From: an uncultured Polyangiaceae bacterium | GTDB taxonomy: Bacteria > Acidobacteriota > Thermoanaerobaculia > Multivoradales > JAHEKO01 | Length of the DNA stretch: 64,000 nucleotides | Direction: 5' to 3' | Assembly: GCA_964195975.1 (NCBI GenBank) | Contig: CAXMQZ010000126.1 | Span: 14,985-78,984, forward strand | Shown here: positions 1 to 64,000 of the stretch, in pieces | Layout of the letters: each line of letters opens with the position of its first letter | Numbering within the stretch: position 1 is the first letter of the stretch | Program-made: the position numbers and the translations under genes | Notes under the pieces: generated by a model | Told to the model about the DNA's origin: nothing | Seen by the model: the letters and a program-made list of their open reading frames with translations, nothing else | The model's database searches: none

Positions 1-537
1 CGATCTATCTCCAAGCGCTTCGATCCTCTCGCCGAGACGAGCCTCGGCACCCATCTCGACCGCACGCTCCAGTAACCAACGGGCCGCCAGCGGTGGATAC
101 ACAACTCGATCCCCCGGCACCCGCAGGGCACCGGCCAGACCCTCGCGCAGCTCCGGCTCGAGCTCGACCAGCTCCTTGCCAGATAGAACCTCTACCTCGA
201 CGGCTCGCTCGCTGTAGTAGTCGGCCTTCTGGCGTACGAGCTCGAGCTCGTCCTGATCGGCCGCGATCCAGAGAGTCCCGCACGGATCGTCCTCCCAGAG
301 CGGGCCGACTCCCTGGGCCAACTCACTCCAGAGAGACCTCGAATAGAAAGTCAACGCAAACTGCGCCGGCGAGTCGTCCATCACAACGATGTGCCCCATG
401 CCGGCAGCGGTAGCACCTCCGCCCGCAAAGCTCTCATCCACCACTAGAGTAGAGACGCCATCCAGGGCCAGATAGTAAGCACAAGCCGCGCCGACAATCC
501 CTGCGCCGACGACTACGACTTCGGGGCTTGCTGTCAT
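1..537 (-). CDS. FAD-dependent oxidoreductase, D-amino-acid / D-hydroxyproline dehydrogenase-like. The N-terminus is at 537 and the 3' end runs off the window.
   Basis: The minus-strand frame is open from the ATG at 537 down to base 1 and not beyond; I translated it by hand. The N-terminus MTASPEVVVVGAGIVGAACAYYLALDG is a classic GxGxxG Rossmann FAD-binding motif. The start codon abuts the stop of the upstream epimerase gene. This ORF is absent from the six-frame track because it is truncated by the window edge. Confidence 0.7.
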   Translation of the reverse strand, partial: MTASPEVVVVGAGIVGAACAYYLALDGVSTLVVDESFAGGGATAAGMGHIVVMDDSPAQFALTFYSRSLWSELAQGVGPLWEDDPCGTLWIAADQDELELVRQKADYYSERAVEVEVLSGKELVELEPELREGLAGALRVPGDRVVYPPLAARWLLERAVEMGAEARLGERIEALGDRS

Positions 538-538
538 A

Positions 539-1495
539 TCAGGTGCTCGATCCGGAGAAACCATTCCGAAAAAGATCGTCGTGGGCGAAAAAAAGCTTGT
601 TGTGCCCTGTAATCCAGGCCCTGCCCCGTATGTGGGGCACCAGTTCGTGGTCAGACTCCGTCAGCCAGCCAACGAATCGGCCCCCTGTAATGCTCTCCTG
701 GCGCCATTGCTGACCAAGCTCGAGCTCGCCTCGTGCGTGAAGCACCGCCATCTTCGCCGAAGTACCAGTGCCACAAGGTGAACGATCGTATTCACCACCA
801 GGACAAAGGACAAAGTTGCGGCTATCCGCATCCGCTCGTTCGGGAGGTCCAAAGAGCTCGATGTGATCGATCACACCCTCCTCTCCGATCAGTTGAGAGC
901 GATCCAGCGCCCGGCGGATGTTTCCAGTCGTCTGCAGCAGCTCTGCCAGGTTCTCGAGGACGAGTGCCGGCCCTGTGAGATGAGCCAAAAAAAACCAGTT
1001 CCCTCCCCAGGCGATATCGCCCGTGACAGCGCCCACCCCGTCCACTTCGATCTCCACGTCGAGGCTGCGACAGAACGAGACCACATTCTGAACCGTCACC
1101 GAACCATCCTCTTCAATCTGAGCCGATACCGTACCCACCGGAGTATCGATTCGTACGAGTCGAGAGTCGAGTCGGCCAAGATACTCGAGCGTCCGGACAA
1201 CGCCAATCAACCCATGACCGCACATACCGAGATAACCGACATTGTTGAAAAAGACGACTCCAGCGACCGAATCCGCCTCGACGGGAGGGGTCAAGAGCGC
1301 TCCGACGATCGCATCATGCCCTCTCGGTTCGCAAACGATCGCCTGTCGCAAATGGTCGAAGTCGGTCTCGATCGCCACCCGACTCTCTTGCATCGTGGCA
1401 CCGATAAGCTCGGGCCAACCGTCTACTATGACTCTAGTGGGCTCACCTTCGGTGTGCGAATCGACGACCTCGATACTGTCAGGAAAATTCGGCAT
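539..1495 (-). CDS. Proline racemase family enzyme, Cys/Cys type (likely 4-hydroxyproline 2-epimerase)
   Basis: Both catalytic cysteine motifs are present (GMCGHG and SPCGTGTSAKMA). It is 318 aa. It sits immediately upstream of the FAD dehydrogenase with a 1-nt gap, which is the arrangement typical of D-Hyp catabolism. Confidence 0.85.
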   Translation of the reverse strand: MPNFPDSIEVVDSHTEGEPTRVIVDGWPELIGATMQESRVAIETDFDHLRQAIVCEPRGHDAIVGALLTPPVEADSVAGVVFFNNVGYLGMCGHGLIGVVRTLEYLGRLDSRLVRIDTPVGTVSAQIEEDGSVTVQNVVSFCRSLDVEIEVDGVGAVTGDIAWGGNWFFLAHLTGPALVLENLAELLQTTGNIRRALDRSQLIGEEGVIDHIELFGPPERADADSRNFVLCPGGEYDRSPCGTGTSAKMAVLHARGELELGQQWRQESITGGRFVGWLTESDHELVPHIRGRAWITGHNKLFFAHDDLFRNGFSGSST

Positions 1496-1677
1496 TCTCG
1501 GTTTCGGATTCGAACTCTGAGGATCTAGGATTCCGTAGCGATCTTAGCAGCGGGCCATAGGAGCAGATTTGTTAAGCGACGATTGTATAGACTCTGAGTT
1601 TCAAGGATCGATTCACCAACCGTTCGGGTATGTCGCAGGCTGCCTGATCGACAGGTTCGATCGAAGGGGGCGAAGGA

Positions 1678-3066
1678 ATGCTGACTGCCGAGACCTTTAT
1701 CGAACGAAGAGAACAGTTGAGCAAGGAGATCGACTCCGGTCTGATCCTGTTGCTTGGTCACGGCGAAAGTCCGATGAACTACGCCGATAACGTCTATCCG
1801 TTTCGGCAAGACGGATCGTTTCTCTACTACGCGGGTCTGAGCTCACCAGGGATGGCAGCACTCCTGGACATCGAAGAAGACGTTTGGGAGCTTTTTGGCC
1901 ACGATCCGACCATGGACGACATCATCTGGACCGGTCCGCAGCCGTCGCTGTTCGAGCGCGGCGCACTGGTCGGATTTGAAGACTGTCGACCTTTTACCGA
2001 GCTGCCGGATCACCTCTCGACCGCGGTTCAGACTGGCCGCACGGTGCACTATCTCCCCACCTGCCGTGCCGACACGGTTTTCAAGCTGGGTGAGTTCCTC
2101 GAGATTCCAGATCGCGACGTCGAAAAGGTTGCTTCCAAAGAGTTGATCCAGGCCGTCATTGCACAACGATCGATCAAGAACGATGAAGAGATCGAGGAGA
2201 TCGAGAGTGCGCTCGATCTAACCTGGGAGATGCACACCCTTGCAATGCGTCTTGCCAGACCTGGGATGAAGGAGCAAGAAGTCGTCGGTGCGGTCGACGG
2301 TCTTCTCGGATCCAAGGGCTCGGCATTGGCTTTCCCGATGATCTTCTCGGTTCGGGGCGAAGTCTTGCACAACCATAGTCACGACAATGTCATGGCACCG
2401 GGAGACCTGGCCCTGTTCGACGCAGGCGCCATGTCCGAGACTCACTACGCCAGTGACATCACTCGAACATTCCCGGTGGGGGAACCCTTCTCTCCTCGCC
2501 AGCGCGACATCTATGAGGTAGTCCTGGCGGCGCAACTGGCCGCAATCGAAGCCATGGCGCCGGAAGTTCGTTTCGAGGACCTCCACGTTCTCGCCGCCAA
2601 GACCCTCACAGAGGGTCTAAAAGAGCTCGGTCTGATGAAGGGAGATGTCGACTCGGCAGTAGAACAGGGCGCCCACGCTCTGTTCTTCCCCCACGGTCTG
2701 GGTCACATGATGGGACTCGATGTGCACGACATGGAAGGCCTGGGCGAAGACCTCGTGGGGTACGACGACACGGTCAAGCGGAGCCCGCAATTTGGACGCA
2801 GCTTTCTTCGTCTAGCAAAGAAGCTCGAGCCGGGCCATGTAGTCACCGTCGAGCCAGGTTGCTATTTTATTCCGGAGCTGATCGACCAGTGGAAGGGAGA
2901 AGGCAAGCTCGCAGACTTTATCGAGTACGACGCATTGGAGAGCTGGCTCGACTTTGGCGGAGTCCGACTCGAAGACGACGTCGTCGTCACCGCCGACGGT
3001 CACCGTGTCCTGGGCAAACCGATTCCAAAGACCGTAGCTGAGGTCGAACAACTGGTGTCGAGCTGA
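1678..3066 (+). CDS. Xaa-Pro aminopeptidase / prolidase (M24B family)
   Basis: It has an M24 pita-bread metal-ligand region (HGLGHMMGLDVHD, VEPGCYF, VRLEDDVVVT) and the N-terminal creatinase-like domain. It is 462 aa. Confidence 0.85.
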   Translation: MLTAETFIERREQLSKEIDSGLILLLGHGESPMNYADNVYPFRQDGSFLYYAGLSSPGMAALLDIEEDVWELFGHDPTMDDIIWTGPQPSLFERGALVGFEDCRPFTELPDHLSTAVQTGRTVHYLPTCRADTVFKLGEFLEIPDRDVEKVASKELIQAVIAQRSIKNDEEIEEIESALDLTWEMHTLAMRLARPGMKEQEVVGAVDGLLGSKGSALAFPMIFSVRGEVLHNHSHDNVMAPGDLALFDAGAMSETHYASDITRTFPVGEPFSPRQRDIYEVVLAAQLAAIEAMAPEVRFEDLHVLAAKTLTEGLKELGLMKGDVDSAVEQGAHALFFPHGLGHMMGLDVHDMEGLGEDLVGYDDTVKRSPQFGRSFLRLAKKLEPGHVVTVEPGCYFIPELIDQWKGEGKLADFIEYDALESWLDFGGVRLEDDVVVTADGHRVLGKPIPKTVAEVEQLVSS

Positions 3067-3097
3067 CGCCTCGGAGCGTTGCCCAAGGTGCAACCGC

Positions 3098-4828
3098 TCA
3101 GGGCACGACACTCGACCAGGCGTTGGTGTTTCCACTCTCGAACCCATCGGTAAAGATCTCCGCAGGTGGCCCCGGTGGGCCGAGGAATCCGAAGCAGAGA
3201 TCGTTGTCGCCAGGGTCCCCTACCCCGCCGCATAAGGAATGTGTGGTCCACGAAGTACACCCGGTACCAAATGCATCGGTGGTGTCCTGCCACTCGTAGG
3301 GGTCGCCGTTGGACGAGAAGCCGTTCGGTGCCCAGTTCCACTGTTGTTGGTTTGGCCCTGGATCCAGGTCCATCCTGGCTTGAGCCGTAAACCAGTAGGT
3401 GCCTGGACCGAGATTACAGGGCGACGACAGATCGATCATGAAATCTCCATTAGCCAAACCAGATGTCGGATTCTGTGCCGGGCGAGAGCATGCCACGGTT
3501 CCGGGTGAAGCACCGTCGTTATAGAACGTGACGTTGACTGAGCTCGCTGGACCTCCGTTGTTTACATAAATTCCTCTGGCTGAGACTGTCTCGATCGACC
3601 AGGTTTCCCCCGGGGGAACCACAAAGTCGTCGGCCGCCTCGACACCGATGCCGATATCGGTGAAGAACTGGCTGATGGCTGTGGATCCAAAACACCCAGA
3701 TGCCTGGTTGAACAAGACCGTGGGTCCGATCAACCCACCGCCCTGACAAGACGCCGTCGTCGTCCACCCCATGTCTTCGAACATACATAGCGCGATGTCA
3801 CCAGGGTCCTGAATCGCTTCCGACAAGGCAAGGATTGGAGTCATCAACGAATCCAGATCGCCAGGTGGAAATACGAGCTCATCGAGGTGAGAGTAGGTCG
3901 AGCCAGGTTCGGCCGGGTTTGGAGCGTAGAGCTCGGGCCGGACTCCTCCGTTCGCACCTGTGGCTCCGGGTGAATCGAAAAAAATGTTGCCGCCGGTGAG
4001 CTCGTCTCCCAGAGCCACGGAATTCTGTGGCATGCTTGTCAAAGCCGTCCCCGCTCCATTTTCGGCGTAACGGTCAAAAATGTCGGGGTTAACAGGGTTA
4101 CCTCTCCCAAAGCAGCCTACTCCGTTGACTCCGTTGCATTCTGCGGCACCCGTGCCATCATCTACCCGCATCGATCCCGAAAAACCCAGACCGTGGCCGA
4201 GCTCGTGTAGGACCACCGTCACGAGATCGAACTGACCCGCTGGGGTATTGCCGTCGAGTCCGAGATACCAGTTGGGTAGATTGCTGGCAAAGTTCGCCAC
4301 GATGTCGAAGTCGATCGGATCCAGATCGGCGCCAGTCAGAGCATCGGCCAGCGCCGATGGAAACCAAAAGTCCATGACGGGTGCTCCCAGGAAATTTCGC
4401 CAACGCGAACTGGCCCCTGCCGAACCGAGGACTCCGGGGTTGAGGGGCGTCCAGTTCGCCTGGACCCGAATGGTCTGATTCGACTCCAGCACCGAAGCCC
4501 AGATATCGACCGCCGCTTGAAAGGCCGCTTGAGCCTGCGGTGAGAAGCCGATGTAGGTTACGTCGAAGTTTGCAGGTACCGCCCCGGGTACGTCACGTAG
4601 AGGCTGACGCTGGCGAGGTGCTACCCGGCTGTATGCGTTGTAGTCGCCTGCTTTCAACACGATGAGCTGACCAGGCGCCTTTTCGACCCGCATGCTGCCG
4701 GAGTCGCCAGCTAGCGCTTGCGCGCCCACAGCCGAAGGGCCTAGCGCCAAAATCACCGCCACAAATGAGACCCAGGCTAGAGTCCGTAGTCGCAGCATCA
4801 GAAAACACCGAACATTCTCGAGAGTCAT
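3098..4828 (-). CDS. Secreted zinc metalloprotease with an HExxHxxGF motif (leishmanolysin/M8-like or related), plus a C-terminal Gly/Asn-rich domain
   Basis: The N-terminal signal peptide is MTLENVRCFLMLRLRTLAWVSFVAVILALGPSAVGAQA. The zinc site is VVLHELGHGLGFSGS. The C-terminal region is Cys-paired and Gly-rich. Confidence 0.55.
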   Translation of the reverse strand: MTLENVRCFLMLRLRTLAWVSFVAVILALGPSAVGAQALAGDSGSMRVEKAPGQLIVLKAGDYNAYSRVAPRQRQPLRDVPGAVPANFDVTYIGFSPQAQAAFQAAVDIWASVLESNQTIRVQANWTPLNPGVLGSAGASSRWRNFLGAPVMDFWFPSALADALTGADLDPIDFDIVANFASNLPNWYLGLDGNTPAGQFDLVTVVLHELGHGLGFSGSMRVDDGTGAAECNGVNGVGCFGRGNPVNPDIFDRYAENGAGTALTSMPQNSVALGDELTGGNIFFDSPGATGANGGVRPELYAPNPAEPGSTYSHLDELVFPPGDLDSLMTPILALSEAIQDPGDIALCMFEDMGWTTTASCQGGGLIGPTVLFNQASGCFGSTAISQFFTDIGIGVEAADDFVVPPGETWSIETVSARGIYVNNGGPASSVNVTFYNDGASPGTVACSRPAQNPTSGLANGDFMIDLSSPCNLGPGTYWFTAQARMDLDPGPNQQQWNWAPNGFSSNGDPYEWQDTTDAFGTGCTSWTTHSLCGGVGDPGDNDLCFGFLGPPGPPAEIFTDGFESGNTNAWSSVVP

Positions 4829-4960
4829 AGCAGCATCTCCTTGATCCAGGCACCACGCGGCAGGTTCCGATCGCCGCTCAGAAATTGCTCACAGAGTCAC
4901 GTTAGTTCGAATCGGACTATACCAGACGCTTTTGCGCTTCCCGCTCTCAGTTACTAGGTC

Positions 4961-7717
4961 TCAGTTGCCCAGATCGAGCCGCACGCAGCGCTCCGCCTCT
5001 TGGCGAGTCTCGAGAAGGGCTCGCTCAATGGGTGAGGCCAGTTGATCCCGCTGTTCGAGCAACTTGGAGATCTGGTCGACCGCACTCTGGCTACAAGTGT
5101 TTCTCAAGAGTCCGTATCCATAGCTACTCAAGAAGTAGGCGTCGCGGCTCCGGCTCATCTCGGGGATCGGAGCAAGCACCTCTCCTAGTAGCGAGTTTTG
5201 GATCTCGGTCTGATGGGCCGGAAAGAGTGACGACATCGCTTGACGCTGCTGCCCGAAAGGCATCGATTCGGTTGTCTTTTGAAACTCGTCGAGCCAAGCC
5301 TGTTTTGTCACCAGATCGGGCCGCACGGCCTCGACCGCAATTGCCCAGAGTTTCCCCGAGTACGAGGCGTCCCTGTCTTTTTCTCTATCGGTCAGTCTTG
5401 GCACCGATTCGTGGTTCCAGGAGGCCAGCTGCACGAGGACCTCCCAGCGACGGTCCTGGTCGATCTCGAGCCCTTGGATCTTCTCCTTGCTGTCGAGTAG
5501 CTCTGCTAGTCGTTTCAGAACCGACTCGGTGTGAGCCGCAGAGACAAAATGATCAAACCAGACCTTCTGGAGATCCGATCCAGCCAGTGCACGTTGGGTT
5601 CCGGCCCACAGAAACTCCTCGATTCTTGGACCGTAAACACGAACCACCGATCGGGACTCTGGTTGACGACGGTGCATGAAGTCCAACGTGCTGTCGAGGT
5701 AGTCGAGCACCTGAGCCACCACTCTCACGTCGGTTTCAGTCCCCAGGAGATCCAGAATCACCCCCGCAAATCGCGTCAGCTCCAGCTCCCCCGAATTGAC
5801 CATGTCCCAGAGCGATCCCCACATCATCGAGCGGGCAAGTGCATCATCGATCTGCGACAAAGAGCGCTCCAAGGCAGTCAGACTTTGCGCATCGAGACGG
5901 ATCCGGAAATAGCCCCAGTCATCGTGGTTGGGAAACACGATATCTGGGCACGGCTTGCCGACCGCTGAGGTGAGATCGATCGAGTCTCCGGTAAGCCGTA
6001 GTGGAACGACCCCATCGAGCTCTACTCCGTTGTGCTCATCGACCGAATAAAGTGCGAGCTCGGCGCGGTGGGCGCGAACGGTCGGCAACGCTCCCGGACC
6101 CGTCTGCCACACCTCGAGCCGCGAGAGCTCACCGGCGGCGCACTCGGTCCTTGCGGCAACGGTGTCGAATCCGGCGGTATCGAGCCACTGCCGGCTCCAC
6201 TCGTCCAGGCTCTGACCCGAGGCCTCACCGATAGCTCTGATGAAGTCCTCGAGCCTTGTGTTGCTGTAGGCATGTTGTTTCAAGTACTTGCGAACGCCAT
6301 CCCGAAAATCGGCCTCACCAACAGAATAGGACAGCTGTTTTAGAACCGAAGCTCCTTTGCCATAGGTAATGGCGTCGAAGACCTCGAAAAAATCTGCCGT
6401 GTTGTTCACGGGAACCTCGATTGGATGTGTCGTCACCAATCCGTCCGCGTGATAGGCGCTGCGTTTGGAATGGAGATAGAAACTGTGCCACGCATCCTCG
6501 AACTCAGTAGCTTCGACCTTCGCCATCGTCGCCATCAGCGTCGCGAAACTCTCGTTCAGCCAGAGACCGTTCCACCACTTCTTGGTCACCAGATCTCCGA
6601 ACCACATGTGCGCCATCTCATGCAGGATGACGCCGGCCAGACTCTCACGCTGCGACTGAGTCGCCTCGCCTCGCCATACATACCCTTCCGTAAAGGTGAC
6701 CGCGGCAGCGTTTTCCATCGCCCCAATATTGAAGTCGGGAACGATCAGTTGGTCGTACTTTCCAAACGGATAGGGGATATCGAAATACCGCTGGTAAAAC
6801 GCCAAACCCTGCCGCGTGTAAGTGAACCAAGCATCGACGTCAACGGCTTCGGCCAGTGATTGTCGGGCAAAAAGCCGTAAAGGAATCTTGCCTGCCTTCG
6901 ATTCCCACATCCGGTAAGGACCGGCATGCAGCGAGTAGATGTAGGTGCTCAGCGGCGCCGACTCCGGGAATTGCCAGATTTGGGAGGTGCCGTCACCTGT
7001 CCTTGTCTCGATCTGGTTCTCCCGAGTTGTGGACACCACAGTCCAATCTGCGGGTGCCTTGACCGAGATCTGGAACCGGGCCTTCAGATCAGGTTGATCA
7101 AAACAGGGGAAGACTCGATTCGCGTAGTACGGCCAGAGATAGCTATAGACATACGACCGGCTATCGACGGGGTCTTCGAATCGGTACAGCCCTGTTCCAT
7201 CATCGCTGTAGGGATGCTCGAAACGGATCTCGACTGTGTTAGCGCCGGACTTCAGCAACGTCGGGTCGATGGACAGAAAGTACCCGTTGTAATCGGCCTC
7301 GCGCCGATGATCGTTGATGATCAGCGATTCGACATTGCCCTGAGAGAAATCCAATGTCAGCGGGGCGCGACCCGGTCGATAGTCGAAGTCGATCCGCACC
7401 GATCCTTCAAAAACCTCTTTGCCGGTCAGATCGAGATCGATCCGGTAGTGAATATCGCCGACCCTCTCGGCACGTCGAATCGCCTCCTTCTCAGAGAGCC
7501 AGTCGGCAGTCTCTCGCGGCGTGGAGGTCTGCGAATCGACCTTCGGCTCGGTGCTGCCGGCACCGCCACTCGGCGTGGCGACCATGGCCCAGACACCTAT
7601 CAGTACGATCCACACTGGGCGGCTGGGAGTGTGTTGAATCAAATCAGGTCCGATAATGGGCTCGAGTTTTGAATGTTTCTTCTGAGGATGCTCGAGGGGC
7701 GCGGCAACCAAACGCAT
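4961..7717 (-). CDS. pepN: Aminopeptidase N (M1 family) with an N-terminal membrane/signal extension
   Basis: It carries the GAMENAAAVTF exopeptidase motif, the HEMAHMWFGDLVT zinc-binding motif and the downstream WLNESFA motif. It is 918 aa. Confidence 0.85.
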   Translation of the reverse strand: MRLVAAPLEHPQKKHSKLEPIIGPDLIQHTPSRPVWIVLIGVWAMVATPSGGAGSTEPKVDSQTSTPRETADWLSEKEAIRRAERVGDIHYRIDLDLTGKEVFEGSVRIDFDYRPGRAPLTLDFSQGNVESLIINDHRREADYNGYFLSIDPTLLKSGANTVEIRFEHPYSDDGTGLYRFEDPVDSRSYVYSYLWPYYANRVFPCFDQPDLKARFQISVKAPADWTVVSTTRENQIETRTGDGTSQIWQFPESAPLSTYIYSLHAGPYRMWESKAGKIPLRLFARQSLAEAVDVDAWFTYTRQGLAFYQRYFDIPYPFGKYDQLIVPDFNIGAMENAAAVTFTEGYVWRGEATQSQRESLAGVILHEMAHMWFGDLVTKKWWNGLWLNESFATLMATMAKVEATEFEDAWHSFYLHSKRSAYHADGLVTTHPIEVPVNNTADFFEVFDAITYGKGASVLKQLSYSVGEADFRDGVRKYLKQHAYSNTRLEDFIRAIGEASGQSLDEWSRQWLDTAGFDTVAARTECAAGELSRLEVWQTGPGALPTVRAHRAELALYSVDEHNGVELDGVVPLRLTGDSIDLTSAVGKPCPDIVFPNHDDWGYFRIRLDAQSLTALERSLSQIDDALARSMMWGSLWDMVNSGELELTRFAGVILDLLGTETDVRVVAQVLDYLDSTLDFMHRRQPESRSVVRVYGPRIEEFLWAGTQRALAGSDLQKVWFDHFVSAAHTESVLKRLAELLDSKEKIQGLEIDQDRRWEVLVQLASWNHESVPRLTDREKDRDASYSGKLWAIAVEAVRPDLVTKQAWLDEFQKTTESMPFGQQRQAMSSLFPAHQTEIQNSLLGEVLAPIPEMSRSRDAYFLSSYGYGLLRNTCSQSAVDQISKLLEQRDQLASPIERALLETRQEAERCVRLDLGN

Positions 7718-7783
7718 TCTAGCCCGCGCGCACTATTTCGTGGGACTCATGAACAATGAGGGCTATCCGAGCCCGAGGGGTGT

Positions 7784-7813
7784 GACAGTCATCATTTTCT
7801 TAGTGGTAGAATA
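7784..7813 (+). promoter_or_regulatory. Putative sigma70-type promoter for the desaturase gene. It has a -35 TGACAG, an 18-bp spacer and an extended -10 TGgTAGAAT.
   Basis: This is the only AT-rich stretch in the 185-bp gap upstream of 7903. The -10 TAGAAT lies at 7808-7813 with TGG immediately upstream. Confidence 0.3.
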
Positions 7814-7902
7814 GGCCTAGGGTAACTTTCAGCTGCCCATTTGGATGGCTGCATAACGTCCAATTCCAGATTAGATATATCGCTCCCCAGGAAAAGTTCA
7901 AA

Positions 7903-8976
7903 GTGAATACGTCAAACATATCGACACCCCCCCATCCCGGACCACCCAATCTCGAGGCGGCCCGTTATTGGAACAAACTGCTGGCGCCCTATCAGAGGTC
8001 GAGCTACGGCAAGGCGGCTTTTCAGCTCATCTCGACCGCAGTGCTGTTCGCCAGCGGCTGGATCGCCATGTACTTCAGCCTCAACGTGTCGTATTGGCTC
8101 ACTCTAGCTCTTGCGATCCCGACCGCCGGGCTCCTGATTCGCTTGTTCATCTTTCAGCATGATTGTGGTCATGGATCTTTTTTCCCATCCAGGCGAGCCA
8201 ACGATTCCGTAGGCTTTGTTCTCGGGGTCCTGATGTTGACGCCTTTCTACTACTGGCAAAGGACACACGCCATCCATCACGGAACCTCCGGCGACCTCGA
8301 CCGCCGTAGCTTCGGAGACATCGAGACTCTCACGGTCAGCGAGTATCTAGCCCTCTCGAAGTTCGACAGGCTCAAGTATCGGATGTATCGAAACCTGTTT
8401 GTCTTACTGGCAGTAGGACCGGCCTTTCAGTTCTTGATCAAACACCGTTTGCCCATCGATATCCCGCGCTCATGGAAACGGGAGTGGAAGAGCATCATGT
8501 GGACCAACTTTGCGGTCCTCATGATCGTGGTTGTGGCATGGCAACTGATTGGTCTCAAGGCATTTCTGATGGTCCAGTTGCCGATCACTCTATTTGCTGG
8601 CGCCATCGGCATGTGGCTTTTCTATGTACAACATCAATTCGAGGACACCTACTGGAAGAACCACGAGGAGTGGGATTTCCACCGGGCAGGCATAGAGGGA
8701 AGCTCCTTCTACGATCTTCCGGCCATTCTCCACTGGTTTACAGGCAACATCGGTTTTCACCATATTCACCATCTGGCCAGCCGGGTCCCGAACTACAACC
8801 TGCAGCGGTGCTACAAAGAGCTTCCAGAGCTCCACGAAGTAACCCGTTTGAGTGTGCTCGAAAGTGTCAAGTGCGCACATCTACAACTCTGGCACGAAGA
8901 GCTCGGGAAGCTGATCAGTATTCGACAGCTGAAGCTGGCCACCGCCGCCGGATCCCAAGGCAACACCTCGAGCTAA
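7903..8976 (+). CDS. Membrane fatty-acid desaturase
   Basis: Three histidine boxes are present (HDCGH, HAIHHGTS, HHIHH), along with multiple transmembrane helices. It is 357 aa. Confidence 0.8.
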   Translation: MNTSNISTPPHPGPPNLEAARYWNKLLAPYQRSSYGKAAFQLISTAVLFASGWIAMYFSLNVSYWLTLALAIPTAGLLIRLFIFQHDCGHGSFFPSRRANDSVGFVLGVLMLTPFYYWQRTHAIHHGTSGDLDRRSFGDIETLTVSEYLALSKFDRLKYRMYRNLFVLLAVGPAFQFLIKHRLPIDIPRSWKREWKSIMWTNFAVLMIVVVAWQLIGLKAFLMVQLPITLFAGAIGMWLFYVQHQFEDTYWKNHEEWDFHRAGIEGSSFYDLPAILHWFTGNIGFHHIHHLASRVPNYNLQRCYKELPELHEVTRLSVLESVKCAHLQLWHEELGKLISIRQLKLATAAGSQGNTSS

Positions 8977-8996
8977 GTCCAACCCTGGGTAGAAGA

Positions 8997-9022
8997 CTAG
9001 TACTCCCGGCCGGGAGTACTAG
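8997..9022. terminator. Perfect 26-bp palindrome CTAGTACTCCCGGCCGGGAGTACTAG. It is the likely bidirectional terminator between the convergent desaturase and mltD genes, and a solo copy of the repeat core found at 41068-41342.
   Basis: The palindrome was read directly from the sequence. Its right-arm CTAG supplies the TAG stop (9019-9021) of mltD. Confidence 0.5.
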
Positions 9023-10875
9023 TTGGGGATGGCCAATCGCTGGCCGGGAAAGATGGTGCTACGACGGCTCAGACCGTTGGCTTGCATGAGGCGGCTCAAG
9101 GAGACGCCCTGTCGCTGGGCAATCTTTCCCAGCGTATCCCCGCGACGAACCAGGTAAGTAGGCTTCGAGCTCCCACTGCCGGCGCTGCCGCCGGCTCGAA
9201 TCGTCAGGCGTTGGCCTGGTTGCAGGGTGTCGTTGCGAATCCCGTTGTCTCGTTTGATTCGATCCACCGTAGTTCCATACCGGTTCGCGATGATCCACAG
9301 GCTGTCACCACGACGGACGCTGTAGGTCATCTCGGTGCCCGGAGCCAAAGCCTTCGACGAGGAAGCGACACGAGCGCTGCCGGGCCGGCCATCGGGCACC
9401 TGAAGCTGTTGGCCTGGCCAGATTCGGTTGGCGCTGCGAAGACGGTTGACATCCATCAGGAGCCTCACGCTGGTGCCATATCTCGAGGCAATACCAGAGA
9501 GCGTCTCACCGCTACGAACGCGATGTACTGAAAAGCTGTTGGCCGGAGCATGATACTCGGGCAAGCTCGCCAAACTGGCCAGCAGAACGTCGGTCTGGCC
9601 AGTGGGTATCTTGAGGTCGTAGGGATCGCTTGGCGTGGCTTTGCGCCGCAGCTCTGGATTCAAAAGCTCGAGGCTGCCGGCCTCGAGACTCATCGCCTTA
9701 TTCAGATTCTTGAGCTCTGCCGATCGCTCGATCTCGGTCGTATCCCACTCCAAGGCGGGATAGGGCTCGGGGAGATCGAAGCCGTAGGCCTCTGGATCGT
9801 CCATGATGGTCACCACCGCGAGAAACCGTGGCACGTAGCGTCTGGTTTCTCGAGGTAGTTGCGCATAGATGTCCCAAAACTGATCGAAGTAGCTCTCTTT
9901 TTGACTTCTTATGCGCCGAAGCACGGCGTTTTCGCCACAGTTGTAGGCCGCCATCGCTGTCAACCAGTCACCAAAGAGATTGTGTAGATCGGTCAAATAC
10001 CCGATGGCACCTAGTGTCGCTTTGGAGGGGTCGAGTCTCTCGTCGATCCACCAGTCGCGCTCTAAACCGTAGCGATAGCCTGTCGAAGAGATGAACTGCC
10101 ACAGCCCTAGTGCGCGAGCGCGCGACATGGCTCGAGACTTGAATCCACTCTCAACGAGAGGCAACCAGCTGATCTCTTCTGGCAGCCCCGCTAGTCGCAA
10201 CTCTTCAACGATCATCGATCGATAGAGCCCCGATCGCTGATAGGACTCTAGAAAGAACTCTCTCTCCGGCCCCTGGAAGCTCTTGATCTCACGCTCTACA
10301 TAGTCGTTCATGACGCGAGGAATTTCGCGCGACATATCACCAACCGTGGTCTGTCGTGATGCATAGACCTCGACGATGCGGCGGGAGATCACCTGCCGGA
10401 GATCCTCTTTCTCTTGCTCGATCAGGGCATCACCGTTTGGCGGCACATCCGCCATCAGCTGATAGGCACGATCCAGCGCGGCGAAAGCGTCGACGAAGTT
10501 TCCCTGCTCCCAGAAAACCACCGACGATTGGTAGGCCTCCAACGATTCCCGGAGCAGGGTCTCCGGATCGAGCGGGACAGGCTCTGGAGCAAGCTCCGCC
10601 ACCTCTTCTGCGGCCAGGACCTCAGGCCCCAACGTTTCGTCGAGCTCGACGATCTCGATCGGTCCATCCGGCTTGGGCTCCTCGTAGTTGATGACGACTG
10701 CGGGTGGAGCCCCGGTCGTATCGCTTGCCGCCGTATTCGATTCTGTCGTGGCACCGCTCTTGACCGAGACCTTGCCGGAGCTGGAGCAAGCGCCCAGGAC
10801 TAGCGCCACCAAGACGGGGCCAAGCGCCACGAAGAACTTGCTGTTTGGAGCCAATCTTGGTTGGAGATTTCGCAT
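9019..10875 (-). CDS. mltD: Membrane-bound lytic murein transglycosylase D (SLT domain plus three C-terminal LysM repeats)
   Basis: It has the SLT active-site region (AMAAYNCGENAV) and three LysM repeats (HRVRSGETLSGIASRYG, YSVRRGDSLWIIANRYG, YLVRRGDTLGKIAQRQG). A signal/lipoprotein N-terminus is present. Confidence 0.85.
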   Translation of the reverse strand: MRNLQPRLAPNSKFFVALGPVLVALVLGACSSSGKVSVKSGATTESNTAASDTTGAPPAVVINYEEPKPDGPIEIVELDETLGPEVLAAEEVAELAPEPVPLDPETLLRESLEAYQSSVVFWEQGNFVDAFAALDRAYQLMADVPPNGDALIEQEKEDLRQVISRRIVEVYASRQTTVGDMSREIPRVMNDYVEREIKSFQGPEREFFLESYQRSGLYRSMIVEELRLAGLPEEISWLPLVESGFKSRAMSRARALGLWQFISSTGYRYGLERDWWIDERLDPSKATLGAIGYLTDLHNLFGDWLTAMAAYNCGENAVLRRIRSQKESYFDQFWDIYAQLPRETRRYVPRFLAVVTIMDDPEAYGFDLPEPYPALEWDTTEIERSAELKNLNKAMSLEAGSLELLNPELRRKATPSDPYDLKIPTGQTDVLLASLASLPEYHAPANSFSVHRVRSGETLSGIASRYGTSVRLLMDVNRLRSANRIWPGQQLQVPDGRPGSARVASSSKALAPGTEMTYSVRRGDSLWIIANRYGTTVDRIKRDNGIRNDTLQPGQRLTIRAGGSAGSGSSKPTYLVRRGDTLGKIAQRQGVSLSRLMQANGLSRRSTIFPGQRLAIPN

Positions 10876-11149
10876 TTCCAGGTTCGATATCGTGAAGGCT
10901 GCACTACGACGATAGGGCGTATTCTACTCATATAGCTGAAAAATGCAGTCAAATTCTCCACGGACCCTCACGGTAGCTTCAACAGGTGCGTCAGAGGGCC
11001 CTTCAAAAGAGTAGACTCCTGCGGTGTTTTCCGGCCACCAATCGCCCAAGACGGTTTCTCGAGATTTGTTCCCACCCGAGCGGGTGGCGCAAAAAAAAGT
11101 CGGTGTAACTATCCTGCCCGGGATACATTTTCAGCTACGGAGAAATCTC

Positions 11150-12376
11150 ATGAAACAACGCATACTGACCATATTGACTCTAATCTTTGTCGGCAGTGCA
11201 GGCATCGGCTTCGCGGAGGAGGAAGCAGCAGCGACCTCGTTGAAGGAAGCCATCACCAAGGGAAAGCCAATTCTCAGCTTCCGATATCGATACGAGGACG
11301 TGACCGATGATGCAGTCGGCGAAAAACACGCCCGGGCTTCTACCCTACGGACCGCTTTCGGTTACAAAAGCCTCCCCTGGAAGGGCTTCAGCGTTCTTCT
11401 TGAAGGCGAAAACATCGCCGCGATCGGCAACGACCTCTACAACAACGCCGGTGGAGGAAGGTGTGACAACAACGGCGTTAGGGATCGGCCTGTAGTTGCC
11501 GATCCAGCCTGCACAAACATCAACCAGGCCTATGCGCAGTATCTGATCGGGAAAACAAAACTCCAACTCGGACGCGAAGAGATCATCGTCGGGGACTCAC
11601 GTTGGGTTGGCAATGTCGGCTGGCGCCAGAACCACCAATCGTTCGACGCCTTCACCCTACGAAGCGACTCCCTCGAGTGGGCCAAATTCTTCTACAGCTA
11701 CGTCGACAACGTAAGTCGCGTCACCGGCGCCAACGCGCCGATGAAAACGAATCTGGCCAACGCCGGCTTCAAGTTGGGGAAGGTCGGCGCACTGACGGCC
11801 TACGCCTATCTACTCGACTACAGCCAGAGCTCCCTGTTTGGCAAGTCCACCAAATCATTTGGGTTGGAGTTTCTGGGTTCCTGGGAGATCAGCGATGGGA
11901 TCACTCTGCTCTACGAGCTCGAGTACGCCGATCAGTCGGACGATGGCGACAACCCAAACAAGATCGGTGCCGATTACAACTACATTCTGGCTGGAGTGAA
12001 GCTCAAACCTTTGACGATCCGAGTCGGATACGAAGTCCTGGGAGGCAATCTGGAGGATGGTAGCCTCAACACCCCTCTCGCGACTCTGCACAAATGGAAC
12101 GGTTGGGCCGACAAATTCCTCAATACGCCACCGAAGGGACTCAAGGATTTCTACGTGCGGTTGGACGGTAAGGTAAAGTCCATAATCTGGACGCTGCGCT
12201 ACCACGACTTCGAGTCCGACCAGGACAGTGAGCCCTACGGATCGGAGTGGGACGGCCAAATCCTGTACAGGACTCCATGGGATCAGGGCTTTGGCCTCAA
12301 AGGCGCAATCTACGACGCCGACGAGTTTGCCGCAGACACGAAGAAGTTTTGGTTCTTCACGACCTATAAGATTTAG
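11150..12376 (+). CDS. Outer-membrane beta-barrel porin-like protein
   Basis: I placed the start at the ATG at 11150, preceded by GGAG. The signal peptide is MKQRILTILTLIFVGSAGIGFA. Alternating amphipathic beta-strand segments run throughout. Confidence 0.5.
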   Translation: MKQRILTILTLIFVGSAGIGFAEEEAAATSLKEAITKGKPILSFRYRYEDVTDDAVGEKHARASTLRTAFGYKSLPWKGFSVLLEGENIAAIGNDLYNNAGGGRCDNNGVRDRPVVADPACTNINQAYAQYLIGKTKLQLGREEIIVGDSRWVGNVGWRQNHQSFDAFTLRSDSLEWAKFFYSYVDNVSRVTGANAPMKTNLANAGFKLGKVGALTAYAYLLDYSQSSLFGKSTKSFGLEFLGSWEISDGITLLYELEYADQSDDGDNPNKIGADYNYILAGVKLKPLTIRVGYEVLGGNLEDGSLNTPLATLHKWNGWADKFLNTPPKGLKDFYVRLDGKVKSIIWTLRYHDFESDQDSEPYGSEWDGQILYRTPWDQGFGLKGAIYDADEFAADTKKFWFFTTYKI

Positions 12377-12487
12377 CAATTGCTACATCACAGAAGACAA
12401 ATCGAAACTGACTCGTAGCGCCACTGCGAGGATCGCCCTAGCGGCGATCGATCGGATTCCATGCGATCCTGCTCACCCACTGCTGGA

Positions 12488-13366
12488 CTATGACCCTGGA
12501 TAGATCTCCAGCGTGATCGGCTGAGTCAGCTCTAGGTCGACCCGCGTTCCCGCGGGTACCTCGACTGGCTTTGCTTTCGTCTTCTTGGCGGCATAGGCGC
12601 CTCCCAGGCCGCCCAGGATCGCTCCTACTACGCCACCCTCTCCATCCTCGATCGCTTCTCCGATAATGGCGCCGCCGATTGTCGAGCCTCCGATGATCGC
12701 CGCATCTTTGGTTGTCTGACTCTTGCCCGCCTGGGCGAATTGAGCCGACATCGGGCGTCTCTGCCCCGACCCCAGATCGAGGGTTTCGAATTCAAGCGAG
12801 AGATGTGCTCTCCCGCCGATCTTCTTCGCCGGGTCGGCCTCGGTGACTCGACCAATCACCGTTGAGCCCCGTCTGATCGCCACTCGGCCTTCGGCAGCAA
12901 TGTCCTGAGTAATGGTGGCATAAAACTGCTGACCGACCTGGCTGGTATGACTAGATAGATGATCTTCGATCTCGACCCTCAAAACAGTGCCCACCGGAAC
13001 CGTCACTAGGACCGGTTTTGGCGGCGGAGGGGGAGAAACCGTGGCTATGGGAGGTGGGTACTGCGCATAAACAGGTTTGGGGCTCACGGGTCGTGGCGAG
13101 CTCGGGGCGGTTGGTCGAGGAGGTGTCACCACTGGTGATCGATACGGAACCGGCGTCACCGACTCTTTCGAGACCAAGGGGGCTGTCTCGACAGTCGAGA
13201 CATCTTCACTCGACACCAACGACTGCTCTGCCTCTTCTGCCGCCACCACCTGGTCTGCGGTTGCAATCGCGACTGTCTCCTCATGGCGACACCCACTGAG
13301 GACAACTAGCGCTGCACAGCTGAGAGCTAGAGAGAGAACTTGTTTACCTAGCGACTTGTGGGTCAT
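12488..13366 (-). CDS. Lipoprotein with a Pro-rich linker and a C-terminal glycine-zipper domain
   Basis: It has a lipobox (LSGC), a PPPP-rich segment and a C-terminal GxxxG zipper (IIGGSTIGGAIIGEAIEDGEGGVVGAILGGLGGAYAA). Confidence 0.55.
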   Translation of the reverse strand: MTHKSLGKQVLSLALSCAALVVLSGCRHEETVAIATADQVVAAEEAEQSLVSSEDVSTVETAPLVSKESVTPVPYRSPVVTPPRPTAPSSPRPVSPKPVYAQYPPPIATVSPPPPPKPVLVTVPVGTVLRVEIEDHLSSHTSQVGQQFYATITQDIAAEGRVAIRRGSTVIGRVTEADPAKKIGGRAHLSLEFETLDLGSGQRRPMSAQFAQAGKSQTTKDAAIIGGSTIGGAIIGEAIEDGEGGVVGAILGGLGGAYAAKKTKAKPVEVPAGTRVDLELTQPITLEIYPGS

Positions 13367-13604
13367 TGTGAGCTCCTTTTGTTCAATCTTCAGGATTAAC
13401 GCGTCCGACGGCTGTGAACCAGTTCACACTCCCACGCGTCCTTCACTCTAGAACTGCAATCCACGGGCCAAAAACTCGATCGGTTAGCCCAACCCGCGCC
13501 GGCTCAAAGGACTTCTCATCGACACCGATCCGGTAAGATCCTCCAGAACCACAGAGCGATCCAAGCGTATGACTATGTGGTAGCCGTGGAGGGATCAACC
13601 ATCT

Positions 13605-14768
13605 ATGTGGAACCGACTGGGAACGAGCCTCGCAGCAATTCTGATTGCGGCCCTACTGTCAGGGTCGAACTTGTCCTGCAACCGAGCCGAGCAATCGAAC
13701 GCCGAATCTGGTGACGGAACCTCTTCGAAAACCGAGAAGCCGGAAAAGAAAAAAAAGTTCTGGGGCAAGAACTCTGAACCTGTCGAAAAGGAAGAAGATC
13801 AGTCTGTCCCGGTCGAGATCACCGAGTTGAGCCGCGGACGGATCGAATCGATTCTCCGTTTTTCGACAAATCTCGAGGCCGAGAACGAAGTTCAGGTCAT
13901 CTCCGAGGCTGCCAGGAAGATTCGCAGCCTTCTGGTCGAGGAGGGCGACGATGTTCGGCAGAACCAGGTCCTGATCCGTCTCCAGGACGAAGAACAGCGC
14001 AACGAGATCGCTCGGGTCGAGAGCCAGCTGGCGAATGCTCGTCGCGAATACGAGCGCCGAACCAATCTCTATGGTCAACAGTTGATCAGCGAGCAAGAGT
14101 ACAACCAAGCGACCTACGATCTCGAGCAGTTCGAGATCGCCCTCAAGGACGCTCAGCGTCAATTGAGCTACACCGAAGTACGGGCGCCGATCAGCGGCAC
14201 CATCACGCAGCGAATGATCAACATAGGTGATCAGATCAGTGTCAATCAGCACCTCTTCGACATCGTCGACTTCGACTCGATCGTCGCTCGTATCTACGTG
14301 CCGGAGAAGGAGCTTTACCGAATACGGCCCGGGCAGAGCGCGAGAATTTTCGCCGACGCGGCAAGCGGTGAAGAGCGGTTTGGAAGCATCGACCGAATTG
14401 CGCCGCGCGTTGACCCCCGTAGCGGGACGATCAAGGTGACCGTCTCCATCCCTCGCAGTCAGGGCCTGCTGCCCGGGATGTACGTAACGGCAGAGTTGAT
14501 TACCGAGGTCCATGAAGATGCTCTCCTACTACCCAAGAGGGCGATCGTTTACGATGCCGATCAGATTTTTGTGTTCCGCCTAAAAGACGACTCTACGGTG
14601 GAACGCTTGCTGATCCGGCCAGCCCTCCAGGACCGCGACAACGTCGAGCCCGCTGGCACCCTCAACGAAGGCGACCGCATCGTCATTGCCGGACAAGCGA
14701 GTCTCAAAGACGGCTCAGAAGTCAGGATCGTGGGTGGTACTGCCCCGGTTGAAACAGCCTCCAACTAA
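13605..14768 (+). CDS. Efflux RND transporter periplasmic adaptor subunit (HlyD/MdtA-like)
   Basis: It has a coiled-coil hairpin and the beta-barrel motif EVRAPISGTIT. Its stop lies 3 nt before the RND permease start. Confidence 0.85.
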   Translation: MWNRLGTSLAAILIAALLSGSNLSCNRAEQSNAESGDGTSSKTEKPEKKKKFWGKNSEPVEKEEDQSVPVEITELSRGRIESILRFSTNLEAENEVQVISEAARKIRSLLVEEGDDVRQNQVLIRLQDEEQRNEIARVESQLANARREYERRTNLYGQQLISEQEYNQATYDLEQFEIALKDAQRQLSYTEVRAPISGTITQRMINIGDQISVNQHLFDIVDFDSIVARIYVPEKELYRIRPGQSARIFADAASGEERFGSIDRIAPRVDPRSGTIKVTVSIPRSQGLLPGMYVTAELITEVHEDALLLPKRAIVYDADQIFVFRLKDDSTVERLLIRPALQDRDNVEPAGTLNEGDRIVIAGQASLKDGSEVRIVGGTAPVETASN

Positions 14769-14770
14769 GC

Positions 14771-17700
14771 ATGGCTGACCTGTCCAGCTTCACGACTCGC
14801 CGTCCAGTGGCCATCACCATGGTCTTCGTGGCGGCTGTAGTGTTCGGTTTCTTTTCGTACGGTCGTTTGCCCGTCAATTTGATGCCGGAGCTCTCCTACC
14901 CCACCCTCACCGTACGCACGGAGTATCCGGGCACAGCACCCGAGGAAGTCGAAAATGACATAAGTCGACCGGTCGAGGAGGCTCTCGGTGTCGTAGGGGG
15001 GCTTCGCCGCGTCAGCAGCATCAGCCGTGCGGGTGTCAGCGATGTCGTTCTCGAATTCACCTGGGACACGTCGATGTCGCAAGCTATTCAGGATTCGCTC
15101 GAGAAGCTCGACCTGATCCTCCTGCCCGACGACGCCGAGCGACCGCTGATTTTGCGATTCGATCCGTCGCTGGACCCGGTGATGGAACTGAGTCTCTCGG
15201 GCGTTGGAGATCGGTACGAGGGTGAGGAGGGCCTACGTAGGCTACGGCGAATCGCCGACCTTCAGCTCAAACGAGCTCTCGAGCCGATCAAGGGCGTAGC
15301 TGCGGTGCGAATCCGGGGTGGCCTGGAAGAGGAGATCCATGTCCTGTTGGACGAGTACGAGCTCCGTCGCACCGATCTGGATATCCAAATCGTGATCGAT
15401 CGCCTGGCCCAGGAGAACATCAACATGGCTGGCGGAACACTTACCGAGGGGCGAACCGAGTACATGGTTCGCACGTTGAACGAGTACGAAAATCTCGAAG
15501 AGATCGAACGAACTGTTGTCGCACGCTTTGAAGATCGAGACGTTCGAATCGGTCAGATCGGAAGCGTGGTAAGAGCTCACAAAGAACGCGAAATTCTGAC
15601 TCGCACAAACGGTCACGAGAGTGTCCAGATCGACATATTCAAGGAGGCCGACGCCAACATCGTGGCCCTGGCGAAAAGAGTCAAGGCCGAGCTTGGCGAC
15701 TTCGACCTGGAAGAGGCCAGGAGTCAAGCTGGACTGAGCCTCGAGGAGAAGAAGGCACTAGAAGCCGAGAAAACGATCGCTGAAAAGAAGGCCTGGTGGC
15801 AGCGGCTGCGTAGGCAAAAAGCGGAAAAGCCACAGGGTCTGATCGAGCAGACCTGGATCAATGAGGGAGCCGACTTGGCCTTGGTCGCGGACCGTTCACT
15901 GTTTATCGAGAGCAGTATTACCGAGGTGCGCAATACGGCCATTCTGGGAGGTCTCCTTGCGGTGCTGGTGCTCTACTTTTTCCTGATGGATCTTCGCACC
16001 ACCGCGATCATTGCAGTGAGTATTCCGATATCTCTACTGGTTACATTCGCACCGCTCAACATGCTCGGTGTCAGTCTGAACATCATGTCTCTTGGGGGGT
16101 TGGCTCTTGGCATCGGAATGTTGGTCGATTCCTCGATCGTTGTTCTCGAGTCGATTTTCAGATGCCGCCAGGAGGGAGACAGTCTGGAAACCGCTGCCAA
16201 TCGTGGAACACAGGAAGTCCGCGGTGCGGTGATCGCTTCCACGATGACCACCATCGCTGTTTTTTTCCCAATGGTCTTTGTCGAGGGGGTGGCGGGCCAA
16301 GCATTCGGAGATCTCGGCTTAGCGGTGGTGATCTCGCTAATGGCATCGCTGGCTGTGGCCCTGTTCCTGATCCCGATGCTGGCCAGTAGAGAGGGCTTGA
16401 CCTGGACCGAGTCAGCTCCCATCGAAACTCATTGGGGAGAATTCACGGCCTGGCGCACCTTCCAAAACGACTGGATCGACTACTACAAGGTTCTTGGCTC
16501 CAGCAGTGGAGCCGGCAAGGCATTTCGCGTCATCGGATACCCGCTGGTGGCGGTCTACTTTTGTCTTCGCTTCTTGCTTGGGGCGATCTTCGAAACAGCT
16601 GGCAAAATCCTGCTCGCCGTTCTGCGAGCGATCCTATGGCTGACGCAGACGATCATTTTGCCAATGCTCCGGCGGATTCTTGGTGTCGTCATGATCCTGC
16701 CGCTAAAAGCGACCCAGTGGCTGCTCGATACCCTCCACAATATCTACCCACCAGCTCTTCGCTGGGCGCTGCGCAATCCATTGGCAATCTTTGTTTTGAC
16801 CATCGGTTGTTTTGTGCTCACCGGCTGGGCGGTGGCATCCCTCGACAGCGAGCTGCTTCCAGAGGTTCATCAGGGTGAGTTCACGGTCGAGATTGCATTG
16901 CCGGTCGGAACCCCGATCGAGTCGACCGAGACCATCGTGGCGCCAGTCGAAGCCGCAATCCTGGCTGAACGAGAGCACATCGAGGGGTTGGTTCTGACCG
17001 TCGGCTACGACGCAGCTTTTTCCAACCGCTCGGATGAAGGCGAGCATACAGCGCGGTTCAAGGTTCTTCTCGACCGAGCCGACCCACGAGTCGAACAACG
17101 AGTCATCAGACGCCTGCGACACAGGTTTGCCCAGATCCCCGATCTCAACGCCCGCATCTCGAGACCGGTTCTGTTCAGCTTCAAGGCACCGATCGAGATC
17201 GAGGTTCACGGGGACAACCTGATTCAGCTCAGACAGCAGGCACAGATCGTCGAGGAGACGATGGCGACCTTGCCCCAGTTGGCGGATGTCGAGTCGACCC
17301 AGCGCCGAGGAGCACCCGAGGTCCAGATCGTCTATAACCGAGATCTACTAGCCCGCTACCATCTGAATCCGGGACAAGTAGCTCGTCTCGTACGCGACAA
17401 GGTTCAAGGTTTTGAAGCCACTCGCTTCAATTTGAAGGATCGTCGGATTCCGATCGTTGTTCGACTCCAAATGCTCGACCGTGAGAGCGTCGAAGATGTC
17501 CGTGACCTGATCATCAATCCGGGCGGAGAAAAACCGATCCCGTTATCTGCCGTGGCTACGGTCGAGCTCGCCGAGGGCCCAAGCGAGGTACGTAGAGTCG
17601 ATGGCCGCAGAGTCGCATTGGTCAGTGCCAACATCGCTGACGGATCGTTGGGCAGTGCGGTGGATGCGATTCGAGACGAGCTCGATGCCCTTAGCTGGCC

Positions 17701-18307
17701 AACAGGGACAGCCTTTTTTGTCGCCGGCCAAAACGAGGAGTGGGAGAACAGCCAGGGCAGCCTGATGCTGGCCCTGGCACTGTCGATTTTTCTGGTCTAC
17801 GTAATCATGGCAGCCCAGTTCGAGTCCCTTTGGCATCCCCTGGTCATCCTCTTCACAATACCGCTGGCCTTTTTTGGCACCGTGTTTACCTTGAAAGCGC
17901 TAAACATCAGCCTGTCGATTGTCGTATTCCTGGGGATGATCATGTTGGCCGGCATCGTGGTAAACAACGCCATCGTGCTGGTGGACTACATCAATATTCT
18001 CCGGCGGCGAGGAATGGAGACTGAAGAAGCTGTCGTGACTGCTGGAACGGTGCGCCTTCGCCCAATCCTCATGACGACTGCAACAACCACATTGGGTCTG
18101 CTGCCCATGGCGGTTGGGGTCGGCGACGGCGCCGAGTTGAGAACGCCGATGGCGGTCGCTGTAATCAGTGGTCTCTTGGTGTCGACTCTTCTGACGTTGA
18201 TCATTATTCCTTCGATCTACACCGAGATCGACCGCTTGAAATCCCGAGCTTTGGGGCAAGAATCACCCGCACCGCCCCAACCGGCTCCTTCGGAAGTCGG
18301 CTACTAG
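14771..18307 (+). CDS. RND efflux permease 1 (AcrB/MdtB-like). At 1178 aa it is longer than typical RND permeases because of two insertions.
   Basis: It has the 12-TM RND architecture with two large periplasmic loops. An extra hydrophobic insertion lies between TM6 and TM7. Confidence 0.9.
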   Translation: MADLSSFTTRRPVAITMVFVAAVVFGFFSYGRLPVNLMPELSYPTLTVRTEYPGTAPEEVENDISRPVEEALGVVGGLRRVSSISRAGVSDVVLEFTWDTSMSQAIQDSLEKLDLILLPDDAERPLILRFDPSLDPVMELSLSGVGDRYEGEEGLRRLRRIADLQLKRALEPIKGVAAVRIRGGLEEEIHVLLDEYELRRTDLDIQIVIDRLAQENINMAGGTLTEGRTEYMVRTLNEYENLEEIERTVVARFEDRDVRIGQIGSVVRAHKEREILTRTNGHESVQIDIFKEADANIVALAKRVKAELGDFDLEEARSQAGLSLEEKKALEAEKTIAEKKAWWQRLRRQKAEKPQGLIEQTWINEGADLALVADRSLFIESSITEVRNTAILGGLLAVLVLYFFLMDLRTTAIIAVSIPISLLVTFAPLNMLGVSLNIMSLGGLALGIGMLVDSSIVVLESIFRCRQEGDSLETAANRGTQEVRGAVIASTMTTIAVFFPMVFVEGVAGQAFGDLGLAVVISLMASLAVALFLIPMLASREGLTWTESAPIETHWGEFTAWRTFQNDWIDYYKVLGSSSGAGKAFRVIGYPLVAVYFCLRFLLGAIFETAGKILLAVLRAILWLTQTIILPMLRRILGVVMILPLKATQWLLDTLHNIYPPALRWALRNPLAIFVLTIGCFVLTGWAVASLDSELLPEVHQGEFTVEIALPVGTPIESTETIVAPVEAAILAEREHIEGLVLTVGYDAAFSNRSDEGEHTARFKVLLDRADPRVEQRVIRRLRHRFAQIPDLNARISRPVLFSFKAPIEIEVHGDNLIQLRQQAQIVEETMATLPQLADVESTQRRGAPEVQIVYNRDLLARYHLNPGQVARLVRDKVQGFEATRFNLKDRRIPIVVRLQMLDRESVEDVRDLIINPGGEKPIPLSAVATVELAEGPSEVRRVDGRRVALVSANIADGSLGSAVDAIRDELDALSWPTGTAFFVAGQNEEWENSQGSLMLALALSIFLVYVIMAAQFESLWHPLVILFTIPLAFFGTVFTLKALNISLSIVVFLGMIMLAGIVVNNAIVLVDYINILRRRGMETEEAVVTAGTVRLRPILMTTATTTLGLLPMAVGVGDGAELRTPMAVAVISGLLVSTLLTLIIIPSIYTEIDRLKSRALGQESPAPPQPAPSEVGY

Positions 18308-18325
18308 AAGAAGAGATTGCACCGC

Positions 18326-21300
18326 ATGAACTCTGACAACGACCAGAACACCAACATCCCGGAGACCACTGAGCGGGAATCTCGTCTGCCACGTTTTTCC
18401 CTAGACCGCAGGATCACGGTAATGATGATCCTGCTCACCCTGGTCGTACTAGGCACGGTCGCGACGATCAGTATTCCGATCGAGCTGTTTCCTTCAGGTT
18501 TTCAAGGCCCCAATCTACAGGTCCAGGTGCCATGGCGAGACGCTCCCTCCAAGGAGGTGCTCGACAAGATCGTGCTGCCTCTCGAGGAAGAGCTCTCTAC
18601 CGTAGCCGGCGTCGACAAGCTCAACTCCTACGCTCGGACCGGGTTTGGAATGTGCACTCTCACATTCAAACAGGGTACGGATCTCGACGTCGCCTACCGA
18701 GAGGTCAGGGACCGGGTCGAACGAGCCCGAATACAGATGCCCGACGATGTCGAGCAGGTCTTCATCCACCAGGAGGACGCCTCAGGTCTCCCGATCTTCT
18801 TTCTTGGTCTCGCTATCGACCCGGCAGTCGTCGATGTTTACAACCTGATTCAAGACGAGATCATCATGCCGCTCAATCGAATCGACGGTGTTGCCTCGAT
18901 CGAAGGGCACGGCTTGGAGGAGAAGGAAATCCTGATCGAGCTCGATCGCGAGCGAACGGCGGCATCCGGCCTGAACATTTACGACCTGGCGCAGCAACTC
19001 TCCGGCGACAACTTCACTCTTTCCAGTGGCAACGTTCGTCACGGGGGCAAGAAGCTACTACTTCGCTCAGTCGCACGGTATGACAGTGTCGAAGAGCTCG
19101 AAAATCGCCTGGTCTCACCCAATATCCGACTGCGCGATATCGCGACGATTCGCTATGACCTTCCCGAGGTCACCTATCGAGTTCGAGCCATGAGCCGGCC
19201 GGCAATCGCTCTGGCGGTGATGAAAGAGGGCGATGCAAATACACTCGAGGTCGCCCGCAGAGTCAACGCCGTAGTCGACGAGCTCCGAGAGAATCCGCGG
19301 CTCCAGCTGATCGAGATAGCCACCCTCTTCGACCAGGGAGAGGTCATCATGGAGTCTCTGAGCACGTTGATGGCGAGCGGCCGCGTAGGCGGCATCATCG
19401 CGCTTCTCGTTCTGCTGTTTTTCCTACGGCGATTCCGCATGACCCTGATCGTCACGTTGTCGATCCCGATCAGCATCGTAGTCGCCTTGACCGTGATGTA
19501 CTTTGCGGGCGAATCGCTAAACATCCTGACCCTTCTTGCCCTGATGATCTCTGTAGGTCTACTGGTAGACAACTCGGTCGTTGTAGCAGAGAACATCTTC
19601 CGGCTCCATCGTGCGGGATTGTCACGTCGTCAAGCCTGCATCAAGGGCGCCGGTGAGATCGCCCTGGCGATCATCATGGCCACTCTGACGACCATCATCG
19701 TGTTTCTTCCGGTATCGCTGGTCGAGGGCAAGGCTCAGTTTTTTCTGCTGCGTCTGTCCATACCGATCTCGATCTCGCTTTTGGGCTCACTTCTGGTCGC
19801 TTTGATATTTATCCCACTGTTCGTCTATTTGACCCTTCCACATAAGGGGTCAAACGGTGGCGACGAGAAATCTCACCCGTTTTTCGACTGGCTCAAGAAG
19901 GCGTACGACCTGACTTTTGGCAAGCTCAACCAGGCCTACACCCGGATGTTGGCCTTCTTCTTGAGCCACCGTCTCGACCTGGTGCTGATACTCGCTGCGA
20001 TATTCGCTGTGACTTCGGTTTTTGTTTTCAAGCAGGTGAAGTTTGTCGAAGCCCAGGAAGAGGAGCGAGGTGGTTTCGAGATCAACGTGACTTTGCCCCA
20101 AAACACGACCCTGGAGGAAGCCGAGGAGTTCTTTCTTATCGGAGAAAAGATCATCGAGGAGCGCGCCGAAGAACTCGACCTGGATGGTTGGTTTATTCAG
20201 CATCGAAGTACCTATGGATCGCTCCAGGGTTGGTTCAAACGACCTCGAACCAACAAGGTAACGCCGCGCAAGGCCAATAAGATCGTCATGGATGCGATTC
20301 CAGAAAAGGCTGGTGTGCGACTGTTTACCGAGATGGATCAGCAAGGCGATGATGACAAGAATCTGTCACTCCACACCTTTGTTCTTCAGGGTGATGAGTC
20401 GGATGAGCTCGAACAGGCTGCCGAGAACCTGGAGCCGCTGTTTCTCTCCGTCGATGGCGTGATCGGGATGAAGAAGGTTGCAGAAGATTCTCCGAGTGAG
20501 ATGGCCCTGGTTTTGGATCGCGATCGGATTCAGAGCCAGAACATCAACCCAATGGTCGTCGCAACCGTCGTGGGCTATGCGCTGCGGGGTCAGAACCTGC
20601 CCCGATATCACCGAGATGGCAAGGAGATCCCAGTCGTGGTGCGATTCAAAGAGGAAGACCGAGACAGCCTCGACGAGCTCAATGACTTCTGGATTCCTAC
20701 CAACGACGATGACTTGGTCAAGCTGTCGTCGTTGGCCGAGCCGCGCTACCTCGCCTCGGCCCAGCGAATCTTTCGCAACGACAAACGAACCTCGAGAGAG
20801 ATCACCCTCGAGCTAGAAGAGGGTCGTGAAGAAGAGACGAGAGCTCGGCTTATCGGTCTGTCGAAGCGAATCGAGCTACCCGAAGGGATTTCCTTCAGCC
20901 AAGGAGACAGGAAAGCCGGTCTAAGCGAGGACCTACAAGCGATGTTGTTCGCTGGCCTGGTCTCGATCGTGTTCATTTATCTACTCATGGGGTTCTTGTT
21001 CGAGAGTTTTATCCTGCCGTTGTCGATCATTTTGACGATCCCTCTCGCAAGCCTGGGAGTCTATTGGAGCCACTTCCTGGCCGGCCTCGACATCGACTTC
21101 TTGGGAGCCGTCGGTCTCATCTTGCTGGTCGGTGTCGTGGTCAACAACGGCATCGTTTTGATCGACTATGTCACCAGACTCCGGCACGAAGGACACTCAC
21201 GCACTGAAGCACTGATGCTGGCGGCAGACCGCCGTTTCCGACCGATCATGATGACCGCCATGACGACGATCGGTGGGATGATTCCGCTGACGCTCCGGGG

Positions 21301-21499
21301 CGCTTCGAGCATCGGATTGAGCTACAAGAGCTTCGGTCTTACTCTGATCGGTGGTTTGACAACTGCGACGCTGCTGACCCTGCTGGTCATTCCGGTCTTC
21401 TACACGCTATTCGACGACGCGAGGTCGTCTGTCACCTGTATCGTGCGAAGCGGTCTGCGAAAGACAAAGGTCTCCAAGCCCGCCGAAGAGTCCCCGTAG
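18326..21499 (+). CDS. RND efflux permease 2 (AcrB/MdtC-like)
   Basis: This is a second full-length RND permease placed directly after the first, as in MdtABC. I placed the start at the ATG at 18326; the track ORF begins at the TTG at 18317. Confidence 0.9.
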   Translation: MNSDNDQNTNIPETTERESRLPRFSLDRRITVMMILLTLVVLGTVATISIPIELFPSGFQGPNLQVQVPWRDAPSKEVLDKIVLPLEEELSTVAGVDKLNSYARTGFGMCTLTFKQGTDLDVAYREVRDRVERARIQMPDDVEQVFIHQEDASGLPIFFLGLAIDPAVVDVYNLIQDEIIMPLNRIDGVASIEGHGLEEKEILIELDRERTAASGLNIYDLAQQLSGDNFTLSSGNVRHGGKKLLLRSVARYDSVEELENRLVSPNIRLRDIATIRYDLPEVTYRVRAMSRPAIALAVMKEGDANTLEVARRVNAVVDELRENPRLQLIEIATLFDQGEVIMESLSTLMASGRVGGIIALLVLLFFLRRFRMTLIVTLSIPISIVVALTVMYFAGESLNILTLLALMISVGLLVDNSVVVAENIFRLHRAGLSRRQACIKGAGEIALAIIMATLTTIIVFLPVSLVEGKAQFFLLRLSIPISISLLGSLLVALIFIPLFVYLTLPHKGSNGGDEKSHPFFDWLKKAYDLTFGKLNQAYTRMLAFFLSHRLDLVLILAAIFAVTSVFVFKQVKFVEAQEEERGGFEINVTLPQNTTLEEAEEFFLIGEKIIEERAEELDLDGWFIQHRSTYGSLQGWFKRPRTNKVTPRKANKIVMDAIPEKAGVRLFTEMDQQGDDDKNLSLHTFVLQGDESDELEQAAENLEPLFLSVDGVIGMKKVAEDSPSEMALVLDRDRIQSQNINPMVVATVVGYALRGQNLPRYHRDGKEIPVVVRFKEEDRDSLDELNDFWIPTNDDDLVKLSSLAEPRYLASAQRIFRNDKRTSREITLELEEGREEETRARLIGLSKRIELPEGISFSQGDRKAGLSEDLQAMLFAGLVSIVFIYLLMGFLFESFILPLSIILTIPLASLGVYWSHFLAGLDIDFLGAVGLILLVGVVVNNGIVLIDYVTRLRHEGHSRTEALMLAADRRFRPIMMTAMTTIGGMIPLTLRGASSIGLSYKSFGLTLIGGLTTATLLTLLVIPVFYTLFDDARSSVTCIVRSGLRKTKVSKPAEESP

Positions 21500-21567
21500 T
21501 TCGGCTCATGCGTCGACCCTGATCTGCTTTATTAATGCCGCCGGATCGTCTATAACTGTGCGCCGTC

Positions 21568-22752
21568 ATGTTGGACACGGTCACAGAACCTGCCGCATCT
21601 CTACGCCAGCTTATCGATCAAGGCTCACCAAGCCCCGATGAGATCGATCGGTTCATAGAAGACAACACCTTTCCCCTTCAAGACGGAACGGCCTCCACAT
21701 TTGTCTACCGTGGCGAAGCCGATCGGGTCGAGCTGCACCATTGGGTCCATGGGGCTCCGGGATCACAGCCCTTTGTCAGAATCAAGGGTTCCGACCTGTG
21801 GTACCTCACGCTCGATCTGCCCGAGTTTTCGAGGATCGAATACAAGCTGGAAGTGAACCTGTACGGCCGGAGTCGACTGATTCGCGACCCTCTCAACCCC
21901 CTCGAGGCCCATGATCCTTTTGGTGCCAATTCCGTTTGTCATGGACCGGGCTACGAGACACCGGATTGGACCCTGGATCAACCCGGAGTGCCGCGCGGAG
22001 ACACCGAAATCCTCGAAGTCCAGAGTGACGCTTTTGGGGAGACAAGACTCGTCGACGTCTATCGCCCAGCCAGCCTCGATCCTGCGGGTACTCACCCTCT
22101 GCTCATTGTTCATGACGGCAATGATTTTGTACGCTACTCGAGCCTCCTGACAGTGCTCGACAACCTGATTCACCGCCGACAAATCGCGCCTCTTGTTGCG
22201 GCATTGACCAACTCGTCGCGACGATTGGAGGAGTATGCGGGAGACCCCAGACAGGCTCGATTTCTGACCGATGAGTTGGTGCCGCAGCTATCCCGCCAGT
22301 ACCCGATCAGTGAATCTGCAGACTCGCGAGGTCTACTGGGAGCCAGCTTCGGAGCCGTAGCGTCCCTACATACCGCTTGGCTCTATCCTGGTTTTTTCGG
22401 GCGACTCCTTCTTCAGTCAGGGTCGTTCGCCTTCGCGAAAAGAGACGCTTCTGCCCACAATCGCGAGCTCGAACCGGTGGTCGCATTCCAACGCCTCTTT
22501 CGAACGAGTCCTAGACGACCCAGCGACCGCGTCTATGTCAGCTGCGGTCTTTATGAATCTCTGATAACCGAGAATCGTGCGCTAGTGCCGGTGCTTCGAG
22601 AAACAGGGATGGAGGTTCTCTACACAGAGTCTCGTGACGGTCACAACTGGGAGAATTGGCGTGATCGTTTGCAAGAGGGCCTGTCCTACCTCTTCCCAGG
22701 TCCGGCATCCGACTCCACGAACCGAACCGGTCGCCTATACTCAGACGGCTAG
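21568..22752 (+). CDS. Putative esterase (enterochelin-esterase / esterase-D-like alpha/beta hydrolase with an N-terminal beta-sandwich domain)
   Basis: The LLIVHDGNDF and GASFGAVASL (GxSxG) alpha/beta hydrolase motifs are present. Confidence 0.6.
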   Translation: MLDTVTEPAASLRQLIDQGSPSPDEIDRFIEDNTFPLQDGTASTFVYRGEADRVELHHWVHGAPGSQPFVRIKGSDLWYLTLDLPEFSRIEYKLEVNLYGRSRLIRDPLNPLEAHDPFGANSVCHGPGYETPDWTLDQPGVPRGDTEILEVQSDAFGETRLVDVYRPASLDPAGTHPLLIVHDGNDFVRYSSLLTVLDNLIHRRQIAPLVAALTNSSRRLEEYAGDPRQARFLTDELVPQLSRQYPISESADSRGLLGASFGAVASLHTAWLYPGFFGRLLLQSGSFAFAKRDASAHNRELEPVVAFQRLFRTSPRRPSDRVYVSCGLYESLITENRALVPVLRETGMEVLYTESRDGHNWENWRDRLQEGLSYLFPGPASDSTNRTGRLYSDG

Positions 22753-22765
22753 GAAACGCAGCAAA

Positions 22766-24034
22766 TTGGCAGTCATAAAACGAAAAATCGGTCTCTCGTT
22801 GGGTGCGGATATCTGTTGGCCGATTTGCTTCGAGCAGGTCATTCGCAATCTGGATCTCAAAGTCCAAAGTGGCAACGACGAAATCCAGGTCGAGGTCGAG
22901 CGCCTGACGATCGAACCCTTCAACCTGAGGCAGTCCTGTCGCTACGACGTTGTCGTTGACCGTTTGACTCACTGGTATCACCTGAGCCGGGAGTGGATCA
23001 AAAAGGCGGTCATCATGGATGGCCTCTATGTATTCAACAATCCATGGACGCTCCAATCCATGGAAAAGCACACGTCGTACTGCGCCATGATGAGGCTGGG
23101 TCTTCCCGTTCCCGACACCTGGATGGTTCCACCCAAAGAGTACGAGCCCTTTGGTGATCTCGAGCCGACGCTTCAGCAGTACGCCAGAATGTTCGACCTC
23201 GGTGAAGTCGGCGAGGAGCTCGGTTTCCCCATGTTCATGAAGCCCTACGACGGTGGCGCGTGGGTCGGCGTCAGCAAGATCGACTCGAATGATCAACTGA
23301 GAGCAGCCTATGAGCAAAGTGGCAGCCGGGTGATGCATCTGCAGCGGGCGATCGACCCGCACGATCTATTTGTTCGCTGTCTCGGCGTCGGGCCCCAGGT
23401 AAACATGATCTCCTACGATCCCTCGGCTCCGCTGCATGAGCGCTATCAGGTCGGCTTCGAGGTGGTCGATGGGGAGGAATGGTCGCTGCTTGAAGACATG
23501 GCACTGACGATCAACGGCTTTTTCGGCTGGGATTTCAACTCGTGTGAAGCCTTGCGACAAGACGGGGTCTTTTATCCGATCGATTTCGCCAACGCCTGCC
23601 CCGATTCGCAGGTGACTTCTCTTCATTTTCATTTCCCGTGGCTGATTACCGCGAAAGTCCGCTGGGCTCTGTTTTGTGCCGTTACCGACCGCAAGATGCC
23701 CATGACTCTCGACTGGGACGCCTATTTCGAGATAGCCGATCGTGATCTCCCCTACCGAGAGCGGCTGCGCGAGTACGCATCCATTTCTCGCCAGCGATTC
23801 GAGAGCGACAAATTCGACAGGTTCTGCGCCGACCACCTATCAAATCTGGACGAGGTAGTTTGGGAGTTCTTTGGCACCGAGCAGGCCAAAGAGGCGGTTC
23901 GACTCAAAGTGGAGGCCCTGTTCCCTGGTCATGAAGTGGATGAGTACACCGAACATTTCTGGGGACTCATTCAGTTTTGGCGCAAGACTGAAGCCGACAG
24001 GTTGGAAAAGTCGGAATCGATCACCGGAGAATAG
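22766..24034 (+). CDS. ATP-grasp-fold domain protein (putative amide/peptide ligase)
   Basis: The central region FPMFMKPYDGGAWVGVSKIDS and the later DFANACPD resemble ATP-grasp nucleotide and Mg-binding elements. The start is uncertain: TTG at 22766 (used here), TTG at 22799, and in-frame GTG codons upstream back to 22634 (the 5' end of the track ORF, which then overlaps the esterase). Confidence 0.45.
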   Translation: MAVIKRKIGLSLGADICWPICFEQVIRNLDLKVQSGNDEIQVEVERLTIEPFNLRQSCRYDVVVDRLTHWYHLSREWIKKAVIMDGLYVFNNPWTLQSMEKHTSYCAMMRLGLPVPDTWMVPPKEYEPFGDLEPTLQQYARMFDLGEVGEELGFPMFMKPYDGGAWVGVSKIDSNDQLRAAYEQSGSRVMHLQRAIDPHDLFVRCLGVGPQVNMISYDPSAPLHERYQVGFEVVDGEEWSLLEDMALTINGFFGWDFNSCEALRQDGVFYPIDFANACPDSQVTSLHFHFPWLITAKVRWALFCAVTDRKMPMTLDWDAYFEIADRDLPYRERLREYASISRQRFESDKFDRFCADHLSNLDEVVWEFFGTEQAKEAVRLKVEALFPGHEVDEYTEHFWGLIQFWRKTEADRLEKSESITGE

Positions 24035-24036
24035 GT

Positions 24037-24765
24037 GTGAAGGACGGTTCGAGTTGGTACTCCGAGCGGCTGCAGCAGCAAATGCGAGTCGTACGCTGGG
24101 GACACTACGGCACCCCAGTCCTACTTTTCCCCACGGCTGGCGGTGATGCAGAGGAGTGCGAGCGCTTTGAAATGATCGAGGCGCTTGAACCCTTGATCAC
24201 CGAAGGCAAAATCAAGGTCTACTCCGTCGACAGCATCGCAGGGGCTGCCTGGGTCTCGGACCATCATGGCCCTCTGCACTGTGCCTGGCTACAAAACCAG
24301 TTCGACGCCGCGATCTACCATGAGGTGGTTCCCTCTATCCGAATGGACTGCCAAGATCCACGAATCGAGATCGTCGCCGCCGGAGCCTCGGTGGGCGCTT
24401 TCAACTCGGTCGCTTCGGTCTGCCGCCATCCCGATGTCTTTTCAGGCGCAATCGCCATGAGCGGCACCTATGATCTGACCGAGTGGCTCCATGGCGAGTG
24501 GAGCGACGACTTCTATTACTCTTCCCCGATTCACTATCTGCCAGGTCTTGAAGAGGGCGAACAGCTGCACCGCCTGCGCCAGCGGTTCATCTTTCTTCCG
24601 ACAGGAGAAGGCCGGTGGGAGGACCCTCAGCAGTCGTGGCGAATGGCCGAAGTTCTCGGTTCGAAAGGCATCCCCAATCGAGTCGAGTCATGGGGTCCGG
24701 AATGGGATCATGACTGGCCGACCTGGCGAGTCATGCTGCCCAAGTATCTTGCCGAGCTAGCCTAG
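24037..24765 (+). CDS. Esterase-family alpha/beta hydrolase
   Basis: It has VLLFPTAGGD and the serine-nucleophile motif GASVGAFNS. It lies 2 nt downstream of the ATP-grasp gene. Confidence 0.55.
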   Translation: MKDGSSWYSERLQQQMRVVRWGHYGTPVLLFPTAGGDAEECERFEMIEALEPLITEGKIKVYSVDSIAGAAWVSDHHGPLHCAWLQNQFDAAIYHEVVPSIRMDCQDPRIEIVAAGASVGAFNSVASVCRHPDVFSGAIAMSGTYDLTEWLHGEWSDDFYYSSPIHYLPGLEEGEQLHRLRQRFIFLPTGEGRWEDPQQSWRMAEVLGSKGIPNRVESWGPEWDHDWPTWRVMLPKYLAELA

Positions 24766-25728
24766 GAGCCCCAAGGCAAGTACTTGGCTCAACGCATCGA
24801 GACTCAGCCGAGCGCCACTCAAGATCAAAACCACAGTCTTGCCTTCGAAGCGCTGCCTGGACTTCAGAAGAGCCGCGACCGAAAGGGCCGCAGCTCCTTC
24901 GATCAGCAGGTGGTGTTTGGTCAATATCTCGGCGATAGCGTGCACGATCTCGTCTTCCTCGACCAGAATAAAGTCATCGATCACCTCTTGACAGATCGGA
25001 AAGGTCAGCGAGTCGACTTCGATGCCTCCAGCGGTTCCGTCGGCCAGGGTGGGCTGCGAGGCCAGGTCGAGGATCTTGCCAGCCTCGAGGGACTCGTACA
25101 TCACTTTGGAATTGACCGGTTGGCAACCGACAATCTCGATCGAGCTGTCGGCTGCTTTCAGATAGCCAGCGACACCGGCGGCAAGACCACCACCACCGAC
25201 CGGGATGAGCACGGTATCGATCCGCTCGAGCTGGCCTTCGAGCTCCAGACCGATCGTTCCCTGTCCTCCGATAATTTTTTCGTCGTTGTAGGGCGACACA
25301 AAGACTCGACCCGAGTCCTCGGCTACTTGGCGGGCAAAAACCTCGGTTTCGATGCCATCCTTGCCAAAAAACTTCAGCTCAGCGCCATACCGCTCGAGCG
25401 CTCCAATCTTGGCTTTGGACGCCGTCTCGGGTAGATAGATGACACCCGGCCAGCCGAATCTGCGCAGCAGATAGGCGACCGCAGAACCGTGGTTGCCGGA
25501 GGAGGCGGTAACGACACCCTTGGAGCGCTCCTCTTCGCTCAGCGATAGCATCCTGTTCGCCGCACCCCTGAGCTTGAAAGAACTCGTGGCCTGTAAGTTC
25601 TCGAGCTTTAGATAGACTTCGCAGCCCGCCCGATCACCGAGCCAGATCGACTCCTCAACCGGTGTGCGACGAATGTGCTCACGGATCCGCCCTTCCGCCT
25701 CCAGGACCTCTGTACGCACATCGATCAC
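24757..25728 (-). CDS. PLP-dependent threonine/serine dehydratase family enzyme
   Basis: The lysine motif SSFKLRGA and the Gly-rich loop GGGGLAAGVA are present. It is 323 aa. Confidence 0.8.
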   Translation of the reverse strand: MIDVRTEVLEAEGRIREHIRRTPVEESIWLGDRAGCEVYLKLENLQATSSFKLRGAANRMLSLSEEERSKGVVTASSGNHGSAVAYLLRRFGWPGVIYLPETASKAKIGALERYGAELKFFGKDGIETEVFARQVAEDSGRVFVSPYNDEKIIGGQGTIGLELEGQLERIDTVLIPVGGGGLAAGVAGYLKAADSSIEIVGCQPVNSKVMYESLEAGKILDLASQPTLADGTAGGIEVDSLTFPICQEVIDDFILVEEDEIVHAIAEILTKHHLLIEGAAALSVAALLKSRQRFEGKTVVLILSGARLSLDALSQVLALGLLG

Positions 25729-26122
25729 TTCTGTGCCCAGGCTCGAGTTGTGCTTCGAGGGAATCGACGGGCTTGTTCTTCGGATATGGTCAACTGAAGC
25801 TGCTGCTCCTGAGCGGACTCTGTTCGTTTTCGATAGGCAAATTGTATACGGTCACTCACGAGGTCTACCCCCGTGCTTGCGTTCTCGGCGCGGTTACGCT
25901 ATCTTCGCCAACTTGGACATGATCTCGCACAACGGTTTCGCTGGGCGTATGTCCGCACCTCCCAAGAGGCAATTCCCAATCAGCTAGAACTTCTTATCAG
26001 TCAGTATCTGCTTCCCGACTGTTATTCTCGGCAGGGAGGCCTGATTGCCGCGAGAATCGCGGTCCTTTCTTTTCCACGTGTCCGGCGGGTAGAGATTTGT
26101 ACAACCCCGGACCAGGAAAAAC

Positions 26123-27457
26123 ATGAAAGAACACGCACAGGCGCGCCGCGCGCGCGCCCAAGATTCCACACCGCAGTCGCAACCCCAGCTACCGCAGGGC
26201 GTCTTTGGATGCTTGATTCCAGAGCTTCAGCGGGCCGTAGCCGCCGAGGGATACATCACCCCCACACCTATCCAGGAGCAGTGCATTTCGCACCTGCTGA
26301 ATGGACGCGACCTGCTGGGCACCGCCCAGACCGGCACCGGCAAGACTGCGGCATTTATCCTGCCGCTCCTGCAGCGGCTTTCCAAGGACTCCCGACGGCC
26401 CCGGAGAGGAGTCCCCAGGGCCCTCATTCTCGCGCCCACCCGCGAGCTCGCAGCGCAGATCGGCGAGAGCATCCGTACCTATGGACGCTTTCTACACATC
26501 AGGCATACGGTTGTTTTCGGCGGGGTCGGCCAGTTCCCGCAGGTAAACGCCCTGAACCGCGGAGTCGATATCCTCGTGGCCACCCCCGGCCGCCTACTTG
26601 ATTTGATGCAGCAGGGATACATCCACCTCGATGGGGTGGAGGTCTTTATTCTCGATGAGGTGGATCGGATGCTCGATATGGGCTTCCTTCCAGACATCAA
26701 GAGGGTGCTGGCCGCGATTCCGGCCGAGCGACAGACCCTGTTCTTCTCGGCCACTATGGCCCCAAAAATCGAACAGCTGGCCCACACCATGGTCCGCAAC
26801 CCGGTGCGGGTAACCATCGCACCCGACAAACTCGCGGTGGAGCTCATCGCTCAGAAGGTGCTCTTCGTGGGCAAAAAGAACAAGGATGCCCTGTTGATCT
26901 CCCTGATGCGCGACCCCCAGGTCAACAAGGCTCTCATCTTCACCCAGATGAAGCACGTAGCCAATCGGGTAGTGGATAAGCTGGGCGCCGCGGGCATTCA
27001 CGGCGTCGCCATACACGGCAACAAGAGCCAGACTGCGCGAACCAAGGCGCTGGCAGGCTTCAAGCAGGGCCGTGTCCGGGTCTTGGTCGCCACCGATGTG
27101 GCGGCACGAGGGTTGGATGTAGACGACATCACCCACGTGATCAACTACGATCTTCCCGTCGAGGCCGAGACCTACGTGCACCGGATCGGGCGAACCGCCC
27201 GGGCAGGAGCGAACGGCGACGCCATATCACTCTGCAGCGCCGAGGACCGAGCCTATCTGCGGGATATCGAACGCCTGCTAGGCAAGTCGGTACCCGTCGA
27301 GATGGATCACGCCTATCATTGCAACGAGGCCTTCCGGTCTAGCCAGCCCGCTCCAAAGAAGTTCGGTCACGGCAATGGTGGCAAACGGCGGAGCGGACGC
27401 CCCCAGGGCAACTTTCCCCGCGCTCGCAGCAGAAGTCGCAATCGCGGCGGGCGCTGA
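26123..27457 (+). CDS. rhlE: DEAD-box ATP-dependent RNA helicase (RhlE-like) with an Arg-rich C-terminal tail
   Basis: The Q-motif, GTGKTAAF, PTRELA, DEVDRM, SAT and HRIGRTAR motifs are all present. Confidence 0.9.
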   Translation: MKEHAQARRARAQDSTPQSQPQLPQGVFGCLIPELQRAVAAEGYITPTPIQEQCISHLLNGRDLLGTAQTGTGKTAAFILPLLQRLSKDSRRPRRGVPRALILAPTRELAAQIGESIRTYGRFLHIRHTVVFGGVGQFPQVNALNRGVDILVATPGRLLDLMQQGYIHLDGVEVFILDEVDRMLDMGFLPDIKRVLAAIPAERQTLFFSATMAPKIEQLAHTMVRNPVRVTIAPDKLAVELIAQKVLFVGKKNKDALLISLMRDPQVNKALIFTQMKHVANRVVDKLGAAGIHGVAIHGNKSQTARTKALAGFKQGRVRVLVATDVAARGLDVDDITHVINYDLPVEAETYVHRIGRTARAGANGDAISLCSAEDRAYLRDIERLLGKSVPVEMDHAYHCNEAFRSSQPAPKKFGHGNGGKRRSGRPQGNFPRARSRSRNRGGR

Positions 27458-27503
27458 GGCACTGGCAAGGTCGGCGACCGGATCCAATCCGGGCCGCCTG
27501 GTC

Positions 27504-29108
27504 TCAGCTTGCCCCGATCTGGTAGACCTTCTCTGGTTCCAAGGCCACTTCTTTCTGCTCGAGCTCCGCGTCATCTAGTTTGGTCAGATCGGCCGCCGCG
27601 CTTTTCATCTCCTGATGTTCGACGGCTCGGGAGACGACCTCGGCGCGGGTCGCGCCCGAGCTCTTGCCGAGAAACGGCTTGACAAGGAGATGAACCACGT
27701 CGCGGGTTGGCATGTGGCGCATGAAACGACCGATCATTCGCAGGGACTGCACCGGGTAGCGCGCCAGTTTGTACCAGAGTAGGCGTTGCAATTCCTCCGA
27801 TCGAATCCGGTGGATCTCCTCGCCGGGTAGTACCGTGGGATCGATCTCGGAGCACTTGTAGTACTTGTACCAGTCCTTGGAATCGTCCACCAAACCGCGC
27901 TCCAGGTACTCTCCCCACAACGGTGTACCTCGGTAGACGCAGAGCCGATTGAAGCCAAAGCTGTCGATGCGCAATTTGCTGGCAAAGCGGAATGTCTCCC
28001 GCATGTCGTCCTCGGTCTCATCGGGACTGCCCACGACAAAAAACCCGTGCACGATCTCGATTCCGGCCTTCTTTGCTTGATTGACGGCAGTGGCGATCTC
28101 CGCGAGAGTCTGTTTTTTCTTCAGGCGGTCGAGAACCTTTTGGCTCCCACTTTCGATTCCAAACATCAGCGAACGACAACGAGCCTTCGCCATCTTGGGC
28201 AGCATGTCCAGAGAGGGACCCGGATCGACTCGACCCTCACAACCCCATTGGATCTGAATGTCGTTTTCGATCAGGCTGTCGCAGATATCCTCGATGCGTT
28301 TGGGTTGCAGAAGGAAGTGATCGTCTACGAAGTAGACCGCACCGTAGCCAAGCTCCTGGAGGTGTCGAAACTCTCCCAGGACGTGCTCGGCGCTGCGGGA
28401 ACGCCACTTCCCTTCGCTAAATGCCGGAATATCGCAAAAGACACAGGGCCACGGGCATCCGCGCGAGGTCTGCATCGTCGTGTACCGGTCCATGGAGAGC
28501 ACGGCGGGGACATCCAGGGGCATCGACTCGATGAAATCGAGAGGGAGGCTCTCGCGATCGGGATAGGGCCACTGATCGAGATCGTGATCGATCGGCCGCG
28601 GCGGATTGCTAATCACCGTGCCGTTTTTGTCGGACCAGGTCAAACCGGTGACATTCTCGGGGCAATCGAGGTTTTCGAGCAGGTCGAGGATCAGCTGCTC
28701 ACCGTCTCCCCGGCCAACGAAATCGACCTCGGGGCACTGTTTCTTGACGCGCTCGGCGTTGAGAGTGGCAAAAACCCCTCCAAAAGCCAGTGGGATTTCG
28801 GGGGATTCGCGTCGAAGAAGACGTGCCAGAACTTTGGCGTAGGGATAGGAAGTAGTGGACAGGAAGCTCAGCCCTACGAGGTCGGGCTGGATCCGTCGGA
28901 TCTCCTCGACGATGTGCTCGTCCGGCGTATCGGGATTCGCTTGGTCGAACATGGTGCACTCGTGCCCTTCCCGCTTGAGCACTGCTGACAGCGTCATGAT
29001 GCCGATAGGTGGAAAGCCGATGATCTGGGGTAGGTCTCGGATGGACCGCTTGTCGGCTTGGAAGGCGTAGAACTGGGGGTCACGGATGTATATTAGAACG
29101 ACGTGCAC
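27504..29108 (-). CDS. B12-binding radical SAM enzyme (class B)
   Basis: It has an N-terminal cobalamin-binding Rossmann domain and the CPWPCVFC (Cx3Cx2C) radical SAM motif. It is 534 aa. Confidence 0.85.
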   Translation of the reverse strand: MHVVLIYIRDPQFYAFQADKRSIRDLPQIIGFPPIGIMTLSAVLKREGHECTMFDQANPDTPDEHIVEEIRRIQPDLVGLSFLSTTSYPYAKVLARLLRRESPEIPLAFGGVFATLNAERVKKQCPEVDFVGRGDGEQLILDLLENLDCPENVTGLTWSDKNGTVISNPPRPIDHDLDQWPYPDRESLPLDFIESMPLDVPAVLSMDRYTTMQTSRGCPWPCVFCDIPAFSEGKWRSRSAEHVLGEFRHLQELGYGAVYFVDDHFLLQPKRIEDICDSLIENDIQIQWGCEGRVDPGPSLDMLPKMAKARCRSLMFGIESGSQKVLDRLKKKQTLAEIATAVNQAKKAGIEIVHGFFVVGSPDETEDDMRETFRFASKLRIDSFGFNRLCVYRGTPLWGEYLERGLVDDSKDWYKYYKCSEIDPTVLPGEEIHRIRSEELQRLLWYKLARYPVQSLRMIGRFMRHMPTRDVVHLLVKPFLGKSSGATRAEVVSRAVEHQEMKSAAADLTKLDDAELEQKEVALEPEKVYQIGAS

Positions 29109-29217
29109 AAGACCTCCTCGGGTGGGTGGACGATCGTAGTCTATACGAGCACTTCACTCAGCTCCAGGTCGGAGTAGAGCCAACCTTGATCTGGAATCAG
29201 GATATCCTAGTGGGCCG

Positions 29218-30669
29218 ATGGAATTGTTCATGTCACACCTTCCGCCCAGCAAGAGACTGCCGGCTCTGGTAGCGGTGATTTCCGTGATCTTGCTGGCCTC
29301 GGGTTGCTCCCGCGAGCATCCGAAGCCGACCGGGCCCAACATCATTCTTGTCTCGATCGACAGCCTGCGGGCCGCCAATCTGGGTGCTTATGGATACGAG
29401 CGGGACACCACGCCCTTTATCGACTCGCTTGCCAATCGGGGCGTTCGCTTCGAGAACACCATCTCGACCACCTCCTGGACGCTACCAGCCCACGCAGCAC
29501 TGTTTACAGGCCTGTACGACTCGACCCACGGTGTTGTGGACAATGGTAGGAAGTTGGCAGAGCGATTCGTGACGCTGGCGGAGCTGCTCCAAGGTCTGGG
29601 CTACGAGACAGCTGGCTTTTTTGGCGGGCCCTATCTACACCCCGTTTTTGGTCTTGACCAGGGTTTCGACCTCTACCAGAGCTGTATGACCACGACGGAA
29701 GACGATGTCTCGGGAAAGCAGATCGAGCGCCAGGCGCGAATGGCCGATGCACCGAGCCACGACGATGTAACTGGGCCGCGGACGGTGAGCGAGGTCGAAA
29801 AGTGGATCGCGGCGGGCGTCGAACAGCCCTACTTCCTCTTCCTGCACCTCTGGGACGTGCATTACGACTACATCCCGCCCCAGGAGCATCTCGACCTCTT
29901 CGACCCTGATTACACCGGTGACCTTACCGGCGAAGACTTTTCCCAGAACAATGCCGTCAACCCCAAGATGGATCCCCGAGATCTGGAGCATCTGATCGCC
30001 CGATACGATGCCGAAATACGTTTTACCGACACCATTCTGAGTCAAATTATCGATGCTTTGGAGGCCGCGTCGATGATGGAGAGGACCCTGGTGGTGGTCA
30101 CAGCCGACCATGGTGAGGAGTTTTTCGAGCATCAGGGCAAGGGGCACCAGCGCACCTTGTTCGATGAGGTCATCCGAGTACCCTTGATATTCTATTGGCC
30201 AGGCAAACTAGTTCCTGGTCAGGTGATCACAGATCAGGTGCGGTTGATCGACCTTCTTCCCACCCTGGTACGGATCGCCGGCTACGAGGGCCCGCTCGAG
30301 ATCCAGGGTCGCGACCTACGCCCACTGCTCGCCGGGGGCGAGATGGCACAGATCCCAGCCCTGTCGGAGCTGCTCGTCGATGGTGGTTCCATGCGAGCGC
30401 TGCGCACCAATGAGGCTAAGGTCATTCGTTGGTCAAATCGATCGATACCCATTCTGTTTCGGCTAGGTGAGGACCCTGTCGAGATCTGGGCGACCGGTCT
30501 TACCGATGAAGCCTTATCGGACCTGACGCCCGAGGAGCGCTTCCTCGTGACCGAGCTGTTGCGGGCAGAATCAGAAGGCCTTCCGATCGACCAAGAAGGG
30601 GACGGCGCTCTAGAGCTGGACCCGGAAATCCGAAAGCGTCTGGAAAGTCTGGGGTACCTCGATGACTAG
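29218..30669 (+). CDS. Sulfatase-like hydrolase/transferase lipoprotein (alkaline-phosphatase superfamily; no canonical C/SxPxR formylglycine motif)
   Basis: It has a lipobox (LASGC), SIDSLRAANLGAYGY and VTADHGEEF metal-binding regions. Confidence 0.7.
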   Translation: MELFMSHLPPSKRLPALVAVISVILLASGCSREHPKPTGPNIILVSIDSLRAANLGAYGYERDTTPFIDSLANRGVRFENTISTTSWTLPAHAALFTGLYDSTHGVVDNGRKLAERFVTLAELLQGLGYETAGFFGGPYLHPVFGLDQGFDLYQSCMTTTEDDVSGKQIERQARMADAPSHDDVTGPRTVSEVEKWIAAGVEQPYFLFLHLWDVHYDYIPPQEHLDLFDPDYTGDLTGEDFSQNNAVNPKMDPRDLEHLIARYDAEIRFTDTILSQIIDALEAASMMERTLVVVTADHGEEFFEHQGKGHQRTLFDEVIRVPLIFYWPGKLVPGQVITDQVRLIDLLPTLVRIAGYEGPLEIQGRDLRPLLAGGEMAQIPALSELLVDGGSMRALRTNEAKVIRWSNRSIPILFRLGEDPVEIWATGLTDEALSDLTPEERFLVTELLRAESEGLPIDQEGDGALELDPEIRKRLESLGYLDD

Positions 30670-30692
30670 TTTCCACCAGTCGGTTTCGGCCA

Positions 30693-32573
30693 TCATGGCG
30701 AGCGTTTCGACGAGTCAGTGAGTCTCAGGATCATGGTCCAACTCATGAACGTAGGGTCGGCGGGGCCCTCGACTCCGACAAGCTCTACGCGCAGGTAATT
30801 GTCCTGGACCCAGTTGGCCAGTCGCTCACCGTACCCTCGGCCCAGATAGTCGTAGCCGTATTCGGTGGCGCCGCGCCCGGTCATGACGATCCAGTCGGGT
30901 GGTCTCGCGTCGAAAGACTCGACGATGGCGTCCTCGCCGAACATCACCAACTCCGGAGGCATGAAGTTGAAGTACGGCGTCGGACTCTCTCGTCGCAGGA
31001 GGTAGTTGAGCATGACCCCTTCCGGAAGCACGGCCATGGTTTCCCCAGGTAGCAGGAGCTTCTCGAGGCGAGAGAGGGTTTCGGAGACGACTTCGCCGGA
31101 TGCATCGGCAAGAAACGAGTCCCCGCCCGAACCCACCGGTTGGTTCTTGGCGGCATAGTTTCTCGCCGTCAGGCTCAGGTGAAAAGTGGCTACCACGAGA
31201 AAGAAGCCGACCCCTGCCGCCCTGAAAGTGTTGCCGTGCCCACCACGGCGATCGATCCAGCGTGGGATCACGTGCAGTAGCAAAATGATCAAGATCATCG
31301 TGGCCGGTGCGGCCAACACGAATCCGTAGTGGGACAGGCGGACCCTAAACAAGATCTTCAGAAGCATCCCAAAGCTGAAAAGAGTGGCGAGCAGAGGGAG
31401 CATCGTCTGTCGAGACGATGGACCGTCCACAGGCTTGCCAGCGAAGTGTTGGCGGACCAGCGCAATGGCCAGAACGCCGAGAAAGACCGGTAGCGGGCGG
31501 GTTACATCGAGTACCGAAAGTCTCGACAAGATCAAGATAGTGAGCACCACCGTCACGAGGCCTGAAACCGCCGGCAACCAGGATCGGCTGCGGCCTTCAC
31601 TGGTGGACCGACGAGCAAACCAAAAGGCCGGTACAAAGATCAGCAGGTAGGCGAGCAGCCAAACTAGGATCTGCACCAGACTATCCAGCGGATCTAGCAA
31701 TCCCATCCCGCCGCGGTAGAAGTCGAGTCCTTGAAGCTTGCTCGAAAAGGCGTAGCGCCAGGAGCCCAGCACGCCCCGGATTGCCGATGAAGCGGAAGAC
31801 GATGGCAGAAGGAGTAGAAACGCAACCAGCGACGGCAAAGCCATCGCTGCGATCATCAGACCGATCCGCCTGACCCGAGTACCGGGTGAGAGTTGCTGCT
31901 GACGGCCCGACAGCCAAAGTCCGAGAACAACCAGCGGCGCAATCGCCACGAAGAGCTCGCTTTTGGTAAGGAAAACCAGTCCCGTGGCAAGCCCGATGCC
32001 GATAATCGACCAGTGGGTCGGCCGCCTGATGTGCTGGAAAAGCAGTGCCAACGCCACCAGCGCCAGCAGGAACCCATGAGTGATCTCGTGCGAGTAGGGG
32101 GCGATGAAATTGTAGGTGCCCGAACCGGTCGGATCGGCCAGTGCGAAGCAGATCAGGAAAACCGCCGATCCGATGACGGCCGTCGCTATATCACTGAATC
32201 TGGCGATCAACACAACCAGCAGGGCCGTGACTGCGACCAGGACAAGGATGTTCATCCAGACCAGGGTCTGCAGACCGACCCCCACCAACGAGAATCCAAC
32301 AGCGTTCACAAAGGGCGAAAGAGGCCCGTTGAAGTAGGAAAGATCCCTGTAGAGGGCTTTTCCCTCGAGCATCTGCCAGGGCACGTAGAGCTCGCGACCA
32401 AAGTCCACCACCGGGTGGAGCCATTTGCCCCAACTCCACTTCAAGAGGAATCCACCAACGATCAGGCTGGTCAGGGCGGGAAGCAACCACCTGGGCCCGG
32501 TGGAGCTCACAAGATCTGTTTTTCGGTTGGAGAGCATCACAGCCGGGGTAGAGGATATCGAAGTGTTTCGCAC
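30693..32573 (-). CDS. Polytopic membrane protein, putative glycosyltransferase (GT39/ArnT/YfhO-like) with a C-terminal periplasmic domain
   Basis: More than 10 predicted TM helices are followed by a soluble domain of about 200 aa. Its start directly abuts the stop of the upstream FAD oxidoreductase gene. Confidence 0.4.
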   Translation of the reverse strand: MRNTSISSTPAVMLSNRKTDLVSSTGPRWLLPALTSLIVGGFLLKWSWGKWLHPVVDFGRELYVPWQMLEGKALYRDLSYFNGPLSPFVNAVGFSLVGVGLQTLVWMNILVLVAVTALLVVLIARFSDIATAVIGSAVFLICFALADPTGSGTYNFIAPYSHEITHGFLLALVALALLFQHIRRPTHWSIIGIGLATGLVFLTKSELFVAIAPLVVLGLWLSGRQQQLSPGTRVRRIGLMIAAMALPSLVAFLLLLPSSSASSAIRGVLGSWRYAFSSKLQGLDFYRGGMGLLDPLDSLVQILVWLLAYLLIFVPAFWFARRSTSEGRSRSWLPAVSGLVTVVLTILILSRLSVLDVTRPLPVFLGVLAIALVRQHFAGKPVDGPSSRQTMLPLLATLFSFGMLLKILFRVRLSHYGFVLAAPATMILIILLLHVIPRWIDRRGGHGNTFRAAGVGFFLVVATFHLSLTARNYAAKNQPVGSGGDSFLADASGEVVSETLSRLEKLLLPGETMAVLPEGVMLNYLLRRESPTPYFNFMPPELVMFGEDAIVESFDARPPDWIVMTGRGATEYGYDYLGRGYGERLANWVQDNYLRVELVGVEGPADPTFMSWTMILRLTDSSKRSP

Positions 32574-33749
32574 TCAGATGAGAGCGATCTCCGTTATGGG
32601 TCGTCCCTCGACAATACGCTCGGGGCCCAAGATGGAGAGATCGAGCACAGGTTCGATGCCGGTGACAATCTCCGAGATATAACGGCCGACCGCCGGAGCC
32701 TGTTGGAGACCATGACCGGAGAAACCATTCGCCAGATAAAGTCCATCCAGCTCAGGCCAGTGTCCCAGAATGGCATTGCCATCTACGGTGTTGACAGCGT
32801 AGAGACCGCTCCAACCATGAGCTAGCCTTAGACGGTCAAAGGCTGGGACAACGTTGGTGAGCTCAGGCCAGAGGAACTCGTTGAAGCGGTCCTCACTCCA
32901 GGAGAACTCATGGCCGACCGGGTCACTCGCCATGGACTTTCCCACAAGGATGCGGTCATCGCCTTCGCTGCGAAGATAGAGTCCGGAAGGGAAGCTGATC
33001 AGCGGTAGAGGCGAGGTCGGCTTGACTTGTGTTTCTACGAGGAACGCTTGTCTTTGCACCGGATCGACGGGGATCGAAACGCCAGCGGTCTCCAACAGCC
33101 GAGAGGCCCAGGCTCCCGCACAGCAGATCACCGAGCCGGCAGCCAAGTGGGCACCCGACGCGAGTCGAGCTCCGGTAACACGTCGGTCGACCCGGTCCAG
33201 CCCGATGACCTCGTCCGTCAGGTACACAGCGCCAAGCGAGTCTGCCTTGTTGCGGTAGCTCATCAGGAAGGAATACCCATCCAAGTACCCATCCTCGGGC
33301 CCAAAAGTAGCTCCGGAGAATGCGCCAATCTCGAGCAGGGGGAACCGTCTTCCCAACTCGGCGGCATCGATCCATTCGACGTCACAGCCCAACTTCTTCT
33401 GCCGCATCAAGGCAACTCTCGCTGAGTGACGGCTCTGCTCGTCTACGACAAACAAATTGCCCTGAGGATGGAAGCCGAGATCGGGGGCAATACCATCGAC
33501 TGCCATCTCTTCGCCAAAGGTCGATAGGATTTCCAGGGTGTGTTGGGAGATCTGGATATTACGCTCGAGGTTGAATTGAACCCTGACGTTCCCGACAGAT
33601 AGAGCACTCGAAGCCTGTCGATAGGTCGGATCCCTTTCGACCACCGCCACCGTGAGCTCCGGGTCGGCCCGGCGGAGATGGTAGGCACACGACGACCCGA
33701 TCACGCCACCACCGACGATAATCACATCGAATGACCGCTCGCTATTCAA
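32574..33749 (-). CDS. FAD-dependent oxidoreductase (DAO family; glycine/sarcosine/D-amino-acid oxidase-like)
   Basis: The N-terminal motif is VIIVGGGVIGSSCAYHL. It is 391 aa. Confidence 0.75.
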   Translation of the reverse strand: MNSERSFDVIIVGGGVIGSSCAYHLRRADPELTVAVVERDPTYRQASSALSVGNVRVQFNLERNIQISQHTLEILSTFGEEMAVDGIAPDLGFHPQGNLFVVDEQSRHSARVALMRQKKLGCDVEWIDAAELGRRFPLLEIGAFSGATFGPEDGYLDGYSFLMSYRNKADSLGAVYLTDEVIGLDRVDRRVTGARLASGAHLAAGSVICCAGAWASRLLETAGVSIPVDPVQRQAFLVETQVKPTSPLPLISFPSGLYLRSEGDDRILVGKSMASDPVGHEFSWSEDRFNEFLWPELTNVVPAFDRLRLAHGWSGLYAVNTVDGNAILGHWPELDGLYLANGFSGHGLQQAPAVGRYISEIVTGIEPVLDLSILGPERIVEGRPITEIALI

Positions 33750-33792
33750 GGCTCGAGCTCCGACTGTTCCAAACTAGCCACGACTGGTGAGA

Positions 33793-34452
33793 CTACTCCG
33801 CTTCGAATCCGGCCGCCGCGTGGGAGCCGTCACAATAGGGTCTATTTCGAGAGGCGCCACAACGACACAGCGCGCCCTTGACCCCACTTTGGGCGTCGGT
33901 ACCGTCGGCGGATCGAATCTCGATCGGGCCCTTGACCAGCAGGGGACCGTTTGGCGCGCTCGAGAGCTCGAGCCGTGCACCTGGGTCATCTCCTTCTCCC
34001 GGTGCCAGCATCGCCGTACCGAGAGAGCCATCGTCCGTGAATCCGGCCTCGATATGGCCGTTGTCACAATACGGTTTGTTCTTGGAATCGCCACATCGAC
34101 AGAGAGCAACACGATTCTCACTCCCCAGGGCTCCGTTTGGGAACTTGAAAACGATCTTACCTTCGACATAGACCGGTCCGTCCACGACCAGCCGGGCAAC
34201 GTTGGAGCTGGGAATCGGCTCTGCGTCTCCGCCATCCGTCCGCTCGTAGTGCAAGGCGCCGGTCGGACAATCCCAAACCACCCTCGCGACCTCATCTGCA
34301 TCAACCTGATCAGGCTCGATCCAAGGCCTTCGATTTGGGTCGAATGCTTCGGGTGATCCGTGCACGCACTTCTCCGCATGAATACACCGTGCTCGATCCC
34401 AACGGACAATCACATCCGCCCCTTCGAACTCGTAGATCTTCTTCTTCGACAT
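33793..34452 (-). CDS. Iron-sulfur protein with an N-terminal divergent 4Fe-4S domain and two CDGSH-type motifs
   Basis: The two motifs are CRCGDSKNKPYCDNGH and CRCGASRNRPYCDGSH. I placed the start at the internal ATG at 34452 (MSKKK), which is preceded by GGAGGG at a 6-nt spacing. The track ORF extends to 34656. Confidence 0.75.
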   Translation of the reverse strand: MSKKKIYEFEGADVIVRWDRARCIHAEKCVHGSPEAFDPNRRPWIEPDQVDADEVARVVWDCPTGALHYERTDGGDAEPIPSSNVARLVVDGPVYVEGKIVFKFPNGALGSENRVALCRCGDSKNKPYCDNGHIEAGFTDDGSLGTAMLAPGEGDDPGARLELSSAPNGPLLVKGPIEIRSADGTDAQSGVKGALCRCGASRNRPYCDGSHAAAGFEAE

Positions 34453-34667
34453 CAGTGACCCTCCATCTGCCTTGGGTAGGTCCTCAGGTAGATATTCACG
34501 CTGGTGCGCCTTTGTCTGCTCTCTTGCGACTCGACGGAAAGCATATCGATTCGTCGCATCACCTGCTTGGGCTCTTGATCGTATCCGGCTTGGTCGACGG
34601 AGACGGGTGAGATAGGGTCTCCTTCGACCACGGGATTCGCCGGGCAACAGACCCACCGGCGATCAAT

Positions 34668-35999
34668 ATGACCGGGAGAGACGAACAAATGTTTCGGATA
34701 GTCACAATTTTGATGATGCTGATCGGCCTCGGCCTGCCATCCGTATCGTTGGCAGAAGGCTTGACCGCGATCGAGAAACGAATAGTCGAACGGGTAGATA
34801 GCAAGGCCCACGAAGCGGAAATTTTTCTCGAGAGGGTGGTAAACATCAATAGTGGAACAATGAATCACTCGGGTGTCCGGGAGGTCGGCGCATTATACGA
34901 CCGCGAGCTCTCTGAGATCGGATTTCAGACCCGTTGGATCGAGATGCCCAAAGAGATGGCGAGAGCCGGACACCTGTTCGCCGAAATTGACGGTTCTGAG
35001 GGAGATCGCGTCCTGCTGATCGGTCACCTCGACACCGTGTTCGAGCCCGATAGCCCCTTTCAGACGTTCACTCGAAAGGGTGACCTTGCCTACGGCCCCG
35101 GCACTGAGGACATGAAAGGCGGCAATACGGTCATCCTCTTTGCCCTCGAGGCGCTGCACGAGGTAGGCGCACTGCAAGGAAGCCGCATCATCGTGGCTCT
35201 TACCGGAGACGAGGAGATGCCAGGCTCACCCCTGGAAATCGCTCGCAAAGACCTGCTCGAAGCCGGTCGGCGAGCCGACTTTGCACTTGGATTCGAGGCT
35301 GGCGTAAGAGACATCCACACCGCCACCGTGGCCAGGCGAGGCTCGAGCAGCTGGTCTCTTCGTGTCACCGGGACACCCGCTCACTCGTCCCAGGTTTTCG
35401 AAGATTCGATCGGTGCCGGAGCCATTTATGAAGCGAGTAGAATTCTCGACGCTTTCTACTCTCAAATCAGGGGTGAGAAGTATCTGACGTTTAATCCCGG
35501 GGTGATTTTGGGAGGAACAACAGTCGACTACGACCCCGAGGAACACCGGGGCTCTGCGTTTGGCAAATCGAATGTCATTGCCGAGACCGCTGTGATCGAC
35601 GGAGACCTGAGGTTCATCTCCGAAGATCAGAAAGAGCGTGCTCGTGAGCGGATGCGCGCCATCGTGGCCCAATCGGCCCCTGGTGCCAGCGCCGAGATCA
35701 CCTTCCGCGACGGGTACCCCGCCATGTCACCCACCGCTGGAAATGAGAAGCTACTAGGCAGGTTTCAATCGGTCAGCCTCGACCTCGGTTTCGGATCGCT
35801 CGAACCACTCGATCCGAGCCAGCGAGGCGCCGCCGACATCTCTTTCGTAGCCGCAGACGTCCAAGGATCCCTCGCTGGTCTAGGGCCTGTGGGGTGGTAC
35901 GGTCACACGGTCGAAGAGCGCATCGATATCGCCACCATGTCGGTGGTCACAAAGAAGGCGGCAATCTTGATCCACCGCCTCACACATCAATTGGACTAG
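34668..35999 (+). CDS. M20-family metallopeptidase (carboxypeptidase-G2-like), secreted
   Basis: It has a signal peptide, and the HLDTV, GTEDMKGG and GDEE metal-binding motifs. Confidence 0.8.
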   Translation: MTGRDEQMFRIVTILMMLIGLGLPSVSLAEGLTAIEKRIVERVDSKAHEAEIFLERVVNINSGTMNHSGVREVGALYDRELSEIGFQTRWIEMPKEMARAGHLFAEIDGSEGDRVLLIGHLDTVFEPDSPFQTFTRKGDLAYGPGTEDMKGGNTVILFALEALHEVGALQGSRIIVALTGDEEMPGSPLEIARKDLLEAGRRADFALGFEAGVRDIHTATVARRGSSSWSLRVTGTPAHSSQVFEDSIGAGAIYEASRILDAFYSQIRGEKYLTFNPGVILGGTTVDYDPEEHRGSAFGKSNVIAETAVIDGDLRFISEDQKERARERMRAIVAQSAPGASAEITFRDGYPAMSPTAGNEKLLGRFQSVSLDLGFGSLEPLDPSQRGAADISFVAADVQGSLAGLGPVGWYGHTVEERIDIATMSVVTKKAAILIHRLTHQLD

Positions 36000-36009
36000 G
36001 GTTAGTTCG

Positions 36010-36861
36010 ATGGACAGTCAAGGAATCATTCAGTCGATATTCGGAGTCCCCCGCGCCCTCATCGGCATGGTGCATCTCGGTGCGTTGCCGGGAACGCCTT
36101 CCAATACGGATCGATTGTCCGAGATCTGCCGAGCAGCGGTTGCCGAAGCTAAACAGCTTCGAGAGACCGGTTTCAACGCAATCATGTTGGAAAACATGCA
36201 CGATCGTCCCTATCTCAAACGGCAAGTCGGACCTGAGATCGTAGCCAGCATGGCGGTGGTCGGACAGGCGATTCAGGCAGAAAGCGGTCTACCCACGGGT
36301 ATCCAGGTCCTCGGCGGAGCCAATCACGAGGCACTGGCCGTCGCACAAGCTTGCGGCGGAAGCTTCATCCGAGCTGAGGCTTTTGTCTTTGCTCACGCCG
36401 CCGACGAAGGGTTGATGGAAGCCGACGCCGGAGACCTTCTCCGGTATCGCAAAGCCATCGGGGCAGACGACATCAAGATCTTCACCGACATCAAAAAGAA
36501 ACATGCATCCCACGCCTTGACCGCGGATGTCGATCTTGCCGAGACCGCTCGAGCCGCGGAATTCTTTCTGGCCGACGGAGTAGTAGTCACCGGGACCGCC
36601 ACTGGCAGAAGCGCCAACCCGAAGGAGGTCGAGATCATTCGACAGGCCGTCACCATTCCGACTTTGGTTGGCTCGGGTCTAAACCCCGAGAATCTCGCTC
36701 AATTTGCCAGAGCCGATGGGTTTATCGTCGGCTCCTCGTTCAAGCAAGATGGTCTCTGGTCGAACTCGCAAGACACCGCTCGCATGGAGACCCTGGTCAA
36801 GGCCTTCGAGGCCCTCGAGCCCCTGCAAGTCGAAACCCGCAAGGCTCATTCCGCAGAATGA
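36010..36861 (+). CDS. BtpA/SgcQ-family TIM-barrel protein
   Basis: The N-terminal region ALIGMVHLGALPGTP and overall similarity match BtpA family proteins. Confidence 0.65.
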   Translation: MDSQGIIQSIFGVPRALIGMVHLGALPGTPSNTDRLSEICRAAVAEAKQLRETGFNAIMLENMHDRPYLKRQVGPEIVASMAVVGQAIQAESGLPTGIQVLGGANHEALAVAQACGGSFIRAEAFVFAHAADEGLMEADAGDLLRYRKAIGADDIKIFTDIKKKHASHALTADVDLAETARAAEFFLADGVVVTGTATGRSANPKEVEIIRQAVTIPTLVGSGLNPENLAQFARADGFIVGSSFKQDGLWSNSQDTARMETLVKAFEALEPLQVETRKAHSAE

Positions 36862-37760
36862 CTCCCGATCTGGTTGTGTTAGGCAATCTCGCGGTCGACG
36901 ACATCGTCTATCCCGACGGCGAGAGTCGCATGGGACAGCCTGGCGGTGCGGCCATCTATGTCGCACTCGGGGCGAATCTTTGGGGACTGAATGTCGGCAT
37001 GGTCTCGAGGGTTGGGAGCGACTACCCTTCCTCGATGCTCGAGGCGCTATCCCGGAAGGGAATCGACCTTGCGGGCATCCGGGAGCTCGGATCGTCTGGA
37101 TTGCGTACCTGGCTGCTGTATGAAGGCGAGCTTCGAAGGGTTGTCCATAGGCTCGACAGCGCGACTCACGCCGAGGCCTCACCAACCGCTGACGAAATAC
37201 CGACCGAGTGGACTCCCCGAGCACTTCATATCGCTCCTCTGCCAATCGGTCTTCAAGCCGAGCTGGTGGCAGAGTTCGTCGAGCAGGCGGACGTCATCGT
37301 GTCGGTCGACCCCTACGAGTTACTTTCGGAGAGGACGCTCGAGACCTGGACTGGAATCGGATCGCAGGTCGACTACTTCTTCCTCAGTGAGGACGAGATT
37401 GCCGACGGGCAGTGGCGTCGGGACCCCGGGCCTCTTGTCGCCAGGATCACGGCCGGTAGATTGAAAACCCTCTTCTACAAACAGGGGTCGATGGGAGGGA
37501 CGGGTTTCGAGGCGACCACCGGGCGTAGATTCAAATGGAGCAGCTATGCCACAACCGTTGTCGACCAGACCGGTGCGGGTGACGCCTTTGCCGGTGGAAC
37601 CCTGGCCGGGTTGCTACAAGGCGACGGTGTCCAGACCGCGGTACACCGAGGGGTTGTCAGCGCCAGTTTTGCACTGGAGTCCCAGGGTGCCGACGCTCTT
37701 CTGGAGGCAAGGCCTGAGATGGCAAATGAGCGTTTGAGAGGATGGTTCGGAGACCTATGA
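36858..37760 (+). CDS. psuK: PfkB-family carbohydrate kinase, probable pseudouridine kinase
   Basis: The PfkB signature DQTGAGDAFAGG is present. It overlaps the downstream psuG by 19 nt, as in psuK-psuG operons. Confidence 0.65.
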   Translation: MTPDLVVLGNLAVDDIVYPDGESRMGQPGGAAIYVALGANLWGLNVGMVSRVGSDYPSSMLEALSRKGIDLAGIRELGSSGLRTWLLYEGELRRVVHRLDSATHAEASPTADEIPTEWTPRALHIAPLPIGLQAELVAEFVEQADVIVSVDPYELLSERTLETWTGIGSQVDYFFLSEDEIADGQWRRDPGPLVARITAGRLKTLFYKQGSMGGTGFEATTGRRFKWSSYATTVVDQTGAGDAFAGGTLAGLLQGDGVQTAVHRGVVSASFALESQGADALLEARPEMANERLRGWFGDL

Positions 37761-38659
37761 GACATCTCTCCATTTCTCCCGACATCGCTTCCGCTCTAGA
37801 GTCAGGCAAACCAGTGGTGGCGCTTGAAACCACTCTTGTCACGCATGGGTTCCCTCACCCAGAGGGTCTAGAGATCGCGCTGGAACTCGAACAGGCCATC
37901 CGCACTGAAGGTGCAACTCCGGCCACGATAGGGGTCCTTGACAGCAGCCTTAGAGTCGGCATCAGCGCCGATGAGCTCGAGACTCTGGCTCAGGCCCGAT
38001 CGGTGCCAAAGCTCAATCCAAGCAACCTCGCCGCAGGAATTACGACAGTGGGTATCGGGTCGACCACCGTCGCGGCGACGATGGTCGCAGCTCACCTCAC
38101 AGGAATTCACGTCTTCTCCACTGGAGGGATCGGGGGGGTGCACCGTAACGTCGCTGACACTGGTGACATTTCAGCCGACCTCATGGCACTCGGCCGCTTC
38201 CCGGTCGCTGTGGTTTGCGCCGGGGCCAAGGCGGTGCTCGATCTGCCCAAGACGGTAGAAGCTCTCGAGACTCACGGGGTTCCCATCTTCGGCGTAGGCA
38301 CTGATCGATTCCCGGCGTTTTATCGGCGGGACAGCGGGGTTCCGATCGACCAGGGATTCAACGACATCTCGCATTTGGCGAAGGCCGTCAGCGCCCACTT
38401 CGAGCTCGACATCGGTTCGGGCGTGGTAGTTGCCAACCCGATCCCCTTCGAGGCCGAGATGCCTGAGGAACTTTACGAGACCAGTCTCGAGCGGTCGCTC
38501 GAAGACCTGGCTTCGAGTGGCGTTCGGGGTCGCGAGGTCACACCCTATCTTCTGGAAAGGCTCCGTTTGCTGACCAAGGGAGAGAGTGTTTTTTCCAACC
38601 GCGCTCTGCTTCTCCACAATGCCAAGATCGCAGCGAGACTGGCAGTCGCCCTCGAGTGA
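37742..38659 (+). CDS. psuG: Pseudouridine-5'-phosphate glycosidase
   Basis: This is an indigoidine-synthase-A-like fold protein of 305 aa with GGIGGVHRN and VVCAGAKAVLDLPKTVE regions. Confidence 0.8.
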   Translation: MVRRPMRHLSISPDIASALESGKPVVALETTLVTHGFPHPEGLEIALELEQAIRTEGATPATIGVLDSSLRVGISADELETLAQARSVPKLNPSNLAAGITTVGIGSTTVAATMVAAHLTGIHVFSTGGIGGVHRNVADTGDISADLMALGRFPVAVVCAGAKAVLDLPKTVEALETHGVPIFGVGTDRFPAFYRRDSGVPIDQGFNDISHLAKAVSAHFELDIGSGVVVANPIPFEAEMPEELYETSLERSLEDLASSGVRGREVTPYLLERLRLLTKGESVFSNRALLLHNAKIAARLAVALE

Positions 38660-38672
38660 GGGATTCCGCCCG

Positions 38673-39695
38673 CTAACGAATCGGCACGCAAATGTTCGTG
38701 ATGAGTCGGTCCTCTGGAGTCATCCCAGGGTCGGATATCCACTCTTCCCACAGATTGCCGTTCTTCTCCAGACCAAACAAAGCGATGTAGGCATCAATCT
38801 TCTCGATCGTATCTGAGATTTCATCATAGGAACCGACATGGATCACTCGTATAGCCCTGCCAGCGTAGGTGTCGCGAACAAAAACCTGGGGCTCCTGGGT
38901 CGGTTCAGCCACCGGAGCCGCGATTAGTGGAATTCCCGCTTCGAAGTGCCACTCCTCCTCGGTGGCGAGCCTGGTGATCGCAAGAGGAGGACCTGACTGA
39001 TCCAGCTTGTACCTACCCATAAACGCTCTCACGTGGCTATAAGCCGTACCCAACGCTTCTGCGATGTCGTCTCGATCCCACGATGAATTGCCATCCGAGT
39101 AGGCCATCGGGACAGAGTCGACGATCACGATCTGTATATCCAACCCAGACCAGTCTGCGCCGGGCATGGATTCGGCAAGCTCTTTGAGATTGGCAAGGCC
39201 TTTGTCGTAGTCGGTGCCCACAATCCGATTGAACATAAGTCCGAAATATCGGCCCACTAGATCCCAACCAAACTCGGTGTCGAGACCCCAGGTGATCTCG
39301 GTGCCTGATTCGACCTCCACGAGCTTGAAATAGGCCTCGGCGGTTCCCTGCTGGCCGAGGTCGAGATGGGTGCGCACCGATTCGTAAGGCTCGCTAGCAA
39401 CGATCTCCTGGCTTCCCGAGCCCACATCACGTTGCTCGCTCGACCAGATCATCTTGGCTCCAACCCCGTAATCAGGTCCTTCGTAGCTGATATCTGCGTT
39501 TGGATCGCGCTCGTACCAGGGCGACCAGCGATTGAAGCCTCGGAACCCGTTGACCAAGACAAAGACCGTGGCTTGGGGTGCTTCGATGACGGTGGAGCGT
39601 TCGACGTGCGCTGAGCTCGGAAGAAAGACTCCCACCACTCCAAAAACCACCAGCAGCACCAATAGAAGCTTGAGTATCGCCTTGAGAACCTTCAT
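38673..39695 (-). CDS. Membrane-anchored SRPBCC-like plus GyrI-like small-molecule-binding domain protein
   Basis: I placed the start at the ATG at 39695 (MKVLKAILK...), preceded by AGGAAGG. It has an N-terminal TM anchor and a C-terminal GyrI-like region. Confidence 0.45.
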   Translation of the reverse strand: MKVLKAILKLLLVLLVVFGVVGVFLPSSAHVERSTVIEAPQATVFVLVNGFRGFNRWSPWYERDPNADISYEGPDYGVGAKMIWSSEQRDVGSGSQEIVASEPYESVRTHLDLGQQGTAEAYFKLVEVESGTEITWGLDTEFGWDLVGRYFGLMFNRIVGTDYDKGLANLKELAESMPGADWSGLDIQIVIVDSVPMAYSDGNSSWDRDDIAEALGTAYSHVRAFMGRYKLDQSGPPLAITRLATEEEWHFEAGIPLIAAPVAEPTQEPQVFVRDTYAGRAIRVIHVGSYDEISDTIEKIDAYIALFGLEKNGNLWEEWISDPGMTPEDRLITNICVPIR

Positions 39696-39838
39696 CGACC
39701 GGACCCTTCCTTTAAACGAGCGCAAACAATGAGGGGACATTCTACGCTTTCCGAATCCGACTTCTAATCAGAATCGAACATCTAACAGACAATTTCTTCG
39801 CTTTGCGGCTACACTCCCCTCCCGAGAGAAAACTACCG

Positions 39839-41071
39839 ATGCCCCGCCTGACGACTGCAGCTCTCCTGTTTACAGCCATGATCTTCGGCGCTCAATCCAG
39901 CCCTGTGGGTGCGCAAACTGAAGACGACCCGGTCGAGGCTCGAGCTCAGGGTGGAAAGAAGAACCGCAAGGAGCAGAATCGACCGATCAAGTTGGGGACT
40001 TCGGGCGGAAGTCTGAAAGACCGAACCCTATTCGGTAACTCGATCGCCTGCTGCGGTGGCACTCTCGGTGGTCTTGTCGAGAAGAATGGCAATCTTCATA
40101 TTCTCAGCAACAACCACGTGATCGCGCGCGCTAATAAGGCCAGAAGGGGGGAAGCAATTGCCCAACCGAGCTACCTCGATCAGACGCCCGCTTGCCAAGT
40201 ACCAGATGACTCAGAGATCGTGGCGAATCTGACGACATTCAAGAGAATCAAATTCGGGGGCACGAAGATCAACAGAGTCGACGCCGCAATTGCGAAAATC
40301 GTCCCGGGAACGGTCAATCTGAGTGGAAGAATCCTCAACATCGGGATACCAGGAACGACTCCTGTAGACCCTGCCATCGGGATGGAAGTCAAGAAATCGG
40401 GGCGCACCAGCGGTTTGACCCGAGGTGTCATTTTCAATGTCGACGCAGTGGTCGACGTTACATTTGAACAGGGTTGCGGAACCGACGTAGAGAAAACCGC
40501 CAGATTTGTCGATCAAATCTTGATCAGTGGCTCAGGCAAGAAATTCAGCAAGAGTGGAGATTCAGGCTCCATGGTCTACCGCAACGTGGCCAACTGTCCC
40601 GCGCCGGTCGGTCTGCTCTTTGCCGGCAACGAGTCCTTCACCGCTGCCAATCCAATCAAGAAAGTTCAGAACCAACTCGGAAAGCGGCGTCCAAAAGGCG
40701 ATGTCAACTTTGTAGGTTGCACCGCTTCGGCTGCGGCTACCTCTACGGATACGGCTACCTCTACGCAAGAGGAAGTAATGGCACAGGACGCAAGCGAAAT
40801 TCTCATGGCGGATCCAGAGGTCAGATTTGCCTCGCGGGTGCTGGCCAGAAGGCGACACCAGCTGATGACACCCAGCAATGTTTTTGGTATCGGCGTCGGG
40901 CTCAGCAGCTCGGGTCCAGCGGAACCTGTCATTCATATCTTTGCCGACCGCGACAAACCCGAGAGTTGGTCCGAGCTGCCTTCCGAGATCGATGGCGTCC
41001 GCACCGAGATCGTCCCGACCGGACCCTTTCTTGCCTATTGCGACGGCAACGGCGCTCCGAGTAGCAACTAG
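39839..41071 (+). CDS. Secreted chymotrypsin-fold (S1-like) serine protease with an uncharacterised C-terminal domain
   Basis: It has a signal peptide, and the H (LSNNHV), D (RVDAAIAKI) and S (GDSGSMVY) catalytic residues in the S1 order. Its stop TAG lies inside the left TIR of the downstream element. Confidence 0.55.
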   Translation: MPRLTTAALLFTAMIFGAQSSPVGAQTEDDPVEARAQGGKKNRKEQNRPIKLGTSGGSLKDRTLFGNSIACCGGTLGGLVEKNGNLHILSNNHVIARANKARRGEAIAQPSYLDQTPACQVPDDSEIVANLTTFKRIKFGGTKINRVDAAIAKIVPGTVNLSGRILNIGIPGTTPVDPAIGMEVKKSGRTSGLTRGVIFNVDAVVDVTFEQGCGTDVEKTARFVDQILISGSGKKFSKSGDSGSMVYRNVANCPAPVGLLFAGNESFTAANPIKKVQNQLGKRRPKGDVNFVGCTASAAATSTDTATSTQEEVMAQDASEILMADPEVRFASRVLARRRHQLMTPSNVFGIGVGLSSSGPAEPVIHIFADRDKPESWSELPSEIDGVRTEIVPTGPFLAYCDGNGAPSSN

Positions 41072-41342
41072 TACTCCCGGCCGGAAATACCGGAACGTTT
41101 GCGGATGGCAGTTGTGAGTGAGGTCCAGGAGCGAGGAGGAGTCGATGTGGGACATCGGCGACGATGAGAGACGCCGAGATCGCTCACAAGAGCGATCCGC
41201 CCCTTGGGTGGCGGCGGGATGGCTCCTGCGGCGGCGTTGCGACGACTCAACGATGGCACCGCATCGCCTGCGTCGCCGCGCCTAGCCTCGGTGCCATCGC
41301 GCTCGCCACAAACGTCTCGGTATTTCCGGCCGGGAGTACTAG
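41068..41342. mobile_element. MITE-like element: a 275-bp unit bounded by perfect 25-bp terminal inverted repeats (CTAGTACTCCCGGCCGGAAATACCG ... CGGTATTTCCGGCCGGGAGTACTAG)
   Basis: The TIRs are exact reverse complements, read directly from the sequence. The interior is GC-rich with no credible ORF. The core shares sequence with the solo palindrome at 8997-9022. Confidence 0.5.
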
Positions 41343-41360
41343 TACTGCTGGTCAGAAGAT

Positions 41361-41549
41361 CTAATCTTTCTGCGGTTGGGTGTCGCTCCTCGACTCTTGG
41401 CCTCCCAGCCGTCCAGCCCGCCCAAGGGAGTCCCGAAGCAGAAATTCGATCTGCGCATTGACGCTGCGGAGCTCGTCGGCCGCCCACATCTCCAGGCGGC
41501 CATAGAGCTCGGGATCGAGACGCAGTAGAAAACGCTTCTTGTCAGCCAA
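41361..41549 (-). CDS. Arc/MetJ-type ribbon-helix-helix DNA-binding protein
   Basis: The N-terminus [42 protein letters not shown] matches the Arc-like RHH pattern. It is 62 aa. Confidence 0.6.
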
Positions 41550-41556
41550 TCTATTC

Positions 41557-42333
41557 TCAGGTGTAGAGAGTGCCAGTGTTCAGAACCGGGGTGCTCGACT
41601 GCTCGCTAGTCAGCACTACCATCAGATTGTTGACCATTGCGGCCTTGCGCTCTTCGTCGAGCTCGACGATGCCCTGCTCGGAGAGCGCACGGAGGGCATG
41701 GTCGACCATTCCTACGGCCGCCTCGACGATCAATTTCCTTGCGGCAACAACAGCCTGAGCTTGTTGGCGTCGTAACATCGCCTGAGCGATTTCGGGCGCA
41801 TAGGCCAGATGAGTCAGCCGTGCCTCCTCTACCTCGACGCCGGCTACTTGAAGCCTGGCCTGAAGCTCCTCGCGCAACTCATCGGCGATCTCCTCTTGAT
41901 TGCCACGCAGCGAGACCTCACCTCCACTGGCATCCCGCGGATCGTAGGGGTGGCTCGTAGCCAATGATCGGACCGCGGTCTCGACTTGGACACCGACAAA
42001 TTTCTCGTACTGATCGACGTCAAACAGCGACTTGGCACTATCAATCACTCTCCAAACGATTACCGCAGCGATCTCGATTGGGCTACCGCTCTCATCGTTG
42101 ACTTTGATGGTCTCGCTGGTCAGGTTTCGCACTCGCAACGAAACTCGCCTCTTGATGGCGAACGGGTTGCCCCATCGAAATCCCTCGATCCGACAGGTGC
42201 CGATATAGCGGCCAAAAAAAATCAACACCTTTGCTTCGTTGGGCTGTACGGTAAAAAGACCGACTAGAAGAATCACCGCAAAGACGATCAATCCAACCGC
42301 CCACAACAGAGAGCCGATCGCCTCATATTTCAC
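41557..42333 (-). CDS. SPFH/band-7 (stomatin/prohibitin-like) membrane protein
   Basis: It has an N-terminal TM helix and an SPFH domain. The start codon is GTG. Confidence 0.85.
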
Positions 42334-42348
42334 TGCCTGGACAAAACT

Positions 42349-42453
42349 CTAGGTTCCGAAACCGCAAAAGACCAGTCCAACCAACAGCATGCCAAAACCG
42401 TTGAAGGTGGTTGCAGAATACTCGCTCACCGTCCTGAATTCTCGAGTGCTCAT
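42349..42453 (-). CDS. Small hydrophobic protein (34 aa) upstream of the SPFH gene. It is not in the ORF track.
   Basis: I translated it by hand as MSTREFRTVSEYSATTFNGFGMLLVGLVFCGFGT. A GGAGG lies 9 nt upstream. Its stop is 15 nt before the SPFH start. Confidence 0.35.
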   Translation of the reverse strand: MSTREFRTVSEYSATTFNGFGMLLVGLVFCGFGT

Positions 42454-42573
42454 GAGCTTGGGCCTCCTGAATAGATGATATCATAAAGATATCTTATTCA
42501 TATCAACCCCAAAGAAGGCTCTCTTATTCCCCGAGCTCGAAATCTCGTGCCACTGGGTAGGAAACTGGTGATC

Positions 42574-43350
42574 CTAGTCTTTGTCGGGTTTGTCGTTAGG
42601 TAAACGGTCGCCAGGCGTCAAGGGGTATTCCCGGTGTTTGCTGCCCTTACGATTGAACAACCAGATGAATTGAAGGTTCCGGAAGCGTCTGAGCGAAGCA
42701 AGGTCCTCTTCGCTCAAAGTGTCGGGTGCAAGCAGAACCTTCCACTTGGCTAACGTGTTGTCATGGTTCCAGGAGATCAGGGGAGAAAACATGCGGTGCA
42801 AGAACCCTCCGGGGCGAAACCAAAAGGCACCAGCCAGGTCGAGCACCACGAGCTCGCCGTCATCTTTCAGCAGAACATTCTGACGTCCTCTCAGGTCCAG
42901 ATGAAGAAACCCGCGCTCCTCGAGCCGGTCCAGTATTTTGGCGAACTCGCGCAGATACTGCTCCCCCTCTTCGTAGCGATCATGCGAGGTCGTCAGCTGG
43001 ACACCCTCGATCTTCTCCATCGCCAGCGCGTATCGATCGACTCGGCCCACAAAGGCCGGCACCCCCCGCATTGCACCCAGCCGTCTATAGGCCCTGCACT
43101 CGTGGCTGATCAACATCCAGCCCATCAGACGCACCCACCAGGGCTTGGGAGCAAAGTCCTTGACCACCACTGGACCTTCGCCGATATCCACCACGAGAAG
43201 ATCGGCGTTATAGGGCCGGTCTTCACGTAATCTGTCGATCGTCGACGCCGCCAGCTCCTCGCGCTTGGGAGCGCGCGATGGAAGACCAGACGCCGGTCGG
43301 GCCCCGGTTTTGGATGCTATGCTGTCGCCATCACTCATTGGGCTGTCCAC
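42574..43350 (-). CDS. Kdo/LPS-kinase (RIO-like) family protein kinase
   Basis: It has a kinase catalytic loop HLDLRGRQNVLL and a DLA (DFG-like) motif. Confidence 0.55.
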   Translation of the reverse strand: MDSPMSDGDSIASKTGARPASGLPSRAPKREELAASTIDRLREDRPYNADLLVVDIGEGPVVVKDFAPKPWWVRLMGWMLISHECRAYRRLGAMRGVPAFVGRVDRYALAMEKIEGVQLTTSHDRYEEGEQYLREFAKILDRLEERGFLHLDLRGRQNVLLKDDGELVVLDLAGAFWFRPGGFLHRMFSPLISWNHDNTLAKWKVLLAPDTLSEEDLASLRRFRNLQFIWLFNRKGSKHREYPLTPGDRLPNDKPDKD

Positions 43351-43398
43351 TTCCCTGACAAGATAGCCGAATTCGCTGTCGGAGACTACTCAATCGAG

Positions 43399-43962
43399 AT
43401 GACGTCCAGAACCTACAACCGCTCCCTGGGACGACTCAGACTCGCAGCCATGTTCGCCCTGGTGGCGGCATTGCTCTACTTCTCCGAGCCCACCAAGACC
43501 AGTGTTCTTGCTGGCGCGGTTCTTGTCGCGATCGGCGAAGCGGTCCGTTTTTGGGCTGCCGGCCACCTGTTCAAGACGAAGGAGTTGATCACCAGCGGTC
43601 CCTACCGCTACACCCGAAACCCCCTCTACTTAGGACGGTTTCTGATCTTTACCGGGGTCTGCGTCATGGTGCATCTACCCTACGGCGGCAGCTGGGTGAT
43701 GCTTCTGCTGGGCTACGCCGCTTTTTTTGGCTACTACCTACCTCGAAAGGAACGGGTCGAGCCAACGCGACTGCGCGAGGTGCATGGCGAGCCTTTTGAT
43801 CGTTACTTCGCAGCGGTTCCTGCGCTGTTTCCCAAGCTTCCACCTTACGCCGACGCCACCCCTGGCAAGTGGCAGTTCGATCGCATGGCGAGAAACAAAG
43901 AGTACTGGATGGTAATTGGCCTCGTAGCCCTTACGGTCTTTCTTGGATTTCGCGCCAGCTAG
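43399..43962 (+). CDS. Isoprenylcysteine carboxyl / phospholipid methyltransferase family membrane protein
   Basis: The ICMT/PEMT signature region is YRYTRNPLYLGRFLIFTG. It has 4-5 TM helices. Confidence 0.7.
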   Translation: MTSRTYNRSLGRLRLAAMFALVAALLYFSEPTKTSVLAGAVLVAIGEAVRFWAAGHLFKTKELITSGPYRYTRNPLYLGRFLIFTGVCVMVHLPYGGSWVMLLLGYAAFFGYYLPRKERVEPTRLREVHGEPFDRYFAAVPALFPKLPPYADATPGKWQFDRMARNKEYWMVIGLVALTVFLGFRAS

Positions 43963-45793
43963 CCGGTTCTACCGAACTGGGCTCACGGCGAATACCAGCG
44001 CCATTTCTAAACTGGAGATCGTGTAATCGCGCATAGAGGCCACGACGACGAAGCAGATCCTCATGGGTTCCCTGCTCGATGATCCTTCCCTCCTCCAGGA
44101 CGACGATTCGATCCGCCTGCCGCACCGTCGAGAGACGATGAGCTACGACCAGGCTAGTTCGACCCTTCAACAGCACATCGAGCGCTTCCTGCACAAGACT
44201 TTCCGACTCGGCATCGAGCGCCGAGGTCGCCTCGTCCAAGATGAGGATGGGCGGATCCTTGAGCAGCGCCCTCGCGATTGCGATCCTCTGCCTCTGCCCC
44301 ATCGAGAGACCCGAGCCTCCCTCTCCGAGCTGAGTATCGTACTTATCGGGTAGCTTCTCGATGAAATCGTGCGCGTTCGCCGCCTTGGATGCTGCGACGA
44401 TCTGCTCGAATGAAATGTCTTCGCGACCGTAGCTGATGTTGTCGCGTACCGAGTCGGAAAACAGTATCGTCTCCTGAGTTACGAGACCGATCAGGCCTCG
44501 TAGCGAAGTTAGGGTTACCTGGCTGATATCCTGGTCGTCGATCGTGATTCGACCTGAGGTCGGATCATAGAAGCGAGGCACTAGCTGGGCCAGGGTCGTC
44601 TTGCCGCCGCCTGATGGGCCAACCAGAGCCACCATTGATCCCCTTGGGATTGACAGATCCAACTCGAGAAGAACGGGATCGTGGTCGTAGGCAAATTCGA
44701 CCTGCTCGAACCGGATCTCGTGATTGAATCCGTCGAGATCTCTGGCACCTGGAATCTCCTGAATATCGGGCTGCGTATCGAGCACTTCGAAGACTCTGTC
44801 GGCCGCAGCCAACGCCTGCTGAATCTGGACATTGACAACGTTGAGCTTTCTCACAGAAATATAGAGAACCCCCAGGCCACCTATGACGACGGAGAAGTTG
44901 CCAGGATCGATATAGCCTTGCGCGATGCCAAAACCGGCAATCATCAATAGAGAGGCCCCGGCCACAGCACCGACCTGTTCCATGATCGGAGATGCAGCTG
45001 CGGCTGCCCTGCCGGCCTTCAAATCCACTTTGAGCATCTGATTGAGGGCATCCCTGAACCGAGAGGTCTCGAACTGCTCCATCCCAAACGCCTGTACAAC
45101 CTTGATCCCCGACACCGTCTCCGCCAGAAGATTAGAGGCTTCCGCCATCGATTCCTGCGATCGCCTCGAGGCCTTTCTAAGCCTCTTTCCTAGCCGTATC
45201 ATCGGATATGCCATCAACGGCAGGACGAAAAGAGCGAACAGAGACATTCGCCAGTCGTGTACCAACACCACGATCAACATGAACGGGATCATCGCTGACA
45301 CCCGGACCAGATCCGCCAGAACGACTGTGCTCACGACCTGAAGTCTCTGAACATCGCTCATGATTCGAGAGAGCATGGAACCGGTACTGTGCTGGGTAAA
45401 GAATCCGGGTGACTGGCGAGTGACTTCCTCGAAAAGCTCCGTACGAAGATTTCTGATGACCAAGGCACCCACCTTCATCGTCATGTACTGACCAAAGTAA
45501 AGAAAAACGCCTCGCAGGGCGAAAATTACGACGGTCAGAATCGGCACCTGGATGAACGAGCGATCCTTGATCCAGTCTCGGATCGCTCCGGCCGGGATCC
45601 ACTCTTCGAATCTGTCCAAGATGTCCGGCCCGGCCTCAACGACCGTGCTGCTGAGCACCTCGTTCACCAGTGGCTTCATCGAGGCAACGACGATCGACAT
45701 CAAGGCACCCGACAGAGCCAGCAAGATACTGGCGACCACCATCTTGCCCAGATAGGGCCGAAAATAGCCTAGAAGCCTCGAAATTGTTTGCAC
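43931..45793 (-). CDS. ABC exporter, fused permease-ATPase (MsbA-like)
   Basis: A 6-TM domain is followed by Walker A GPSGGGKTT, the ABC signature LSGGQRQRIAIARAL and Walker B ILILDEATSALD. Confidence 0.85.
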   Translation of the reverse strand: MQTISRLLGYFRPYLGKMVVASILLALSGALMSIVVASMKPLVNEVLSSTVVEAGPDILDRFEEWIPAGAIRDWIKDRSFIQVPILTVVIFALRGVFLYFGQYMTMKVGALVIRNLRTELFEEVTRQSPGFFTQHSTGSMLSRIMSDVQRLQVVSTVVLADLVRVSAMIPFMLIVVLVHDWRMSLFALFVLPLMAYPMIRLGKRLRKASRRSQESMAEASNLLAETVSGIKVVQAFGMEQFETSRFRDALNQMLKVDLKAGRAAAAASPIMEQVGAVAGASLLMIAGFGIAQGYIDPGNFSVVIGGLGVLYISVRKLNVVNVQIQQALAAADRVFEVLDTQPDIQEIPGARDLDGFNHEIRFEQVEFAYDHDPVLLELDLSIPRGSMVALVGPSGGGKTTLAQLVPRFYDPTSGRITIDDQDISQVTLTSLRGLIGLVTQETILFSDSVRDNISYGREDISFEQIVAASKAANAHDFIEKLPDKYDTQLGEGGSGLSMGQRQRIAIARALLKDPPILILDEATSALDAESESLVQEALDVLLKGRTSLVVAHRLSTVRQADRIVVLEEGRIIEQGTHEDLLRRRGLYARLHDLQFRNGAGIRREPSSVEPASWREIQERP

Positions 45794-45809
45794 GATCGCA
45801 TGCTATCGG

Positions 45810-48137
45810 TTAACCGGGGTCGCTGGCGACTCCATCTAGAGCAATGGGAGCAGCCAAGAGCTCGTCGGGGATGCCGAACGCATCGACCAACGGAACCGCT
45901 TGCAATCGCACCTCCGCACATAGTCTGTTGACCAGCTTTCGGATCGCCTTTGATTTGGGAGCCTCCAGATAGCCGTGCGCTTGAAACCAGCCACGGCCGG
46001 CGTCGATGCGACTCAAAGCATAGAGATCACACACCAGGTCCAGCATTTCTCGCAACGACTTGTCGTCGCAGGAGTCGATGCCAGCTATGAACTGCTCGAG
46101 AACGACCGCTTCCACATGAGCCTTGGCCAACGCTATGGCGTGGTCCTGCACCTGATTCAAGGCCTCGAAACTGTCCAGCTCCTTGTCCAGTCGTTTCTTG
46201 ATGCGCTTGGCCAAGCTGATCAACAGGTGTTCCTCACGCCAGCGCAGAGCCGCGCTCTGAAACTCACGGCTTCTCAAATGCTCTTCCTCCGTTCGACGTG
46301 TCACGACCGGGTTGAGCTCCGCCATGGCTGTCGCCGCCTGCGCAGCGACATATCGAGCCAATCCGAGCACTCCCATCTCCCCGAACTGTCTACGGAACCC
46401 TGTCAGAAGGCTCTTTGATACCAATTGAAGCAAGACCGTGTTGTCACCTTCAAAGGTGGTGAAGACATCTGTGTCTGCCTTGAGCGCGGCGAATCGGTTC
46501 TGCGACAAATACCCCTGGCCCCCACAGGCCTCGCGGCACCCTTGGATCGAATCGGTCGCGTGCCAGGTCGCGTACGCCTTCAGTCCCGCGGCAAGCGCCT
46601 CCACCTCACGACGATCCTCATCGAACGATTGGACATATCGTTGGGTCAAATACTTGAGAGCGAAGTCGAGACCATAAGTCGTCGCCAGTCGAGGCATCAG
46701 ACGTCTTTGGTGGGTCCGATAGTCGAGCAGAACAATCTCAGGCTGTCCCTCCGGGCCAAACTGACGACGCCGAACACCGTACCGCGTAGCAATGGTCAAG
46801 GCTGACTTCGAGGCACTCAGTGCGCCAAGAGCAACGCTTACCCGTCCTCCGACCAGGGTGCCGAGCATCGTAAAGAAACGCTTCGCAGGGCTGGCAATCG
46901 GACTCTCGTACTCGCCATCAGCCGATACCCAACCAAATCGATCGAGCAAGTTTTGCCTGGGTACTCGAACGTCGTCAAACCAGATGCGACCGTTGTCGAC
47001 ACCGTTGAGACCCAGCTTTTCGCCACAGTCTTCGATGCCCACACCCTTGCAGGGGATTCCGTCGCCATCACGAATTGGAACCAGAAGGGCATGAACGCCC
47101 TGGTTCTGTCCCTTGACTTCGAGCTGGGCGAATACGGTTGCGAGCCTGCCGTGCAGAGCGGCATTGCCGATGTAGTCTTTTCGGGCATTTTCATTGGGGG
47201 TATTGATGGAGAACTCATCCGAGTCTGGGTCGTACCTGGCAATGGTCTCAAGATCGTAGACATTCGATCCATGGCCGGTCTCGGTCATGGCAAAACAACC
47301 GGGAAGATCGAGTGTCCCCACTCGAGCTAGGTAGGTCTTGTGGTGACGCTCGGTGCCAAGCTGAAGGATGCTGCCGCCAAAGAGCCCGAATTGAACACCC
47401 ATCTTGATCAGGACGCTCAGATCACCGTACGCCGCGGTCTCGAAGGCGGCAACAAAAGCGGCCATATCACCCGAACCTCCGACGTCGACGGGAAAGCTGA
47501 GCGAGCCGATGCCAGCATCGGCGAGAATCTGGACCCGTTCCAGCACCCTTTCCCGGTACTCCTCCGTAGTCACTCCGTAGAGATAAGCGAATTCGGGCTG
47601 GCTGATGAGGTCGCGAACCTTCCTGCGAATCGCTACTTGGTCTCCGTCCAGCAGAGTCGTCATGGCTGCGACATCAAAGGATGGCTTCGGCTCCTTGGGC
47701 GACACCGCCGGTCTTGGAGGTGCCAGAAGTCGTCGCACTACTTCTCTACCTCCCAGAGCGAGGGTCCGCTCGAGGTCGATCAGTGCGCTACGCACCGGAT
47801 CCGAGATCTCTACACCCTCGACCTTGGCCATCTGGGCCCCTAGATCGGTTAGGGAAAGCCGCTCCTCGGCCGACAATGAGGCAGCCGTGGTCCGAATCAG
47901 GGTCAGCAAGGATCCAAGCTCCAACGATGTGGGTGGGTCGTCTGGGTCGAGCCACCCTTTCAATGCCCTCTGACAGGGTTGGTCGACACCATCTACTTCA
48001 CTCAGCTTCGAACAGATCGAGCTGATCTCGCTGTCGCTCAAATCTCCGTCGGCCCAAGCCACATACAGCATGGGGAGGAATGGGTGGAGGGCCGATTCGA
48101 GTGGCTCTAGCGGGTCGCGCGTTCTTGAATGACTCAA
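45810..48137 (-). CDS. Acyl-CoA dehydrogenase/oxidase family protein with a TerB-like N-terminal domain of about 200 aa
   Basis: The ACAD fold region contains FAMTETGHGSNV. The N-terminal LYVAWADGDLSDSEISSI resembles the TerB/DnaJ-like helical motif. It is 775 aa. Confidence 0.75.
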   Translation of the reverse strand: MSHSRTRDPLEPLESALHPFLPMLYVAWADGDLSDSEISSICSKLSEVDGVDQPCQRALKGWLDPDDPPTSLELGSLLTLIRTTAASLSAEERLSLTDLGAQMAKVEGVEISDPVRSALIDLERTLALGGREVVRRLLAPPRPAVSPKEPKPSFDVAAMTTLLDGDQVAIRRKVRDLISQPEFAYLYGVTTEEYRERVLERVQILADAGIGSLSFPVDVGGSGDMAAFVAAFETAAYGDLSVLIKMGVQFGLFGGSILQLGTERHHKTYLARVGTLDLPGCFAMTETGHGSNVYDLETIARYDPDSDEFSINTPNENARKDYIGNAALHGRLATVFAQLEVKGQNQGVHALLVPIRDGDGIPCKGVGIEDCGEKLGLNGVDNGRIWFDDVRVPRQNLLDRFGWVSADGEYESPIASPAKRFFTMLGTLVGGRVSVALGALSASKSALTIATRYGVRRRQFGPEGQPEIVLLDYRTHQRRLMPRLATTYGLDFALKYLTQRYVQSFDEDRREVEALAAGLKAYATWHATDSIQGCREACGGQGYLSQNRFAALKADTDVFTTFEGDNTVLLQLVSKSLLTGFRRQFGEMGVLGLARYVAAQAATAMAELNPVVTRRTEEEHLRSREFQSAALRWREEHLLISLAKRIKKRLDKELDSFEALNQVQDHAIALAKAHVEAVVLEQFIAGIDSCDDKSLREMLDLVCDLYALSRIDAGRGWFQAHGYLEAPKSKAIRKLVNRLCAEVRLQAVPLVDAFGIPDELLAAPIALDGVASDPG

Positions 48138-48240
48138 AGAGACGCTCCTTTCAGAGGGTCGACACCAAGGGTGTCACGATCCGAAACCAGGGACTCTTGA
48201 AGTCTATCTGGATTAGCCCCATCAGAGGGCCCGTAAGATC

Positions 48241-48279
48241 GGCCTGCTACAAAGGCCTGCTACAAAGGCCCCCTACAAA
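48241..48279. repeat. Three tandem 13-bp direct repeats (GGCCTGCTACAAA x2, then GGCCCCCTACAAA) upstream of the acyl-CoA dehydrogenase gene
   Basis: The repeats were read directly from the sequence. They are a candidate operator or iteron-like site. Confidence 0.6.
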
Positions 48280-48901
48280 GGTAAGTCGAGCAAATTCCAG
48301 ATCAACAACCCGCAAAATGTCAGACCAAGAACTACCAGTACCAGGCTAGTTCTCAGATCGAGCAAGGGAATCTCGTCGAGCTTCTCCATACTGAGCACTG
48401 TGTACACGCGTCGATCGCCTTCTCCCCTTTTCCCCACAGACTCAACCTCCCTTTCTCGTCTCATGCGGATCGGGACCCGGTACCTTTACCGCAGATCTCG
48501 ATGTGAATCTTGTGGCGTCCGAGGACAGGTGAAATCCAGGCCTGGTTCAGCGGCGGCACGCCCTTTTCCTCGAACGACCAGAAGCCGAGTGTAGTGCCAA
48601 CGATCTCGAGTTGCTCAGAGCGGTGGGACCGTCCTTCCCAGGACGGTATGAGATATCGATCTATCTCGATGAAAACAGTTTGCTTAGCCTGCTGTGCGCA
48701 GAAATAGCCTTATTTGCATATCTCTTGGGGCCTACTGCCCGTATTGTTCCTGGCCGCGCCAGCAGAATGTCGCAACCGCCTGCCAGATCGGGTCGCACGA
48801 AGGCCCTAATACCGGAGGCAACCTTGAAGTATCTCGAGGAGCGAATACCGGACACGAGATGAGCCGCGGCCTTATGCTGTAGAGTTCTAAAACACTGTGG
48901 G

Positions 48902-49417
48902 CTAGTCGACTCTACGCCAGTGATCGACAAAGACCACATCGCCGTTCTCGTCGGTGGACGTAGCGGTTACTCGATTGCCTTCGAACATCGCAATCACGGC
49001 CTCACCCTTCAAGCTGAATAGGATCGTCTTGCCGTCTCGCATCACAGCGGAGCAGCCTACCTTCTCCGGAGGAGCGCCATATTTAACAACCCCTAGCCCA
49101 TCTACGTTGTTTTGCATCCAATAAATGGGGGTCTCGCAGTACTGATCCTGGGTGAGATTGTACTCACCCACGTAGGAGATCGAGGCCGTTGAGCCATCTT
49201 TGTGCTTCCAAGTAATGTTGAAATTGCGTCGGGAATTGGAATAGGTCATCATCCCGGCGACTCCTTTGGGAGCGTGGAGTTTGTTGCCACCCTTCAAATC
49301 GCGCCACATGAGCTCGTACGATCCGACCAGATCCGAACTCTGGGCCTCCGCCGGCGCCGCGGCCGACAAAGTCAATGTAAGGATCACTCCCAGGACGAGC
49401 AATGAGATGGTTCGCAT
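48902..49417 (-). CDS. Secreted lipocalin-like protein of unknown function
   Basis: I placed the start at the ATG at 49417 (MRTISLLVLGVILTLTLSAAAPAEA signal peptide), preceded by AGGAGG at a 6-nt spacing. The track ORF is longer. Confidence 0.5.
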   Translation of the reverse strand: MRTISLLVLGVILTLTLSAAAPAEAQSSDLVGSYELMWRDLKGGNKLHAPKGVAGMMTYSNSRRNFNITWKHKDGSTASISYVGEYNLTQDQYCETPIYWMQNNVDGLGVVKYGAPPEKVGCSAVMRDGKTILFSLKGEAVIAMFEGNRVTATSTDENGDVVFVDHWRRVD

Positions 49418-49515
49418 GACGGTCCTCCTGCGATGATTGACAACCGTAGCTCGATCAATTGTGGTCCGACCCTTTGCCGAGATACATATCAGCCTACGAT
49501 CCAGCCCTTGGCAAG

Positions 49516-50520
49516 TCAAGGATTCTGGGTGAGATATCGTTCGGGGCCGGCCGAAAACTTGGCCATACATCCTCCGCAACAAAAGTAGTAGTCGACTCCC
49601 TCATATTTGTAGACGTTTGAAGCTCCAGAAGGTTTCACGGTCATGCCACAGATCGGATCGATTGCGATCTCCGCGGACAACTCCGGGTCCGTCTCGACCG
49701 ATTCAGCAACAGAATCCTCGGAATCGGACCAGTCGATTGCCTCTGTATTGCAGCGAAGCTGGACAACCCGCGCCAAAATACTCAGTGCGATCTCTTCTGG
49801 CAGACGCGCCTGGATATCGAGCCCCGCCGGTGCATCGACTCGTGTTAGATCCTCCTCGGAGAATCCCTTCGTTCGCAGAAATGCGCGGATCGACTCGGAA
49901 CGCTTGGGACTCGCCACCAGACCGACATAGCCAGCACCGGCAGCCAAAGCCCGCTCTACCGCCAGCTCATCATGGTCACCATGTGTCGCAACGACGACAT
50001 AGGTCAGCGGTGTGATAAGACTGTCTATCCCGTCGAGACTGTCGGCGACCCGATCGGCGCCGTCTACCGCCTCACTCACGTCGGGAATCCTGACGCCTGA
50101 AATCGCATACCCCATGGTTTTGCCGAGAGCTACTAAAGCGGTAGCGATAGGTAAGTTGCCCACGATCAGCAAATCGGGACGAGGTTGATGTGGATCGATA
50201 TAGATCTCCATAGTTCCACCACTAAAACAAGTCATTGAAAGATCGGTCATGCCGTTGCGCTGTTGTTGGTTGTCGGGCTCGGACGAGAGGCGAATCAGTC
50301 TTGGTCGGTCGTCCCGAAGGGCAGCCAGAGCTTCCTGCAGAACCGTCGGTCGGGCGCAGCTCCCACCGATCCAGCCAAACAACTCGCCATCGAGGGTTAT
50401 GATCGCTTTGTCACCCGGCTGCCCTGATGTCGGCTTGTCGACCCGCACAACGGTAGCCGTTGCGAAGGGTTGCCCACGACGCTGAAGCTCGAGCGCCTTG
50501 GCAAAGAATTCCCGGTACAT
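49516..50520 (-). CDS. XdhC/CoxF-type molybdoenzyme maturation factor fused to a C-terminal YHS/TRASH metal-binding domain
   Basis: The XdhC_CoxI N- and C-domains are present. The final ~50 aa, DPICGMTVKPSGASNVYKYEGVDYYFCCGGCMAKF, match the YHS pattern. Confidence 0.75.
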   Translation of the reverse strand: MYREFFAKALELQRRGQPFATATVVRVDKPTSGQPGDKAIITLDGELFGWIGGSCARPTVLQEALAALRDDRPRLIRLSSEPDNQQQRNGMTDLSMTCFSGGTMEIYIDPHQPRPDLLIVGNLPIATALVALGKTMGYAISGVRIPDVSEAVDGADRVADSLDGIDSLITPLTYVVVATHGDHDELAVERALAAGAGYVGLVASPKRSESIRAFLRTKGFSEEDLTRVDAPAGLDIQARLPEEIALSILARVVQLRCNTEAIDWSDSEDSVAESVETDPELSAEIAIDPICGMTVKPSGASNVYKYEGVDYYFCCGGCMAKFSAGPERYLTQNP

Positions 50521-50538
50521 GGCAATCAGACGGTCGGT

Positions 50539-52974
50539 CTAGTCGGTAACACCGTTATCCCGCAGCAGCTTCCACACCTTGTCTGGTGTTATGGGGATAT
50601 CGATGTGTTTGACTCCCAAGTGCGAAAGAGCATCCACAACCGCATTGGCAATCGCGGGCGGCGCCCCTACGGTTGGCGACTCACCGACCCCTTTGGCACC
50701 CAGAGGATGATGTGGTGACGGCGTGATCGTCTTACCGAGTTCCCATTTTGGAGACTCGACCGCCGTCGGCAACAGGTAATCGGCAAACGTACCTGTCAGG
50801 TTCTGGCCGTTCTCGTCGTAAACGATCTCCTCGAACAAGGCCGGAGCCAGACCCATGGTCAAGCCACCCTCTATCTGGCCTTCGACGATCATCGGATTGA
50901 TAATGTTGCCGCAATCATCCACAGCCACAAATCGACGCACATGTACCTCACCGGTGCCGGTGTCGATGTCCACCACACAGATATAGCTTCCAAATGGAAA
51001 GGTTAGGTTCGGTGGATCGTAGTAGTCGGTCGCTTCGAGACCAGCCTCCATGCCTTGTGGATGATTCGTATAGGCGGCAAAGGCTATCTCTTGAATCGTC
51101 TTGGCCTGATCGGGGGAGCCCTTGACCTGCCACTTGTCGACATTCCATTCGAGATCTTCTTCTCCAACCTCTAGAAGGTGAGCCGCGATCTTGCGCGCCT
51201 TGGCCTTGATCTTTCTCGCCGCCATGGCGCCAGCTGCACCGGCCGTTGGAGTCGAACGGCTGGCATAGGTCCCCAGGCCGTAAGGGGCCGTGTCGGTGTC
51301 GCCCTCTTCGATCTGAATATCCGCTGCTGGCAGTCCGAGCTCTTCGGCAATGATCTGGGCATAGGTCGTCTCATGGCCCTGACCCTGGGATTTGGTCCCG
51401 AAACGAGCAATCGCTTTCCCGGTCGGATGGATGCGGATCTCTGCGGAATCGAACATCTTGATCCCGAGAATGTCGTAGTCCTTCGACGGCCCGGCCCCGA
51501 CCACCTCGGTGAAGCTCGATATGCCAATTCCCATCAACTCACCCCGCTCACGCTTGGCTGCCTGCTCCTCGCGAAGCGCGCGGTAGTCGATCATCTCCAT
51601 GGCTTTCTTGAGTGCGGCCTCGTAGTTACCGCTGTCGTATTCCCAGCCGGTCGGCGACTTGTAGGGAAACTGATCGGGTCGGATAAAGTTCTTGAGCCTG
51701 AAGTCGGCCGGATCCTCGCCGACTTCTGCTGCCATTATGTCGGTCAGCCGCTCGATCATGTGAACCGCTTCGGTGACTCGAAACGAGCACCGATAGGCCA
51801 CCCCACCCGGCGGTTTCGTGGTGTAGACACCGTCGACGACTACGTGTGCCGCCTTCATGTCGTAGGAACCGGTACAGATGCTGTAGAGCCCGGCGGGAAA
51901 TTTCGACGGGTTCGCCGCCGCGTCGGCTGCACCACAATCCGAGATTGTGTTCACCCTCAGACCCGTGATCTTTCCATTGTCATCTGCTGCCATCTCGGCT
52001 TCGATATGGTAGTCGCGGGCAAAGCTGTCGGCCTGTAGGTTCTCGCTTCGGTCTTCGATCCACTTGACCGGCTTTCCAGTCACTAGACTAGCAACCGCAC
52101 AACAGACATACCCCGGATAGATGGGCACCTTGCCGCCAAAACCGCCACCGATATCGGGTGAGATGATCTGCACTTTGTGCTCAGGCAGTCCACTCACCAT
52201 CGAAAACACCGTGCGGTGGGCGTGAGGTGCCTGTGATGTCATGTACATCTGCATGTGCTCGGTAACCTTGTTGTAGTTGGCCACCATGCCACAGGTTTCA
52301 ATCGAGCTGACGTGGAGCCGAGGCAGATAGATCTGCACTTTGACGACATGGCTCGCTTCAGCAAAGACCTTGTCGGTCGCCTCCTTGTCGCCGGCCTCCC
52401 AATGCCAGATATGGTTGGTCGGCTTCTCCTTGTCCTCGCGAACGATCACTTCGTCTTTGAGTGCCTCACGGGGATCGACCACCGCCGGCAACGGCTCGTA
52501 CTCGACATGGATCTTCTCGATTGCATCGGCCGCGATGTATCGGTCGGTAGCGATCACTACGCAGACTTCCTGAGCGTAGTAGATGACTTTGTCGATCGGC
52601 AGAACCATTTGGGTATCGGACATCAGGGTCGGCATCCAATGCAGGTTGCCGGCAGCTTCGAGGTCCTGACCTTTGATGACTGCCACGACGCCCTCCATCG
52701 CCAGCGCCTCACTGTCATCGATGCTGATGATCTTGGCGTGGGCGTAAGGACTGCGGACGATGTCCATGTAGAGCATGCCGGGGAGCTTGACGTCGTCGAC
52801 GTAGTTGCCCTTGCCCTGAATGAATCGCGGATCCTCCTTGCGCTTCATTCGATGACCCATTCCGCAGATGTTTTCCGGTGTGGTAATCCTCACTTTGTCG
52901 GTGGTTTCGACCTGCGCTGATGAGCCCTCGGGTGTGGGTGAGTGATGTTCGAATCGATCTTCCAACTGGGTCAT
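50539..52974 (-). CDS. coxL: Aerobic carbon monoxide dehydrogenase large (molybdopterin) subunit, form I
   Basis: It contains the form I active-site signature VAYRCSFR. It has the 811-aa xanthine dehydrogenase family Mo-binding fold. Confidence 0.9.
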
Positions 52975-53465
52975 GAGCTCACCTCCTCAGAGGTCGGGTT
53001 TGAAATCTTGTCAGCTGCGTACTCGATAGCCTCGACAATCTTGGTGTAACCCGTGCATCTACACAAATTCCCCGAAATGCCCCAGCGAATCTCCTCCTCC
53101 GTCGGGTTCGGATTGTCGGCGAGCAATTGTTTGGCGCTCATGATCATTCCCGGAGTGCAAAAGCCGCACTGCAAGCCGTGCTTTTCCCAAAAACCCTCCT
53201 GAAGAGGATGAAGACCACCGTTGGCAACACTCTCGATGGTTTCGATTGATTTGTCGTTTGCCTGCACCGCGAACAGCGTGCAGCTCTTGATGGCGCGGCC
53301 GTTCAACAGAACGGTGCAGGCGCCACAACTCGTGGTATCGCAACCGATATGAGTGCCCGTGAGATCGAGATTCTCGCGAATAAAGTGAACCAGCAGCATC
53401 CGACTTTCGACTTCACCTGTGACCTCTTCGCCGTTGACGTTCAAGGTTATCGAGTGGTGGCTCAT
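52971..53465 (-). CDS. coxS: CO dehydrogenase small subunit ([2Fe-2S] x2)
   Basis: The cysteine motifs are [11 protein letters not shown] and CGFCTPG. It overlaps coxL by 4 nt. Confidence 0.9.
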
Positions 53466-54337
53466 GTCTGGCCTCCTTTGGCTCGGTCGATCGCTTTGGC
53501 GATGGCCCTCTTGGTCACAACCCGGGTCAGGTCTCGCTTGTACTCTACTGAGCCGCGAAGATCGGCCGACGGATCGCAGGCCGCGGCTGCAGCCTTTCCA
53601 GCGGCCTCGAGAGCATCGGCAGAACCGACGCTCCCGATAATGCTTTGCTCTGCCTCGACAGCTCGCATCGGAGTCGGTGAGACGTTGGTCAGGCCAATGC
53701 GCGCGCTCGACACGGTATCCCCATCCATTTGCAGCTGAACTGCTACAGCCGAAATGGCGTAGTCGCCCACCTTGCGCTCGATCTTCAGATAGGCACCGCC
53801 ACTGCCTGTTGAAGGGGTTGGAATTCGTATCTCGGTGAGAATCTCATCGGCCGCAAGCGCGGTTTCAAACAAGCCGATGAAAAACTCATCGATTGCTATG
53901 GCTCGAGCGCCGTTGGTCCCATGAACCATGATCTCGGCTCCATAGGCCAGCATCGCTGCTGGGTGATCGTTGGCCGGATCCGCGTGTACCAGGTTGCCTC
54001 CTACCGTGGCCATATTGCGGACTAGAGGATCGGCGATGACTCGAGCCGTGTCGGCGAGAAGCGGATAGCGTTCCTGCACCAAGGGCGACCCTTCGATCGC
54101 TGACTCCCGGGTCAAACCACCGATGAGAAGATGTTTCCCCTTTTCGCGGATGTATTCGAGGTTCGGGAGTCCATTGATATCGATGAGGATCCCCGGCTGA
54201 GCCAAACGAAAGCGCATTGCAGGAATTAAGCTCTGCCCGCCTGAGAGGATTTTGGCTTCGTCGCCGTGTTGTCCAAGCAATGCAACCGCCTCCTCCAACG
54301 ACGTAGGCGAGTGGTACTCGAAAGATCCTGGTATCAC
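53462..54337 (-). CDS. coxM: CO dehydrogenase medium (FAD-binding) subunit
   Basis: The FAD-binding PCMH fold contains [12 protein letters not shown]. It overlaps coxS by 4 nt. Confidence 0.9.
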
Positions 54338-54396
54338 GGTTTGGCCTCCCTACTCTTCAAGATGGGCTCTGGAACGCGGAGTCGCAACGACCCGGC

Positions 54397-55032
54397 TCAG
54401 AGCACGAAATAGAGGATCATCAAGATGATGATGATCACGCCGATGATCATCACCGGCTTCGGAATCAGGTCTTTGGCGACTTCCTTCGCTACGTTGGCGG
54501 CAAACTCGGCTTGAGAAGGCGCTTGCGGAGCTGGGATCGGTGCAGCTTCAATGCCCGGATCTCCTGACCCGTCGACCGCGCTGGCGGCTGCGGCTCGAGC
54601 CGTGAGCGTGGCATTGAGCCCTTCGAGACTCTGTTTGATGATGGCCTTTGCCGAGCTGTCGAGTAGACGTTGGCCGACGCTGGCTATCCTTCCACCTACT
54701 TGAGCATCTCCGGTGTAGCTCATCCGCGTCTGGTCACCCTCGGAAACGAGAGCAACCGTGGCCGTGGCTTTTACAAAGCCAGGTGCGCCCCGACCATCCA
54801 CCGTCATCTTGTAGCCGTTGGGTGGCTGGATGTCCTCTAGTCCGATCTTGCCCTTGAATAGGCCCTGCACAGGTCCGATCTTGATATTCAGATCGCCCTC
54901 ATACTGGTTCTCACCCACAAGTTCGAGTCGTTCGCAACCCGGCATCGTGGCAGCCAGCACCTCCGGATCGAGAAGACCGTTCCACACCTCCTCTTTTCCG
55001 ACATCGAACAAGTAGTCGCCTTCCACCTTCAT
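54397..55032 (-). CDS. coxG: CoxG-like SRPBCC protein with a C-terminal TM anchor
   Basis: The N-terminus is MKVEGDYLFDVGKEEVWNGLLDPEVL and the C-terminal hydrophobic helix is IIGVIIIILMILYFVL. Confidence 0.8.
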   Translation of the reverse strand: MKVEGDYLFDVGKEEVWNGLLDPEVLAATMPGCERLELVGENQYEGDLNIKIGPVQGLFKGKIGLEDIQPPNGYKMTVDGRGAPGFVKATATVALVSEGDQTRMSYTGDAQVGGRIASVGQRLLDSSAKAIIKQSLEGLNATLTARAAAASAVDGSGDPGIEAAPIPAPQAPSQAEFAANVAKEVAKDLIPKPVMIIGVIIIILMILYFVL

Positions 55033-55158
55033 CTGATATCTCCCCTGGATTCAGCCCCCACATCGCCACCCGAACAAGAAACCTCCTCTCCGGTCGGCGC
55101 ATCGCCTGACTCACACTTCGCCGCCAGAATTCAAAAGAGCCGCTTTTGACCTAAGCTA

Positions 55159-56382
55159 TCACAGCCCAGGTGGGAGCCCGGCCGAGGCAAAATCGCCTGA
55201 TTTCACCGATCCCGACCGTCGTCGCGGCAGGGCTCCAAGACGCCGAGCTAACGCTTCTATCGATTGAAAGTTGTGAATCGGCAAAAAATCGTCCACATAC
55301 GGGATCGCTGCTGCCATTCCTTCGACTAACGGCTGATAGGAATCGTGGCCAAGATGCGGATTCAGCCAGATCAGGCGATGGCATCGATGGTGAAGATGCC
55401 TCATTTCGCGACTCAGGGTTTCGACATCTCCCCGCTCCCATCCATCACTGACCACGACGACGATAGCTCCCCTTCGCAACACCCGCCGGCCCCACTCGCG
55501 GTTGAAGGCGCTTAGCGAGTCTCCAATACGGGTTCCACCTGCCCAGTCGAAAACCTCCTGACCGGCTTGGTAGAGCGCCCGGTCGATATTGCGCAGACGA
55601 AGCTCGTTCGTGATCCGCGAAAGACGGGTACCAAAAACAAAACTCTCGACCCGGTGAAGACTGTGTGTAAGGCCATAGAAGAACTGCAGAACCAGCCGCG
55701 AGTACTTCTCCATCGAGCCGCTAATGTCGGCAATCAGAACTATCGGTCGTTGCTTGATCTTCCTCGACTGGTACCAGAGACGGATCGGAGTACCATCGAA
55801 CCGTGCGGCGTCGCGAATGATCCTCCGAAGATGAATCCTTCGCCCTCTGGGATCCGAGACTCGTCGCCGGGTTCGGCGTAGCGCGGCTTGCCATCTCAGA
55901 CCCTCGATCAGTTCACGCACGCTCTCGAGCTCATCCGGAGTCATGTCGGCAAAACCCTTTCGGTGAACGATCTCTTCCTGGCTATAGGTGCCGGTGCGAT
56001 CGGCGACATCGATCTTCGGATCATTCGACCCCGCCCTTGCCGCCATGTAGTGGACAAGACTGAACTGCCGCTGCTTTTTCAGGTCGTAGCGAGGTGCGAT
56101 CGGTGCCTGGGCTCGGCCGGCGGTACTGCTCGAGGTCTGCGGGTGCCAATAGCGCTCGAACAGTAGCGAAAACAGAGTCAGATCCTCTGATCTCGTCACA
56201 TAGCAGGAGCGAGCCGCACTGAAGACCTGATCCCGATTGCCGATATCGATCCAGGTCAGCGCACGCGCAAAGGTGAGGTTTTGATCGGCTGAGACCGGTA
56301 GACCTGCTCGGCGAAGAAGCCTACCGAACACTACAACATTGGATAGAAACGGCGCACCGGCTGTGGCGATGGCGGGATTCAA
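55159..56382 (-). CDS. coxE: VWA-domain protein, CoxE-like
   Basis: It has a VWA_CoxE architecture with MIDAS residues (DISGSM). It is adjacent to the MoxR ATPase. Confidence 0.8.
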   Translation of the reverse strand: MNPAIATAGAPFLSNVVVFGRLLRRAGLPVSADQNLTFARALTWIDIGNRDQVFSAARSCYVTRSEDLTLFSLLFERYWHPQTSSSTAGRAQAPIAPRYDLKKQRQFSLVHYMAARAGSNDPKIDVADRTGTYSQEEIVHRKGFADMTPDELESVRELIEGLRWQAALRRTRRRVSDPRGRRIHLRRIIRDAARFDGTPIRLWYQSRKIKQRPIVLIADISGSMEKYSRLVLQFFYGLTHSLHRVESFVFGTRLSRITNELRLRNIDRALYQAGQEVFDWAGGTRIGDSLSAFNREWGRRVLRRGAIVVVVSDGWERGDVETLSREMRHLHHRCHRLIWLNPHLGHDSYQPLVEGMAAAIPYVDDFLPIHNFQSIEALARRLGALPRRRSGSVKSGDFASAGLPPGL

Positions 56383-56395
56383 CTCGGATCGGTCC

Positions 56396-57274
56396 TCAAC
56401 CCGGAGTAACCTCTGCCACGAGCTCGGCCGTAACGCGACGCACCCGGTCTACGTCGTCCTGGTACTTCAAGAGAAAACCCAGCGTGGCTTCGACGGTTTC
56501 GAGCTCGAGTGTTTCCGAATTCAGGTGATCGAGCGCTTCGGCCCAGTCCAAGGTCTCGGACACACCTGGCTGTTTGTAGAGATCCTGAGCGCGTACCGAT
56601 TGCACAAACGCCACGATCTGGCGCGTCAATGCTTCAGGGACATCGGGCAACTTGCGACGTACGATCTCTGTTTCCTTTTCAAGCGAGGGGTATGGGATCC
56701 AGTGGTAGATACACCGCCGTTTCAATGCGTCATGAATCTCGCGCGTCCGGTTCGAAGTGATGATCGTCACCGGCTTGTGTCTTGCCTTGAGTGTCCCGAT
56801 TTCGGGTATCGTCACCTGAAACTCGGATAGCAGCTCGAGCAAGAAGCTCTCGAACTCCTCGTCTGCCCGATCGAGCTCGTCGATGAGCAGTACAGGGGCG
56901 CGATCACGGCTCTGATCGATGGCTTGCAGCAGGGGCCGTTTGAGTAAGAACTCTTCCCTGAAGATGTCTTCGGTCGAAGAGCCACTCTCCCGATGCGCTT
57001 GTATCTCCAGGAGCTGCCGGGGGTAGTTCCACTCGTAAACTGCGTGATTGATATCGAGACCCTCGTAGCACTGGAGTCTAATCAGGGGTGTCTCGAGAGC
57101 CTGGCTGAGGACCTTGGCCACCTCTGTCTTTCCGACCCCGGGCTCCCCCTCCAAAAACAGGGGCCGCTCCATCTTGAGCGCCAAAAACAGGCTCGTCGAC
57201 AGACCGCTGTCTGCGATGTAGGAGAATCGCTCCAGCTCTGATGACGTCTCTTCGATCGAATCAAACATTGCCAA
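56396..57274 (-). CDS. coxD: MoxR-like AAA+ ATPase, CoxD-like
   Basis: The Walker A is GEPGVGKT and the Walker B is LLIDELDRA. Confidence 0.85.
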   Translation of the reverse strand: MAMFDSIEETSSELERFSYIADSGLSTSLFLALKMERPLFLEGEPGVGKTEVAKVLSQALETPLIRLQCYEGLDINHAVYEWNYPRQLLEIQAHRESGSSTEDIFREEFLLKRPLLQAIDQSRDRAPVLLIDELDRADEEFESFLLELLSEFQVTIPEIGTLKARHKPVTIITSNRTREIHDALKRRCIYHWIPYPSLEKETEIVRRKLPDVPEALTRQIVAFVQSVRAQDLYKQPGVSETLDWAEALDHLNSETLELETVEATLGFLLKYQDDVDRVRRVTAELVAEVTPG

Positions 57275-57448
57275 CTCTCACAAGGCTATCAATGAACACT
57301 ATCGCGTCCTCTACTGAGCGTAAGCTCGCCGGGGGCGAATCATCGAGAATCGACTGGGCTTCGATTCATCGATCTGAGTTAGAATTGCGTCTCAGCTCCC
57401 TACTATTGTTGCAGGGCTCAGGGTTCGATTTTCCCAGAGAGGTAGATT

Positions 57449-60145
57449 TTGGATCGAGACACTCTTTCCCACTACAAGATTCTCGAGAAGGTTGGCGCAG
57501 GAGGGATGGGCGAGGTCTATCTAGCCGAAGACACCCAGCTCAAACGCAAGATTGCCCTCAAGGTTCTCAGTACCGAGACCGCCGACAATCCAGAGCGACT
57601 GGCCCGTTTCAAGCGTGAGGCGGAAATGGTGGCGGCGCTCAACCATCCAAACATCGTCACGATCCACTCGGTCGAAGAGGACGATGGAATTCACTTTCTG
57701 ACCATGGAGTGGGTCGAAGGGAAGACTCTCGGCCAGCTCATGTCGACCGGAGCGATGTCGCTCGACAGGGTGTTCGAGCTGGCCATTCCTGCCGCCGATG
57801 CCATCGCAGCGGCGCACGACAAAGGCATCACCCACCGCGATCTGAAACCGGCCAACATCATGGTGACCGACCAGGGCCGGGTCAAGGTCCTGGATTTTGG
57901 CCTGGCGAAGCTGTTCGAACAGACCGAAGGAGACCTGGCCGCCGACCAACCGACCCAGGCGCTGACTCAGGAGGGCTTGGCCGTCGGTACCGTTCCCTAT
58001 ATGTCGCCCGAACAGGTCCGTGGCGACACGGTCGATCAACGCAGCGACATCTTTTCGCTCGGAATCGTCCTTTATGAGATGGTTGCCGGCCAGCGACCCT
58101 TCCAGGGCCAGAGCTCGGCCGATCTCGTCTCGTCGATCCTGCGGGACACACCGACCTCGGTGACCGATTTCAACGCCTCGCTCCCCCACCATCTGGGGCG
58201 AGTGATTCATCGCTGTCTGGAGAAGGATCCAGAGAAACGCTACCAGACCGCAAAGGACGTGCGCAACGAGCTCGAGGGCCTCAAAGGAGAGGTCGAATCG
58301 GGTGTGGCCCGAGTCACCTCTACTTCGATGCCAGTGGCCCCACCTTCGGAGCCCAAGAGCAATTGGTTACCCATAGCCCTGGGTGCTGCTCTGGTCCTGC
58401 TCGGGCTTGGAATCATCTGGATATGGACGGGGCGACCCGATCGTGATGCTGTCACCGAGACTCAGGTGGAACCTGCCGAGAAAGCGATCTCGAGCTCAGC
58501 GAAGGCCGACCGAATCATGGCTGTCGTCTTGCCCTTCGAGAACCTCGGACCCGCCGAGGACGCCTACTTCGCAGCCGGGGTCACCGACGAGATCAGCGGC
58601 CGACTGGCTTCGGTCAGCGGTCTGGGGGTTATCTCCAGAAAAAGCGCCGCGCAGTACGCCCAAACCGACAAATCTATGCAGCAAATCGGAGACGAGCTCG
58701 GCGTCGATTATGTCATCGACGGAACGGTGCGGTGGGCCAAGCAGACCGACGGCTCGAGCCGGGTCCGGATCACTCCGGAGCTGATCGACGTCGCAAACGA
58801 TCAACAGATCTGGACCGAGATCTACGATCGGGAGATCGATGACATCTTCGAAGTCCAAAGTGAGATTGCGGGCCAGGTGATCGACGCTCTGGGCGTCACA
58901 GTTCTGGGCGCGGAGGAGAAAGCGCTGGACGTACGTCCCACCGAAAACGTCGAGGCCTATCAGGCCTTTCTGCGAGCAAGGGAGTACGAGCAGAACATGA
59001 ACCTCACCCAAAATCCTGTGGAGGCGGTAGAGAAGGCCGTCGAGTTGTATCAAAGGGCGGTCGAGCTCGACCCGAGTTTTCTCGAAGCTTGGGGACGTCT
59101 GGCGCAGCGGCAGGCTCTCATTTATGTCAGCTTCGACCGCACCGAGGAGCGACTGGCGCAGGTCAAGCTGGCAGTTGAAGGCGCCAAGGCCATTGGCGAG
59201 GACTTACCCTGGACCCGGCTGGCGCGGGGCTATTATCACTACTACGGGTTCCGGGAATATGGTCTGGCGCTCGAGGAGTTTCTGGCTGCCGCAGAAAGCC
59301 GACCCAACGACCCAGATGTGATCCAGGCTATTGGCTTTATCTACCGCCGCCAGGGCCGTTGGGAAGAGAGTCTGGACCAGCTCAACCGAGCCCTCGAAAT
59401 CGACCCTCAGGACGTGGCCCTGATTATGAACATTGCAGCGATCCATCGTGGGCTGCGTCAGGGCGACAAAGCTATCGAATACTACGACCGAGCCATGGCG
59501 GTGCAGCCGACCGCCGATCAACCCTACTTGAGCAAAGCCGACGATATCGCGGCGCTGACCGGTGATGTGGCAGCCGCTCGTGCTGTCCTCGAAGGCACGC
59601 CCGGGAACAATGCGTTGTTCGTCGACCTAGCCTGGATGTGGCAGGCGGTGCGTGAGCGGGAGTTTTCCAAGGCAGTGGAGATGGCTTCTTCGATCGACCT
59701 CGACGTGCCTGCATGGAAGGCCTTCCAACTCGGCCTTGAAGCCTGGTTCACTTATTTCGATCGAGGTCTCGAGGCCTCTCGAGACAAGCTCGAAGCGGCA
59801 GCCCAGGCCATGGAGGGCATGGTCGAGACCGCACCGAGCAACGCAGATTTTCACTCCGGGCTCTCGACCAGCCTGGCGATGCTCGGTGAGGAGACCAGGG
59901 CGATTCAAGAGGCACGCCTAGCGGTCGACATCGAGGCGAAGGATGCCTTTTCTGGACCGACCCGGCTCGAGAACCTCGCCCAGGTCTACGCCTGGACCGG
60001 GCGGAGCGAGGAGTCGATCGATCTGATCGAGCGGCTACTCACCACCGTCTATGAAGATTCGCTGACCGTGCACAGGTTGCGCCTGGAACCTTGGTGGGAT
60101 CCGCTGCGCGACGATCCGCGTTTTCAAGCACTGATAGCTGACTAG
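57449..60145 (+). CDS. Serine/threonine protein kinase with one TM segment and a C-terminal TPR-repeat domain
   Basis: It has the GxGxxG/VAIK-like region, [10 protein letters not shown] and DFGLAK motifs. A TM helix lies at about aa 310 and a long TPR region follows. Confidence 0.85.
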
Positions 60146-60267
60146 CTACGAGACCACCCCGAATTCGATTCCTGACAAGAAAGAAGTCTCAGGTCACCCT
60201 CGGCCCGATAGAATATGGTCGAACTCTCAGCGCCCTTCATCAGCGCCCATGTAGGGAGGATCTCCAA

Positions 60268-61575
60268 GTGCACAGAAGTAACCAAATAAAGATCTCGTTT
60301 CTAGTCCTCTACACCTGTTGTCTGCTGGCAATTGGACCAGCTCTGCCAGCCCAGGACAACCAGAAGATCGTCTGGATCGCCCATTACAAGGCCGATTGTG
60401 TCGGTGTCGGTCCCCAGAAGTGCTATCTCATCAAAGACAACATGTATGACCCCTGGAAACTCTGGTACGACGAGATTGAGCGACTCGATTGGGAGGAGGG
60501 GTTCGCCTACGAGGTCGTGGTGGCAGAGGAACAGGTTCCCAATGCGCCGGCCGATGCCTCCTCGGTACGACTCCGGGTGGTCGAGCTTCTGACGATGATC
60601 AATGCCAACTCTCCTTCGACGGCGCTACCGCCAGAGCTGGCCGATCTGCCACCCCAGGGCCAAGCACTCGGTGCAACCGAAGTGGTTACCGAGGAGGTCG
60701 TCATGGTTCAGGTAGAGACGGGCCCTGGAACCACGGAACCCGTGACCATGGAAACAGAGGTCGTAGAAACGACCGTTGTTGCCGTCGAGGAACAAGCCGA
60801 GAAACAGGCGGTCCTCGAGGTACAGACTGAGCCCGTAGCTCCGCAGCCGACCGTGACTCCGCAGCCCACCGTAGCTCCGCAGCCCACGGCTCCAAGTCCG
60901 CCTCCTCCACCACCTGCGCCTGTCGCGACACCCGAGCCTCCCGCAACGACCGCCAGCACGATCCCAGAGGAAGAGCTTCAAACCTACCGCGGCCATCTGA
61001 CAATAGGCGTCGGGCTCGAGACGAGAAGCTTCAAGATCTGTGGCGCGGAGACCGGAGTCTGGATCGAGGACAAATCTGATGACGATCTGTGGATAACCTA
61101 CCGCGAGTTGTCGGGCTATCCCAATCGGTCGGTGTTCATGGTCGTACATGGCGATCTGGGTCCCGCACCATCGTCGGGTTTTGGTGCCCACTATGACCAA
61201 CAGTTGATAGTTACGGATCTACGAGAAGCGGCTACCGAGGGTCCTGGTTGCTCTGAATCTGAAGAGGTGGGCGATATCGATTTCGTCGCCTTCGGCAACG
61301 AGCCCTTCTGGCGAGTCGAGATCTCACCCGGTGGGATCGTCTACTCTGAAGCAGGTGGAGCCGAAATCTGGTTCCCCTACAAAGAGCCCTTCGCCTCGCA
61401 GACCAAGCGGGTTTACTGGGGTGCGTCCGAGGACGGTTCTGCCCACAAGATTCAAGTGTCGATCGAAGAGCGGCAATGTCGGGACACCATGGCGGACGCT
61501 CAATACAGCTTCACGGCAACCATCATGATCAACGACCGCGAGCTGGCCGGCTGTGCCCGGATCGGCGCGCCCTAG
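60268..61575 (+). CDS. Secreted protein with a Pro/Thr/Val-rich repetitive linker between two Cys-containing globular domains
   Basis: It has a signal peptide and the repetitive PQPTVTPQPTVAPQPTAPSPPPPPPAPV linker. Confidence 0.5.
   Translation: MHRSNQIKISFLVLYTCCLLAIGPALPAQDNQKIVWIAHYKADCVGVGPQKCYLIKDNMYDPWKLWYDEIERLDWEEGFAYEVVVAEEQVPNAPADASSVRLRVVELLTMINANSPSTALPPELADLPPQGQALGATEVVTEEVVMVQVETGPGTTEPVTMETEVVETTVVAVEEQAEKQAVLEVQTEPVAPQPTVTPQPTVAPQPTAPSPPPPPPAPVATPEPPATTASTIPEEELQTYRGHLTIGVGLETRSFKICGAETGVWIEDKSDDDLWITYRELSGYPNRSVFMVVHGDLGPAPSSGFGAHYDQQLIVTDLREAATEGPGCSESEEVGDIDFVAFGNEPFWRVEISPGGIVYSEAGGAEIWFPYKEPFASQTKRVYWGASEDGSAHKIQVSIEERQCRDTMADAQYSFTATIMINDRELAGCARIGAP
60835..60888 (+). 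repeat. Three tandem 18-bp repeats (GTAGCTCCGCAGCCGACC-like) encoding the (V/T)(A/T)PQPT repeats inside the CDS
   Basis: The repeats were read directly from the sequence. Confidence 0.7.
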
Positions 61576-61585
61576 TAGGTTCCGG

Positions 61586-62164
61586 CTACTGGGGCTTCCA
61601 GACCTCGTGCAGGTGGAGCCACTCGACCCCGTTGGGCGCTCGAGTGTCGACTCCGAAAAGGACGCTGCTCAGACGAACGGCAGTCTCTCCATTGACCTCT
61701 TGCCACTCCTCGTAGCTGAAAAGGACCACGTTGTCCTCGGCGTGAAGCCGGCGCATATTTTCGATCCAGATGCGACCCGGATTGTCCTTCCACTGTCCGT
61801 AGACCGATCGTAGGCCCGCCACGAGTCCGTCCCGCTCAGCAACCTTTCCTTCGGGGCCGATCAGCTCGAACCGAGATCCCAGCGCATCATCGAGCCGGGC
61901 AAAGGACTCGTCGTTGTCGGGGATGACCGCATTGAACCAGTCCTGGAAGAATTGATGGAGCTCGACGATCTCGATCCTGCAATTCTCGTCCATGTTTTCC
62001 CCTTGAGCTGACGACGTCGGGGCTGGCGATGGCGGAGCTGATGAACGTGGATCTGATGAGGCCAAATCTGATGAGCACAGAGCCGGTGCGCCCGTGGCTG
62101 CCGCAAGTGCCGCCAACCCGACCCATCCTACGAAAACCGGAACCACACTGATCAGCGCTCGCAT
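61586..62164 (-). CDS. Secreted NTF2-like (DUF4440/SnoaL-like) protein
   Basis: I placed the start at the ATG at 62164 (MRALISVVPVFVGWVGLAALAAA signal peptide). The C-terminal fold is NTF2-like. Confidence 0.45.
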   Translation of the reverse strand: MRALISVVPVFVGWVGLAALAAATGAPALCSSDLASSDPRSSAPPSPAPTSSAQGENMDENCRIEIVELHQFFQDWFNAVIPDNDESFARLDDALGSRFELIGPEGKVAERDGLVAGLRSVYGQWKDNPGRIWIENMRRLHAEDNVVLFSYEEWQEVNGETAVRLSSVLFGVDTRAPNGVEWLHLHEVWKPQ

Positions 62165-62249
62165 GTCGGGACCGAGTCTATCGGTTTTCCACCTTGGCCG
62201 AGTCCCCTTCCGGGACCGACACTGTGGTCTAATCCAGATCAACTCAACG

Positions 62250-62984
62250 ATGCTGAAAGCAACCCAGATCAGCAAGAGCTATCCCGGCGGGGTCCAGGCC
62301 CTGGCCGAGGTGAGTCTCTGCGTCAACCGGAGCGAAACCGTCGCGCTGATCGGTGAGAGCGGGTCCGGCAAGACCACGCTGCTGCGTTGTTTCAACCTTC
62401 TGACGGAGCCCGACTCGGGTCTTATCGAGATCGAAGGCCAGTCGATCCTCGGCCGGGATCCCACCGTTCTTCGTCGACAAATCGGCTATGTGCCGCAAGA
62501 TGGCGGGTTGATGCCCCACTGGACCGTCGAGCGCAACGTGCAGTTGGTTCCAACGCTTCAGGGCTGGGAACCGGACCGGGTCCGGGATCAGACGGCGCAA
62601 ATGCTCGAGCTGGTCGGCTTGAATCCCGACACTTTCGCCAGCCGCTATCCGAGCGAGCTGTCGGGCGGGCAGCGTCAGCGGGTGGCGATCGCCCGGGCCC
62701 TGGCGGCCGACCCCGAGGTGGTACTGCTGGATGAGCCCTTCGGAGCCCTCGACGCCATTACTCGACACGAGCTTCGGGAGGAGTTCGCAGATCTCAAGGA
62801 CCGACTTGGAAAAACAACGCTACTCGTGACCCACGATCTCGTCGAGGCCTTTCGTCTAGCCGATCGTGTTGGTGTCATGCACTCCGGTCGAATGCTCCAG
62901 GTGGCCCGGCCCCAGGACCTGATCACAGACCCGGCCGACCCTTATGTCACCGAACTGCTCGCGCGAGGAGGAGTCGTTGGCTAG
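62250..62984 (+). CDS. ABC transporter ATP-binding protein (osmoprotectant/quaternary-amine type, no CBS domains)
   Basis: The Walker A is GESGSGKTT, the ABC signature LSGGQRQRVAIARAL and the Walker B VVLLDEPFGALD. I placed the start at the ATG at 62250. Confidence 0.85.
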   Translation: MLKATQISKSYPGGVQALAEVSLCVNRSETVALIGESGSGKTTLLRCFNLLTEPDSGLIEIEGQSILGRDPTVLRRQIGYVPQDGGLMPHWTVERNVQLVPTLQGWEPDRVRDQTAQMLELVGLNPDTFASRYPSELSGGQRQRVAIARALAADPEVVLLDEPFGALDAITRHELREEFADLKDRLGKTTLLVTHDLVEAFRLADRVGVMHSGRMLQVARPQDLITDPADPYVTELLARGGVVG

Positions 62985-64000
62985 GTTGGCGCTGGTGTTC
63001 ACGGCGCTGGTCTTCAGGGCACTGGTGTTCACGCTTCTGGTAGCGGCCTCGGCGCCCTTGCCAGCTCGAGCCGATGGAACCGTAGTCGTAGGCTCGAAGA
63101 ACTTCGAGGAGAGCCGCCTGCTGGCCGAGATCTTTGCGCAGCTTCTCGAAGCGAAGACCAACCTCGAAGTCGAACGGCGATTCGGGTTGGCGGGAACTCA
63201 GATCTGTTTCGAAGCACTCAAGACCGGCGCCCTGGATCTCTATCCCGAGTACACCGGGACCGGGTTGGCGAGCCTGCTCGGAGAACAACCGATCGGCGAT
63301 GCCTCCACAACGTTTCTCGAAGTACGACGCCAGTTTCTGGAGCGGTGGGACCTCTGGTGGCTCGATCCTCTCGGGTTTGAAAACGCCTATGAGATAGCGG
63401 TCCGCGGCGACCTGGCTCGAGAAAAGGATCTTTCTACAATCTCCGATCTCGCTCGAGTCTCAGCCGATCTGACTGCCGGGCTTGGCTTCGAATTCATCGA
63501 GCGCCAAGATGGCCTACCGGGTCTGGCTCAGACCTACGGACTCGAGTTCGACAAGGTTCAACCGCTACAGCAGGCGCTGAAATACCAAGCTGCGGTTGCG
63601 GGCGATATTCAAGTGCTCGACGTCTACACGACCGACGGCCGTCTGGACCTCTATGACCTGAAGGTTCTCGAGGATGACCAGGGCTTTTTTCCTCCCTACG
63701 AGGCAGCCCCCCTGGTGCGAGCAGATACTCTCGAAGCGTACCCGGAGATCGGATTCGCTCTCGGGTTACTAGCCGGCGCCTTCGATGAGTCGACCATGCG
63801 CGATCTCAACTTGCGTCTTCAGGAACAGGGAGACTCGGAAGCCACGGTCGCGACCGATGCGCTCGTCGCGTTGGGTCTGATCGAAGCCTCCTCTACCACC
63901 GTCGCACCTAGTCGGCCGAGGAATATCTTCGGCACCATGTGGGCGACTCGCGGACGTCTCGGCCAGCAGACAGCGCGACACTTGTTACTCACACTGGGTG
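62977..64000 (+). CDS. Glycine-betaine/choline-type ABC substrate-binding protein, apparently continuing into a permease domain (3' end off the window)
   Basis: The OpuAC-family region is TQICFEALKTGALDLYPEYTGTG. I placed the start at the TTG at 62977, just after GGAGGAG, overlapping the ATPase stop. The terminal residues resemble a permease N-terminus. Confidence 0.75.
   Translation, partial: MARLALVFTALVFRALVFTLLVAASAPLPARADGTVVVGSKNFEESRLLAEIFAQLLEAKTNLEVERRFGLAGTQICFEALKTGALDLYPEYTGTGLASLLGEQPIGDASTTFLEVRRQFLERWDLWWLDPLGFENAYEIAVRGDLAREKDLSTISDLARVSADLTAGLGFEFIERQDGLPGLAQTYGLEFDKVQPLQQALKYQAAVAGDIQVLDVYTTDGRLDLYDLKVLEDDQGFFPPYEAAPLVRADTLEAYPEIGFALGLLAGAFDESTMRDLNLRLQEQGDSEATVATDALVALGLIEASSTTVAPSRPRNIFGTMWATRGRLGQQTARHLLLTLG

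Follow-up and report, generated by a model that had tools for sequence, protein, structure and literature searches.

The window, by which we mean the whole 64-kb stretch of DNA that was analysed, contains two repeats, a 26-bp palindrome at 8997-9022 and a 275-bp element at 41068-41342. Both lie between convergent genes, as the initial annotation had stated: the first between a desaturase gene (+) and an mltD-like gene (-), and the second between an S1-like peptidase gene (+) and a gene of 62 codons (-). The features at the two loci are as follows.

7903-8976, + strand: fatty-acid desaturase gene that converges with the mltD-like gene; its TAA stop lies 20 nt before the palindrome
8997-9022, no strand: putative collapsed copy, a perfect 26-bp palindrome composed of the terminal 9 nt, CCGGCCGG and the terminal 9 nt
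9019-10875, - strand: mltD-like lytic transglycosylase gene (SLT and three LysM domains); TAG 9019-9021 lies inside the right CTAG of the palindrome
39803-41071, + strand: S1-like (Nal1_C) peptidase gene; TAG 41069-41071 lies inside the left terminal CTAG of the element
41068-41342, no strand: probable full-length MITE of 275 bp; the length counts one CTAG per end
41068-41092, + strand: left terminal inverted repeat CTAGTACTCCCGGCCGGAAATACCG, 38 nt with an imperfect extension to 41104
41077-41084, no strand: CCGGCCGG motif of the left arm, self-complementary and hence a direct repeat with 41326-41333
41318-41342, - strand: right terminal inverted repeat, the perfect reverse complement of the left repeat
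41326-41333, no strand: CCGGCCGG motif of the right arm, read from the element sequence
41339-41364, no strand: putative degenerate, older collapsed copy CTAGTACTGCTGGTCAGAAGATCTAA, which adjoins the MITE and whose right-hand CTA serves the 62-aa gene as stop codon
41361-41549, - strand: conserved small gene of 62 aa with CTA 41361-41363 as its stop; it converges with the S1-like gene

The palindrome reads CTAGTACTCCCGGCCGGGAGTACTAG and reaches 28 bp when the flanking A and T are counted. The 275-bp element is bounded by perfect 25-bp terminal inverted repeats (CTAGTACTCCCGGCCGGAAATACCG and CGGTATTTCCGGCCGGGAGTACTAG), which extend to 38 nt at 92%. The two repeats have a 17-nt terminus in common, which bears out the shared core first noticed in them. 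Allowing up to two mismatches, the 15-nt core has exactly four matches in the window, all at repeat ends (0.16 expected), and the 17-mer with up to three mismatches finds the same four sites (0.14 expected); the common terminus is more than chance. No other half-site was found in the 64-kb window at up to three mismatches, and there is one solo palindrome only.

The element had been described as having no credible internal ORF. One long ORF does span it (41068-41487, - strand, 139 aa), traversing the whole element, and to this extent the description was too strict; it holds in that this frame, the only long one, has no Pfam match, and that reading frames and stops vary among three copies (window, L016 and L021). 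The 275-bp element is short (below about 500 bp), has terminal inverted repeats and lacks conserved coding capacity, as is characteristic of MITEs. The G+C-rich interior (41093-41317) was also proposed to encode a structured small RNA, and a small protein can be considered in the same way, the inverted repeats then merely flanking it. The interior folds somewhat better than shuffled sequences (z = -2.4), and a Shine-Dalgarno-like GGAGGAG precedes ATG 41145, which opens a 46-codon ORF. However, Rfam 15 gave nothing at gathering score in the window and the Nitrospinota loci, and nothing even at E <= 1 over 40950-41450; among 106 predicted pairs in three copies, none showed a compensatory change and 11 were broken; the stop of the 46-codon ORF shifts, with mostly non-synonymous changes in L016; a sigma-70-like promoter was not found; and a Nitrospinota MAG holds a related family that has kept the ends with a wholly replaced interior. 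A functional RNA or protein in the interior is thus extremely improbable.

We then examined whether the motif extends beyond the two loci, a check that the initial annotation had named. Two further 275-bp copies (L016:595-869 and L021:218-492) are 92-96% identical to the element and have unrelated flanks in metagenome loci, and L018 holds a 57-bp collapsed copy. This brings the known full-length copies to three (window, L016 and L021), all metagenomic. The L021 copy (protein P0001) was the sole extra copy returned by a protein search that used the element's open minus-strand frame. A 242-bp family, present in at least four copies in the Nitrospinota MAG, shares the 17-nt end and has a similar terminus of about 40 nt, clearly imperfect and asymmetric ends, and a non-homologous interior; retention of the ends but not of the interior is the pattern expected if only the transposase-binding ends matter. 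Conservation among the three 275-bp copies is not significantly higher in the terminal repeats than in the interior (p = 0.10-0.27). An nhmmer profile built from these three copies and run over the window together with all related loci detected no additional copy in the window, and when both element families were compared by BLASTN with 72,556 plasmids, there were chance matches or none. In three scans of viral contigs, a 14-mer had at least 120 chance matches in coding DNA, none reaching into the repeat, and two longer patterns had zero matches. In further MAGs and metagenome contigs (L001-L004, L010-L015, L017 and L019), single 17-mer matches were set aside as apparently due to chance or at best unprovable. 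A full-text literature search with the terminal sequence returned unrelated primers only. Another locus, L020, may be a relative of about 92 bp (E = 0.016).

Presence and absence of the repeats are polymorphic among relatives: L144 is without the 275-bp element, and L146 and L147 are without the palindrome. L144, from a near-identical strain and the single empty allele for the 275-bp element, is 96.7-98.9% identical to window positions 39280-45176, is without 41072-41352 and reads ...AGCAACTAGcagaag... at the junction. Compared with the window minus the element, it carries 10 additional nt (TACTGCTGGT) and a small number of substitutions; the empty site is therefore not clean, and the allele could have arisen by deletion instead. 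The proposal that the 275-bp unit is MITE-like and mobile gains support from the copies at unrelated loci together with this allele, and the repeats appear to form a dispersed, mobile MITE family. The family is previously undescribed; its kind is that of an ordinary bacterial mobile repeat.

The relation between the two repeats in the window can be given to the base. Removing the 249 bp between the two CCGGCCGG motifs of the 275-bp element yields exactly the palindrome at 8997, and the 57-bp copy in L018 has its deletion junction in ACGTT, which is present in both arms. As the first reading had supposed, and in line with the L018 intermediate, the 26-bp palindrome is probably a copy of the element that has lost its interior. 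Long inverted repeats are unstable, and the interior may have been lost through slippage between short motifs of both arms, at CCGGCCGG to leave the 26-bp palindrome and at ACGTT to leave the 57-bp copy. The palindrome holds 13-17 nt of each end of the long element, where the ends measure 25-38 nt; lacking part of the terminal repeat, such collapsed remnants are probably immobile relics. Two other origins were considered and rejected. An excision footprint does not fit: cut-and-paste transposition leaves much shorter traces than the 18 nt of element sequence retained here, and the junction falls in an 8-nt repeat. Insertion of the MITE into a pre-existing palindrome is at odds with the 57-bp intermediate and with the Nitrospinota family, whose common terminus of about 40 nt exceeds what the palindrome contains.

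The same sequences could be read as REP/REPIN elements, with the 26-bp palindrome as the basic unit, the 275-bp element as an inverted pair, and a RAYT (an IS200/IS605-like tyrosine transposase) spreading them via single-stranded hairpins. A solo perfect palindrome in the spacer of convergent genes, a 275-bp unit whose ends are inverted copies of half the palindrome, and the folding of the entire unit into one long hairpin would all agree with this. However, the palindrome consists of half-sites fused head to head and does not recur inside the longer element, and the 57-bp intermediate indicates nested deletion. REPs are usually frequent, but the 64-kb window has a single solo copy, and about 30 kb of DNA from relatives has none. 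No Y1 transposase is found among the window ORFs, frequent short palindromic units accompanied by a RAYT gene do not occur within the 64-kb window, and the imperfect, asymmetric ends and unrelated interior of the Nitrospinota family are in the style of transposon derivatives. Hence, a REP/REPIN origin is very unlikely, and loss of the interior from a MITE is the reading that we follow below.

Both repeats had been said to donate the stop codon of the adjacent gene. The TAG does fall in a terminal CTAG in each case, but the same C-terminus and TAG occur in relatives without the repeats. The S1-like gene (422 aa in the window; 410 aa with a different start codon in the database version P0002) has the same C-terminal length and a TAG in L144 and L023, both without the element, and in L144 the gene also ends in ...AAC TAG. 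The mltD-like gene ends in GQRLAIPN-TAG in the window and in both palindrome-free relatives, L146 (82% aa identity) and L147 (80%), which keep the same ...IPN-TAG end. Since these C-termini and stops are kept at both loci, the stop codons are ancestral and were not donated by the repeats. On this comparison, the stop codon is probably the insertion target, a pre-existing CTAG having been entered and regenerated by duplication of CTAG or TA. At the 41068 locus, the ancestral state may have been two convergent genes with a common or abutting CTAG; in L023, one ACTAGT is common to the stops of the S1-like gene and of a 77-aa orthologue of the 62-aa gene (the L144 orthologue lies at 1801-1989).

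The 41068 site appears to have been struck twice. Segment 41339-41364 matches the palindrome at 18 of 26 positions, better than any other non-family sequence in the window; of the 22 nt that follow its CTAG, 14 match, a level with a window-wide frequency of 1.9e-4; and an inverted-repeat search marked the segment by a pair as well. L144 retains the right half of this degenerate copy, CAGAAGTACTAA. An older insertion may thus have decayed into the degenerate palindrome, with a full-length copy later entering its left CTAG.

Since both repeats sit exactly at convergent gene ends, we also considered whether they are functional hairpins under selection, acting as bidirectional terminators or as stabilisers of the mRNA 3' ends of convergent pairs, whatever their origin. 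They are stable on both strands (-27/-22 kcal/mol for the 26-mer with flanks and -171/-161 kcal/mol for the 275-mer), and strain L145, at 97% nt identity, has an identical palindrome. However, at 3% divergence, zero changes in 26 nt are about 45% likely by chance, and relatives lack any hairpin at both loci. A T-run follows neither hairpin on either strand, a terminator scan had no match there, and the collapsed copy in L018 directly adjoins a canonical hairpin-plus-T-run terminator, which implies that the host uses ordinary terminators. The bidirectional terminator role put forward in the initial annotation is therefore not supported, and selection for hairpin function in general seems quite unlikely.

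In summary of position, the 275-bp segment is very likely a small non-coding transposon that inserts into CTAG, often at TAG stops, and the 26-bp palindrome an interior-less copy. In the mechanism that we propose, a transposase would bind the terminal inverted repeats of about 25-40 nt and integrate the element into CTAG, duplicating either the central TA (IS630/Tc1-mariner style, which is favoured) or all four bases (IS5 style); integration with either duplication would place CTAG on both sides of every copy. CTAG is indeed present at both ends of every complete copy (both in the window, L016, L018, L021, L005, L006 and L008). As an in-frame TAG is possible only at gene ends and selection would remove insertions inside genes, surviving insertions should concentrate at CTAGs that hold TAG stops, and the duplication would rebuild the TAG and so leave the gene unchanged. 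The window contains 95 CTAGs, 31 of which are non-disruptive to genes, and 13 of these 31 (42%) overlap a stop; the TAG of a long ORF lies in the terminal CTAG at six of nine repeat loci. The stop-codon association fits a neutral model.

The flanks all read C-TA-G...C-TA-G, which is compatible with a TA duplication and equally with a 4-bp duplication. The empty allele L144 has one CTAG, and the self-complementary CTAG and the 10 further differing nt blur any target-site duplication; because CTAG is self-complementary, a duplication would look just like the end of the inverted repeat. An IS630-like element (TA within CTAG) is favoured over an IS5-like one (4-bp CTAG). IS630 prefers TA within CTAG (Tenzen & Ohtsubo 1991, as cited in PMC2170065), and the 24-bp inverted repeats of ISY100 alone suffice (PMC2170065). 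RUP of Streptococcus pneumoniae has been linked to IS630-Spn1 via repeat similarity and TA targets (PMC2229807), and IS630/Tc1-mariner-derived MITEs such as RUP resemble the present element in being small non-coding units with terminal inverted repeats of about 25 bp and TA outermost. They differ in that a partner IS630-family element with matching ends was not found for the window repeat, and in their hosts, which here are probably Acidobacteriota, with the related family in a Nitrospinota MAG. No ORF of at least 90 aa in the window matches a Pfam transposase family at E <= 1e-5, in agreement with the earlier remark that no transposase is present, and neither the window nor the plasmids or viral contigs yielded an autonomous partner with the same ends. 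The bacterial MITEs reviewed in PMC2229807 are mostly <200 bp and A+T-rich, whereas the present element is 275 bp and G+C-rich.

On the IS5 side, MITEPsy1 of Pseudomonas syringae inserts at CTAG or YTAA and duplicates 4 nt (PMC3189936), which would likewise give CTAG on both sides and a rebuilt TAG stop. Judged against this one IS5-type example, the ends are different: MITEPsy1 is 100 bp long with 18-nt repeats starting GGAAGG, whereas the repeats here are 25-38 nt and would start TACTCC, and there is no sequence similarity. IS870 and ISMt1 also insert specifically at CTAG and use the target TAG as a stop codon (PMC13630536, citing Fournier et al. 1993), but there the TAG closes the element's own transposase ORF, while here the TAG of a host gene is preserved and the element is without an ORF. 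The Correia/NEMIS, ERIC and YPAL-type repeats are, like those described here, dispersed and intergenic, form an end-to-end long hairpin and have filled and empty sites among close relatives (PMC2229807); unlike these, they reach high copy numbers and serve documented promoter, IHF-site or RNase III functions, none of which is evident here, and they have no sequence similarity.

These results record a MITE family in uncultured lineages that have been little studied and provide a base-exact case of MITE decay into a short perfect palindrome. The apparent supply of stop codons would be a by-product of target choice and selection, and annotators should not take a repeat-borne TAG as a gene truncation or extension. 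The same transposase-binding ends in MAGs labelled as two phyla hint at horizontal spread of the parent transposon, for which the 17-mer CTAGTACTCCCGGCCGG offers a specific probe, together with strain typing via filled and empty sites. It is conceivable, if rather unlikely, that CTAGs created where TAG stops of convergent genes overlap or abut are recurrent, selectively neutral landing pads for a CTAG-specific transposon, and that collapsed palindromes are then retained as bidirectional 3'-end hairpins. If true, this would provide a route from MITEs to REP-like extragenic palindromes in lineages like this one, in which TAG is the stop codon of 22 out of 46 predicted genes.

We find that the two palindromic repeats in the window belong to a MITE family that is real, mobile, specific for CTAG targets and not described before, and that has also left decayed palindromic remnants. 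The family is noteworthy in that the association with stop codons is to be read in reverse, the collapse pathway is exact to the base, and MAGs of two phyla have element ends in common. The sequence confirms the description in the initial annotation of a 26-bp perfect palindrome, CTAGTACTCCCGGCCGGGAGTACTAG (site 1, 8997-9022), and a 275-bp segment (site 2, 41068-41342) with a common core. The terminal 25 nt at either end of the segment are perfect inverted repeats, which according to a repeat finder reach 38 nt at 92%. A 15-nt core occurs in the 64 kb only at the four ends of the two repeats (0.16 expected, ≤2 mismatches), and the 17-mer with ≤3 mismatches gives the identical four sites in the 64-kb window, against 0.14 expected. 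Both repeats lie, as had been noted, between convergent genes, which include the following:

39803-41071, Nal1_C/S1-like ORF, TAG stop at 41069-41071
9019-10875, minus strand, SLT and LysM (mltD-like) ORF, stop at 9019-9021
41361-41549, minus strand, conserved 62-aa gene, convergent partner at site 2 (41068)

The window has matches in Logan contigs of ERR13301390. The nearest named homologues are from Acidobacteriota and Thermoanaerobaculia MAGs (55-64% identity), so the host is probably a member of the Acidobacteriota. No transposase had been seen in the window, and indeed none of its ORFs of at least 90 aa matches a transposase family.

The 17-mer was scanned across 185,579 species genomes. 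The genome scan found at least four copies of a 242-bp element, starting with CTAGTACTCCCGGCCGGAATTACGGTGACG and ending with ...AACAGGAGCACTAG, in K_2_bin.39, a MAG labelled Nitrospinota (L005-L008). A metagenome scan gave a complete 275-bp copy with flanks that differ from those in the window (L016), a 57-bp copy made up of both terminal repeats and a short loop between them (L018), and a possible relative of ~92 bp (L020, nhmmer E = 0.016), and a protein search with the translated open minus-strand frame of the element led to a third full copy (L021). The window, L016 and L021 copies are each exactly 275 bp long, with 92-96% identity and unrelated flanks. The window and Nitrospinota families have ~40 nt in common at one end and ~22 nt at the other, and their interiors do not align, a pattern that would follow if function, namely transposase binding, resides in the ends. 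The 275-bp element and its relatives are a dispersed family, which supports the MITE-like nature proposed for the repeat.

A Logan contig from sample ERR13301390 carrying the S1-like gene (L022) breaks at window 41096, 29 nt into the MITE terminal repeat, which is consistent with a multi-copy repeat in that sample. The 17-mer was also found singly in MAG contigs from Actinomycetes (L001:648-689, inside a 42-bp unit bounded by CTAGTAC...GTACTAG) and Proteobacteria (L002:3770-3840 and L014:3974-4045, where 20 nt match the palindrome and another CTAGTACT lies ~50 nt off); these sites may be decayed relatives or chance matches. At L005:480-510, 12 nt separate the end of the 242-bp element from the TTG start of a downstream DegT/aminotransferase-like gene (function from translation). 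The element puts AGGAG close to that start and may thereby provide this gene with a ribosome-binding site or with other signals upstream. Beside the L021 copy, a serine-hydrolase-like ORF (L021:492-727, GHSMG motif identified by eye) starts only ~45 codons before the nucleophile motif, and the insertion may have cut it short.

It had been proposed that the repeats donate the TAG stop codon of the adjacent genes. This describes the present-day sequence correctly, yet cause and effect run the other way, as relatives free of the repeat have the TAG. At site 2, L144, a 5.6-kb JGI contig in the 90% cluster of the S1-like protein, aligns with window 39280-41071 at 96.7% identity and with 41353-45176 at 98.9%, and lacks 41072-41352 (junction ...GAGTAGCAACTAGcagaagtaCTAatc...). 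Its S1-like gene has the same AAC TAG end as in the window, with the stop of the convergent 62-aa gene 8 nt further. In the distant relative L023 (GCA_905148415.1, 70-75% nucleotide identity, gene order conserved), the S1-like gene and the small gene keep their C-terminal lengths, and their stops overlap in one gACTAGt. At site 1, the palindrome is unchanged in strain L145 (97% nucleotide identity) and is absent at the end of the mltD-like gene in the relatives L146 and L147 (82% and 80% protein identity), where this gene ends with GQRLAIPN and then TAG, as in the window (AAC TAG and AAT TAG, respectively). Since repeat-free relatives have the same gene ends, the TAG stop is older than the repeat at both loci, and from these comparisons it appears that the repeat inserted into the CTAG holding the stop and regenerated that stop. 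In L146 (4813-4834, GCA_905148415.1), the CTAG of the mltD-like stop is followed 13 nt on by a second CTAG (CTAGccgaacgaccggtCTAG), which could be due to chance or be a very decayed remnant.

CTAG is found at both ends of every complete copy of the window and Nitrospinota families. The window holds 95 CTAGs, 0.4 times the number expected from its composition: 64 lie within predicted genes, 18 are intergenic and 13 overlap predicted stop codons. Of its 46 predicted genes, 22 stop with TAG, versus 20 with TGA and 4 with TAA. If in-gene insertions are lost, ~42% of the surviving CTAG insertions are expected to touch a stop. The terminal CTAG contains the TAG of a long ORF at six of nine loci (both window sites, L016, L020, L005 and L006), and in L018 the repeat begins right after a TGA stop. 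The stop-codon association needs no extra explanation.

TAG is the commonest stop codon of the window genes, an unusually high share for a bacterium. The convergent esterase (24037-24765, plus strand) and PLP-enzyme (24757-25728, minus strand) genes overlap by 9 nt (24757-24765) across a double CTAG (CTAGCCTAG), each taking its TAG from one of the two; this is the type of site that the MITE would target, and it is empty here. Palindromic tetranucleotides are strongly skewed over the whole window, with TCGA (3.75x) and GATC (2.98x) over-represented and TTAA (0.07x), TATA (0.23x) and CTAG (0.40x) under-represented against expectation, which may reflect restriction-modification or repair pressure.

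The 8-nt motif CCGGCCGG is self-complementary and so has the same orientation in each arm of the 275-bp element (41077-41084 and 41326-41333). Removing the 249 bp between its copies leaves 9 + 8 + 9 = 26 nt, identical to 8997-9022, and the 57-bp L018 copy has its junction in ACGTT, present in each arm, supporting the suggestion that the 26-bp palindrome is a collapsed copy. Long inverted repeats classically lose sequence by slipped mispairing between short direct repeats at the hairpin base, and we infer that this process made both short copies. Of the 25-38 nucleotides of the repeat, the 26-mer keeps just 13-17, and it probably cannot move.

Abutting the MITE on the right, 41339-41364 (CTAGTACTGCTGGTCAGAAGATCTAA) matches the palindrome at 18 of 26 positions, better than any other window site outside the family. 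Past its CTAG, 14 of 22 nt match, a level reached at a frequency of 1.9e-4 across the window, and the 62-aa gene has its stop in the right-hand CTA of this segment. L144 has the right half better preserved (CAGAAGTACTAA), but without 10 nt (TACTGCTGGT). The simplest history would make this segment a second, older remnant: a single CTAG common to both stops, as in L023, would have received an initial insertion that parted them, each gene keeping its TAG; this copy would then have collapsed and decayed; and a new full-length copy would have entered the left CTAG in the window lineage, with the 10 nt lost in the L144 lineage. As an empty-site check, L144 does lack the element, but owing to the 10-nt difference it falls short of a clean empty site, and this is where the duplication argument is weakest.

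Roles for the repeats in transcription or as RNA had also been put forward, and neither was upheld. The hairpins of both repeats form stable folds, as a bidirectional terminator would, but no T-run follows them, a terminator scan finds no terminator there, and both loci are free of hairpins in the relatives; in L018, a canonical terminator adjoins the repeat. A structured small RNA in the interior is likewise disfavoured, with no Rfam match, no compensatory change in 106 predicted pairs and a fold that barely exceeds those of shuffled sequences (z = -2.4). A scan found no promoter-like site, and the small interior ORF is not conserved.

Two known transposase types yield CTAG flanks, IS630 and IS5-type. 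As cited in PMC2170065, Tenzen & Ohtsubo (1991) reported that IS630 favours the TA of CTAG as its target, with duplication of TA, and 24-bp repeats suffice for ISY100 (PMC2170065), whereas CTAG/YTAA is duplicated by the IS5-type MITEPsy1 (PMC3189936). The ends of MITEPsy1 are 18 nt long and unlike those of the window element in sequence. IS630 superfamily transposases have a bipartite DNA-binding domain, and conserved ends as long as these (perfect over 25 nt, with ~40 nt common to the two families) would suit it. Within the MITE explanation, an IS630-like enzyme would be the somewhat probable source of mobility on these grounds, and an IS5-type one a possible but less likely source.

Unrelated to the repeats, the window also carries a complete aerobic CO-dehydrogenase/xanthine-dehydrogenase-type cluster:

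49516-57274, minus strand, XdhC, large MoCo subunit, 2Fe-2S, FAD subunit, CoxG, CoxE-like VWA and AAA ATPase

Follow-up and report, generated by a model that had tools for sequence, protein, structure and literature searches.

An apparently uncharacterised ATP-grasp ligase/esterase gene module in an uncultured Polyangiaceae bacterium and other bacteria

Several known enzymes and gene systems bear on the locus described here. CphA1 carries N, ATP-grasp (G) and Mur-ligase-like (M) domains in one protein of about 870 aa, while CphA2 polymerises dipeptides; the partners of the cyanophycin enzymes are isoaspartyl dipeptidases. The COG0189-type ligases act on protein C-termini, with RimK acting on ribosomal protein S6 and LysX and ArgX acting on LysW. 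Bacterial glutathione synthetase belongs to the RimK/Ddl structural branch. Graspetide maturases have a neighbouring gene for a precursor peptide, made up of a leader and a core in which Thr/Ser and Asp/Glu abound. VanA and MdnC form ester bonds, and VanA shows that an ATP-grasp fold of this type can make esters as well as amides. The L-amino-acid ligases (LALs) RizA, BacD/YwfE and BL00235 join dipeptides or oligopeptides, and their known clusters produce antibiotics and are confined to narrow taxa. Among hydrolases, the PF00756 family includes both carbohydrate esterases and S-formylglutathione hydrolases.

Three genes and their predicted products

In the window, the whole 64,000-nucleotide stretch of DNA from an uncultured Polyangiaceae bacterium that was analysed, three intact, co-directional genes lie on the plus strand: a Fes-like esterase of 394 aa (e1, 21568-22752), an ATP-grasp ligase of 422 aa (G, 22766-24034) and a short, single-domain esterase of 242 aa with a GTG start (e2, 24037-24765). 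The initial annotation had described three tightly packed genes with gaps of 13 nt or less and had left the start of the middle gene ambiguous. The reading frames agree with that description, and the start is now settled. Within the ATP-grasp reading frame (22634-24034), the TTG at 22766 aligns with the beginning of 20/20 G homologues, MAxxT(R/K)xIGLSLGAD, and a public protein collection already holds the exact 422-aa product starting there. The e1-G junction (22751-22765, plus strand) contains a ribosome-binding-like AGGAAA site (22751-22756) that shares bases with the stop codon of e1 (TAG, 22750-22752); the TTG follows about 10 nt later. The GTG at 22634 was rejected as a start on the homologue alignment and the database product. 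Because G starts at TTG 22766, the e1-G gap is 13 nt and the G-e2 gap is 2 nt. The three genes are probably translationally coupled. No obvious signal peptide was read in the translations of the module proteins, and the module is predicted to be cytoplasmic.

On the minus strand, a PALP gene encoding a threonine/serine dehydratase (24757-25728; NF005292, 419.6 bits against a cut-off of 371) is convergent with e2 and overlaps its 3' end by 9 nt. Upstream, an MFP-RND-RND operon ends 68 nt before e1, with no promoter-like or terminator-like site seen between the two. The PLP-dependent dehydratase had been tied to the triad, a link that did not hold: it recurs in close relatives only, and there a kinase gene separates it from e2. 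The RND arrangement is common to L002, L073 and L086, all close relatives (3 of about 85 loci). Both the dehydratase and the pump are lineage-specific neighbours.

Analysis of e1 and e2 agreed with their assignment as two esterase-family hydrolases flanking the ATP-grasp gene. The e1 protein consists of an N-terminal Ig-like/E-set domain with a weak Enterochelin_N match (2e-4) and a PF00756 alpha/beta-hydrolase domain (8.3e-16; 58.9 bits against a cut-off of 22), and e2 scores 29.6 bits against the same cut-off. The best PDB match of e1 is Fes (2b20, 5.9e-15); feruloyl esterases and esterases deposited as 'Isoamylase N-terminal domain protein' also match. Like Fes and the CE1-type feruloyl esterases, e1 joins an Ig-like N-domain to PF00756 with Ser-His active-site motifs, but it reaches 111.1 bits against the NCBIfam enterochelin esterase model NF007758, half the cut-off of 222, and has no siderophore context. 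Comparison of the N-domains of 30 e1 homologues revealed sub-threshold matches to Enterochelin_N in 30/30, CBM_20 in 9/30 and CBM_48 in 4/30, with Enterochelin_N the better match in every protein. The nucleophile motif GASFG and catalytic-His motif DGHNW of e1 are kept as GAS[FL]G and DGHxW in 66/66 homologues, while the GASVG and HDW motifs of e2 are kept as G[AS]S[IVL]G and HDW in 53-54 homologues. Both proteins belong to PF00756 on threshold score, G-x-S-x-G nucleophile and catalytic His, and are predicted to be intact Ser-His hydrolases.

The AlphaFold (AF2) model of G (pLDDT 93.8, pTM 0.92) consists of a RimK/LysX/Ddl-type ATP-grasp region (residues 1 to ~282) and a family-specific, all-helical domain without a Pfam match (residues 283-421). 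The top 50 Foldseek PDB matches are all ATP-grasp enzymes, and the 442 matches at E<=1e-3 include ArgX, LysX, RimK, Ddl, VanA and MdnC, with E-values down to 8e-12. The best are ArgX (3vpc, E 8e-12, TMt 0.74) and RimK (5zk6, TMt 0.73); MdnC ranks below ArgX, RimK and Ddl. E100-K101 in MEKHT, K159 in FMKPYDGG and Q193 are invariant or almost so in 56-85 sequences, among them relatives only 33-36% identical, as are D256/N258/E261 and, in IDFAN, D273 and N276; the second Mg motif reads DxxN, the usual form being ExN. By likeness to Ddl, these residues would be the ATP-binding lysines and the Mg-binding residues. Fold and conserved motifs both place G in the ATP-grasp superfamily, in line with the first reading of the middle gene, and the model indicates an intact enzyme of the RimK/LysX/Ddl structural type. 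The further claim that G fits no known family also stands, as no curated Pfam or NCBIfam family reaches its cut-off for this protein (RimK TIGR00768, 21.1 bits against 143.4; LysX TIGR02144, 24.2 against 275.6; TIGR01205, 25.3 against 245.65; PF07478, 23.9 against 24, over 40 residues only).

Comparison with RimK, LysX and ArgX (E 8e-12 to 1e-9, TMt up to 0.74) revealed a shared three-domain ATP-grasp core with conserved Lys and Mg-ligand motifs, but the sequence of G falls far below their cut-offs, and G has an extra helical domain of ~140 aa, other gene neighbours and no S6- or LysW-like substrate gene nearby. In sequence, G is significantly similar to Ddl/VanA only, in the region of the ATP-binding loop (best E 3.5e-5), whereas its scores of 18-26 bits lie well under the cut-offs of 243-550 and it has no peptidoglycan gene context. 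Unlike CphA1, G is a stand-alone protein with a unique helical C-domain and without the M and CphA N domains; it is not among the close sequence or structural relatives of CphA, and no cyanophycin synthetase appears among its top 50 structural matches. The missing Mur-ligase-like second domain was counted against the polymer reading favoured below.

Conservation and fuller versions of the module

Gene neighbourhoods were counted in 82 non-redundant related loci, with the loci having enough flank as denominators. In 61/77 loci the gene immediately upstream of G is e1, and in 50/76 the next gene downstream is e2, across many phyla, so the co-conservation check suggested for the triad came out in its favour. 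This adjacency is far beyond chance, and the three genes are co-inherited across phyla. Intergenic gaps are mostly <150 nt; e2 overlaps the G stop codon by 4 nt in five loci with called genes (L001, L002, L086, L087 and L091), and the genes for the S51 peptidase described below (S) and e1 also overlap by 4 nt in related loci. Homologues of G number >7000 and share 64-85% identity across phyla, at least eight of them bacterial. Many carriers of the module, which appears to be uncharacterised so far, are marine or sediment organisms; a carrier available in culture is Nannocystis punicea FL3 (L028). Small-molecule ligases are seldom this conserved (~67% identity across phyla), which could mean instead that the substrate is a macromolecule. 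This was counted against the polymer reading, as was the solitary occurrence of G in 3/53 fully flanked loci.

The initial annotation had treated the triad as the module. It is real and conserved, but it is a reduced form, the minimal core, of a larger module. Fuller versions contain up to three L-amino-acid-ligase-like ATP-grasps (A, B and C), an S51 (cyanophycinase/PepE-type) peptidase with conserved catalytic motifs, sometimes a GCS2 ligase (7 loci, a minority) and often glycogen synthase. The A and/or B ligase is present in 30/53 fully flanked loci, and the nearest relatives of A, B and C are RizA, BacD and BL00235. The order S51-e1-G occurs in 47/69 loci. In a divergent G subfamily, 33-36% identical to G (L089, L093 and L096), an S51 gene is the sole retained partner; its product is homologous to the module S protein (E 4e-13), and the gene lies directly upstream of the ligase rather than one gene further upstream as in the main module. 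About 19 loci have a glycogen synthase (GlgA) gene, its KTGGL motif intact, within or adjoining the module, and in 10 or more loci, drawn from several phyla, module genes stand on both sides of it; such linked loci come from Acidobacteriota, Myxococcota, Binatia and Gemmatimonadota. GlgC, GlgX, MalQ and GH13 genes flank other loci, while ~70% of loci have no nearby glucan gene. The 64-kb window holds the three-gene core only, with no S51, LAL, GCS2 or glycogen gene. None of the proteins e1, G, e2, S, A and B matched a PADLOC anti-phage defence model.

The related loci resemble the CphA1/CphA2 and cyanophycinase system in pairing an ATP-grasp ligase with an S51 serine peptidase, in the adjoining extra hydrolases, in the predicted cytoplasmic location and in the storage-like neighbourhood, and cyanophycin-synthetase models give weak matches (1e-8 to 1e-10) to the LAL-type partners. 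The partner hydrolases are PF00756 esterases, in contrast to the isoaspartyl dipeptidases of cyanophycin metabolism. Compared with the known LAL clusters, the module is conserved across phyla and accompanied by hydrolases and glycogen genes, and in the window the LAL-type partners are absent.

Possible functions of the module

We tentatively favour, at somewhat under an even chance, a reading in which the e1, G and e2 genes form the smallest version of a conserved cytoplasmic system whose ligases assemble, and whose hydrolases break down, an amino-acid-derived oligomer, polymer or conjugate. The original proposal, that a compound linked by ester or amide bonds is both made and turned over, stays an inference, its chemistry drawn from the fold and the neighbours. 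G would phosphorylate the carboxylate of an amino acid or peptide, and the acyl-phosphate would then be linked through an amine (or hydroxyl) to an amino-acid-derived oligomer or polymer as it grows. Di- or oligopeptides made by LAL-type ligases may serve as units for assembly, much as dipeptides do for CphA2, and the S51 peptidase (where present), e1 and e2 would take the product apart. Synthesis and mobilisation would be paired in a manner analogous to cyanophycin synthetase with cyanophycinase and downstream dipeptidases. Esterase-like alpha/beta-hydrolase genes adjoin cyanophycin genes as candidate dipeptidases (PMC10206079). Because S51, LAL, GCS2 and glycogen genes are all missing from the window, the polymer model rests on the relatives. 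The bond could be an ester, since e1 most resembles ester-cutting enzymes (Fes, feruloyl esterases) and not peptidases. The frequent siting among glycogen genes suggests a role for a reserve compound.

Glycogen itself may be the substrate, though we consider this rather unlikely: G, with the LAL-type ligases, would esterify amino acids or short peptides onto the hydroxyl groups of alpha-glucan inside the cell, and e1, docked by a starch-binding-like N-domain, would remove them together with e2. The GlgA genes within the module and the other glucan genes beside it argue for such decoration, together with the recurrent CBM matches of e1, its similarity to the 'Isoamylase' PDB entries, the carbohydrate esterases in PF00756 and the ester-bond makers VanA and MdnC among the structural matches of G. 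However, the CBM matches are sub-threshold and weaker than Enterochelin_N, most loci and the window lack a nearby glucan gene, the divergent subfamily pairs with S51 only and has no glycogen link, clustering with storage genes could mean co-regulation only, and no such glycogen modification was found in the literature searched. Comparable doubt attaches to a peptide metabolite of low molecular weight (for example a glutathione-like thiol or a peptide osmolyte) that GCS2, LAL ligases and G would build. Its acyl derivatives would be the substrates of e1 and e2, which would work as (thio)esterases in the manner of S-formylglutathione hydrolase. A module may contain up to five ATP-dependent carboxylate-amine ligases, including the glutamate-cysteine-ligase family member GCS2, and the marine or sediment carriers, the structural branch of glutathione synthetase and the S-formylglutathione hydrolases of PF00756 are consistent with this reading. 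Against it, GCS2 is confined to a minority of loci, glutathione synthetase is absent from the top 50 structural matches of G, triad-only loci have no other ligases, and two or three dedicated hydrolases per cluster would be unusual for a simple metabolite.

In an unlikely alternative, G would be a protein modifier that attaches amino acids to a side chain or the C-terminus of some conserved protein, and the hydrolases would be the erasers. The best structural matches, ArgX/LysX with LysW and RimK with RpsF (TMt 0.73-0.74), point to such a substrate, the cross-phylum identity fits recognition of a conserved macromolecule, and genes for a HEAT-repeat protein recur close to the divergent ligases and in locus L091; yet the loci hold no conserved carrier or small-protein gene, the RimK/LysX NCBIfam scores are 21-24 bits against cut-offs of 143-276, and partners resembling L-amino-acid ligases speak for chemistry on free amino acids or peptides. 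Action of a Fes-like esterase, the ligase and the adjoining RND pump on an ester-linked secreted compound is very improbable: the Fes architecture and top PDB match of e1 and the nearby pump operon favour it, but the RND linkage is limited to close relatives, e1 reaches half the enterochelin-esterase cut-off, and the annotated flanks showed no genes of the catechol, NRPS, NIS or TonB kind. The graspetide option raised at the outset, in which G would cross-link the side chains of a ribosomal precursor peptide through lactones or lactams for processing by the esterases, is largely refuted and has only the slightest chance of being right. MdnC-type macrocyclases are among the matches of G, and alpha/beta hydrolases occur in some graspetide loci (PMC8939145). 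However, a search of ~90 loci for conserved ORFs of 30-160 aa within the module or next to it, covering both a precursor and an S6- or LysW-like carrier, found none, which makes a RiPP system very improbable. The short intergenic gaps, the better matches to ArgX, RimK and Ddl, and a cross-phylum identity unlike that of fast-evolving RiPP loci also count against it.

There is a small chance that the module represents a new intracellular reserve or decoration, either a poly(amino acid) or depsipeptide polymer built by an ATP-grasp enzyme, or amino-acid or peptide esters on glycogen. In the glycogen-ester version, the esters would be written by G, with the LAL-type ligases, and erased by esterases with a starch-binding-like domain. 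If this version is true, it would constitute a new covalent modification of glycogen and would connect the storage of carbon with that of nitrogen in at least eight phyla.

The e1-G-e2 triad and the ATP-grasp protein G

Three consecutive genes occupy the plus strand of the window, and an ORF check placed them at the positions given in the initial annotation for an esterase/ATP-grasp/esterase triad. The first gene (e1, 21568–22752) encodes a Fes-like esterase of 394 aa that matches PF00756 'Putative esterase' at 58.9 bits (cut-off 22) and Enterochelin_N weakly. Its top NCBIfam match is enterochelin esterase, at 111 bits or half the cut-off of 222, and among solved structures Fes (2b20, E 5.9e-15) comes closest, with feruloyl esterases next. 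The second gene (G, 22766–24034) encodes a 422-aa ATP-grasp protein from a TTG start, and the third (e2, 24037–24765) a short esterase of 242 aa with one domain (PF00756, 29.6 bits). Three observations agree on the start of G that the initial annotation had assumed: the MAxxT(R/K)xIGLSLGAD N-termini of 20 homologues are in register with TTG 22766, an AGGAAA site lies about 10 nt upstream, and an 83-kb NCBI contig already has an identical 422-aa product on record. An alternative GTG at 22634 is ruled out by the alignment and by that identical record. Since the start is settled, the gaps are 13 nt between e1 and G and 2 nt between G and e2. At its 3' end, e2 shares 9 nt with a convergent threonine/serine dehydratase gene (PALP, 24757–25728, minus strand; NF005292 at 419.6 bits, cut-off 371). 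The translated module proteins carry no obvious signal peptides and thus appear to be cytoplasmic. A simple scan for terminator-like patterns in positions 13000–26500 returned 28 sites, mostly within coding regions, versus 10.9 ± 3.7 in shuffles. There was no obvious terminator 3' of e2 and no promoter-like site 5' of e1, and the promoter and terminator scan was uninformative.

Similarity of G to Ddl, RimK and LysX is below threshold and restricted to the ATP-binding loop, and Pfam searches with its N- and C-terminal domains taken separately gave no match. An AF2 model built from 20 near-identical sequences had a pLDDT of 66.5, and the model with divergent relatives added had a pLDDT of 93.8 and a pTM of 0.92. 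Comparison of this model with the PDB by Foldseek revealed that the top matches are all ATP-grasp ligases, including ArgX (3vpc, E 8e-12, TMt 0.74), LysX/ArgX (5k2m), RimK bound to S6 (5zk6, TMt 0.73), Ddl, VanA and MdnC, which confirms the fold originally assigned to G. In the model, residues 1 to ~282 form the ATP-grasp; residues 283–421 fold into an all-helical domain for which no relatives could be detected. The diagnostic residues (E100-K101, K159 in KPYDGG, Q193, D256/N258/E261, D273 and N276) vary little or not at all, even among relatives 29–36% identical, and G should therefore be catalytically active. The family of G is one of uncurated ATP-grasp enzymes. For a cytoplasmic ligase, G is also rich in conserved cysteines: conservation reaches 90% or more at C17, C260 and C304, the main family shows no variation at C278 and C354, and these residues might form a metal or redox site. 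Four apparent G fusions (P0127, P0151, P0262 and P0316) proved to be frameshift or read-through artefacts, not domain fusions.

A word-indexed search returned 7085 homologues of G, and each of the best 120 has an identity of 67% or more. One tight main cluster, surrounded by a modest number of divergent relatives, emerged from an exhaustive profile search of 1.84 billion representatives, in which 313 clusters reached E ≤ 1e-30. At least 471 carriers were found by scanning one genome per species, among the Acidobacteriota, Myxococcota, Actinomycetota, Planctomycetota, Gemmatimonadota, Eisenbacteria, Binatia, and Alpha- and Gammaproteobacteria. The carrier proteins are 63–75% identical to the G of the window, and G is about 67% identical between the first five of these phyla and Proteobacteria. 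Cultured carriers include Mariniblastus and Nannocystis, with G of Nannocystis punicea FL3 (NZ_CP114040.1) located near 12.68 Mb. Identity so flat and high across phyla implies very strong constraint on G, which has probably also spread horizontally. Nearly all homologues are labelled 'hypothetical', and a full-text literature search found no description of the G family or of the module.

Conservation of the triad and the larger module

Synteny was counted in 82 non-redundant loci by tblastn, with the window proteins and seed proteins taken from annotated loci as queries; long shadow ORFs in the high-GC DNA confounded clustering of ORFs, and tblastn and called genes were used instead. The gene e1 lies immediately 5' of G in 61 of the 77 loci with enough flank, and e2 immediately 3' of G in 50 of 76. 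Among the 53 fully flanked loci, 26 carry the complete triad and 3 carry G alone, and the co-conservation in other genomes that the initial annotation had required of the module is thus observed. Where genes had been called, a 4-nt overlap joins e2 to the stop codon of G in L001, L002, L086, L087 and L091, and S, the S51-peptidase partner, overlaps e1 in the same manner in L001, L087 and L088. The nucleophile and histidine motifs are kept throughout the homologues of both e1 (GAS[FL]G and DGHxW) and e2 (G[AS]S[IVL]G and HDW). In L086 (10001–12000), where G is 83% identical, two RND genes directly precede G-e2 and e1 is missing; at least one near lineage therefore either does without e1 or encodes it elsewhere.

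Analysis of the fuller loci indicated that the triad is the reduced version, or core, of a widespread module with more genes, with A< S e1 G e2 (GlgA<) B C as the commonest full gene order (< marks the opposite strand; GlgA, glycogen synthase). S, of about 310 aa, is related to S51 peptidases (PF03575; aligned to PepE DR_1070) and keeps its SAGA nucleophile in 48/53 loci and its PH histidine in 41/52; the order S51-e1-G occurs in 47/69. The ATP-grasps A, B and C, each about 405 aa long, have the L-amino-acid ligases (LALs) RizA, BacD and BL00235 as their nearest solved relatives. A and/or B are present in 30 of the 53 fully flanked loci, and B is accompanied by C in about 17 loci. In seven loci the gene after e2 encodes a GCS2 carboxylate-amine ligase, which often carries CBS domains. 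Nine loci, mostly from Actinomycetota and the window's own relatives, share the minimal e1-G-e2 architecture of the window, with no other module genes within 8 kb; the 64 kb of the window itself hold no extra module genes. The proposal of an uncharacterised ligase-hydrolase module thus holds for fold and co-conservation, with its scope redrawn to a bigger module that excludes the dehydratase. In S-e1-G loci lacking e2, G is followed by a conserved protein of about 1070 aa (L012 2965–6138, L017 9371–12511, L065 4742–7957, and also L014, L019 and L036), 48–56% identical among loci and with no Pfam match at all.

The divergent relatives P0156, P0169 and P0147, a subfamily 33–36% identical to G, lie in a conserved block of a HEAT-repeat gene and a DUF3806 gene, both on the opposite strand, an S51 peptidase of 464–499 aa and the G-like gene (L089 6768–11230, L093 3322–7872 and L096 3654–7991). 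The esterases are absent from this block, and its S51 peptidase is homologous to S (28% identity, E 4e-13). Because S51 is kept in this subfamily, the ligase-S51 pairing is the deepest conserved link, an arrangement shared with cyanophycin synthetase and cyanophycinase. An intermediate subfamily in L095 (Mycobacteriales) carries a rearranged module (G, GCS2, e2, C, B, A, S, e1) and an S15 peptidase. Two Ser/Thr protein kinase genes follow the block in L089, and a HEAT_2 protein is encoded just 3' of e2 in L091 (12032–13021, minus strand).

In 19 loci a canonical glycogen synthase (PF08323, intact KTGGL motif) is encoded no more than 8 kb from G, and in at least 10 of these its gene lies between module genes. 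The arrangements differ among phyla: e2-GlgA<-B-C in Acidobacteriota (L009, L033, L055, L057, L087), (C<B<)GlgA-A-S-e1-G-e2 in Myxococcota, Binatia and Gemmatimonadota (L035, L051, L056, L076, L085), and A<GlgA<B-C-S-e1-G-e2 in L091. Other loci are flanked by GlgC, GlgX/GH13-CBM48, MalQ or a 1136-aa amylase-family protein, and the association of the module with glycogen genes is far above chance.

Neighbouring genes in the window

The initial annotation had described the triad as convergent with a PLP dehydratase. The dehydratase recurs only in the close relatives L002, L073 and L086, with a kinase gene between e2 and PALP there, and is therefore set aside as a lineage-specific neighbour. The product of that gene (L002 10050–12725, L086 12019–14805) is a large Ser/Thr kinase with fused Tricorn/PD40 beta-propeller domains; the window lacks the gene, and e2 and PALP overlap there. 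The MFP-RND-RND operon (13605–21499, plus strand), which ends 68 nt 5' of e1, is likewise a lineage-specific neighbour and not a module member. It comprises a membrane-fusion protein (13605–14768), identified from its annotated L086 equivalent, and two RND permeases of 1178 aa (14771–18307) and 1060 aa (18317–21499); the match of the first to ACR_tran is split into three stretches, as would be expected if it carried an insertion that the model of ~1020 residues lacks. Further downstream lie a DEAD-box helicase gene (26123–27457) and a gene for a B12-binding radical SAM enzyme (27504–29108, minus strand, 534 aa) divergent from a sulfatase gene (29218–30669, plus strand, 483 aa), none of which is linked to the module in other genomes. 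At 50539–54337 (minus strand), three ORFs of 811, 164 and 291 aa with mutual 4-nt overlaps resemble in layout, as judged from the ORF list, a three-subunit molybdenum hydroxylase (CoxL/S/M-like).

Proposed function of the module

Judged from its components, the module is most economically read as a system for the synthesis and mobilisation of an amino-acid-derived oligomer, polymer or conjugate, a tentative reading that we put at a little under an even chance. These components are G, two or three serine hydrolases predicted to be active, and up to four further ATP-dependent amino-acid ligases. The LAL enzymes would supply building blocks, which G would join or polymerise by turning a carboxylate into an acyl-phosphate and handing the acyl group to an amine or hydroxyl; S51 would depolymerise the product, and e1 and e2 would complete its breakdown. 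The key bond could be an amide or an ester, since e1 resembles ester hydrolases, and VanA and MdnC illustrate that the ATP-grasp fold is able to make esters. Cyanophycin metabolism, with its ATP-grasp ligase and cognate hydrolases, is closest in logic, and the position of the module among glycogen genes fits a reserve role. Esterase-like alpha/beta-hydrolases adjoining cyanophycin genes have been proposed to be dipeptidases (PMC10206079).

Amino-acid or peptide esters on glycogen itself are an unlikely product. Enterochelin_N is matched by the e1 N-domain in 30/30 homologues; recurrent hits below threshold to the starch-binding modules CBM_20 (9/30) and CBM_48 (4/30) speak for such esters, and the lack of the glycogen link in about 70% of loci and in the window speaks against them. 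Doubtful to the same degree is a peptide that resembles glutathione or serves as an osmolyte, for which e1 and e2 would act as (thio)esterases. Modification of protein tails, as by RimK and LysX, the enzymes closest to G in fold, seems slightly more doubtful. A role linked to efflux or siderophores is very improbable, as the order MFP-RND-RND-(e1)-G-e2 is confined to L002, L073 and L086. A nearby precursor-peptide ORF, which the initial annotation had advised looking for, was not found: no conserved ORF of 30–160 aa exists in or beside the module in about 90 loci, and very little sequence separates the module genes. Both findings disfavour a LysW-type carrier encoded in cis, as well as a graspetide or other RiPP role, the least probable of these readings and scarcely credible. 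No module component matched the PADLOC defence models.

Returning to the synthesis and mobilisation of an amino-acid-derived product, G, with over 7000 homologues, is among the more conserved bacterial proteins without a name, and its partners are hydrolases nearly throughout, often with several amino-acid ligases and glycogen synthase. This pattern makes the module a testable candidate for a reserve compound or a glycogen modification in lineages that are abundant in soil, sediment and sea and seldom cultured. Cyanophycin-type polymers are of industrial interest; the identity of the product would annotate thousands of genes and could reveal a new biopolymer.

Follow-up and report, generated by a model that had tools for sequence, protein, structure and literature searches.

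The four genes examined here, which encode a radical SAM enzyme (rSAM), a sulfatase-fold lipoprotein (SULF), a GT-C membrane protein (GTC) and a DAO flavoenzyme (DAO), are grouped in this genome alone and do not make up a single pathway. The reading that we favour, and hold to be reasonably probable, is that the region is a mosaic, in which a facultative SULF-GTC envelope module and an orphan rSAM lie beside a DAO/CDGSH/PLP unit, within and next to a variable segment. It is built on domain matches, folds, a threonine motif, synteny counts and natural gene fusions. The window, the whole 64,000-nucleotide stretch that was analysed, belongs to a Thermoanaerobaculia (Acidobacteriota) MAG, hereafter G000, in which all four ORFs were confirmed. 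The features discussed below are as follows.

27504-29108, minus strand: rSAM, 534 aa, with a B12-binding domain (PF02310) and a Radical_SAM domain (PF04055)
29218-30669, plus strand: SULF, 483 aa, with a Sulfatase domain (PF00884) and a lipoprotein signal peptide
30693-32573, minus strand: GTC, 626 aa, about 11 hydrophobic segments, GT-C fold
32574-33749, minus strand: DAO, 391 aa, with a DAO domain (PF01266)
33793-34656, minus strand: CDGSH + Fer4_19 iron-sulfur protein gene (PF09360, 108 bits; PF06902, 70 bits)
26123-32573, no strand assigned: variable segment, DEAD helicase-rSAM-SULF-GTC, with the PLP gene on one side and the DAO/CDGSH pair on the other

A sequence-only reading of this DNA had called a class B radical SAM enzyme, a lipoprotein with the sulfatase fold that lacks the formylglycine motif, a GT-C membrane protein and a DAO flavoenzyme, and domains, motif and folds bear out all of these gene-level calls. 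The geometry is likewise as it described. rSAM and SULF start divergently across a 109-bp spacer, GTC lies on the other side of SULF in convergent orientation with a 23-bp spacer, and the GTC gene abuts that of DAO. The DAO stop adjoins the longest possible GTG start of GTC; an ATG lies 12 codons downstream, from which the gap is 36 nt. Since SULF and GTC are convergent in the window they are not co-transcribed there. An Rfam scan of positions 22000-40000 returned zero matches, to a B12 riboswitch or to any other.

SULF matches PF00884 (162.9 bits) and PF01663 Phosphodiest (65 bits). Its signal peptide ends in a lipobox-like LLASG-C, with zero TM segments beyond it. The signature of S1 sulfatases, C/S-x-P-x-R, supplies their formylglycine nucleophile. 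At this site SULF carries T88-L-P-A-H92 (the WTLPAH motif), such that Thr and His replace Cys/Ser and Arg, and Thr88 aligns to the nucleophile position of PDB 7stt. Therefore, SULF is not a formylglycine sulfatase. Thr88 is kept in 98% of 120 SULF homologs, together with D48, D297, H298 and H310, with the caveat that the window copy has Ala53 at a position that is Asp in 99% of homologs. Moreover, Thr and His occur in combination in 118/120 long homologs, as they do in almost all of the approximately 30 sulfatase-like paralogs that are scattered over G000. In other respects SULF resembles the S1 enzymes, sharing their fold, the N-terminal PF00884 domain, an SGSH_C-like C-terminal subdomain, the P-[SA] and TG parts of the signature and the D...DH residues of the metal site. 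All of its closest PDB relatives are S1 sulfatases or phosphonate monoester hydrolases (7stt, 98 bits), and it is these, not EptA, that it approaches most nearly in sequence. The likeness to EptA, MdoB and LtaS put forward in the sequence-only reading thus holds for the Thr nucleophile but not for the membrane domain, which SULF lacks, nor for the family HMMs, whose cut-offs are far off (EptA 42 vs 561, CptA 39 vs 404, LtaS 20.6 vs 970 bits). The SULF orthogroup comprises 10 members that form one clade (SH-aLRT 95-98%) and is rare, being found in 5/301 genomes of the phylum. Many SULF homologs are fused to TPR repeats. FGE-domain genes also exist in G000, an observation that is uninformative on the Thr-type proteins.

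No Pfam family matches the window GTC at E<0.01; 25/28 members of its family match PF13231 PMT_2, the best at E 4e-12. Its AlphaFold2 model (pLDDT 90.2, pTM 0.91) has ArnT as the top structural match in Foldseek (5f15, E 4e-7), followed by STT3, AglB, PglB, DPY19 and AftA. Ranks 1-37 are GT-C enzymes throughout, with OST, DPY19 and Aft enzymes at probability 1.00. Residues D57 and E61, which do not vary across 28 sequences, sit in the loop VDFGRELYVPW between helices 1 and 2; located in this first extracytoplasmic loop, they may be catalytic. Bacterial PMT_2-TPR proteins and the eukaryotic PMT/TMTC O-mannosyltransferases (GT39/GT105) likewise have an acidic motif in this loop, on a PMT_2 core of the kind that GTC probably has. 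However, those proteins carry TPR or MIR domains, in place of which the GTC model shows a compact alpha/beta C-terminal domain (residues 478-618). The PMT_2/ArnT-like subfamily to which GTC belongs is uncharacterised, and its proteins are about 600 aa long; a threshold of E<=1e-30 gathers at least 1,633 cluster representatives, and lengths among the best 150 are 569-699 aa. No NCBIfam family matches it at E<0.01, and hence no ArnT model does; nor are there arn genes in the window. The window also lacks a GT2 or GtcA-type gene, with GT2 homologs located elsewhere in G000. Three further proteins were considered as GT-C candidates and ruled out by hhalign, namely a 551-aa 6-TM neighbour of the SULF ortholog in G544, a 1171-aa ORF in G178 and a 572-aa neighbour of GTC genes.

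The pairing of these two genes recurs elsewhere. Three unrelated metagenomic contigs carry a SULF ortholog (52-54% identity) directly adjoining a GTC-family gene, convergently in L137 and in tandem in L160 and L168, and the remaining flanks are unrelated. In the GTC tree the three GTCs belong to separate clades, while their SULFs lie in one clade. In G081 there is a 4-nt overlap between a SULF ortholog and a gene for a GT-C protein with PMT_2 (64 bits) and TPR, and in G001 and L134 more distant SULF/GTC pairs lie side by side in divergent orientation. Moreover, the 120 best long SULF homologs include 17 natural fusions, single proteins that combine a PMT_2 GT-C and a sulfatase-like domain in the order N-terminal PMT_2, C-terminal sulfatase (Pfam-confirmed in the 8 that were checked). 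All 17 have the WTLP[AS]H motif with its Thr, and the best of them are 47-48% identical to SULF. By hhalign, the N-terminus of one fusion, P0308, fits the GTC-family profile (94.6%); in another, P0254, similarity of the fused GT-C to the window GTC subfamily is not detectable. A fusion of the window GTC subfamily itself to SULF was not found among its best 150 representatives (569-699 aa). A related grouping is present in G000, where two sulfatase-like genes and a GT2 share an operon at C78, this GT2 being 57% identical to one that flanks GTC-family genes. As judged from these gene arrangements, SULF and GTC probably act together on the cell envelope, and the adjacency and fusion of GT-C and Thr-type sulfatase-like proteins suggest a shared envelope substrate. 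An envelope-decoration pathway had been proposed for the four genes together; for the SULF/GTC pair the recurrent adjacency and natural fusions speak in its favour, but rSAM and DAO do not belong to it.

An alternative is that all four genes are unrelated neighbours in a variable segment and that SULF is one of about 30 nutrient-scavenging periplasmic phosphoesterases or sulfatase-like hydrolases with no tie to GTC in this organism. We think this unlikely, though several observations favour it. So many sulfatase-like paralogs, dispersed as they are, raise the chance of a coincidental SULF neighbour. A SULF ortholog stands beside GTC in only 3 of approximately 90 other GTC loci (80/91 GTC loci, window included, have a flank of at least 1.5 kb on one side), and most GTC loci have no sulfatase-like neighbour. 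These three cases were found by anchoring on GTC and are therefore a biased sample of SULF orthologs. Moreover, five genomes that have a SULF ortholog (G017, G178, G041, G440 and G544; 93-100% complete) lack a GTC-family gene at E<=1e-10, and the ortholog there lies beside an MFS transporter, a peptidase or an aconitase; the SULF-GTC link is thus facultative. Within the window the two genes converge, and its SULF has the D53A change. Against coincidence, however, chance adjacency of so rare an orthogroup to GTC-family genes in three more contigs is estimated at far below one expected event, the orientation of the pair varies while the flanks are unrelated, and the fused proteins share the motif of SULF.

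Under the mosaic reading we infer the chemistry, the acceptor and the order of steps as follows. GTC would work as ArnT and the PMT enzymes do, taking a sugar from a polyprenyl-phosphate carrier and attaching it to an acceptor at the periplasmic side of the membrane. SULF, lipid-anchored in the periplasm, would remove or transfer a phosphate-linked group; given that Thr replaces formylglycine, phosphoryl-transfer chemistry is to be expected of it and not sulfate hydrolysis. Its target would be the acceptor of GTC or else the lipid-linked molecule that GTC uses or makes, and in other bacteria both activities would have been welded into one protein. A bolder version, speculative and in our view rather improbable, is that the PMT_2 GT-C and the WTLPxH Thr sulfatase-fold domain make up a widespread uncharacterised envelope-modifying machine, present as one fused protein in some bacteria and as two neighbouring genes here. 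In such a machine the GT-C-type domain would present a polyprenyl-phosphate-linked donor, and the Thr of the alkaline phosphatase (AP)-superfamily domain would move a sugar-phosphate or other phospho-substituent to an envelope acceptor. If true, periplasmic phospho-form transfer would here have a new architecture, unlike that of EptA, LtaS or OpgB.

Two known systems offer partial parallels to the SULF-GTC module. ArnT (GT83) and EptA/PmrC, which act on lipid A in Proteobacteria, likewise bring together, in the periplasm and on one envelope molecule, a GT-C that uses a polyprenyl-phosphate sugar and an AP-superfamily enzyme with a Thr nucleophile. However, EptA has its own 5-helix membrane domain, whereas SULF is a soluble lipoprotein. 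We know of no EptA fused to ArnT. LtaS with CsbB/GtcA/YfhO, which make and glycosylate lipoteichoic acid in Firmicutes, follows the same logic, combining a Thr AP-superfamily enzyme, a GT-C and a GT2 polyprenyl-phosphate sugar synthase on one extracytoplasmic polymer. Consistent with that logic, 9 of approximately 90 GTC-family loci have a flanking GT2 of about 240 aa; in 7 loci the flank holds PMT_2-TPR paralogs, and a PMT_2-TPR gene also flanks the SULF ortholog in G081. The LtaS system differs in being Gram-positive and in the membrane domain of LtaS. A literature search on PMT_2/GT39 together with a sulfatase turned up colistin-resistance papers only. These data provide a lead on two large uncharacterised families, the GT-C subfamily of about 600 aa and the Thr-type proteins annotated as 'sulfatase-like hydrolase/transferase'. 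The latter are massively expanded in Acidobacteriota, as the copies in G000 illustrate. The recurrent pairing and fusion of the two families also suggest that many genes annotated as 'sulfatase' in these phyla encode phospho-enzymes.

The partners of DAO are the CDGSH/Fer4_19 gene and the PLP enzyme, not GTC. It matches PF01266 over residues 8-360 (215 bits) and reaches the cut-off of no equivalog family, the best being ThiO (107 vs 251). Orthologs of about 61-65% identity are present in G001 and G002, two genomes of the same genus, in the order BtpA-DAO-CDGSH-PLP. Both genomes keep est1-ATPgrasp-est2...PLP-CDGSH-DAO-BtpA-PsuK, such that CDGSH adjoins DAO there too, with the order swapped relative to the window. 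When 16 window proteins were used as tblastn queries, DEAD, rSAM, SULF and GTC were absent from the syntenic regions of G001 (L200, L201) and G002 (L204). Homologs of DAO and GTC do exist in G001 but are 380 kb apart. Conversely, none of the approximately 90 GTC loci has a close DAO homolog, the single weak match being 25% identical and about 7 kb off. This genus-conserved DAO/CDGSH/PLP unit probably serves amino-acid or amine oxidation, and the 6.4-kb variable segment would have landed beside it.

rSAM is a class B (cobalamin-binding) radical SAM enzyme, with cobalamin use predicted from its domains and modelled fold. An N-terminal B12-binding domain (PF02310, residues 33-140, 77.6 bits against a cut-off of 32.1) precedes a radical SAM core (PF04055, 95.8 bits) with C218-x3-C222-x2-C225, whose Cys residues are invariant in 23 sequences. 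The model (pLDDT 73.7) finds OxsB, AprD4, MgmA, CysS, TsrM and TokK at the top of the Foldseek ranking (E 1e-16 to 1e-19). It thus shares the B12-binding domain and rSAM core of BchE, HpnJ and ApyD by HMM and of OxsB, AprD4 and MgmA by fold. However, it scores 154-162 bits against BchE, HpnJ and ApyD, where the curated cut-offs are 481-750. It is also set apart from the named class B families by having neither conserved pathway neighbours nor a precursor peptide, and its family is conserved internally far more than it is linked to any of them. A homolog of SULF, GTC or DAO lies within 10 kb in 0/80 rSAM loci, including the 88%-identical L029, and no neighbouring family is found in more than 12 of 81 loci. 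rSAM is therefore a stand-alone orphan gene that is merely next door to the SULF/GTC module.

These counts bear directly on the sequence-only model, in which rSAM, SULF, GTC and DAO methylate or cross-link and then decorate one membrane lipid. The arrangement in the window invites such a model, since the genes are packed into 6.2 kb, the starts of rSAM and SULF diverge within little more than 100 bp and DAO abuts GTC on the same strand; rSAM also scores weakly against the HMMs of HpnJ, HpnR and the ladderane rSAM. We nonetheless regard it as very improbable. Synteny in other genomes, which had been named as its test, goes against it, in that no rSAM locus has any of the partners, rSAM or DAO homologs are near 0/9 other SULF-orthogroup loci, and the syntenic region in the same genus has, of the four, DAO alone. 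Nor is rSAM of a known lipid-modifying type, as the NCBIfam equivalog cut-offs are all missed, three- to seven-fold for the lipid families (HpnJ 154 vs 578, HpnR 86 vs 650, ladderane 112 vs 360; BchE 162 vs 481). The four-gene lipid pathway is thus not worth carrying forward, and follow-up effort is saved. That rSAM might instead mature the divergent SULF, by analogy with the established class of radical SAM sulfatase maturases and in view of the spacer that the two share, is scarcely credible, because anSMEs oxidise Cys or Ser where SULF has Thr, are SPASM-type and not B12-type rSAMs whereas rSAM has no SPASM match, and the pairing is seen in none of the 80 rSAM loci nor at other SULF-orthogroup loci.

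The rSAM family shows 66-75% identity across at least 8 phyla, with loci in at least 556 species genomes; in the bolder version described above, rSAM would represent a broadly conserved enzyme, probably with a housekeeping-like role. No characterised member was found in the Protein Atlas or the literature, and the papers on Mss, Tes and Gms treat other families. Association with a RiPP precursor was ruled out, as no conserved small-ORF family lies within 700 nt across 80 loci. Moreover, a recently transferred single-gene island was rejected for 73 loci, since the GC content of the gene follows that of its flanks (r = 0.92, slope 0.64). These data are evidence for a family without conserved partners that is under very strong purifying selection. 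Synteny of its neighbours was observed in the Nitrospira lineage only, where sucCD, an FAD_binding_2 flavoprotein and aconitase, plus metK and ahcY, are found around the gene.

All four open reading frames were confirmed, at the following coordinates.

27504-29108, minus strand: B12-radical SAM gene (rSAM), 534 aa; B12-binding domain and radical SAM core with CxxxCxxC
29218-30669, plus strand: sulfatase-like lipoprotein gene (SULF), 483 aa; sulfatase fold, lipoprotein-type signal peptide
30693-32573, minus strand: GT-C-like membrane protein gene (GTC), 626 aa; ~11 hydrophobic segments
32574-33749, minus strand: FAD oxidoreductase gene (DAO), 391 aa; full-length DAO-family flavoenzyme

The sequence-only reading joined these genes in one envelope-lipid or glycan decoration pathway. 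Such a four-gene pathway is not supported. The genes are not syntenic in other genomes, and no homolog of SULF, GTC or DAO was found at any of 80 rSAM loci, sampled from at least 556 in species-representative genomes with flanks of up to 10 kb on each side and including one whose rSAM is 88% identical (L029). What is reasonably supported is a module of a GT-C protein and a Thr-type sulfatase-like protein, encoded by two genes here and by one gene elsewhere.

The rSAM gene is an orphan, without partners. When the flanking ORFs were clustered all against all, no neighbour family recurred in more than 12 of 81 loci; the recurring neighbours are Nitrospira-specific housekeeping genes, and no conserved small ORF or precursor peptide was found beside rSAM (loci L029-L108). 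In Nitrospira, metK and ahcY lie a few kb away. Its proposed class B assignment holds, as both domains are present and structure prediction gives a class B fold, nearest to OxsB, AprD4, MgmA, CysS, TsrM and TokK. None of the curated family cut-offs was attained (BchE, 162 vs 481; ApyD, 157 vs 750; HpnJ, 154 vs 578; PhpK, 133 vs 600; ladderane, 112 vs 360). Identity to rSAM is 68-96% among the 120 best database matches, and 66-75% within the family across at least 8 phyla (mean column identity 70%, n=23 sequences). Carriers are found in the Acidobacteriota, Nitrospirota, Binatota, NC10, Planctomycetota, Verrucomicrobiota, delta- and betaproteobacteria and Margulisiibacteriota. Because the GC content of the gene tracks that of its flanks (r = 0.92), having ameliorated to each host, the high identity reflects purifying selection and not recent spread, at least in the loci tested. 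A search of two genomes of the host's genus, which are 96% and 88% complete, did not find rSAM; it is found in three other genera of the host's family.

Orthologs of DAO occur in the same-genus genomes G001 and G002 (~61-65% identity), where the gene order is est1, ATP-grasp, est2, PLP enzyme, CDGSH/Fer4_19 protein, DAO, BtpA and PsuK. In the window an insertion (26123-32573) of a DEAD helicase gene, rSAM, SULF and GTC separates the PLP gene of this backbone from its DAO/CDGSH pair. The order of the DAO/CDGSH pair is reversed relative to G001 (L200) and G002 (L204), with both genes still on the same strand. An M20 peptidase gene (34668-35999) is a further insertion, and since the syntenic regions retrieved from the two relatives hold no counterpart, the M20-BtpA-PsuK-PsuG arrangement is likewise not conserved in the genus. 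Moreover, 380 kb separate the DAO and GTC homologs of G001, and no close DAO homolog was found near GTC at ~90 GTC loci. Therefore, the abutment of DAO and GTC is a local feature of the host genome (G000).

The reported lack of a formylglycine motif in SULF is borne out. T88-L-P-A-H92 stands where formylglycine sulfatases carry C/S-x-P-x-R, and a residue-level alignment places Thr88 at the nucleophile position of the solved sulfatase 7stt. In the alkaline-phosphatase-superfamily fold, Thr at this position is a hallmark of phosphoryl-transfer enzymes (NPP, EptA, LtaS). SULF is also recognised by the PF01663 phosphodiesterase model and retains D48, T88, D297, H298 and H310, each conserved in 98% or more of 120 homologs. 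Taken together, these features lead us to read SULF as a putative membrane-tethered periplasmic phosphoesterase or phosphotransferase. The likeness to EptA/MdoB/LtaS suggested earlier extends to the Thr nucleophile alone. Codon 53 (29374-29376), in an R-x-D motif directly after the first metal-binding Asp, encodes Ala in the window and Asp in all 9 orthologs and 99% of the 120 homologs; possible causes are relaxed constraint, altered specificity and a sequencing error. By tblastn, the host genome holds ~30 SULF paralogs (e.g. on contigs C3, C162, C96, C58 and C156); in all but three, Thr takes the place of the formylglycine residue (T-x-P-[SA]...TG). In these Acidobacteriota, the name 'sulfatase' is probably wrong for many of the proteins that bear it. 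Relatives in the class have 20-70 first-look sulfatase-fold candidates per genome.

The GT-C-like nature of GTC was likewise upheld. PF13231 (PMT_2) is matched by 25 of 28 family members, and a confident AlphaFold2 model (pLDDT 90.2, pTM 0.91) retrieved only GT-C glycosyltransferases among its first 37 Foldseek matches, ArnT being top (E 4e-7). The loop that follows helix 1 contains two invariant residues, D57 and E61. The family, uniform in length, has at least 1,633 cluster representatives (E<=1e-30), and is rare in the phylum (7/301 genomes). Its flanks include a GT2 that matches polyprenyl-phosphate sugar synthases in size in 9 other loci and PMT_2-TPR paralogs in 7. In 12 loci (e.g. L127-L130, L143, L148, L189) the start of the GTC-family gene is overlapped by the gene for a ~572-aa 6-TM protein, which has two T2SS-F/Tad genes and a DUF192-PEMT fusion upstream of it; hhalign ruled this protein out as a GT-C. 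A second GTC-family paralog of the host (C12:79260-80948, L009; 44% identity) is convergent with the gene for a 546-aa 12-TM protein, followed by one for a 271-aa 9-TM protein. The single GTC of G002 is closer to this paralog than to the window copy.

Sulfatase-like genes flank GTC in 8 loci besides the window, directly adjacent in 5. A true SULF ortholog is directly adjacent in 3 of the ~90 other GTC loci (L137, L160 and L168; 52-54% identity, WTLP[AS]H motif present), convergent with GTC in L137, as in the window, and in tandem in the other two. Outside the pair, these contigs bear no relation to the window (Ser/Thr kinase, P-type ATPase, GDSL lipase). Their SULFs form one clade, whereas the neighbouring GTCs are spread over three well-supported clades. 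A SULF-anchored survey found orthogroup members in six genomes. In five of these no GTC-family gene was found, profile search included, showing that SULF does not need this GT-C; in the sixth (G081) the SULF ortholog overlaps a 668-aa PMT_2 and TPR GT-C gene by 4 nt. Wherever both were seen, SULF and GTC are adjacent. The link is facultative.

The strongest single evidence for a functional SULF-GTC link is natural fusion. Among the 120 best long SULF homologs, 17 combine PF13231 and PF00884 in one protein, with PMT_2 N-terminal and the sulfatase-like domain C-terminal (Pfam, 8 of 17 checked). All 17 carry the Thr and WTLP[AS]H motif, and the top ones share 47-48% identity with SULF, on a par with the free-standing orthologs. 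One fused GT-C domain matches the profile of the window's GTC family; another fails to. A second in-genome link between Thr-type sulfatase-like enzymes and polyprenyl-sugar genes is an operon at C78:48230-58600 (L214 4230-14599). It comprises MurB, a gene for a soluble sulfatase-like protein of the Thr type (495 aa), one for an 815-aa protein with ~7 TM helices and a C-terminal sulfatase domain, a GT2 57% identical to that flanking GTC-family genes, a gene for a 183-aa 2-TM protein, and then MoxR, DUF58 and TgpA. Against the module stand the convergent genes here, the many host paralogs, the facultative link and Ala53 of the window SULF.

In such a module, GTC would be a putative polyprenyl-phosphate-sugar-dependent glycosyltransferase and both proteins would act on one envelope glycoconjugate. 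SULF might remove a phosphate before sugar addition, add a phospho-group to the glycan or process the lipid carrier. The module would be a new variation on the ArnT/EptA and YfhO/LtaS theme. Roughly a third of long SULF homologs are sulfatase-like and TPR fusions (P0259, P0270, P0284-P0362), four contain PF03706 (LPG_synthase_TM) and one GT1 domains, which suggests that the SULF family acts on proteins or lipids of the envelope. The closest in-genome SULF paralog has a row of CotH kinase, DUF4956 and VTC-domain genes nearby (C147; L215 1977-5162), possibly a polyphosphate-related cluster.

Follow-up and report, generated by a model that had tools for sequence, protein, structure and literature searches.

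In Oligotropha carboxidovorans OM5, the aerobic [MoCu] CO dehydrogenase (CODH) and the factors that build its CuSMoO2 centre are encoded on pHCG3 by coxMSLDEFG together with coxI, which specifies a second XdhC-family protein, and the membrane proteins CoxB, CoxC, CoxH and CoxK are encoded there as well. Mutants of this bacterium in coxE or coxF make a CODH with full molybdenum and near-stoichiometric sulfane sulfur, but without copper (PMC4240915). The need for CoxF in copper insertion into sulfurated apo-CODH is known from these mutants only, and CoxF has been proposed as the copper supplier of the enzyme (PMC4240915). The O. carboxidovorans (Afipia) CoxF is a protein of 280 residues with neither a YHS domain nor a Cys-rich tail. 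XdhC-family chaperones of the molybdenum cofactor (Moco), such as R. capsulatus XdhC and the solved structures 2we7/2we8 and 3on5, have no C-terminal metal-binding domain either, and the documented role of the family is the insertion and protection of sulfurated Moco, not copper delivery (PMC2997495).

YHS/TRASH domains are known from other settings, including copper ATPases and an adenylyl cyclase of M. phlei. There the domain sits at the C-terminal end of a catalytic or chaperone body, to which a linker joins it; an Asp and three Cys form its proposed copper site, and copper sensing or regulation is its proposed function (PMC4626032). Here we describe a cox cluster in which such a domain is joined to CoxF. 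The cluster lies in a stretch of 64,000 nucleotides (the window) from an uncultured bacterium (contig CAXMQZ010000126.1), represented by metagenome assemblies only and probably belonging to the Acidobacteriota. Judged from its sequence, it is complete and ordinary apart from CoxF, which carries what appears to be a small Cys-rich domain of the metal-binding type.

Results

A complete form I CODH cluster

Seven intact and tightly packed genes, delineated from open reading frames and Pfam matches, occupy positions 49516-57274 of the minus strand (Table 1). From coxD to coxF-YHS, the successive gaps are 13, 126, 59, -4, -4 and 18 nt, so that coxS overlaps both coxM and coxL by 4 nt. All seven products match their Pfam models above the gathering scores, and the same seven functions are found on pHCG3 as one-to-one best matches. 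In pairwise comparison, the product of the last gene is closer to O. carboxidovorans CoxF (39% identity, E 3e-39) than to CoxI (25%, E 4e-15), which identifies it as the CoxF orthologue; it is also the only XdhC-family gene within the window. The enzyme is identified by its scores against Pfam and TIGR02416, by its matches to solved structures and by the one-to-one correspondence with pHCG3 CoxD/E/F/G/M/S/L. We regard it as nearly certain that these seven genes form an operon for a form I aerobic [MoCu] CODH and that the last of them encodes a CoxF orthologue.

Table 1. Features of the cox cluster and its downstream neighbour (window positions; identities are to the O. carboxidovorans pHCG3 proteins)
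Feature	Position	Strand	Evidence
coxD, MoxR-type AAA+ ATPase	56396..57274	-	Pfam AAA_5/AAA; 52% identity, E 2e-95
coxE, VWA-domain protein	55159..56382	-	Pfam VWA_CoxE, 203 bits; 34% identity, E 9e-51
coxG, SRPBCC-fold protein	54397..55032	-	Pfam COXG, 93 bits; 37% identity
coxM, FAD-binding medium subunit	53462..54337	-	Pfam FAD_binding_5 and CO_deh_flav_C; 44% identity
coxS, small subunit, two [2Fe-2S]	52971..53465	-	Pfam Fer2_2 and Fer2; 61% identity
coxL, form I molybdopterin large subunit	50539..52974	-	TIGR02416; Pfam Ald_Xan_dh_C and MoCoBD_1/2; 61% identity
AYRCSFR active-site loop, CoxL residues 393-399	51778..51798	-	sequence; alignment to the same loop of 1ffu
xdhC/coxF-YHS, whole gene	49516..50520	-	Pfam XdhC_CoxI 65.8 bits, XdhC_C 92.7 bits, YHS 49.0 bits; 39% identity
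CoxF-type XdhC body, residues 1-257 (XdhC_CoxI N-domain and Rossmann domain)	49750..50520	-	Pfam
Acidic linker, residues 258-286, predicted disordered	49663..49749	-	sequence NTEAIDWSDSEDSVAESVETDPELSAEIAI
YHS/TRASH domain, residues 287-332	49525..49662	-	Pfam YHS (PF04945), 49.0 bits, E 6e-13
171-aa all-beta protein, signal peptide	48902..49417	-	AF2 model; signal-peptide-like N-terminus

The sequence-only reading had called the enzyme form I from the AYRCSFR loop, and the scores and pairwise identities bear this out. CoxL scores 1225.6 bits against TIGR02416, the NCBIfam equivalog for the aerobic CODH large subunit (cut-off 991.15), while the next NCBIfam models, for glyceraldehyde dehydrogenase alpha and CODH group 5, stay under their own cut-offs. 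Against the solved Mo-Cu CODHs 1ffu, 1n5w and 8uem it reaches 1019-1058 bits, the lowest value being that for the M. smegmatis enzyme, a member of the actinobacterial clade (8uem; PMC12202499), compared with 492 bits for quinoline 2-oxidoreductase. It is 61% identical to CoxL of O. carboxidovorans, which shares the AYRCSFR loop, and 73% identical to that of T. roseum, but only 43-45% identical in pairwise comparison to the form II-like CoxL proteins of related loci. Form II structural genes are arranged S-L-M. The form II-like sets of the related loci, marked by AYRGAGR, indeed have this order, whereas the structural genes here run coxM-coxS-coxL, as in form I. By homology, CoxM with its FAD, CoxS with two [2Fe-2S] clusters and CoxL with molybdopterin cytosine dinucleotide make up the enzyme, the Cys of the AYRCSFR loop being the predicted copper ligand.

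The D-E-G-M-S-L-F arrangement had initially been taken as non-canonical. It does differ from that of O. carboxidovorans pHCG3 (M-S-L-D-E-F-G), where D, E and G lie downstream of MSL, just as the sequence-only reading stated. Nevertheless, D-E-G-M-S-L-F is the modal order among relatives and the usual one in this CoxL clade, whose members come from Acidobacteriota, Gemmatimonadota and Chloroflexota. Variation in the synteny of cox genes has been described before (PMC12202499). The membrane proteins CoxB/C/H/K and the second XdhC protein of pHCG3 have no counterparts in the window.

Accessory proteins CoxD, CoxE and CoxG

CoxD, CoxE and the last gene product are, by homology, the one-to-one counterparts of the factors that build CuSMoO2 in O. 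carboxidovorans. CoxD has a Walker A motif (GEPGVGKT, residues 43-50), and CoxE has a MIDAS motif (DISGS at residue 219); both the Walker A position and the MIDAS are shared with O. carboxidovorans. The true start of coxD may be the ATG at 57268. In mycobacteria, CoxG is the protein that hands quinone to CODH. The sequence of the CoxG encoded here shows an extended linker rich in Ala and Pro and, at the C-terminus, a hydrophobic helix (residues 193-211, nt 54400-54456). These features suggest a membrane-tethered SRPBCC protein, and its homologue in M. smegmatis is likewise built from an SRPBCC domain followed by a linker and a transmembrane helix at the C-terminus (PMC12202499). We also considered CoxD, CoxE and CoxG as Mad proteins, an assignment that we rejected, as the NCBIfam MadB and MadC matches are far under the cut-offs.

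A small ORF follows coxF-YHS at a distance of 98 nt and has an AGGAGG ribosome-binding site. It had been proposed to encode a secreted lipocalin-like protein that appeared to be co-transcribed with the cluster. The ORF, its spacing and a signal-like N-terminus all stood up, but the fold assignment and the link to cox did not fare as well. The protein has no Pfam or NCBIfam match, and its AF2 model (pLDDT 71) yields weak calycin-like Foldseek matches, among them designed barrels, FABPs, nitrobindin and lipocalins (best E 1.5e-3, TM 0.3-0.45). Its homologues fall into only 10 clusters, none of them below 68% identity; the ORF is kept in L093 and L094, which are close relatives, and is missing from all 80 related genome loci. 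Its sequence relatives thus place it in this immediate lineage and apparently outside the conserved cluster, and it probably does not belong to the cox system.

CoxF carries a C-terminal YHS domain

The body of CoxF-YHS has the two-domain fold and both Pfam domains of XdhC-family chaperones. It is modelled by AF2 at pLDDT ~90, and Foldseek matches it to 2we7/2we8 at E 2e-17, although by sequence 2we7 scores just 65 bits, with its N-terminal domain matching twice, which we take to be a duplication. Two of the body cysteines, Cys55 (GGSC) and Cys98 (MTCFSGGTM), are invariant in an alignment of 37 sequences. The latter segment aligns with MCPSHGTM, the copper motif proposed for CoxF. However, the His is lost here, and the segment resembles TC..GG of the mycobacterial XdhC 2we7; a motif of this type may therefore be a general Moco-binding feature.

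The YHS domain at the end of the protein, read from the peptide DPICGMTV...YYFCCGGCMAKF, is genuine. The match to PF04945 exceeds the 30.3-bit cut-off and covers profile positions 2-46 of 47. Asp288, Cys291, Met293, Cys314 and Cys318 are invariant in the 37 aligned relatives, so that the three cysteines on which the initial proposal depended, along with the Asp, are all retained. The same Asp and three-Cys pattern is the one described for YHS domains of the same Pfam family in copper ATPases and the M. phlei cyclase (PMC4626032). As in those proteins, the domain is C-terminal and linker-borne; the difference is that its partner here is an enzyme-maturation factor. In the AF2 model, the YHS domain is confident (pLDDT 84-93), and linker residues 267-282 fall below 50. 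Since a low-confidence linker separates two confidently modelled domains, the YHS domain may be tethered flexibly. Both the sequence and the length of the linker vary among the aligned relatives.

The fusion is widespread and the appendage varies

The XdhC-YHS fusion had seemed a peculiarity of this locus, but it turned out to be widespread. It is present in all 120 best homologues, in 91 of the 150 nearest representatives of 50%-identity clusters and in a haloarchaeon, Natronorubrum. It also occurs in the cultured aerobic CO oxidiser T. roseum DSM 5159 (PMC2615216, PMC6776052), the megaplasmid of which carries coxMSL and, directly downstream of coxL, a 336-aa fusion protein (WP_143714800.1) that is 46% identical to ours over the full length and annotated only as 'XdhC family protein'. 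The T. roseum structural genes have no adjoining coxD, coxE or coxG, their flanks being a GAF histidine kinase and a response regulator. Among 80 genome loci found via the fusion protein, 70 have, upstream of it and in the same orientation, a coxL that encodes AYRCSFR; in eight of the remaining ten the contig ends within 2.2 kb, and two (L072 and L080) have no cox genes within 10 kb. In the searchable literature, the metal-binding domain of CoxF-YHS is apparently undiscussed, and we found there no metal-binding measurement on any such protein.

The appendage itself is variable. The family has one to three YHS copies, and a Deinococcus homologue has a degenerate YHS domain without the first Cys. 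We collected 58 complete CoxF-like genes adjoining CoxL proteins 71-95% identical to the one studied here: 30 of these carry YHS, 24 end in [GS][HS]CCH[DG] and four are MocA fusions. A CC-tailed CoxF is found, for instance, beside a CoxL that is 86% identical to ours (locus L092). In yet another form I cluster (AP019797.1; P0134, L087), with AYRCSFR in CoxL and the order M-S-L-G-D-E-F-mocA as opposed to D-E-G-M-S-L-F, the protein in the CoxF position has a body 49% identical to ours and, in place of YHS, a C-terminal ferredoxin-like HMA domain with GMSCAHC (MxCxxC).

These replacements bear on whether the YHS domain might be a structural zinc ribbon used for dimerisation or for docking, for example to CoxE, CoxL or the membrane, rather than a carrier of active-site copper. 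In the PDB, sequence matches to the domain are confined to eL24, an MYM-type zinc finger and phenol hydroxylase PHN; all are weak (E 0.015-0.17), and these are zinc rather than copper sites. Relatives of the protein also give weak Pfam matches to zf-FCS and TRASH. Yet neither an HMA domain nor a three-residue CCH on a disordered tail could stand in for a folded docking domain, while both are able to bind a soft metal ion, and one to three YHS copies fit metal capacity better than docking. We therefore consider the zinc ribbon unlikely.

Less likely still is the idea that the gene encodes a general Moco-insertion chaperone for CODH (the XdhC/CoxI role), with YHS as an evolutionary passenger that has no specific role. 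In its favour, the window offers no second XdhC-family candidate, the best structural match is to a generic XdhC, and triple fusions of MocA, XdhC and YHS link the family with molybdopterin cytosine dinucleotide synthesis. However, the YHS ligand residues are invariant across phyla, a Cys-rich appendage of some sort is retained in 54 of the 58 orthologues that adjoin close relatives of CoxL, the protein is nearer to CoxF than to CoxI, and a CC-tailed CoxF is often accompanied at its locus by a distinct XdhC of the CoxI-like type (18 loci). A passenger domain thus seems very improbable.

Discussion

Copper delivery by CoxF-YHS is a reasonable reading of the putative copper module, and on the sequence evidence we lean, somewhat better than evenly, towards the YHS module handling copper for cluster assembly. 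It accords with the published proposal of CoxF as the copper supplier (PMC4240915), and the finding of HMA (MxCxxC) or a CCH tail at the same C-terminal position in CoxF orthologues strengthens it. In the mechanism that we envisage, Cu(I) would be held by Cys291, Cys314 and Cys318, perhaps together with Asp288 or Met293. The flexible tether would then let the YHS domain hand its copper either to the XdhC-type body of the protein or directly into the substrate funnel of sulfurated apo-CoxL, where its arrival would complete the Mo-S-Cu bridge. CoxE would be the partner of CoxF-YHS in this step, with CoxD acting earlier, in sulfuration.

The Cys-rich appendage could instead be a persulfide relay that supplies or protects the bridging sulfido ligand of CuSMoO2. 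XdhC-family proteins stabilise sulfurated Moco (PMC2997495), CoxF has been suggested as a protector of the Mo-SH species (PMC4240915), and persulfides could ride on CC or Cys-rich tails. Nonetheless, this is an unlikely option: what the coxE and coxF mutants lose is copper and not sulfane sulfur (PMC4240915), and HMA and YHS are metal-binding folds not known as sulfur carriers. Little more can be said for a YHS domain that senses copper and gates the activity or stability of CoxF according to copper supply without being a donor. The M. phlei adenylyl cyclase, activated by 1-10 uM Cu2+ via a C-terminal YHS domain on a short linker (PMC4626032), is a precedent, but the appendages found in its place (CCH tail, HMA) have the character of chaperone or donor sites, and there is no sign, here or in the sources, of a catalytic activity of the XdhC body to be regulated. 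A sensing role is thus improbable as the sole function, although sensing and donating can coexist.

Several observations weigh against a copper role of the YHS domain: its weak PDB matches are zinc sites, the Deinococcus homologue lacks the first Cys, the copper motif proposed for CoxF may be a general Moco-binding feature, and L072 and L080 carry the fusion with no cox genes within 10 kb. Moreover, the O. carboxidovorans CoxF and the actinobacterial CoxF-like protein that we examined (Nonomuraea) have no Cys-rich appendage, so that CoxF can in general do without the module. In our estimate, it is an even bet that the appendages, whether one to three YHS domains, HMA or the bare CCH tail, can replace one another as Cu(I) donors in the loading of the CuSMoO2 copper. 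If they can, CoxF would be the dedicated copper chaperone of aerobic CODH, and the model organisms, proteobacterial as well as actinobacterial, would represent lineages without the built-in module. The hypothesis of 2014, which arose from motif spotting, would then become a directly testable mechanism, with T. roseum as a cultured organism at hand. The appendage of CoxF would in this way offer a clue to how CODH acquires its copper.

The cox operon and its enzyme

Seven intact open reading frames make up the operon, all on the minus strand and with spacings of 13, 126, 59, −4, −4 and 18 nt. Every Pfam assignment among their products exceeds its gathering score, and within Oligotropha carboxidovorans pHCG3 the top match of each Cox protein is its namesake (Table). 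The ORFs and Pfam assignments bear out, as written, the seven-gene cluster described in the sequence-only reading. The choice between the TTG start of coxD and an in-frame ATG two codons on (MAMFDS...) is uncertain and has no effect on interpretation.

The form I identity of the enzyme, previously read from the AYRCSFR signature (CoxL residues 393-399), agrees with three other tests. Against the NCBIfam equivalog for the large subunit of aerobic CO dehydrogenase (CODH), CoxL scores 1225.6 bits (cut-off 991), and all other XOF-family NCBIfam models stay below their own cut-offs. Solved Mo-Cu CODHs from Hydrogenophaga, Oligotropha and M. smegmatis align with CoxL at 1019-1058 bits, compared with 492 bits for quinoline oxidoreductase, and the structural genes are ordered M-S-L, as in form I. 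With four concordant tests (motif, profile, scores against solved CODHs and gene order), the cluster is, as judged from sequence, a form I CODH cluster. The NCBIfam names MadB, MadC and glyceraldehyde dehydrogenase subunits were dropped because all score under their cut-offs.

The genes flanking the operon are unrelated to it: a divergent Ser/Thr kinase with TPR repeats, an acyl-CoA oxidase and an ABC transporter. Identical proteins are encoded on an 83-kb NCBI contig and in Logan and JGI assemblies. The named relatives are Acidobacteriota MAGs, and the two closest contigs (L093 and L094) retain the entire neighbourhood. The acyl-CoA oxidase homologue carries an N-terminal extension of ~160 residues without a Pfam match, and both contigs preserve the synteny of its gene and neighbours (ABC transporter, PEMT-like protein, Band 7). 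No second XdhC or CoxL paralogue was found within the window, and an Rfam scan of the whole window gave zero matches, hence no Moco riboswitch. A promoter and terminator scan of 48000-58000 returned fewer sites than shuffles, with none between cox genes or before the downstream 171-aa ORF, and is therefore uninformative on co-transcription.

Coordinates and assignments of features in the window and in related loci (identity is to the namesake in O. carboxidovorans pHCG3)
Feature	Locus and position	Assignment or content	Identity
cox operon	window 57274-49516 (−)	coxD-coxE-coxG-coxM-coxS-coxL-coxF
coxD product	window, TTG start 57274, ATG 57268	MoxR-type AAA+ ATPase (Pfam)	52%
coxE product	window	VWA_CoxE, 203 bits (Pfam)	34%
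coxG product	window	COXG, 93 bits (Pfam)	37%
coxM product	window	FAD subunit; FAD_binding_5, CO_deh_flav_C (Pfam)	44%
coxS product	window	[2Fe-2S] subunit; Fer2_2 (Pfam)	61%
coxL product	window 50539-52974	molybdopterin subunit; Ald_Xan_dh_C, MoCoBD_1, MoCoBD_2 (Pfam)	61%
coxF product	window	XdhC_CoxI 13-77, XdhC_C 117-251, YHS 287-332 (Pfam)	39%
Ser/Thr kinase with TPR repeats	window 57449-60145	divergent from coxD
171-aa ORF	window 48902-49417 (−)
Acyl-CoA oxidase homologue	window 45810-48137 (−)
Form II-like sets	L004 11266-17117; downstream regions of L012, L027, L036, L040, L062	coxS-L-M, AYRGAGR
Kinase/regulator pair	L007, L010, L013, L019, L023, L024, L026, L030, L031, L034, L041, L047, L050, L055, L075, L076, L078; L081 1796-3681	GAF-domain histidine kinase, LuxR-type response regulator
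DUF364/DUF4213 gene	L042 11136-11891; L053, L054, L061, L062, L066, L074; L085 15013-15933 (Natronorubrum)	Pfam 'putative heavy-metal chelation'
Degenerate fusion	L083 12604-13665 (Deinococcus sp. AJ005)	SPVDGEE...YYFTCANC
HMA-type coxF	L087 8001-9038 (AP019797.1); L088	cluster coxMSL-G-D-E-F-mocA
CC-tailed coxF	L092 8001-8870; L096, L098-L101, L104-L111, L115, L117-L120, L142, L149, L154, L156, L157, L161, L162 (downstream of coxL)	ends [GS][HS]CCH[DG]
Second XdhC-family gene	e.g. L099 13427-14101, L101, L105, L107-L111	opposite strand, just past CC-tailed coxF
Second XdhC gene beside YHS-type coxF	L170 5430-5978	convergent

The CoxF-YHS protein

The XdhC body of the fusion protein reads clearly as CoxF-like, at 39% identity (E 3e-39) to CoxF versus 25% (E 4e-15) to CoxI. 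The YHS domain reported at its C-terminus was confirmed by the profile search (49.0 bits, E 6e-13, cut-off 30.3), and so was conservation of its cysteines: in an alignment of 37 family members, Asp288, Cys291, Met293, Cys314 and Cys318 of the YHS domain are invariant, as are Cys55 (GGSC) and Cys98 (MTC[FY]SGGT) of the body. Asp288, Cys291, Cys314 and Cys318 match the set of one Asp and three Cys through which YHS domains have been proposed to bind copper (PMC4626032). The AlphaFold2 model has a mean pLDDT of 86.9 (body ~90, YHS 84-93) that falls below 50 in the acidic linker (residues 267-282), suggesting the picture of a small putative metal-binding domain held on a flexible tether. Among solved structures the body comes closest to an XdhC protein, the M. 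smegmatis Rv0376c homologue (Foldseek E 2e-17); this body dominated the Foldseek search with the full model, which added nothing on the YHS domain.

Distribution of the fusion and gene order

The fusion is no special feature of this locus. XdhC_CoxI, XdhC_C and YHS occur together in all 120 homologues listed, with YHS doubled or tripled in some, and when the XdhC body alone was the query of an exhaustive HMMER search, 91 of the best 150 representatives at 50% identity had a C-terminal YHS. Thermomicrobium roseum DSM 5159, a cultured aerobic CO oxidiser (PMC2615216, PMC6776052), encodes the fusion immediately downstream of coxL (336 aa, YHS 58 bits, 46% full-length identity to the window protein), where its annotation reads only 'XdhC family protein'. 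The haloarchaeon Natronorubrum bangense also has it, and Deinococcus sp. AJ005 has a degenerate form, in which the first Cys is missing and the Cys spacing altered, possibly through decay or repurposing of the module. YHS is absent from O. carboxidovorans CoxF and from an actinobacterial (Nonomuraea) counterpart. In the literature searched, XdhC or CoxF was not found together with YHS or TRASH; as far as we have seen, an architecture common in databases is undiscussed there. Three homologues (P0124, P0131 and P0173; 530-565 aa) are triple fusions, MocA (NTP_transf_3)-XdhC-YHS, in which a single polypeptide combines cytidylyl-Moco synthesis with the XdhC body and a YHS domain. In seven Chloroflexia-type loci the gene immediately after xdhC-YHS is a DUF364/DUF4213 gene; such a gene also sits within the Natronorubrum cox cluster and is absent from the window.

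Searching the fusion-protein alignment against one genome per GTDB species gave 80 loci, all from MAGs, in Acidobacteriota (Thermoanaerobaculia), Gemmatimonadota and numerous Chloroflexota lineages, besides a small number of other groups. In 70 of them the fusion gene is preceded, on its own strand, by an AYRCSFR coxL, and eight of the remaining ten end at a contig edge within 2.2 kb. That the fusion is confined to cox loci is nearly true, yet L072 and L080 are orphans, the only two in which a full 10 kb upstream is free of cox genes.

The gene order had been called non-canonical, a view that does not survive this comparison. Exactly the window's order, coxD-coxE-(coxG)-coxM-coxS-coxL-coxF, is found in at least 40 of the 80 genome loci, with eight more starting inside coxE, and coxD/E are downstream only in L004, there behind a second, form II-like S-L-M set. 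The pattern recurs in a sample of 80 metagenome loci found with the window's CoxL (71-95% identity). Other orders are M-S-L-G-x-F-D-E (Deinococcus), G-M-S-L-F-D-E-DUF364-XdhC (Natronorubrum) and M-S-L-G-D-E-F-mocA (AP019797.1), and variability of cox synteny is already on record (PMC12202499). Since its order is common in relatives and synteny is known to vary, the window departs only from the Oligotropha textbook case.

Several MAGs have form II-like coxS-L-M sets, with AYRGAGR replacing AYRCSFR, no more than 10 kb from the form I cluster, some with their own coxD/E or coxG. While the window has a Ser/Thr kinase with TPR repeats at the cox flank, ~19 Chloroflexota loci and T. roseum have a GAF-domain histidine kinase and a LuxR-type response regulator, candidate cox regulators. 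Across Acidobacteriota, Gemmatimonadota and Chloroflexota MAGs (L001-L080, L095-L174), CoxL is 79-90% identical to the window's, with the neighbouring CoxF only ~50% and CoxE 50-60% identical; this reflects either very strong constraint on CoxL or else horizontal transfer of the cluster.

Alternating C-terminal modules on CoxF

YHS is one of several modules found at the end of CoxF. In the form I cluster of AP019797.1, the gene in the CoxF position encodes an XdhC-HMA fusion (P0134; HMA 40.9 bits, GMSCAHC); this cluster has a separate XdhC gene on the opposite strand. Among 58 complete CoxF-like genes adjoining a CoxL 71-95% identical to the window's, 30 carry terminal YHS domains (one copy in 26, two in 3, three in 1), 24 finish in a short Cys tail (consensus ...TGTEGKG[HS]CCH[DG]) and four are MocA fusions without the Cys tail. 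CC motifs also terminate ~17 of the 150 XdhC-body representatives, and in metagenome locus L092 a CC-tailed CoxF accompanies a CoxL 86% identical to the window's. In orthologous loci, three unrelated, predicted thiolate-rich modules (YHS, HMA and the CCH tail) thus recur at the same place, attached through one kind of linker.

CC-tailed CoxF proteins, the second of the common variants, are without YHS and their disordered tail has the consensus ...TGTEGKGHCCHD; the L092 protein has an additional N-terminal KKDCCQ motif. The accompanying CoxL is 85-89% identical to the window's. In 18 metagenome loci the CC-tailed coxF faces a convergent second gene of the XdhC family, whose product is CoxI-like and shares 25-35% identity with the window's CoxF-YHS. 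In the sequence examined, the window and the YHS-type metagenome loci have no second XdhC, except L170 (YHS x1), a pattern that prompts one to ask if YHS-type CoxF takes on the part of CoxI as well.

The downstream 171-residue ORF

The secreted lipocalin-like protein of the sequence-only reading is upheld as an ORF with a putative signal peptide; the lipocalin fold is possible but unproven, the all-beta AlphaFold2 model (pLDDT 71) giving weak calycin-type barrel matches (E ≥1.5e-3, TM 0.3-0.45). The ORF lies 98 nt downstream of coxF-YHS, with no predicted terminator in that gap, and has a good ribosome-binding site. The two closest contigs encode its product at 71-77% identity, and the family comprises only ten clusters, each at least 68% identical. 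Because the entire neighbourhood is syntenic in these relatives, adjacency to cox carries no functional weight. The ORF is missing from all 80 genome loci; as it is absent outside the immediate lineage, we ruled it out as a cox accessory gene, and it is unlikely to belong to the cox system.

Discussion

Aerobic CO dehydrogenase takes up a large share of atmospheric CO. The sole model for copper loading of its Mo-S-Cu centre comes from O. carboxidovorans mutants and short sequence motifs. There, coxE and coxF mutants make CODH with full Mo and sulfane sulfur and without Cu, and CoxF has been proposed as the copper supplier, with the motif M107CPSHGTM cited (PMC4240915). In the window protein this motif aligns with M96TCFSGGTM, the His is gone, and a similar TC..GG motif is present in mycobacterial XdhC 2we7, so that as evidence for copper the body motif is weak.

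The comparison of appendages is the stronger evidence. Recurrence of a YHS, HMA or CCH tail at one position is as expected of a hand-off site for a soft metal such as Cu(I). Thiolate-rich modules that recur in this way are difficult to square with a role that is structural only. One main rival, in which YHS is a zinc-ribbon docking module, draws on the only PDB relatives of the YHS peptide, eL24, the MYM zinc finger and phenol hydroxylase PHN, which we take to be zinc binders; these matches are weak (E 0.015-0.17) and we do not treat them as identification, and a purely structural module fits poorly with the recurrence of different tails at one position. The other main rivals are that the CoxF appendage is a persulfide relay and that YHS is a copper sensor. 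HMA domains and Cys tails are also able to bind soft metals other than copper, and lineages without any CoxF appendage make active enzyme. Given these two points and the zinc-type PDB relatives, we favour with some reserve the reading in which the YHS module handles copper for cluster assembly.

The form I cox operon in the window is genuine, complete and typical, and it belongs to a large clade with few cultured members, for which the 'textbook' Oligotropha cluster is unrepresentative in both gene order and CoxF architecture. The locus itself is one ordinary member of a clade in which CoxF is fused to recognised soft-metal-binding modules; its worth lies in the comparative pattern, the alternation of YHS, HMA and CCH tail on CoxF. 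The T. roseum and haloarchaeal proteins offer practical experimental systems, with specific residues to mutate indicated. Recurrent fusion provides independent, sequence-based support for CoxF as a copper-handling step, and the alternating modules support the CoxF copper-chaperone hypothesis, which is testable in T. roseum.
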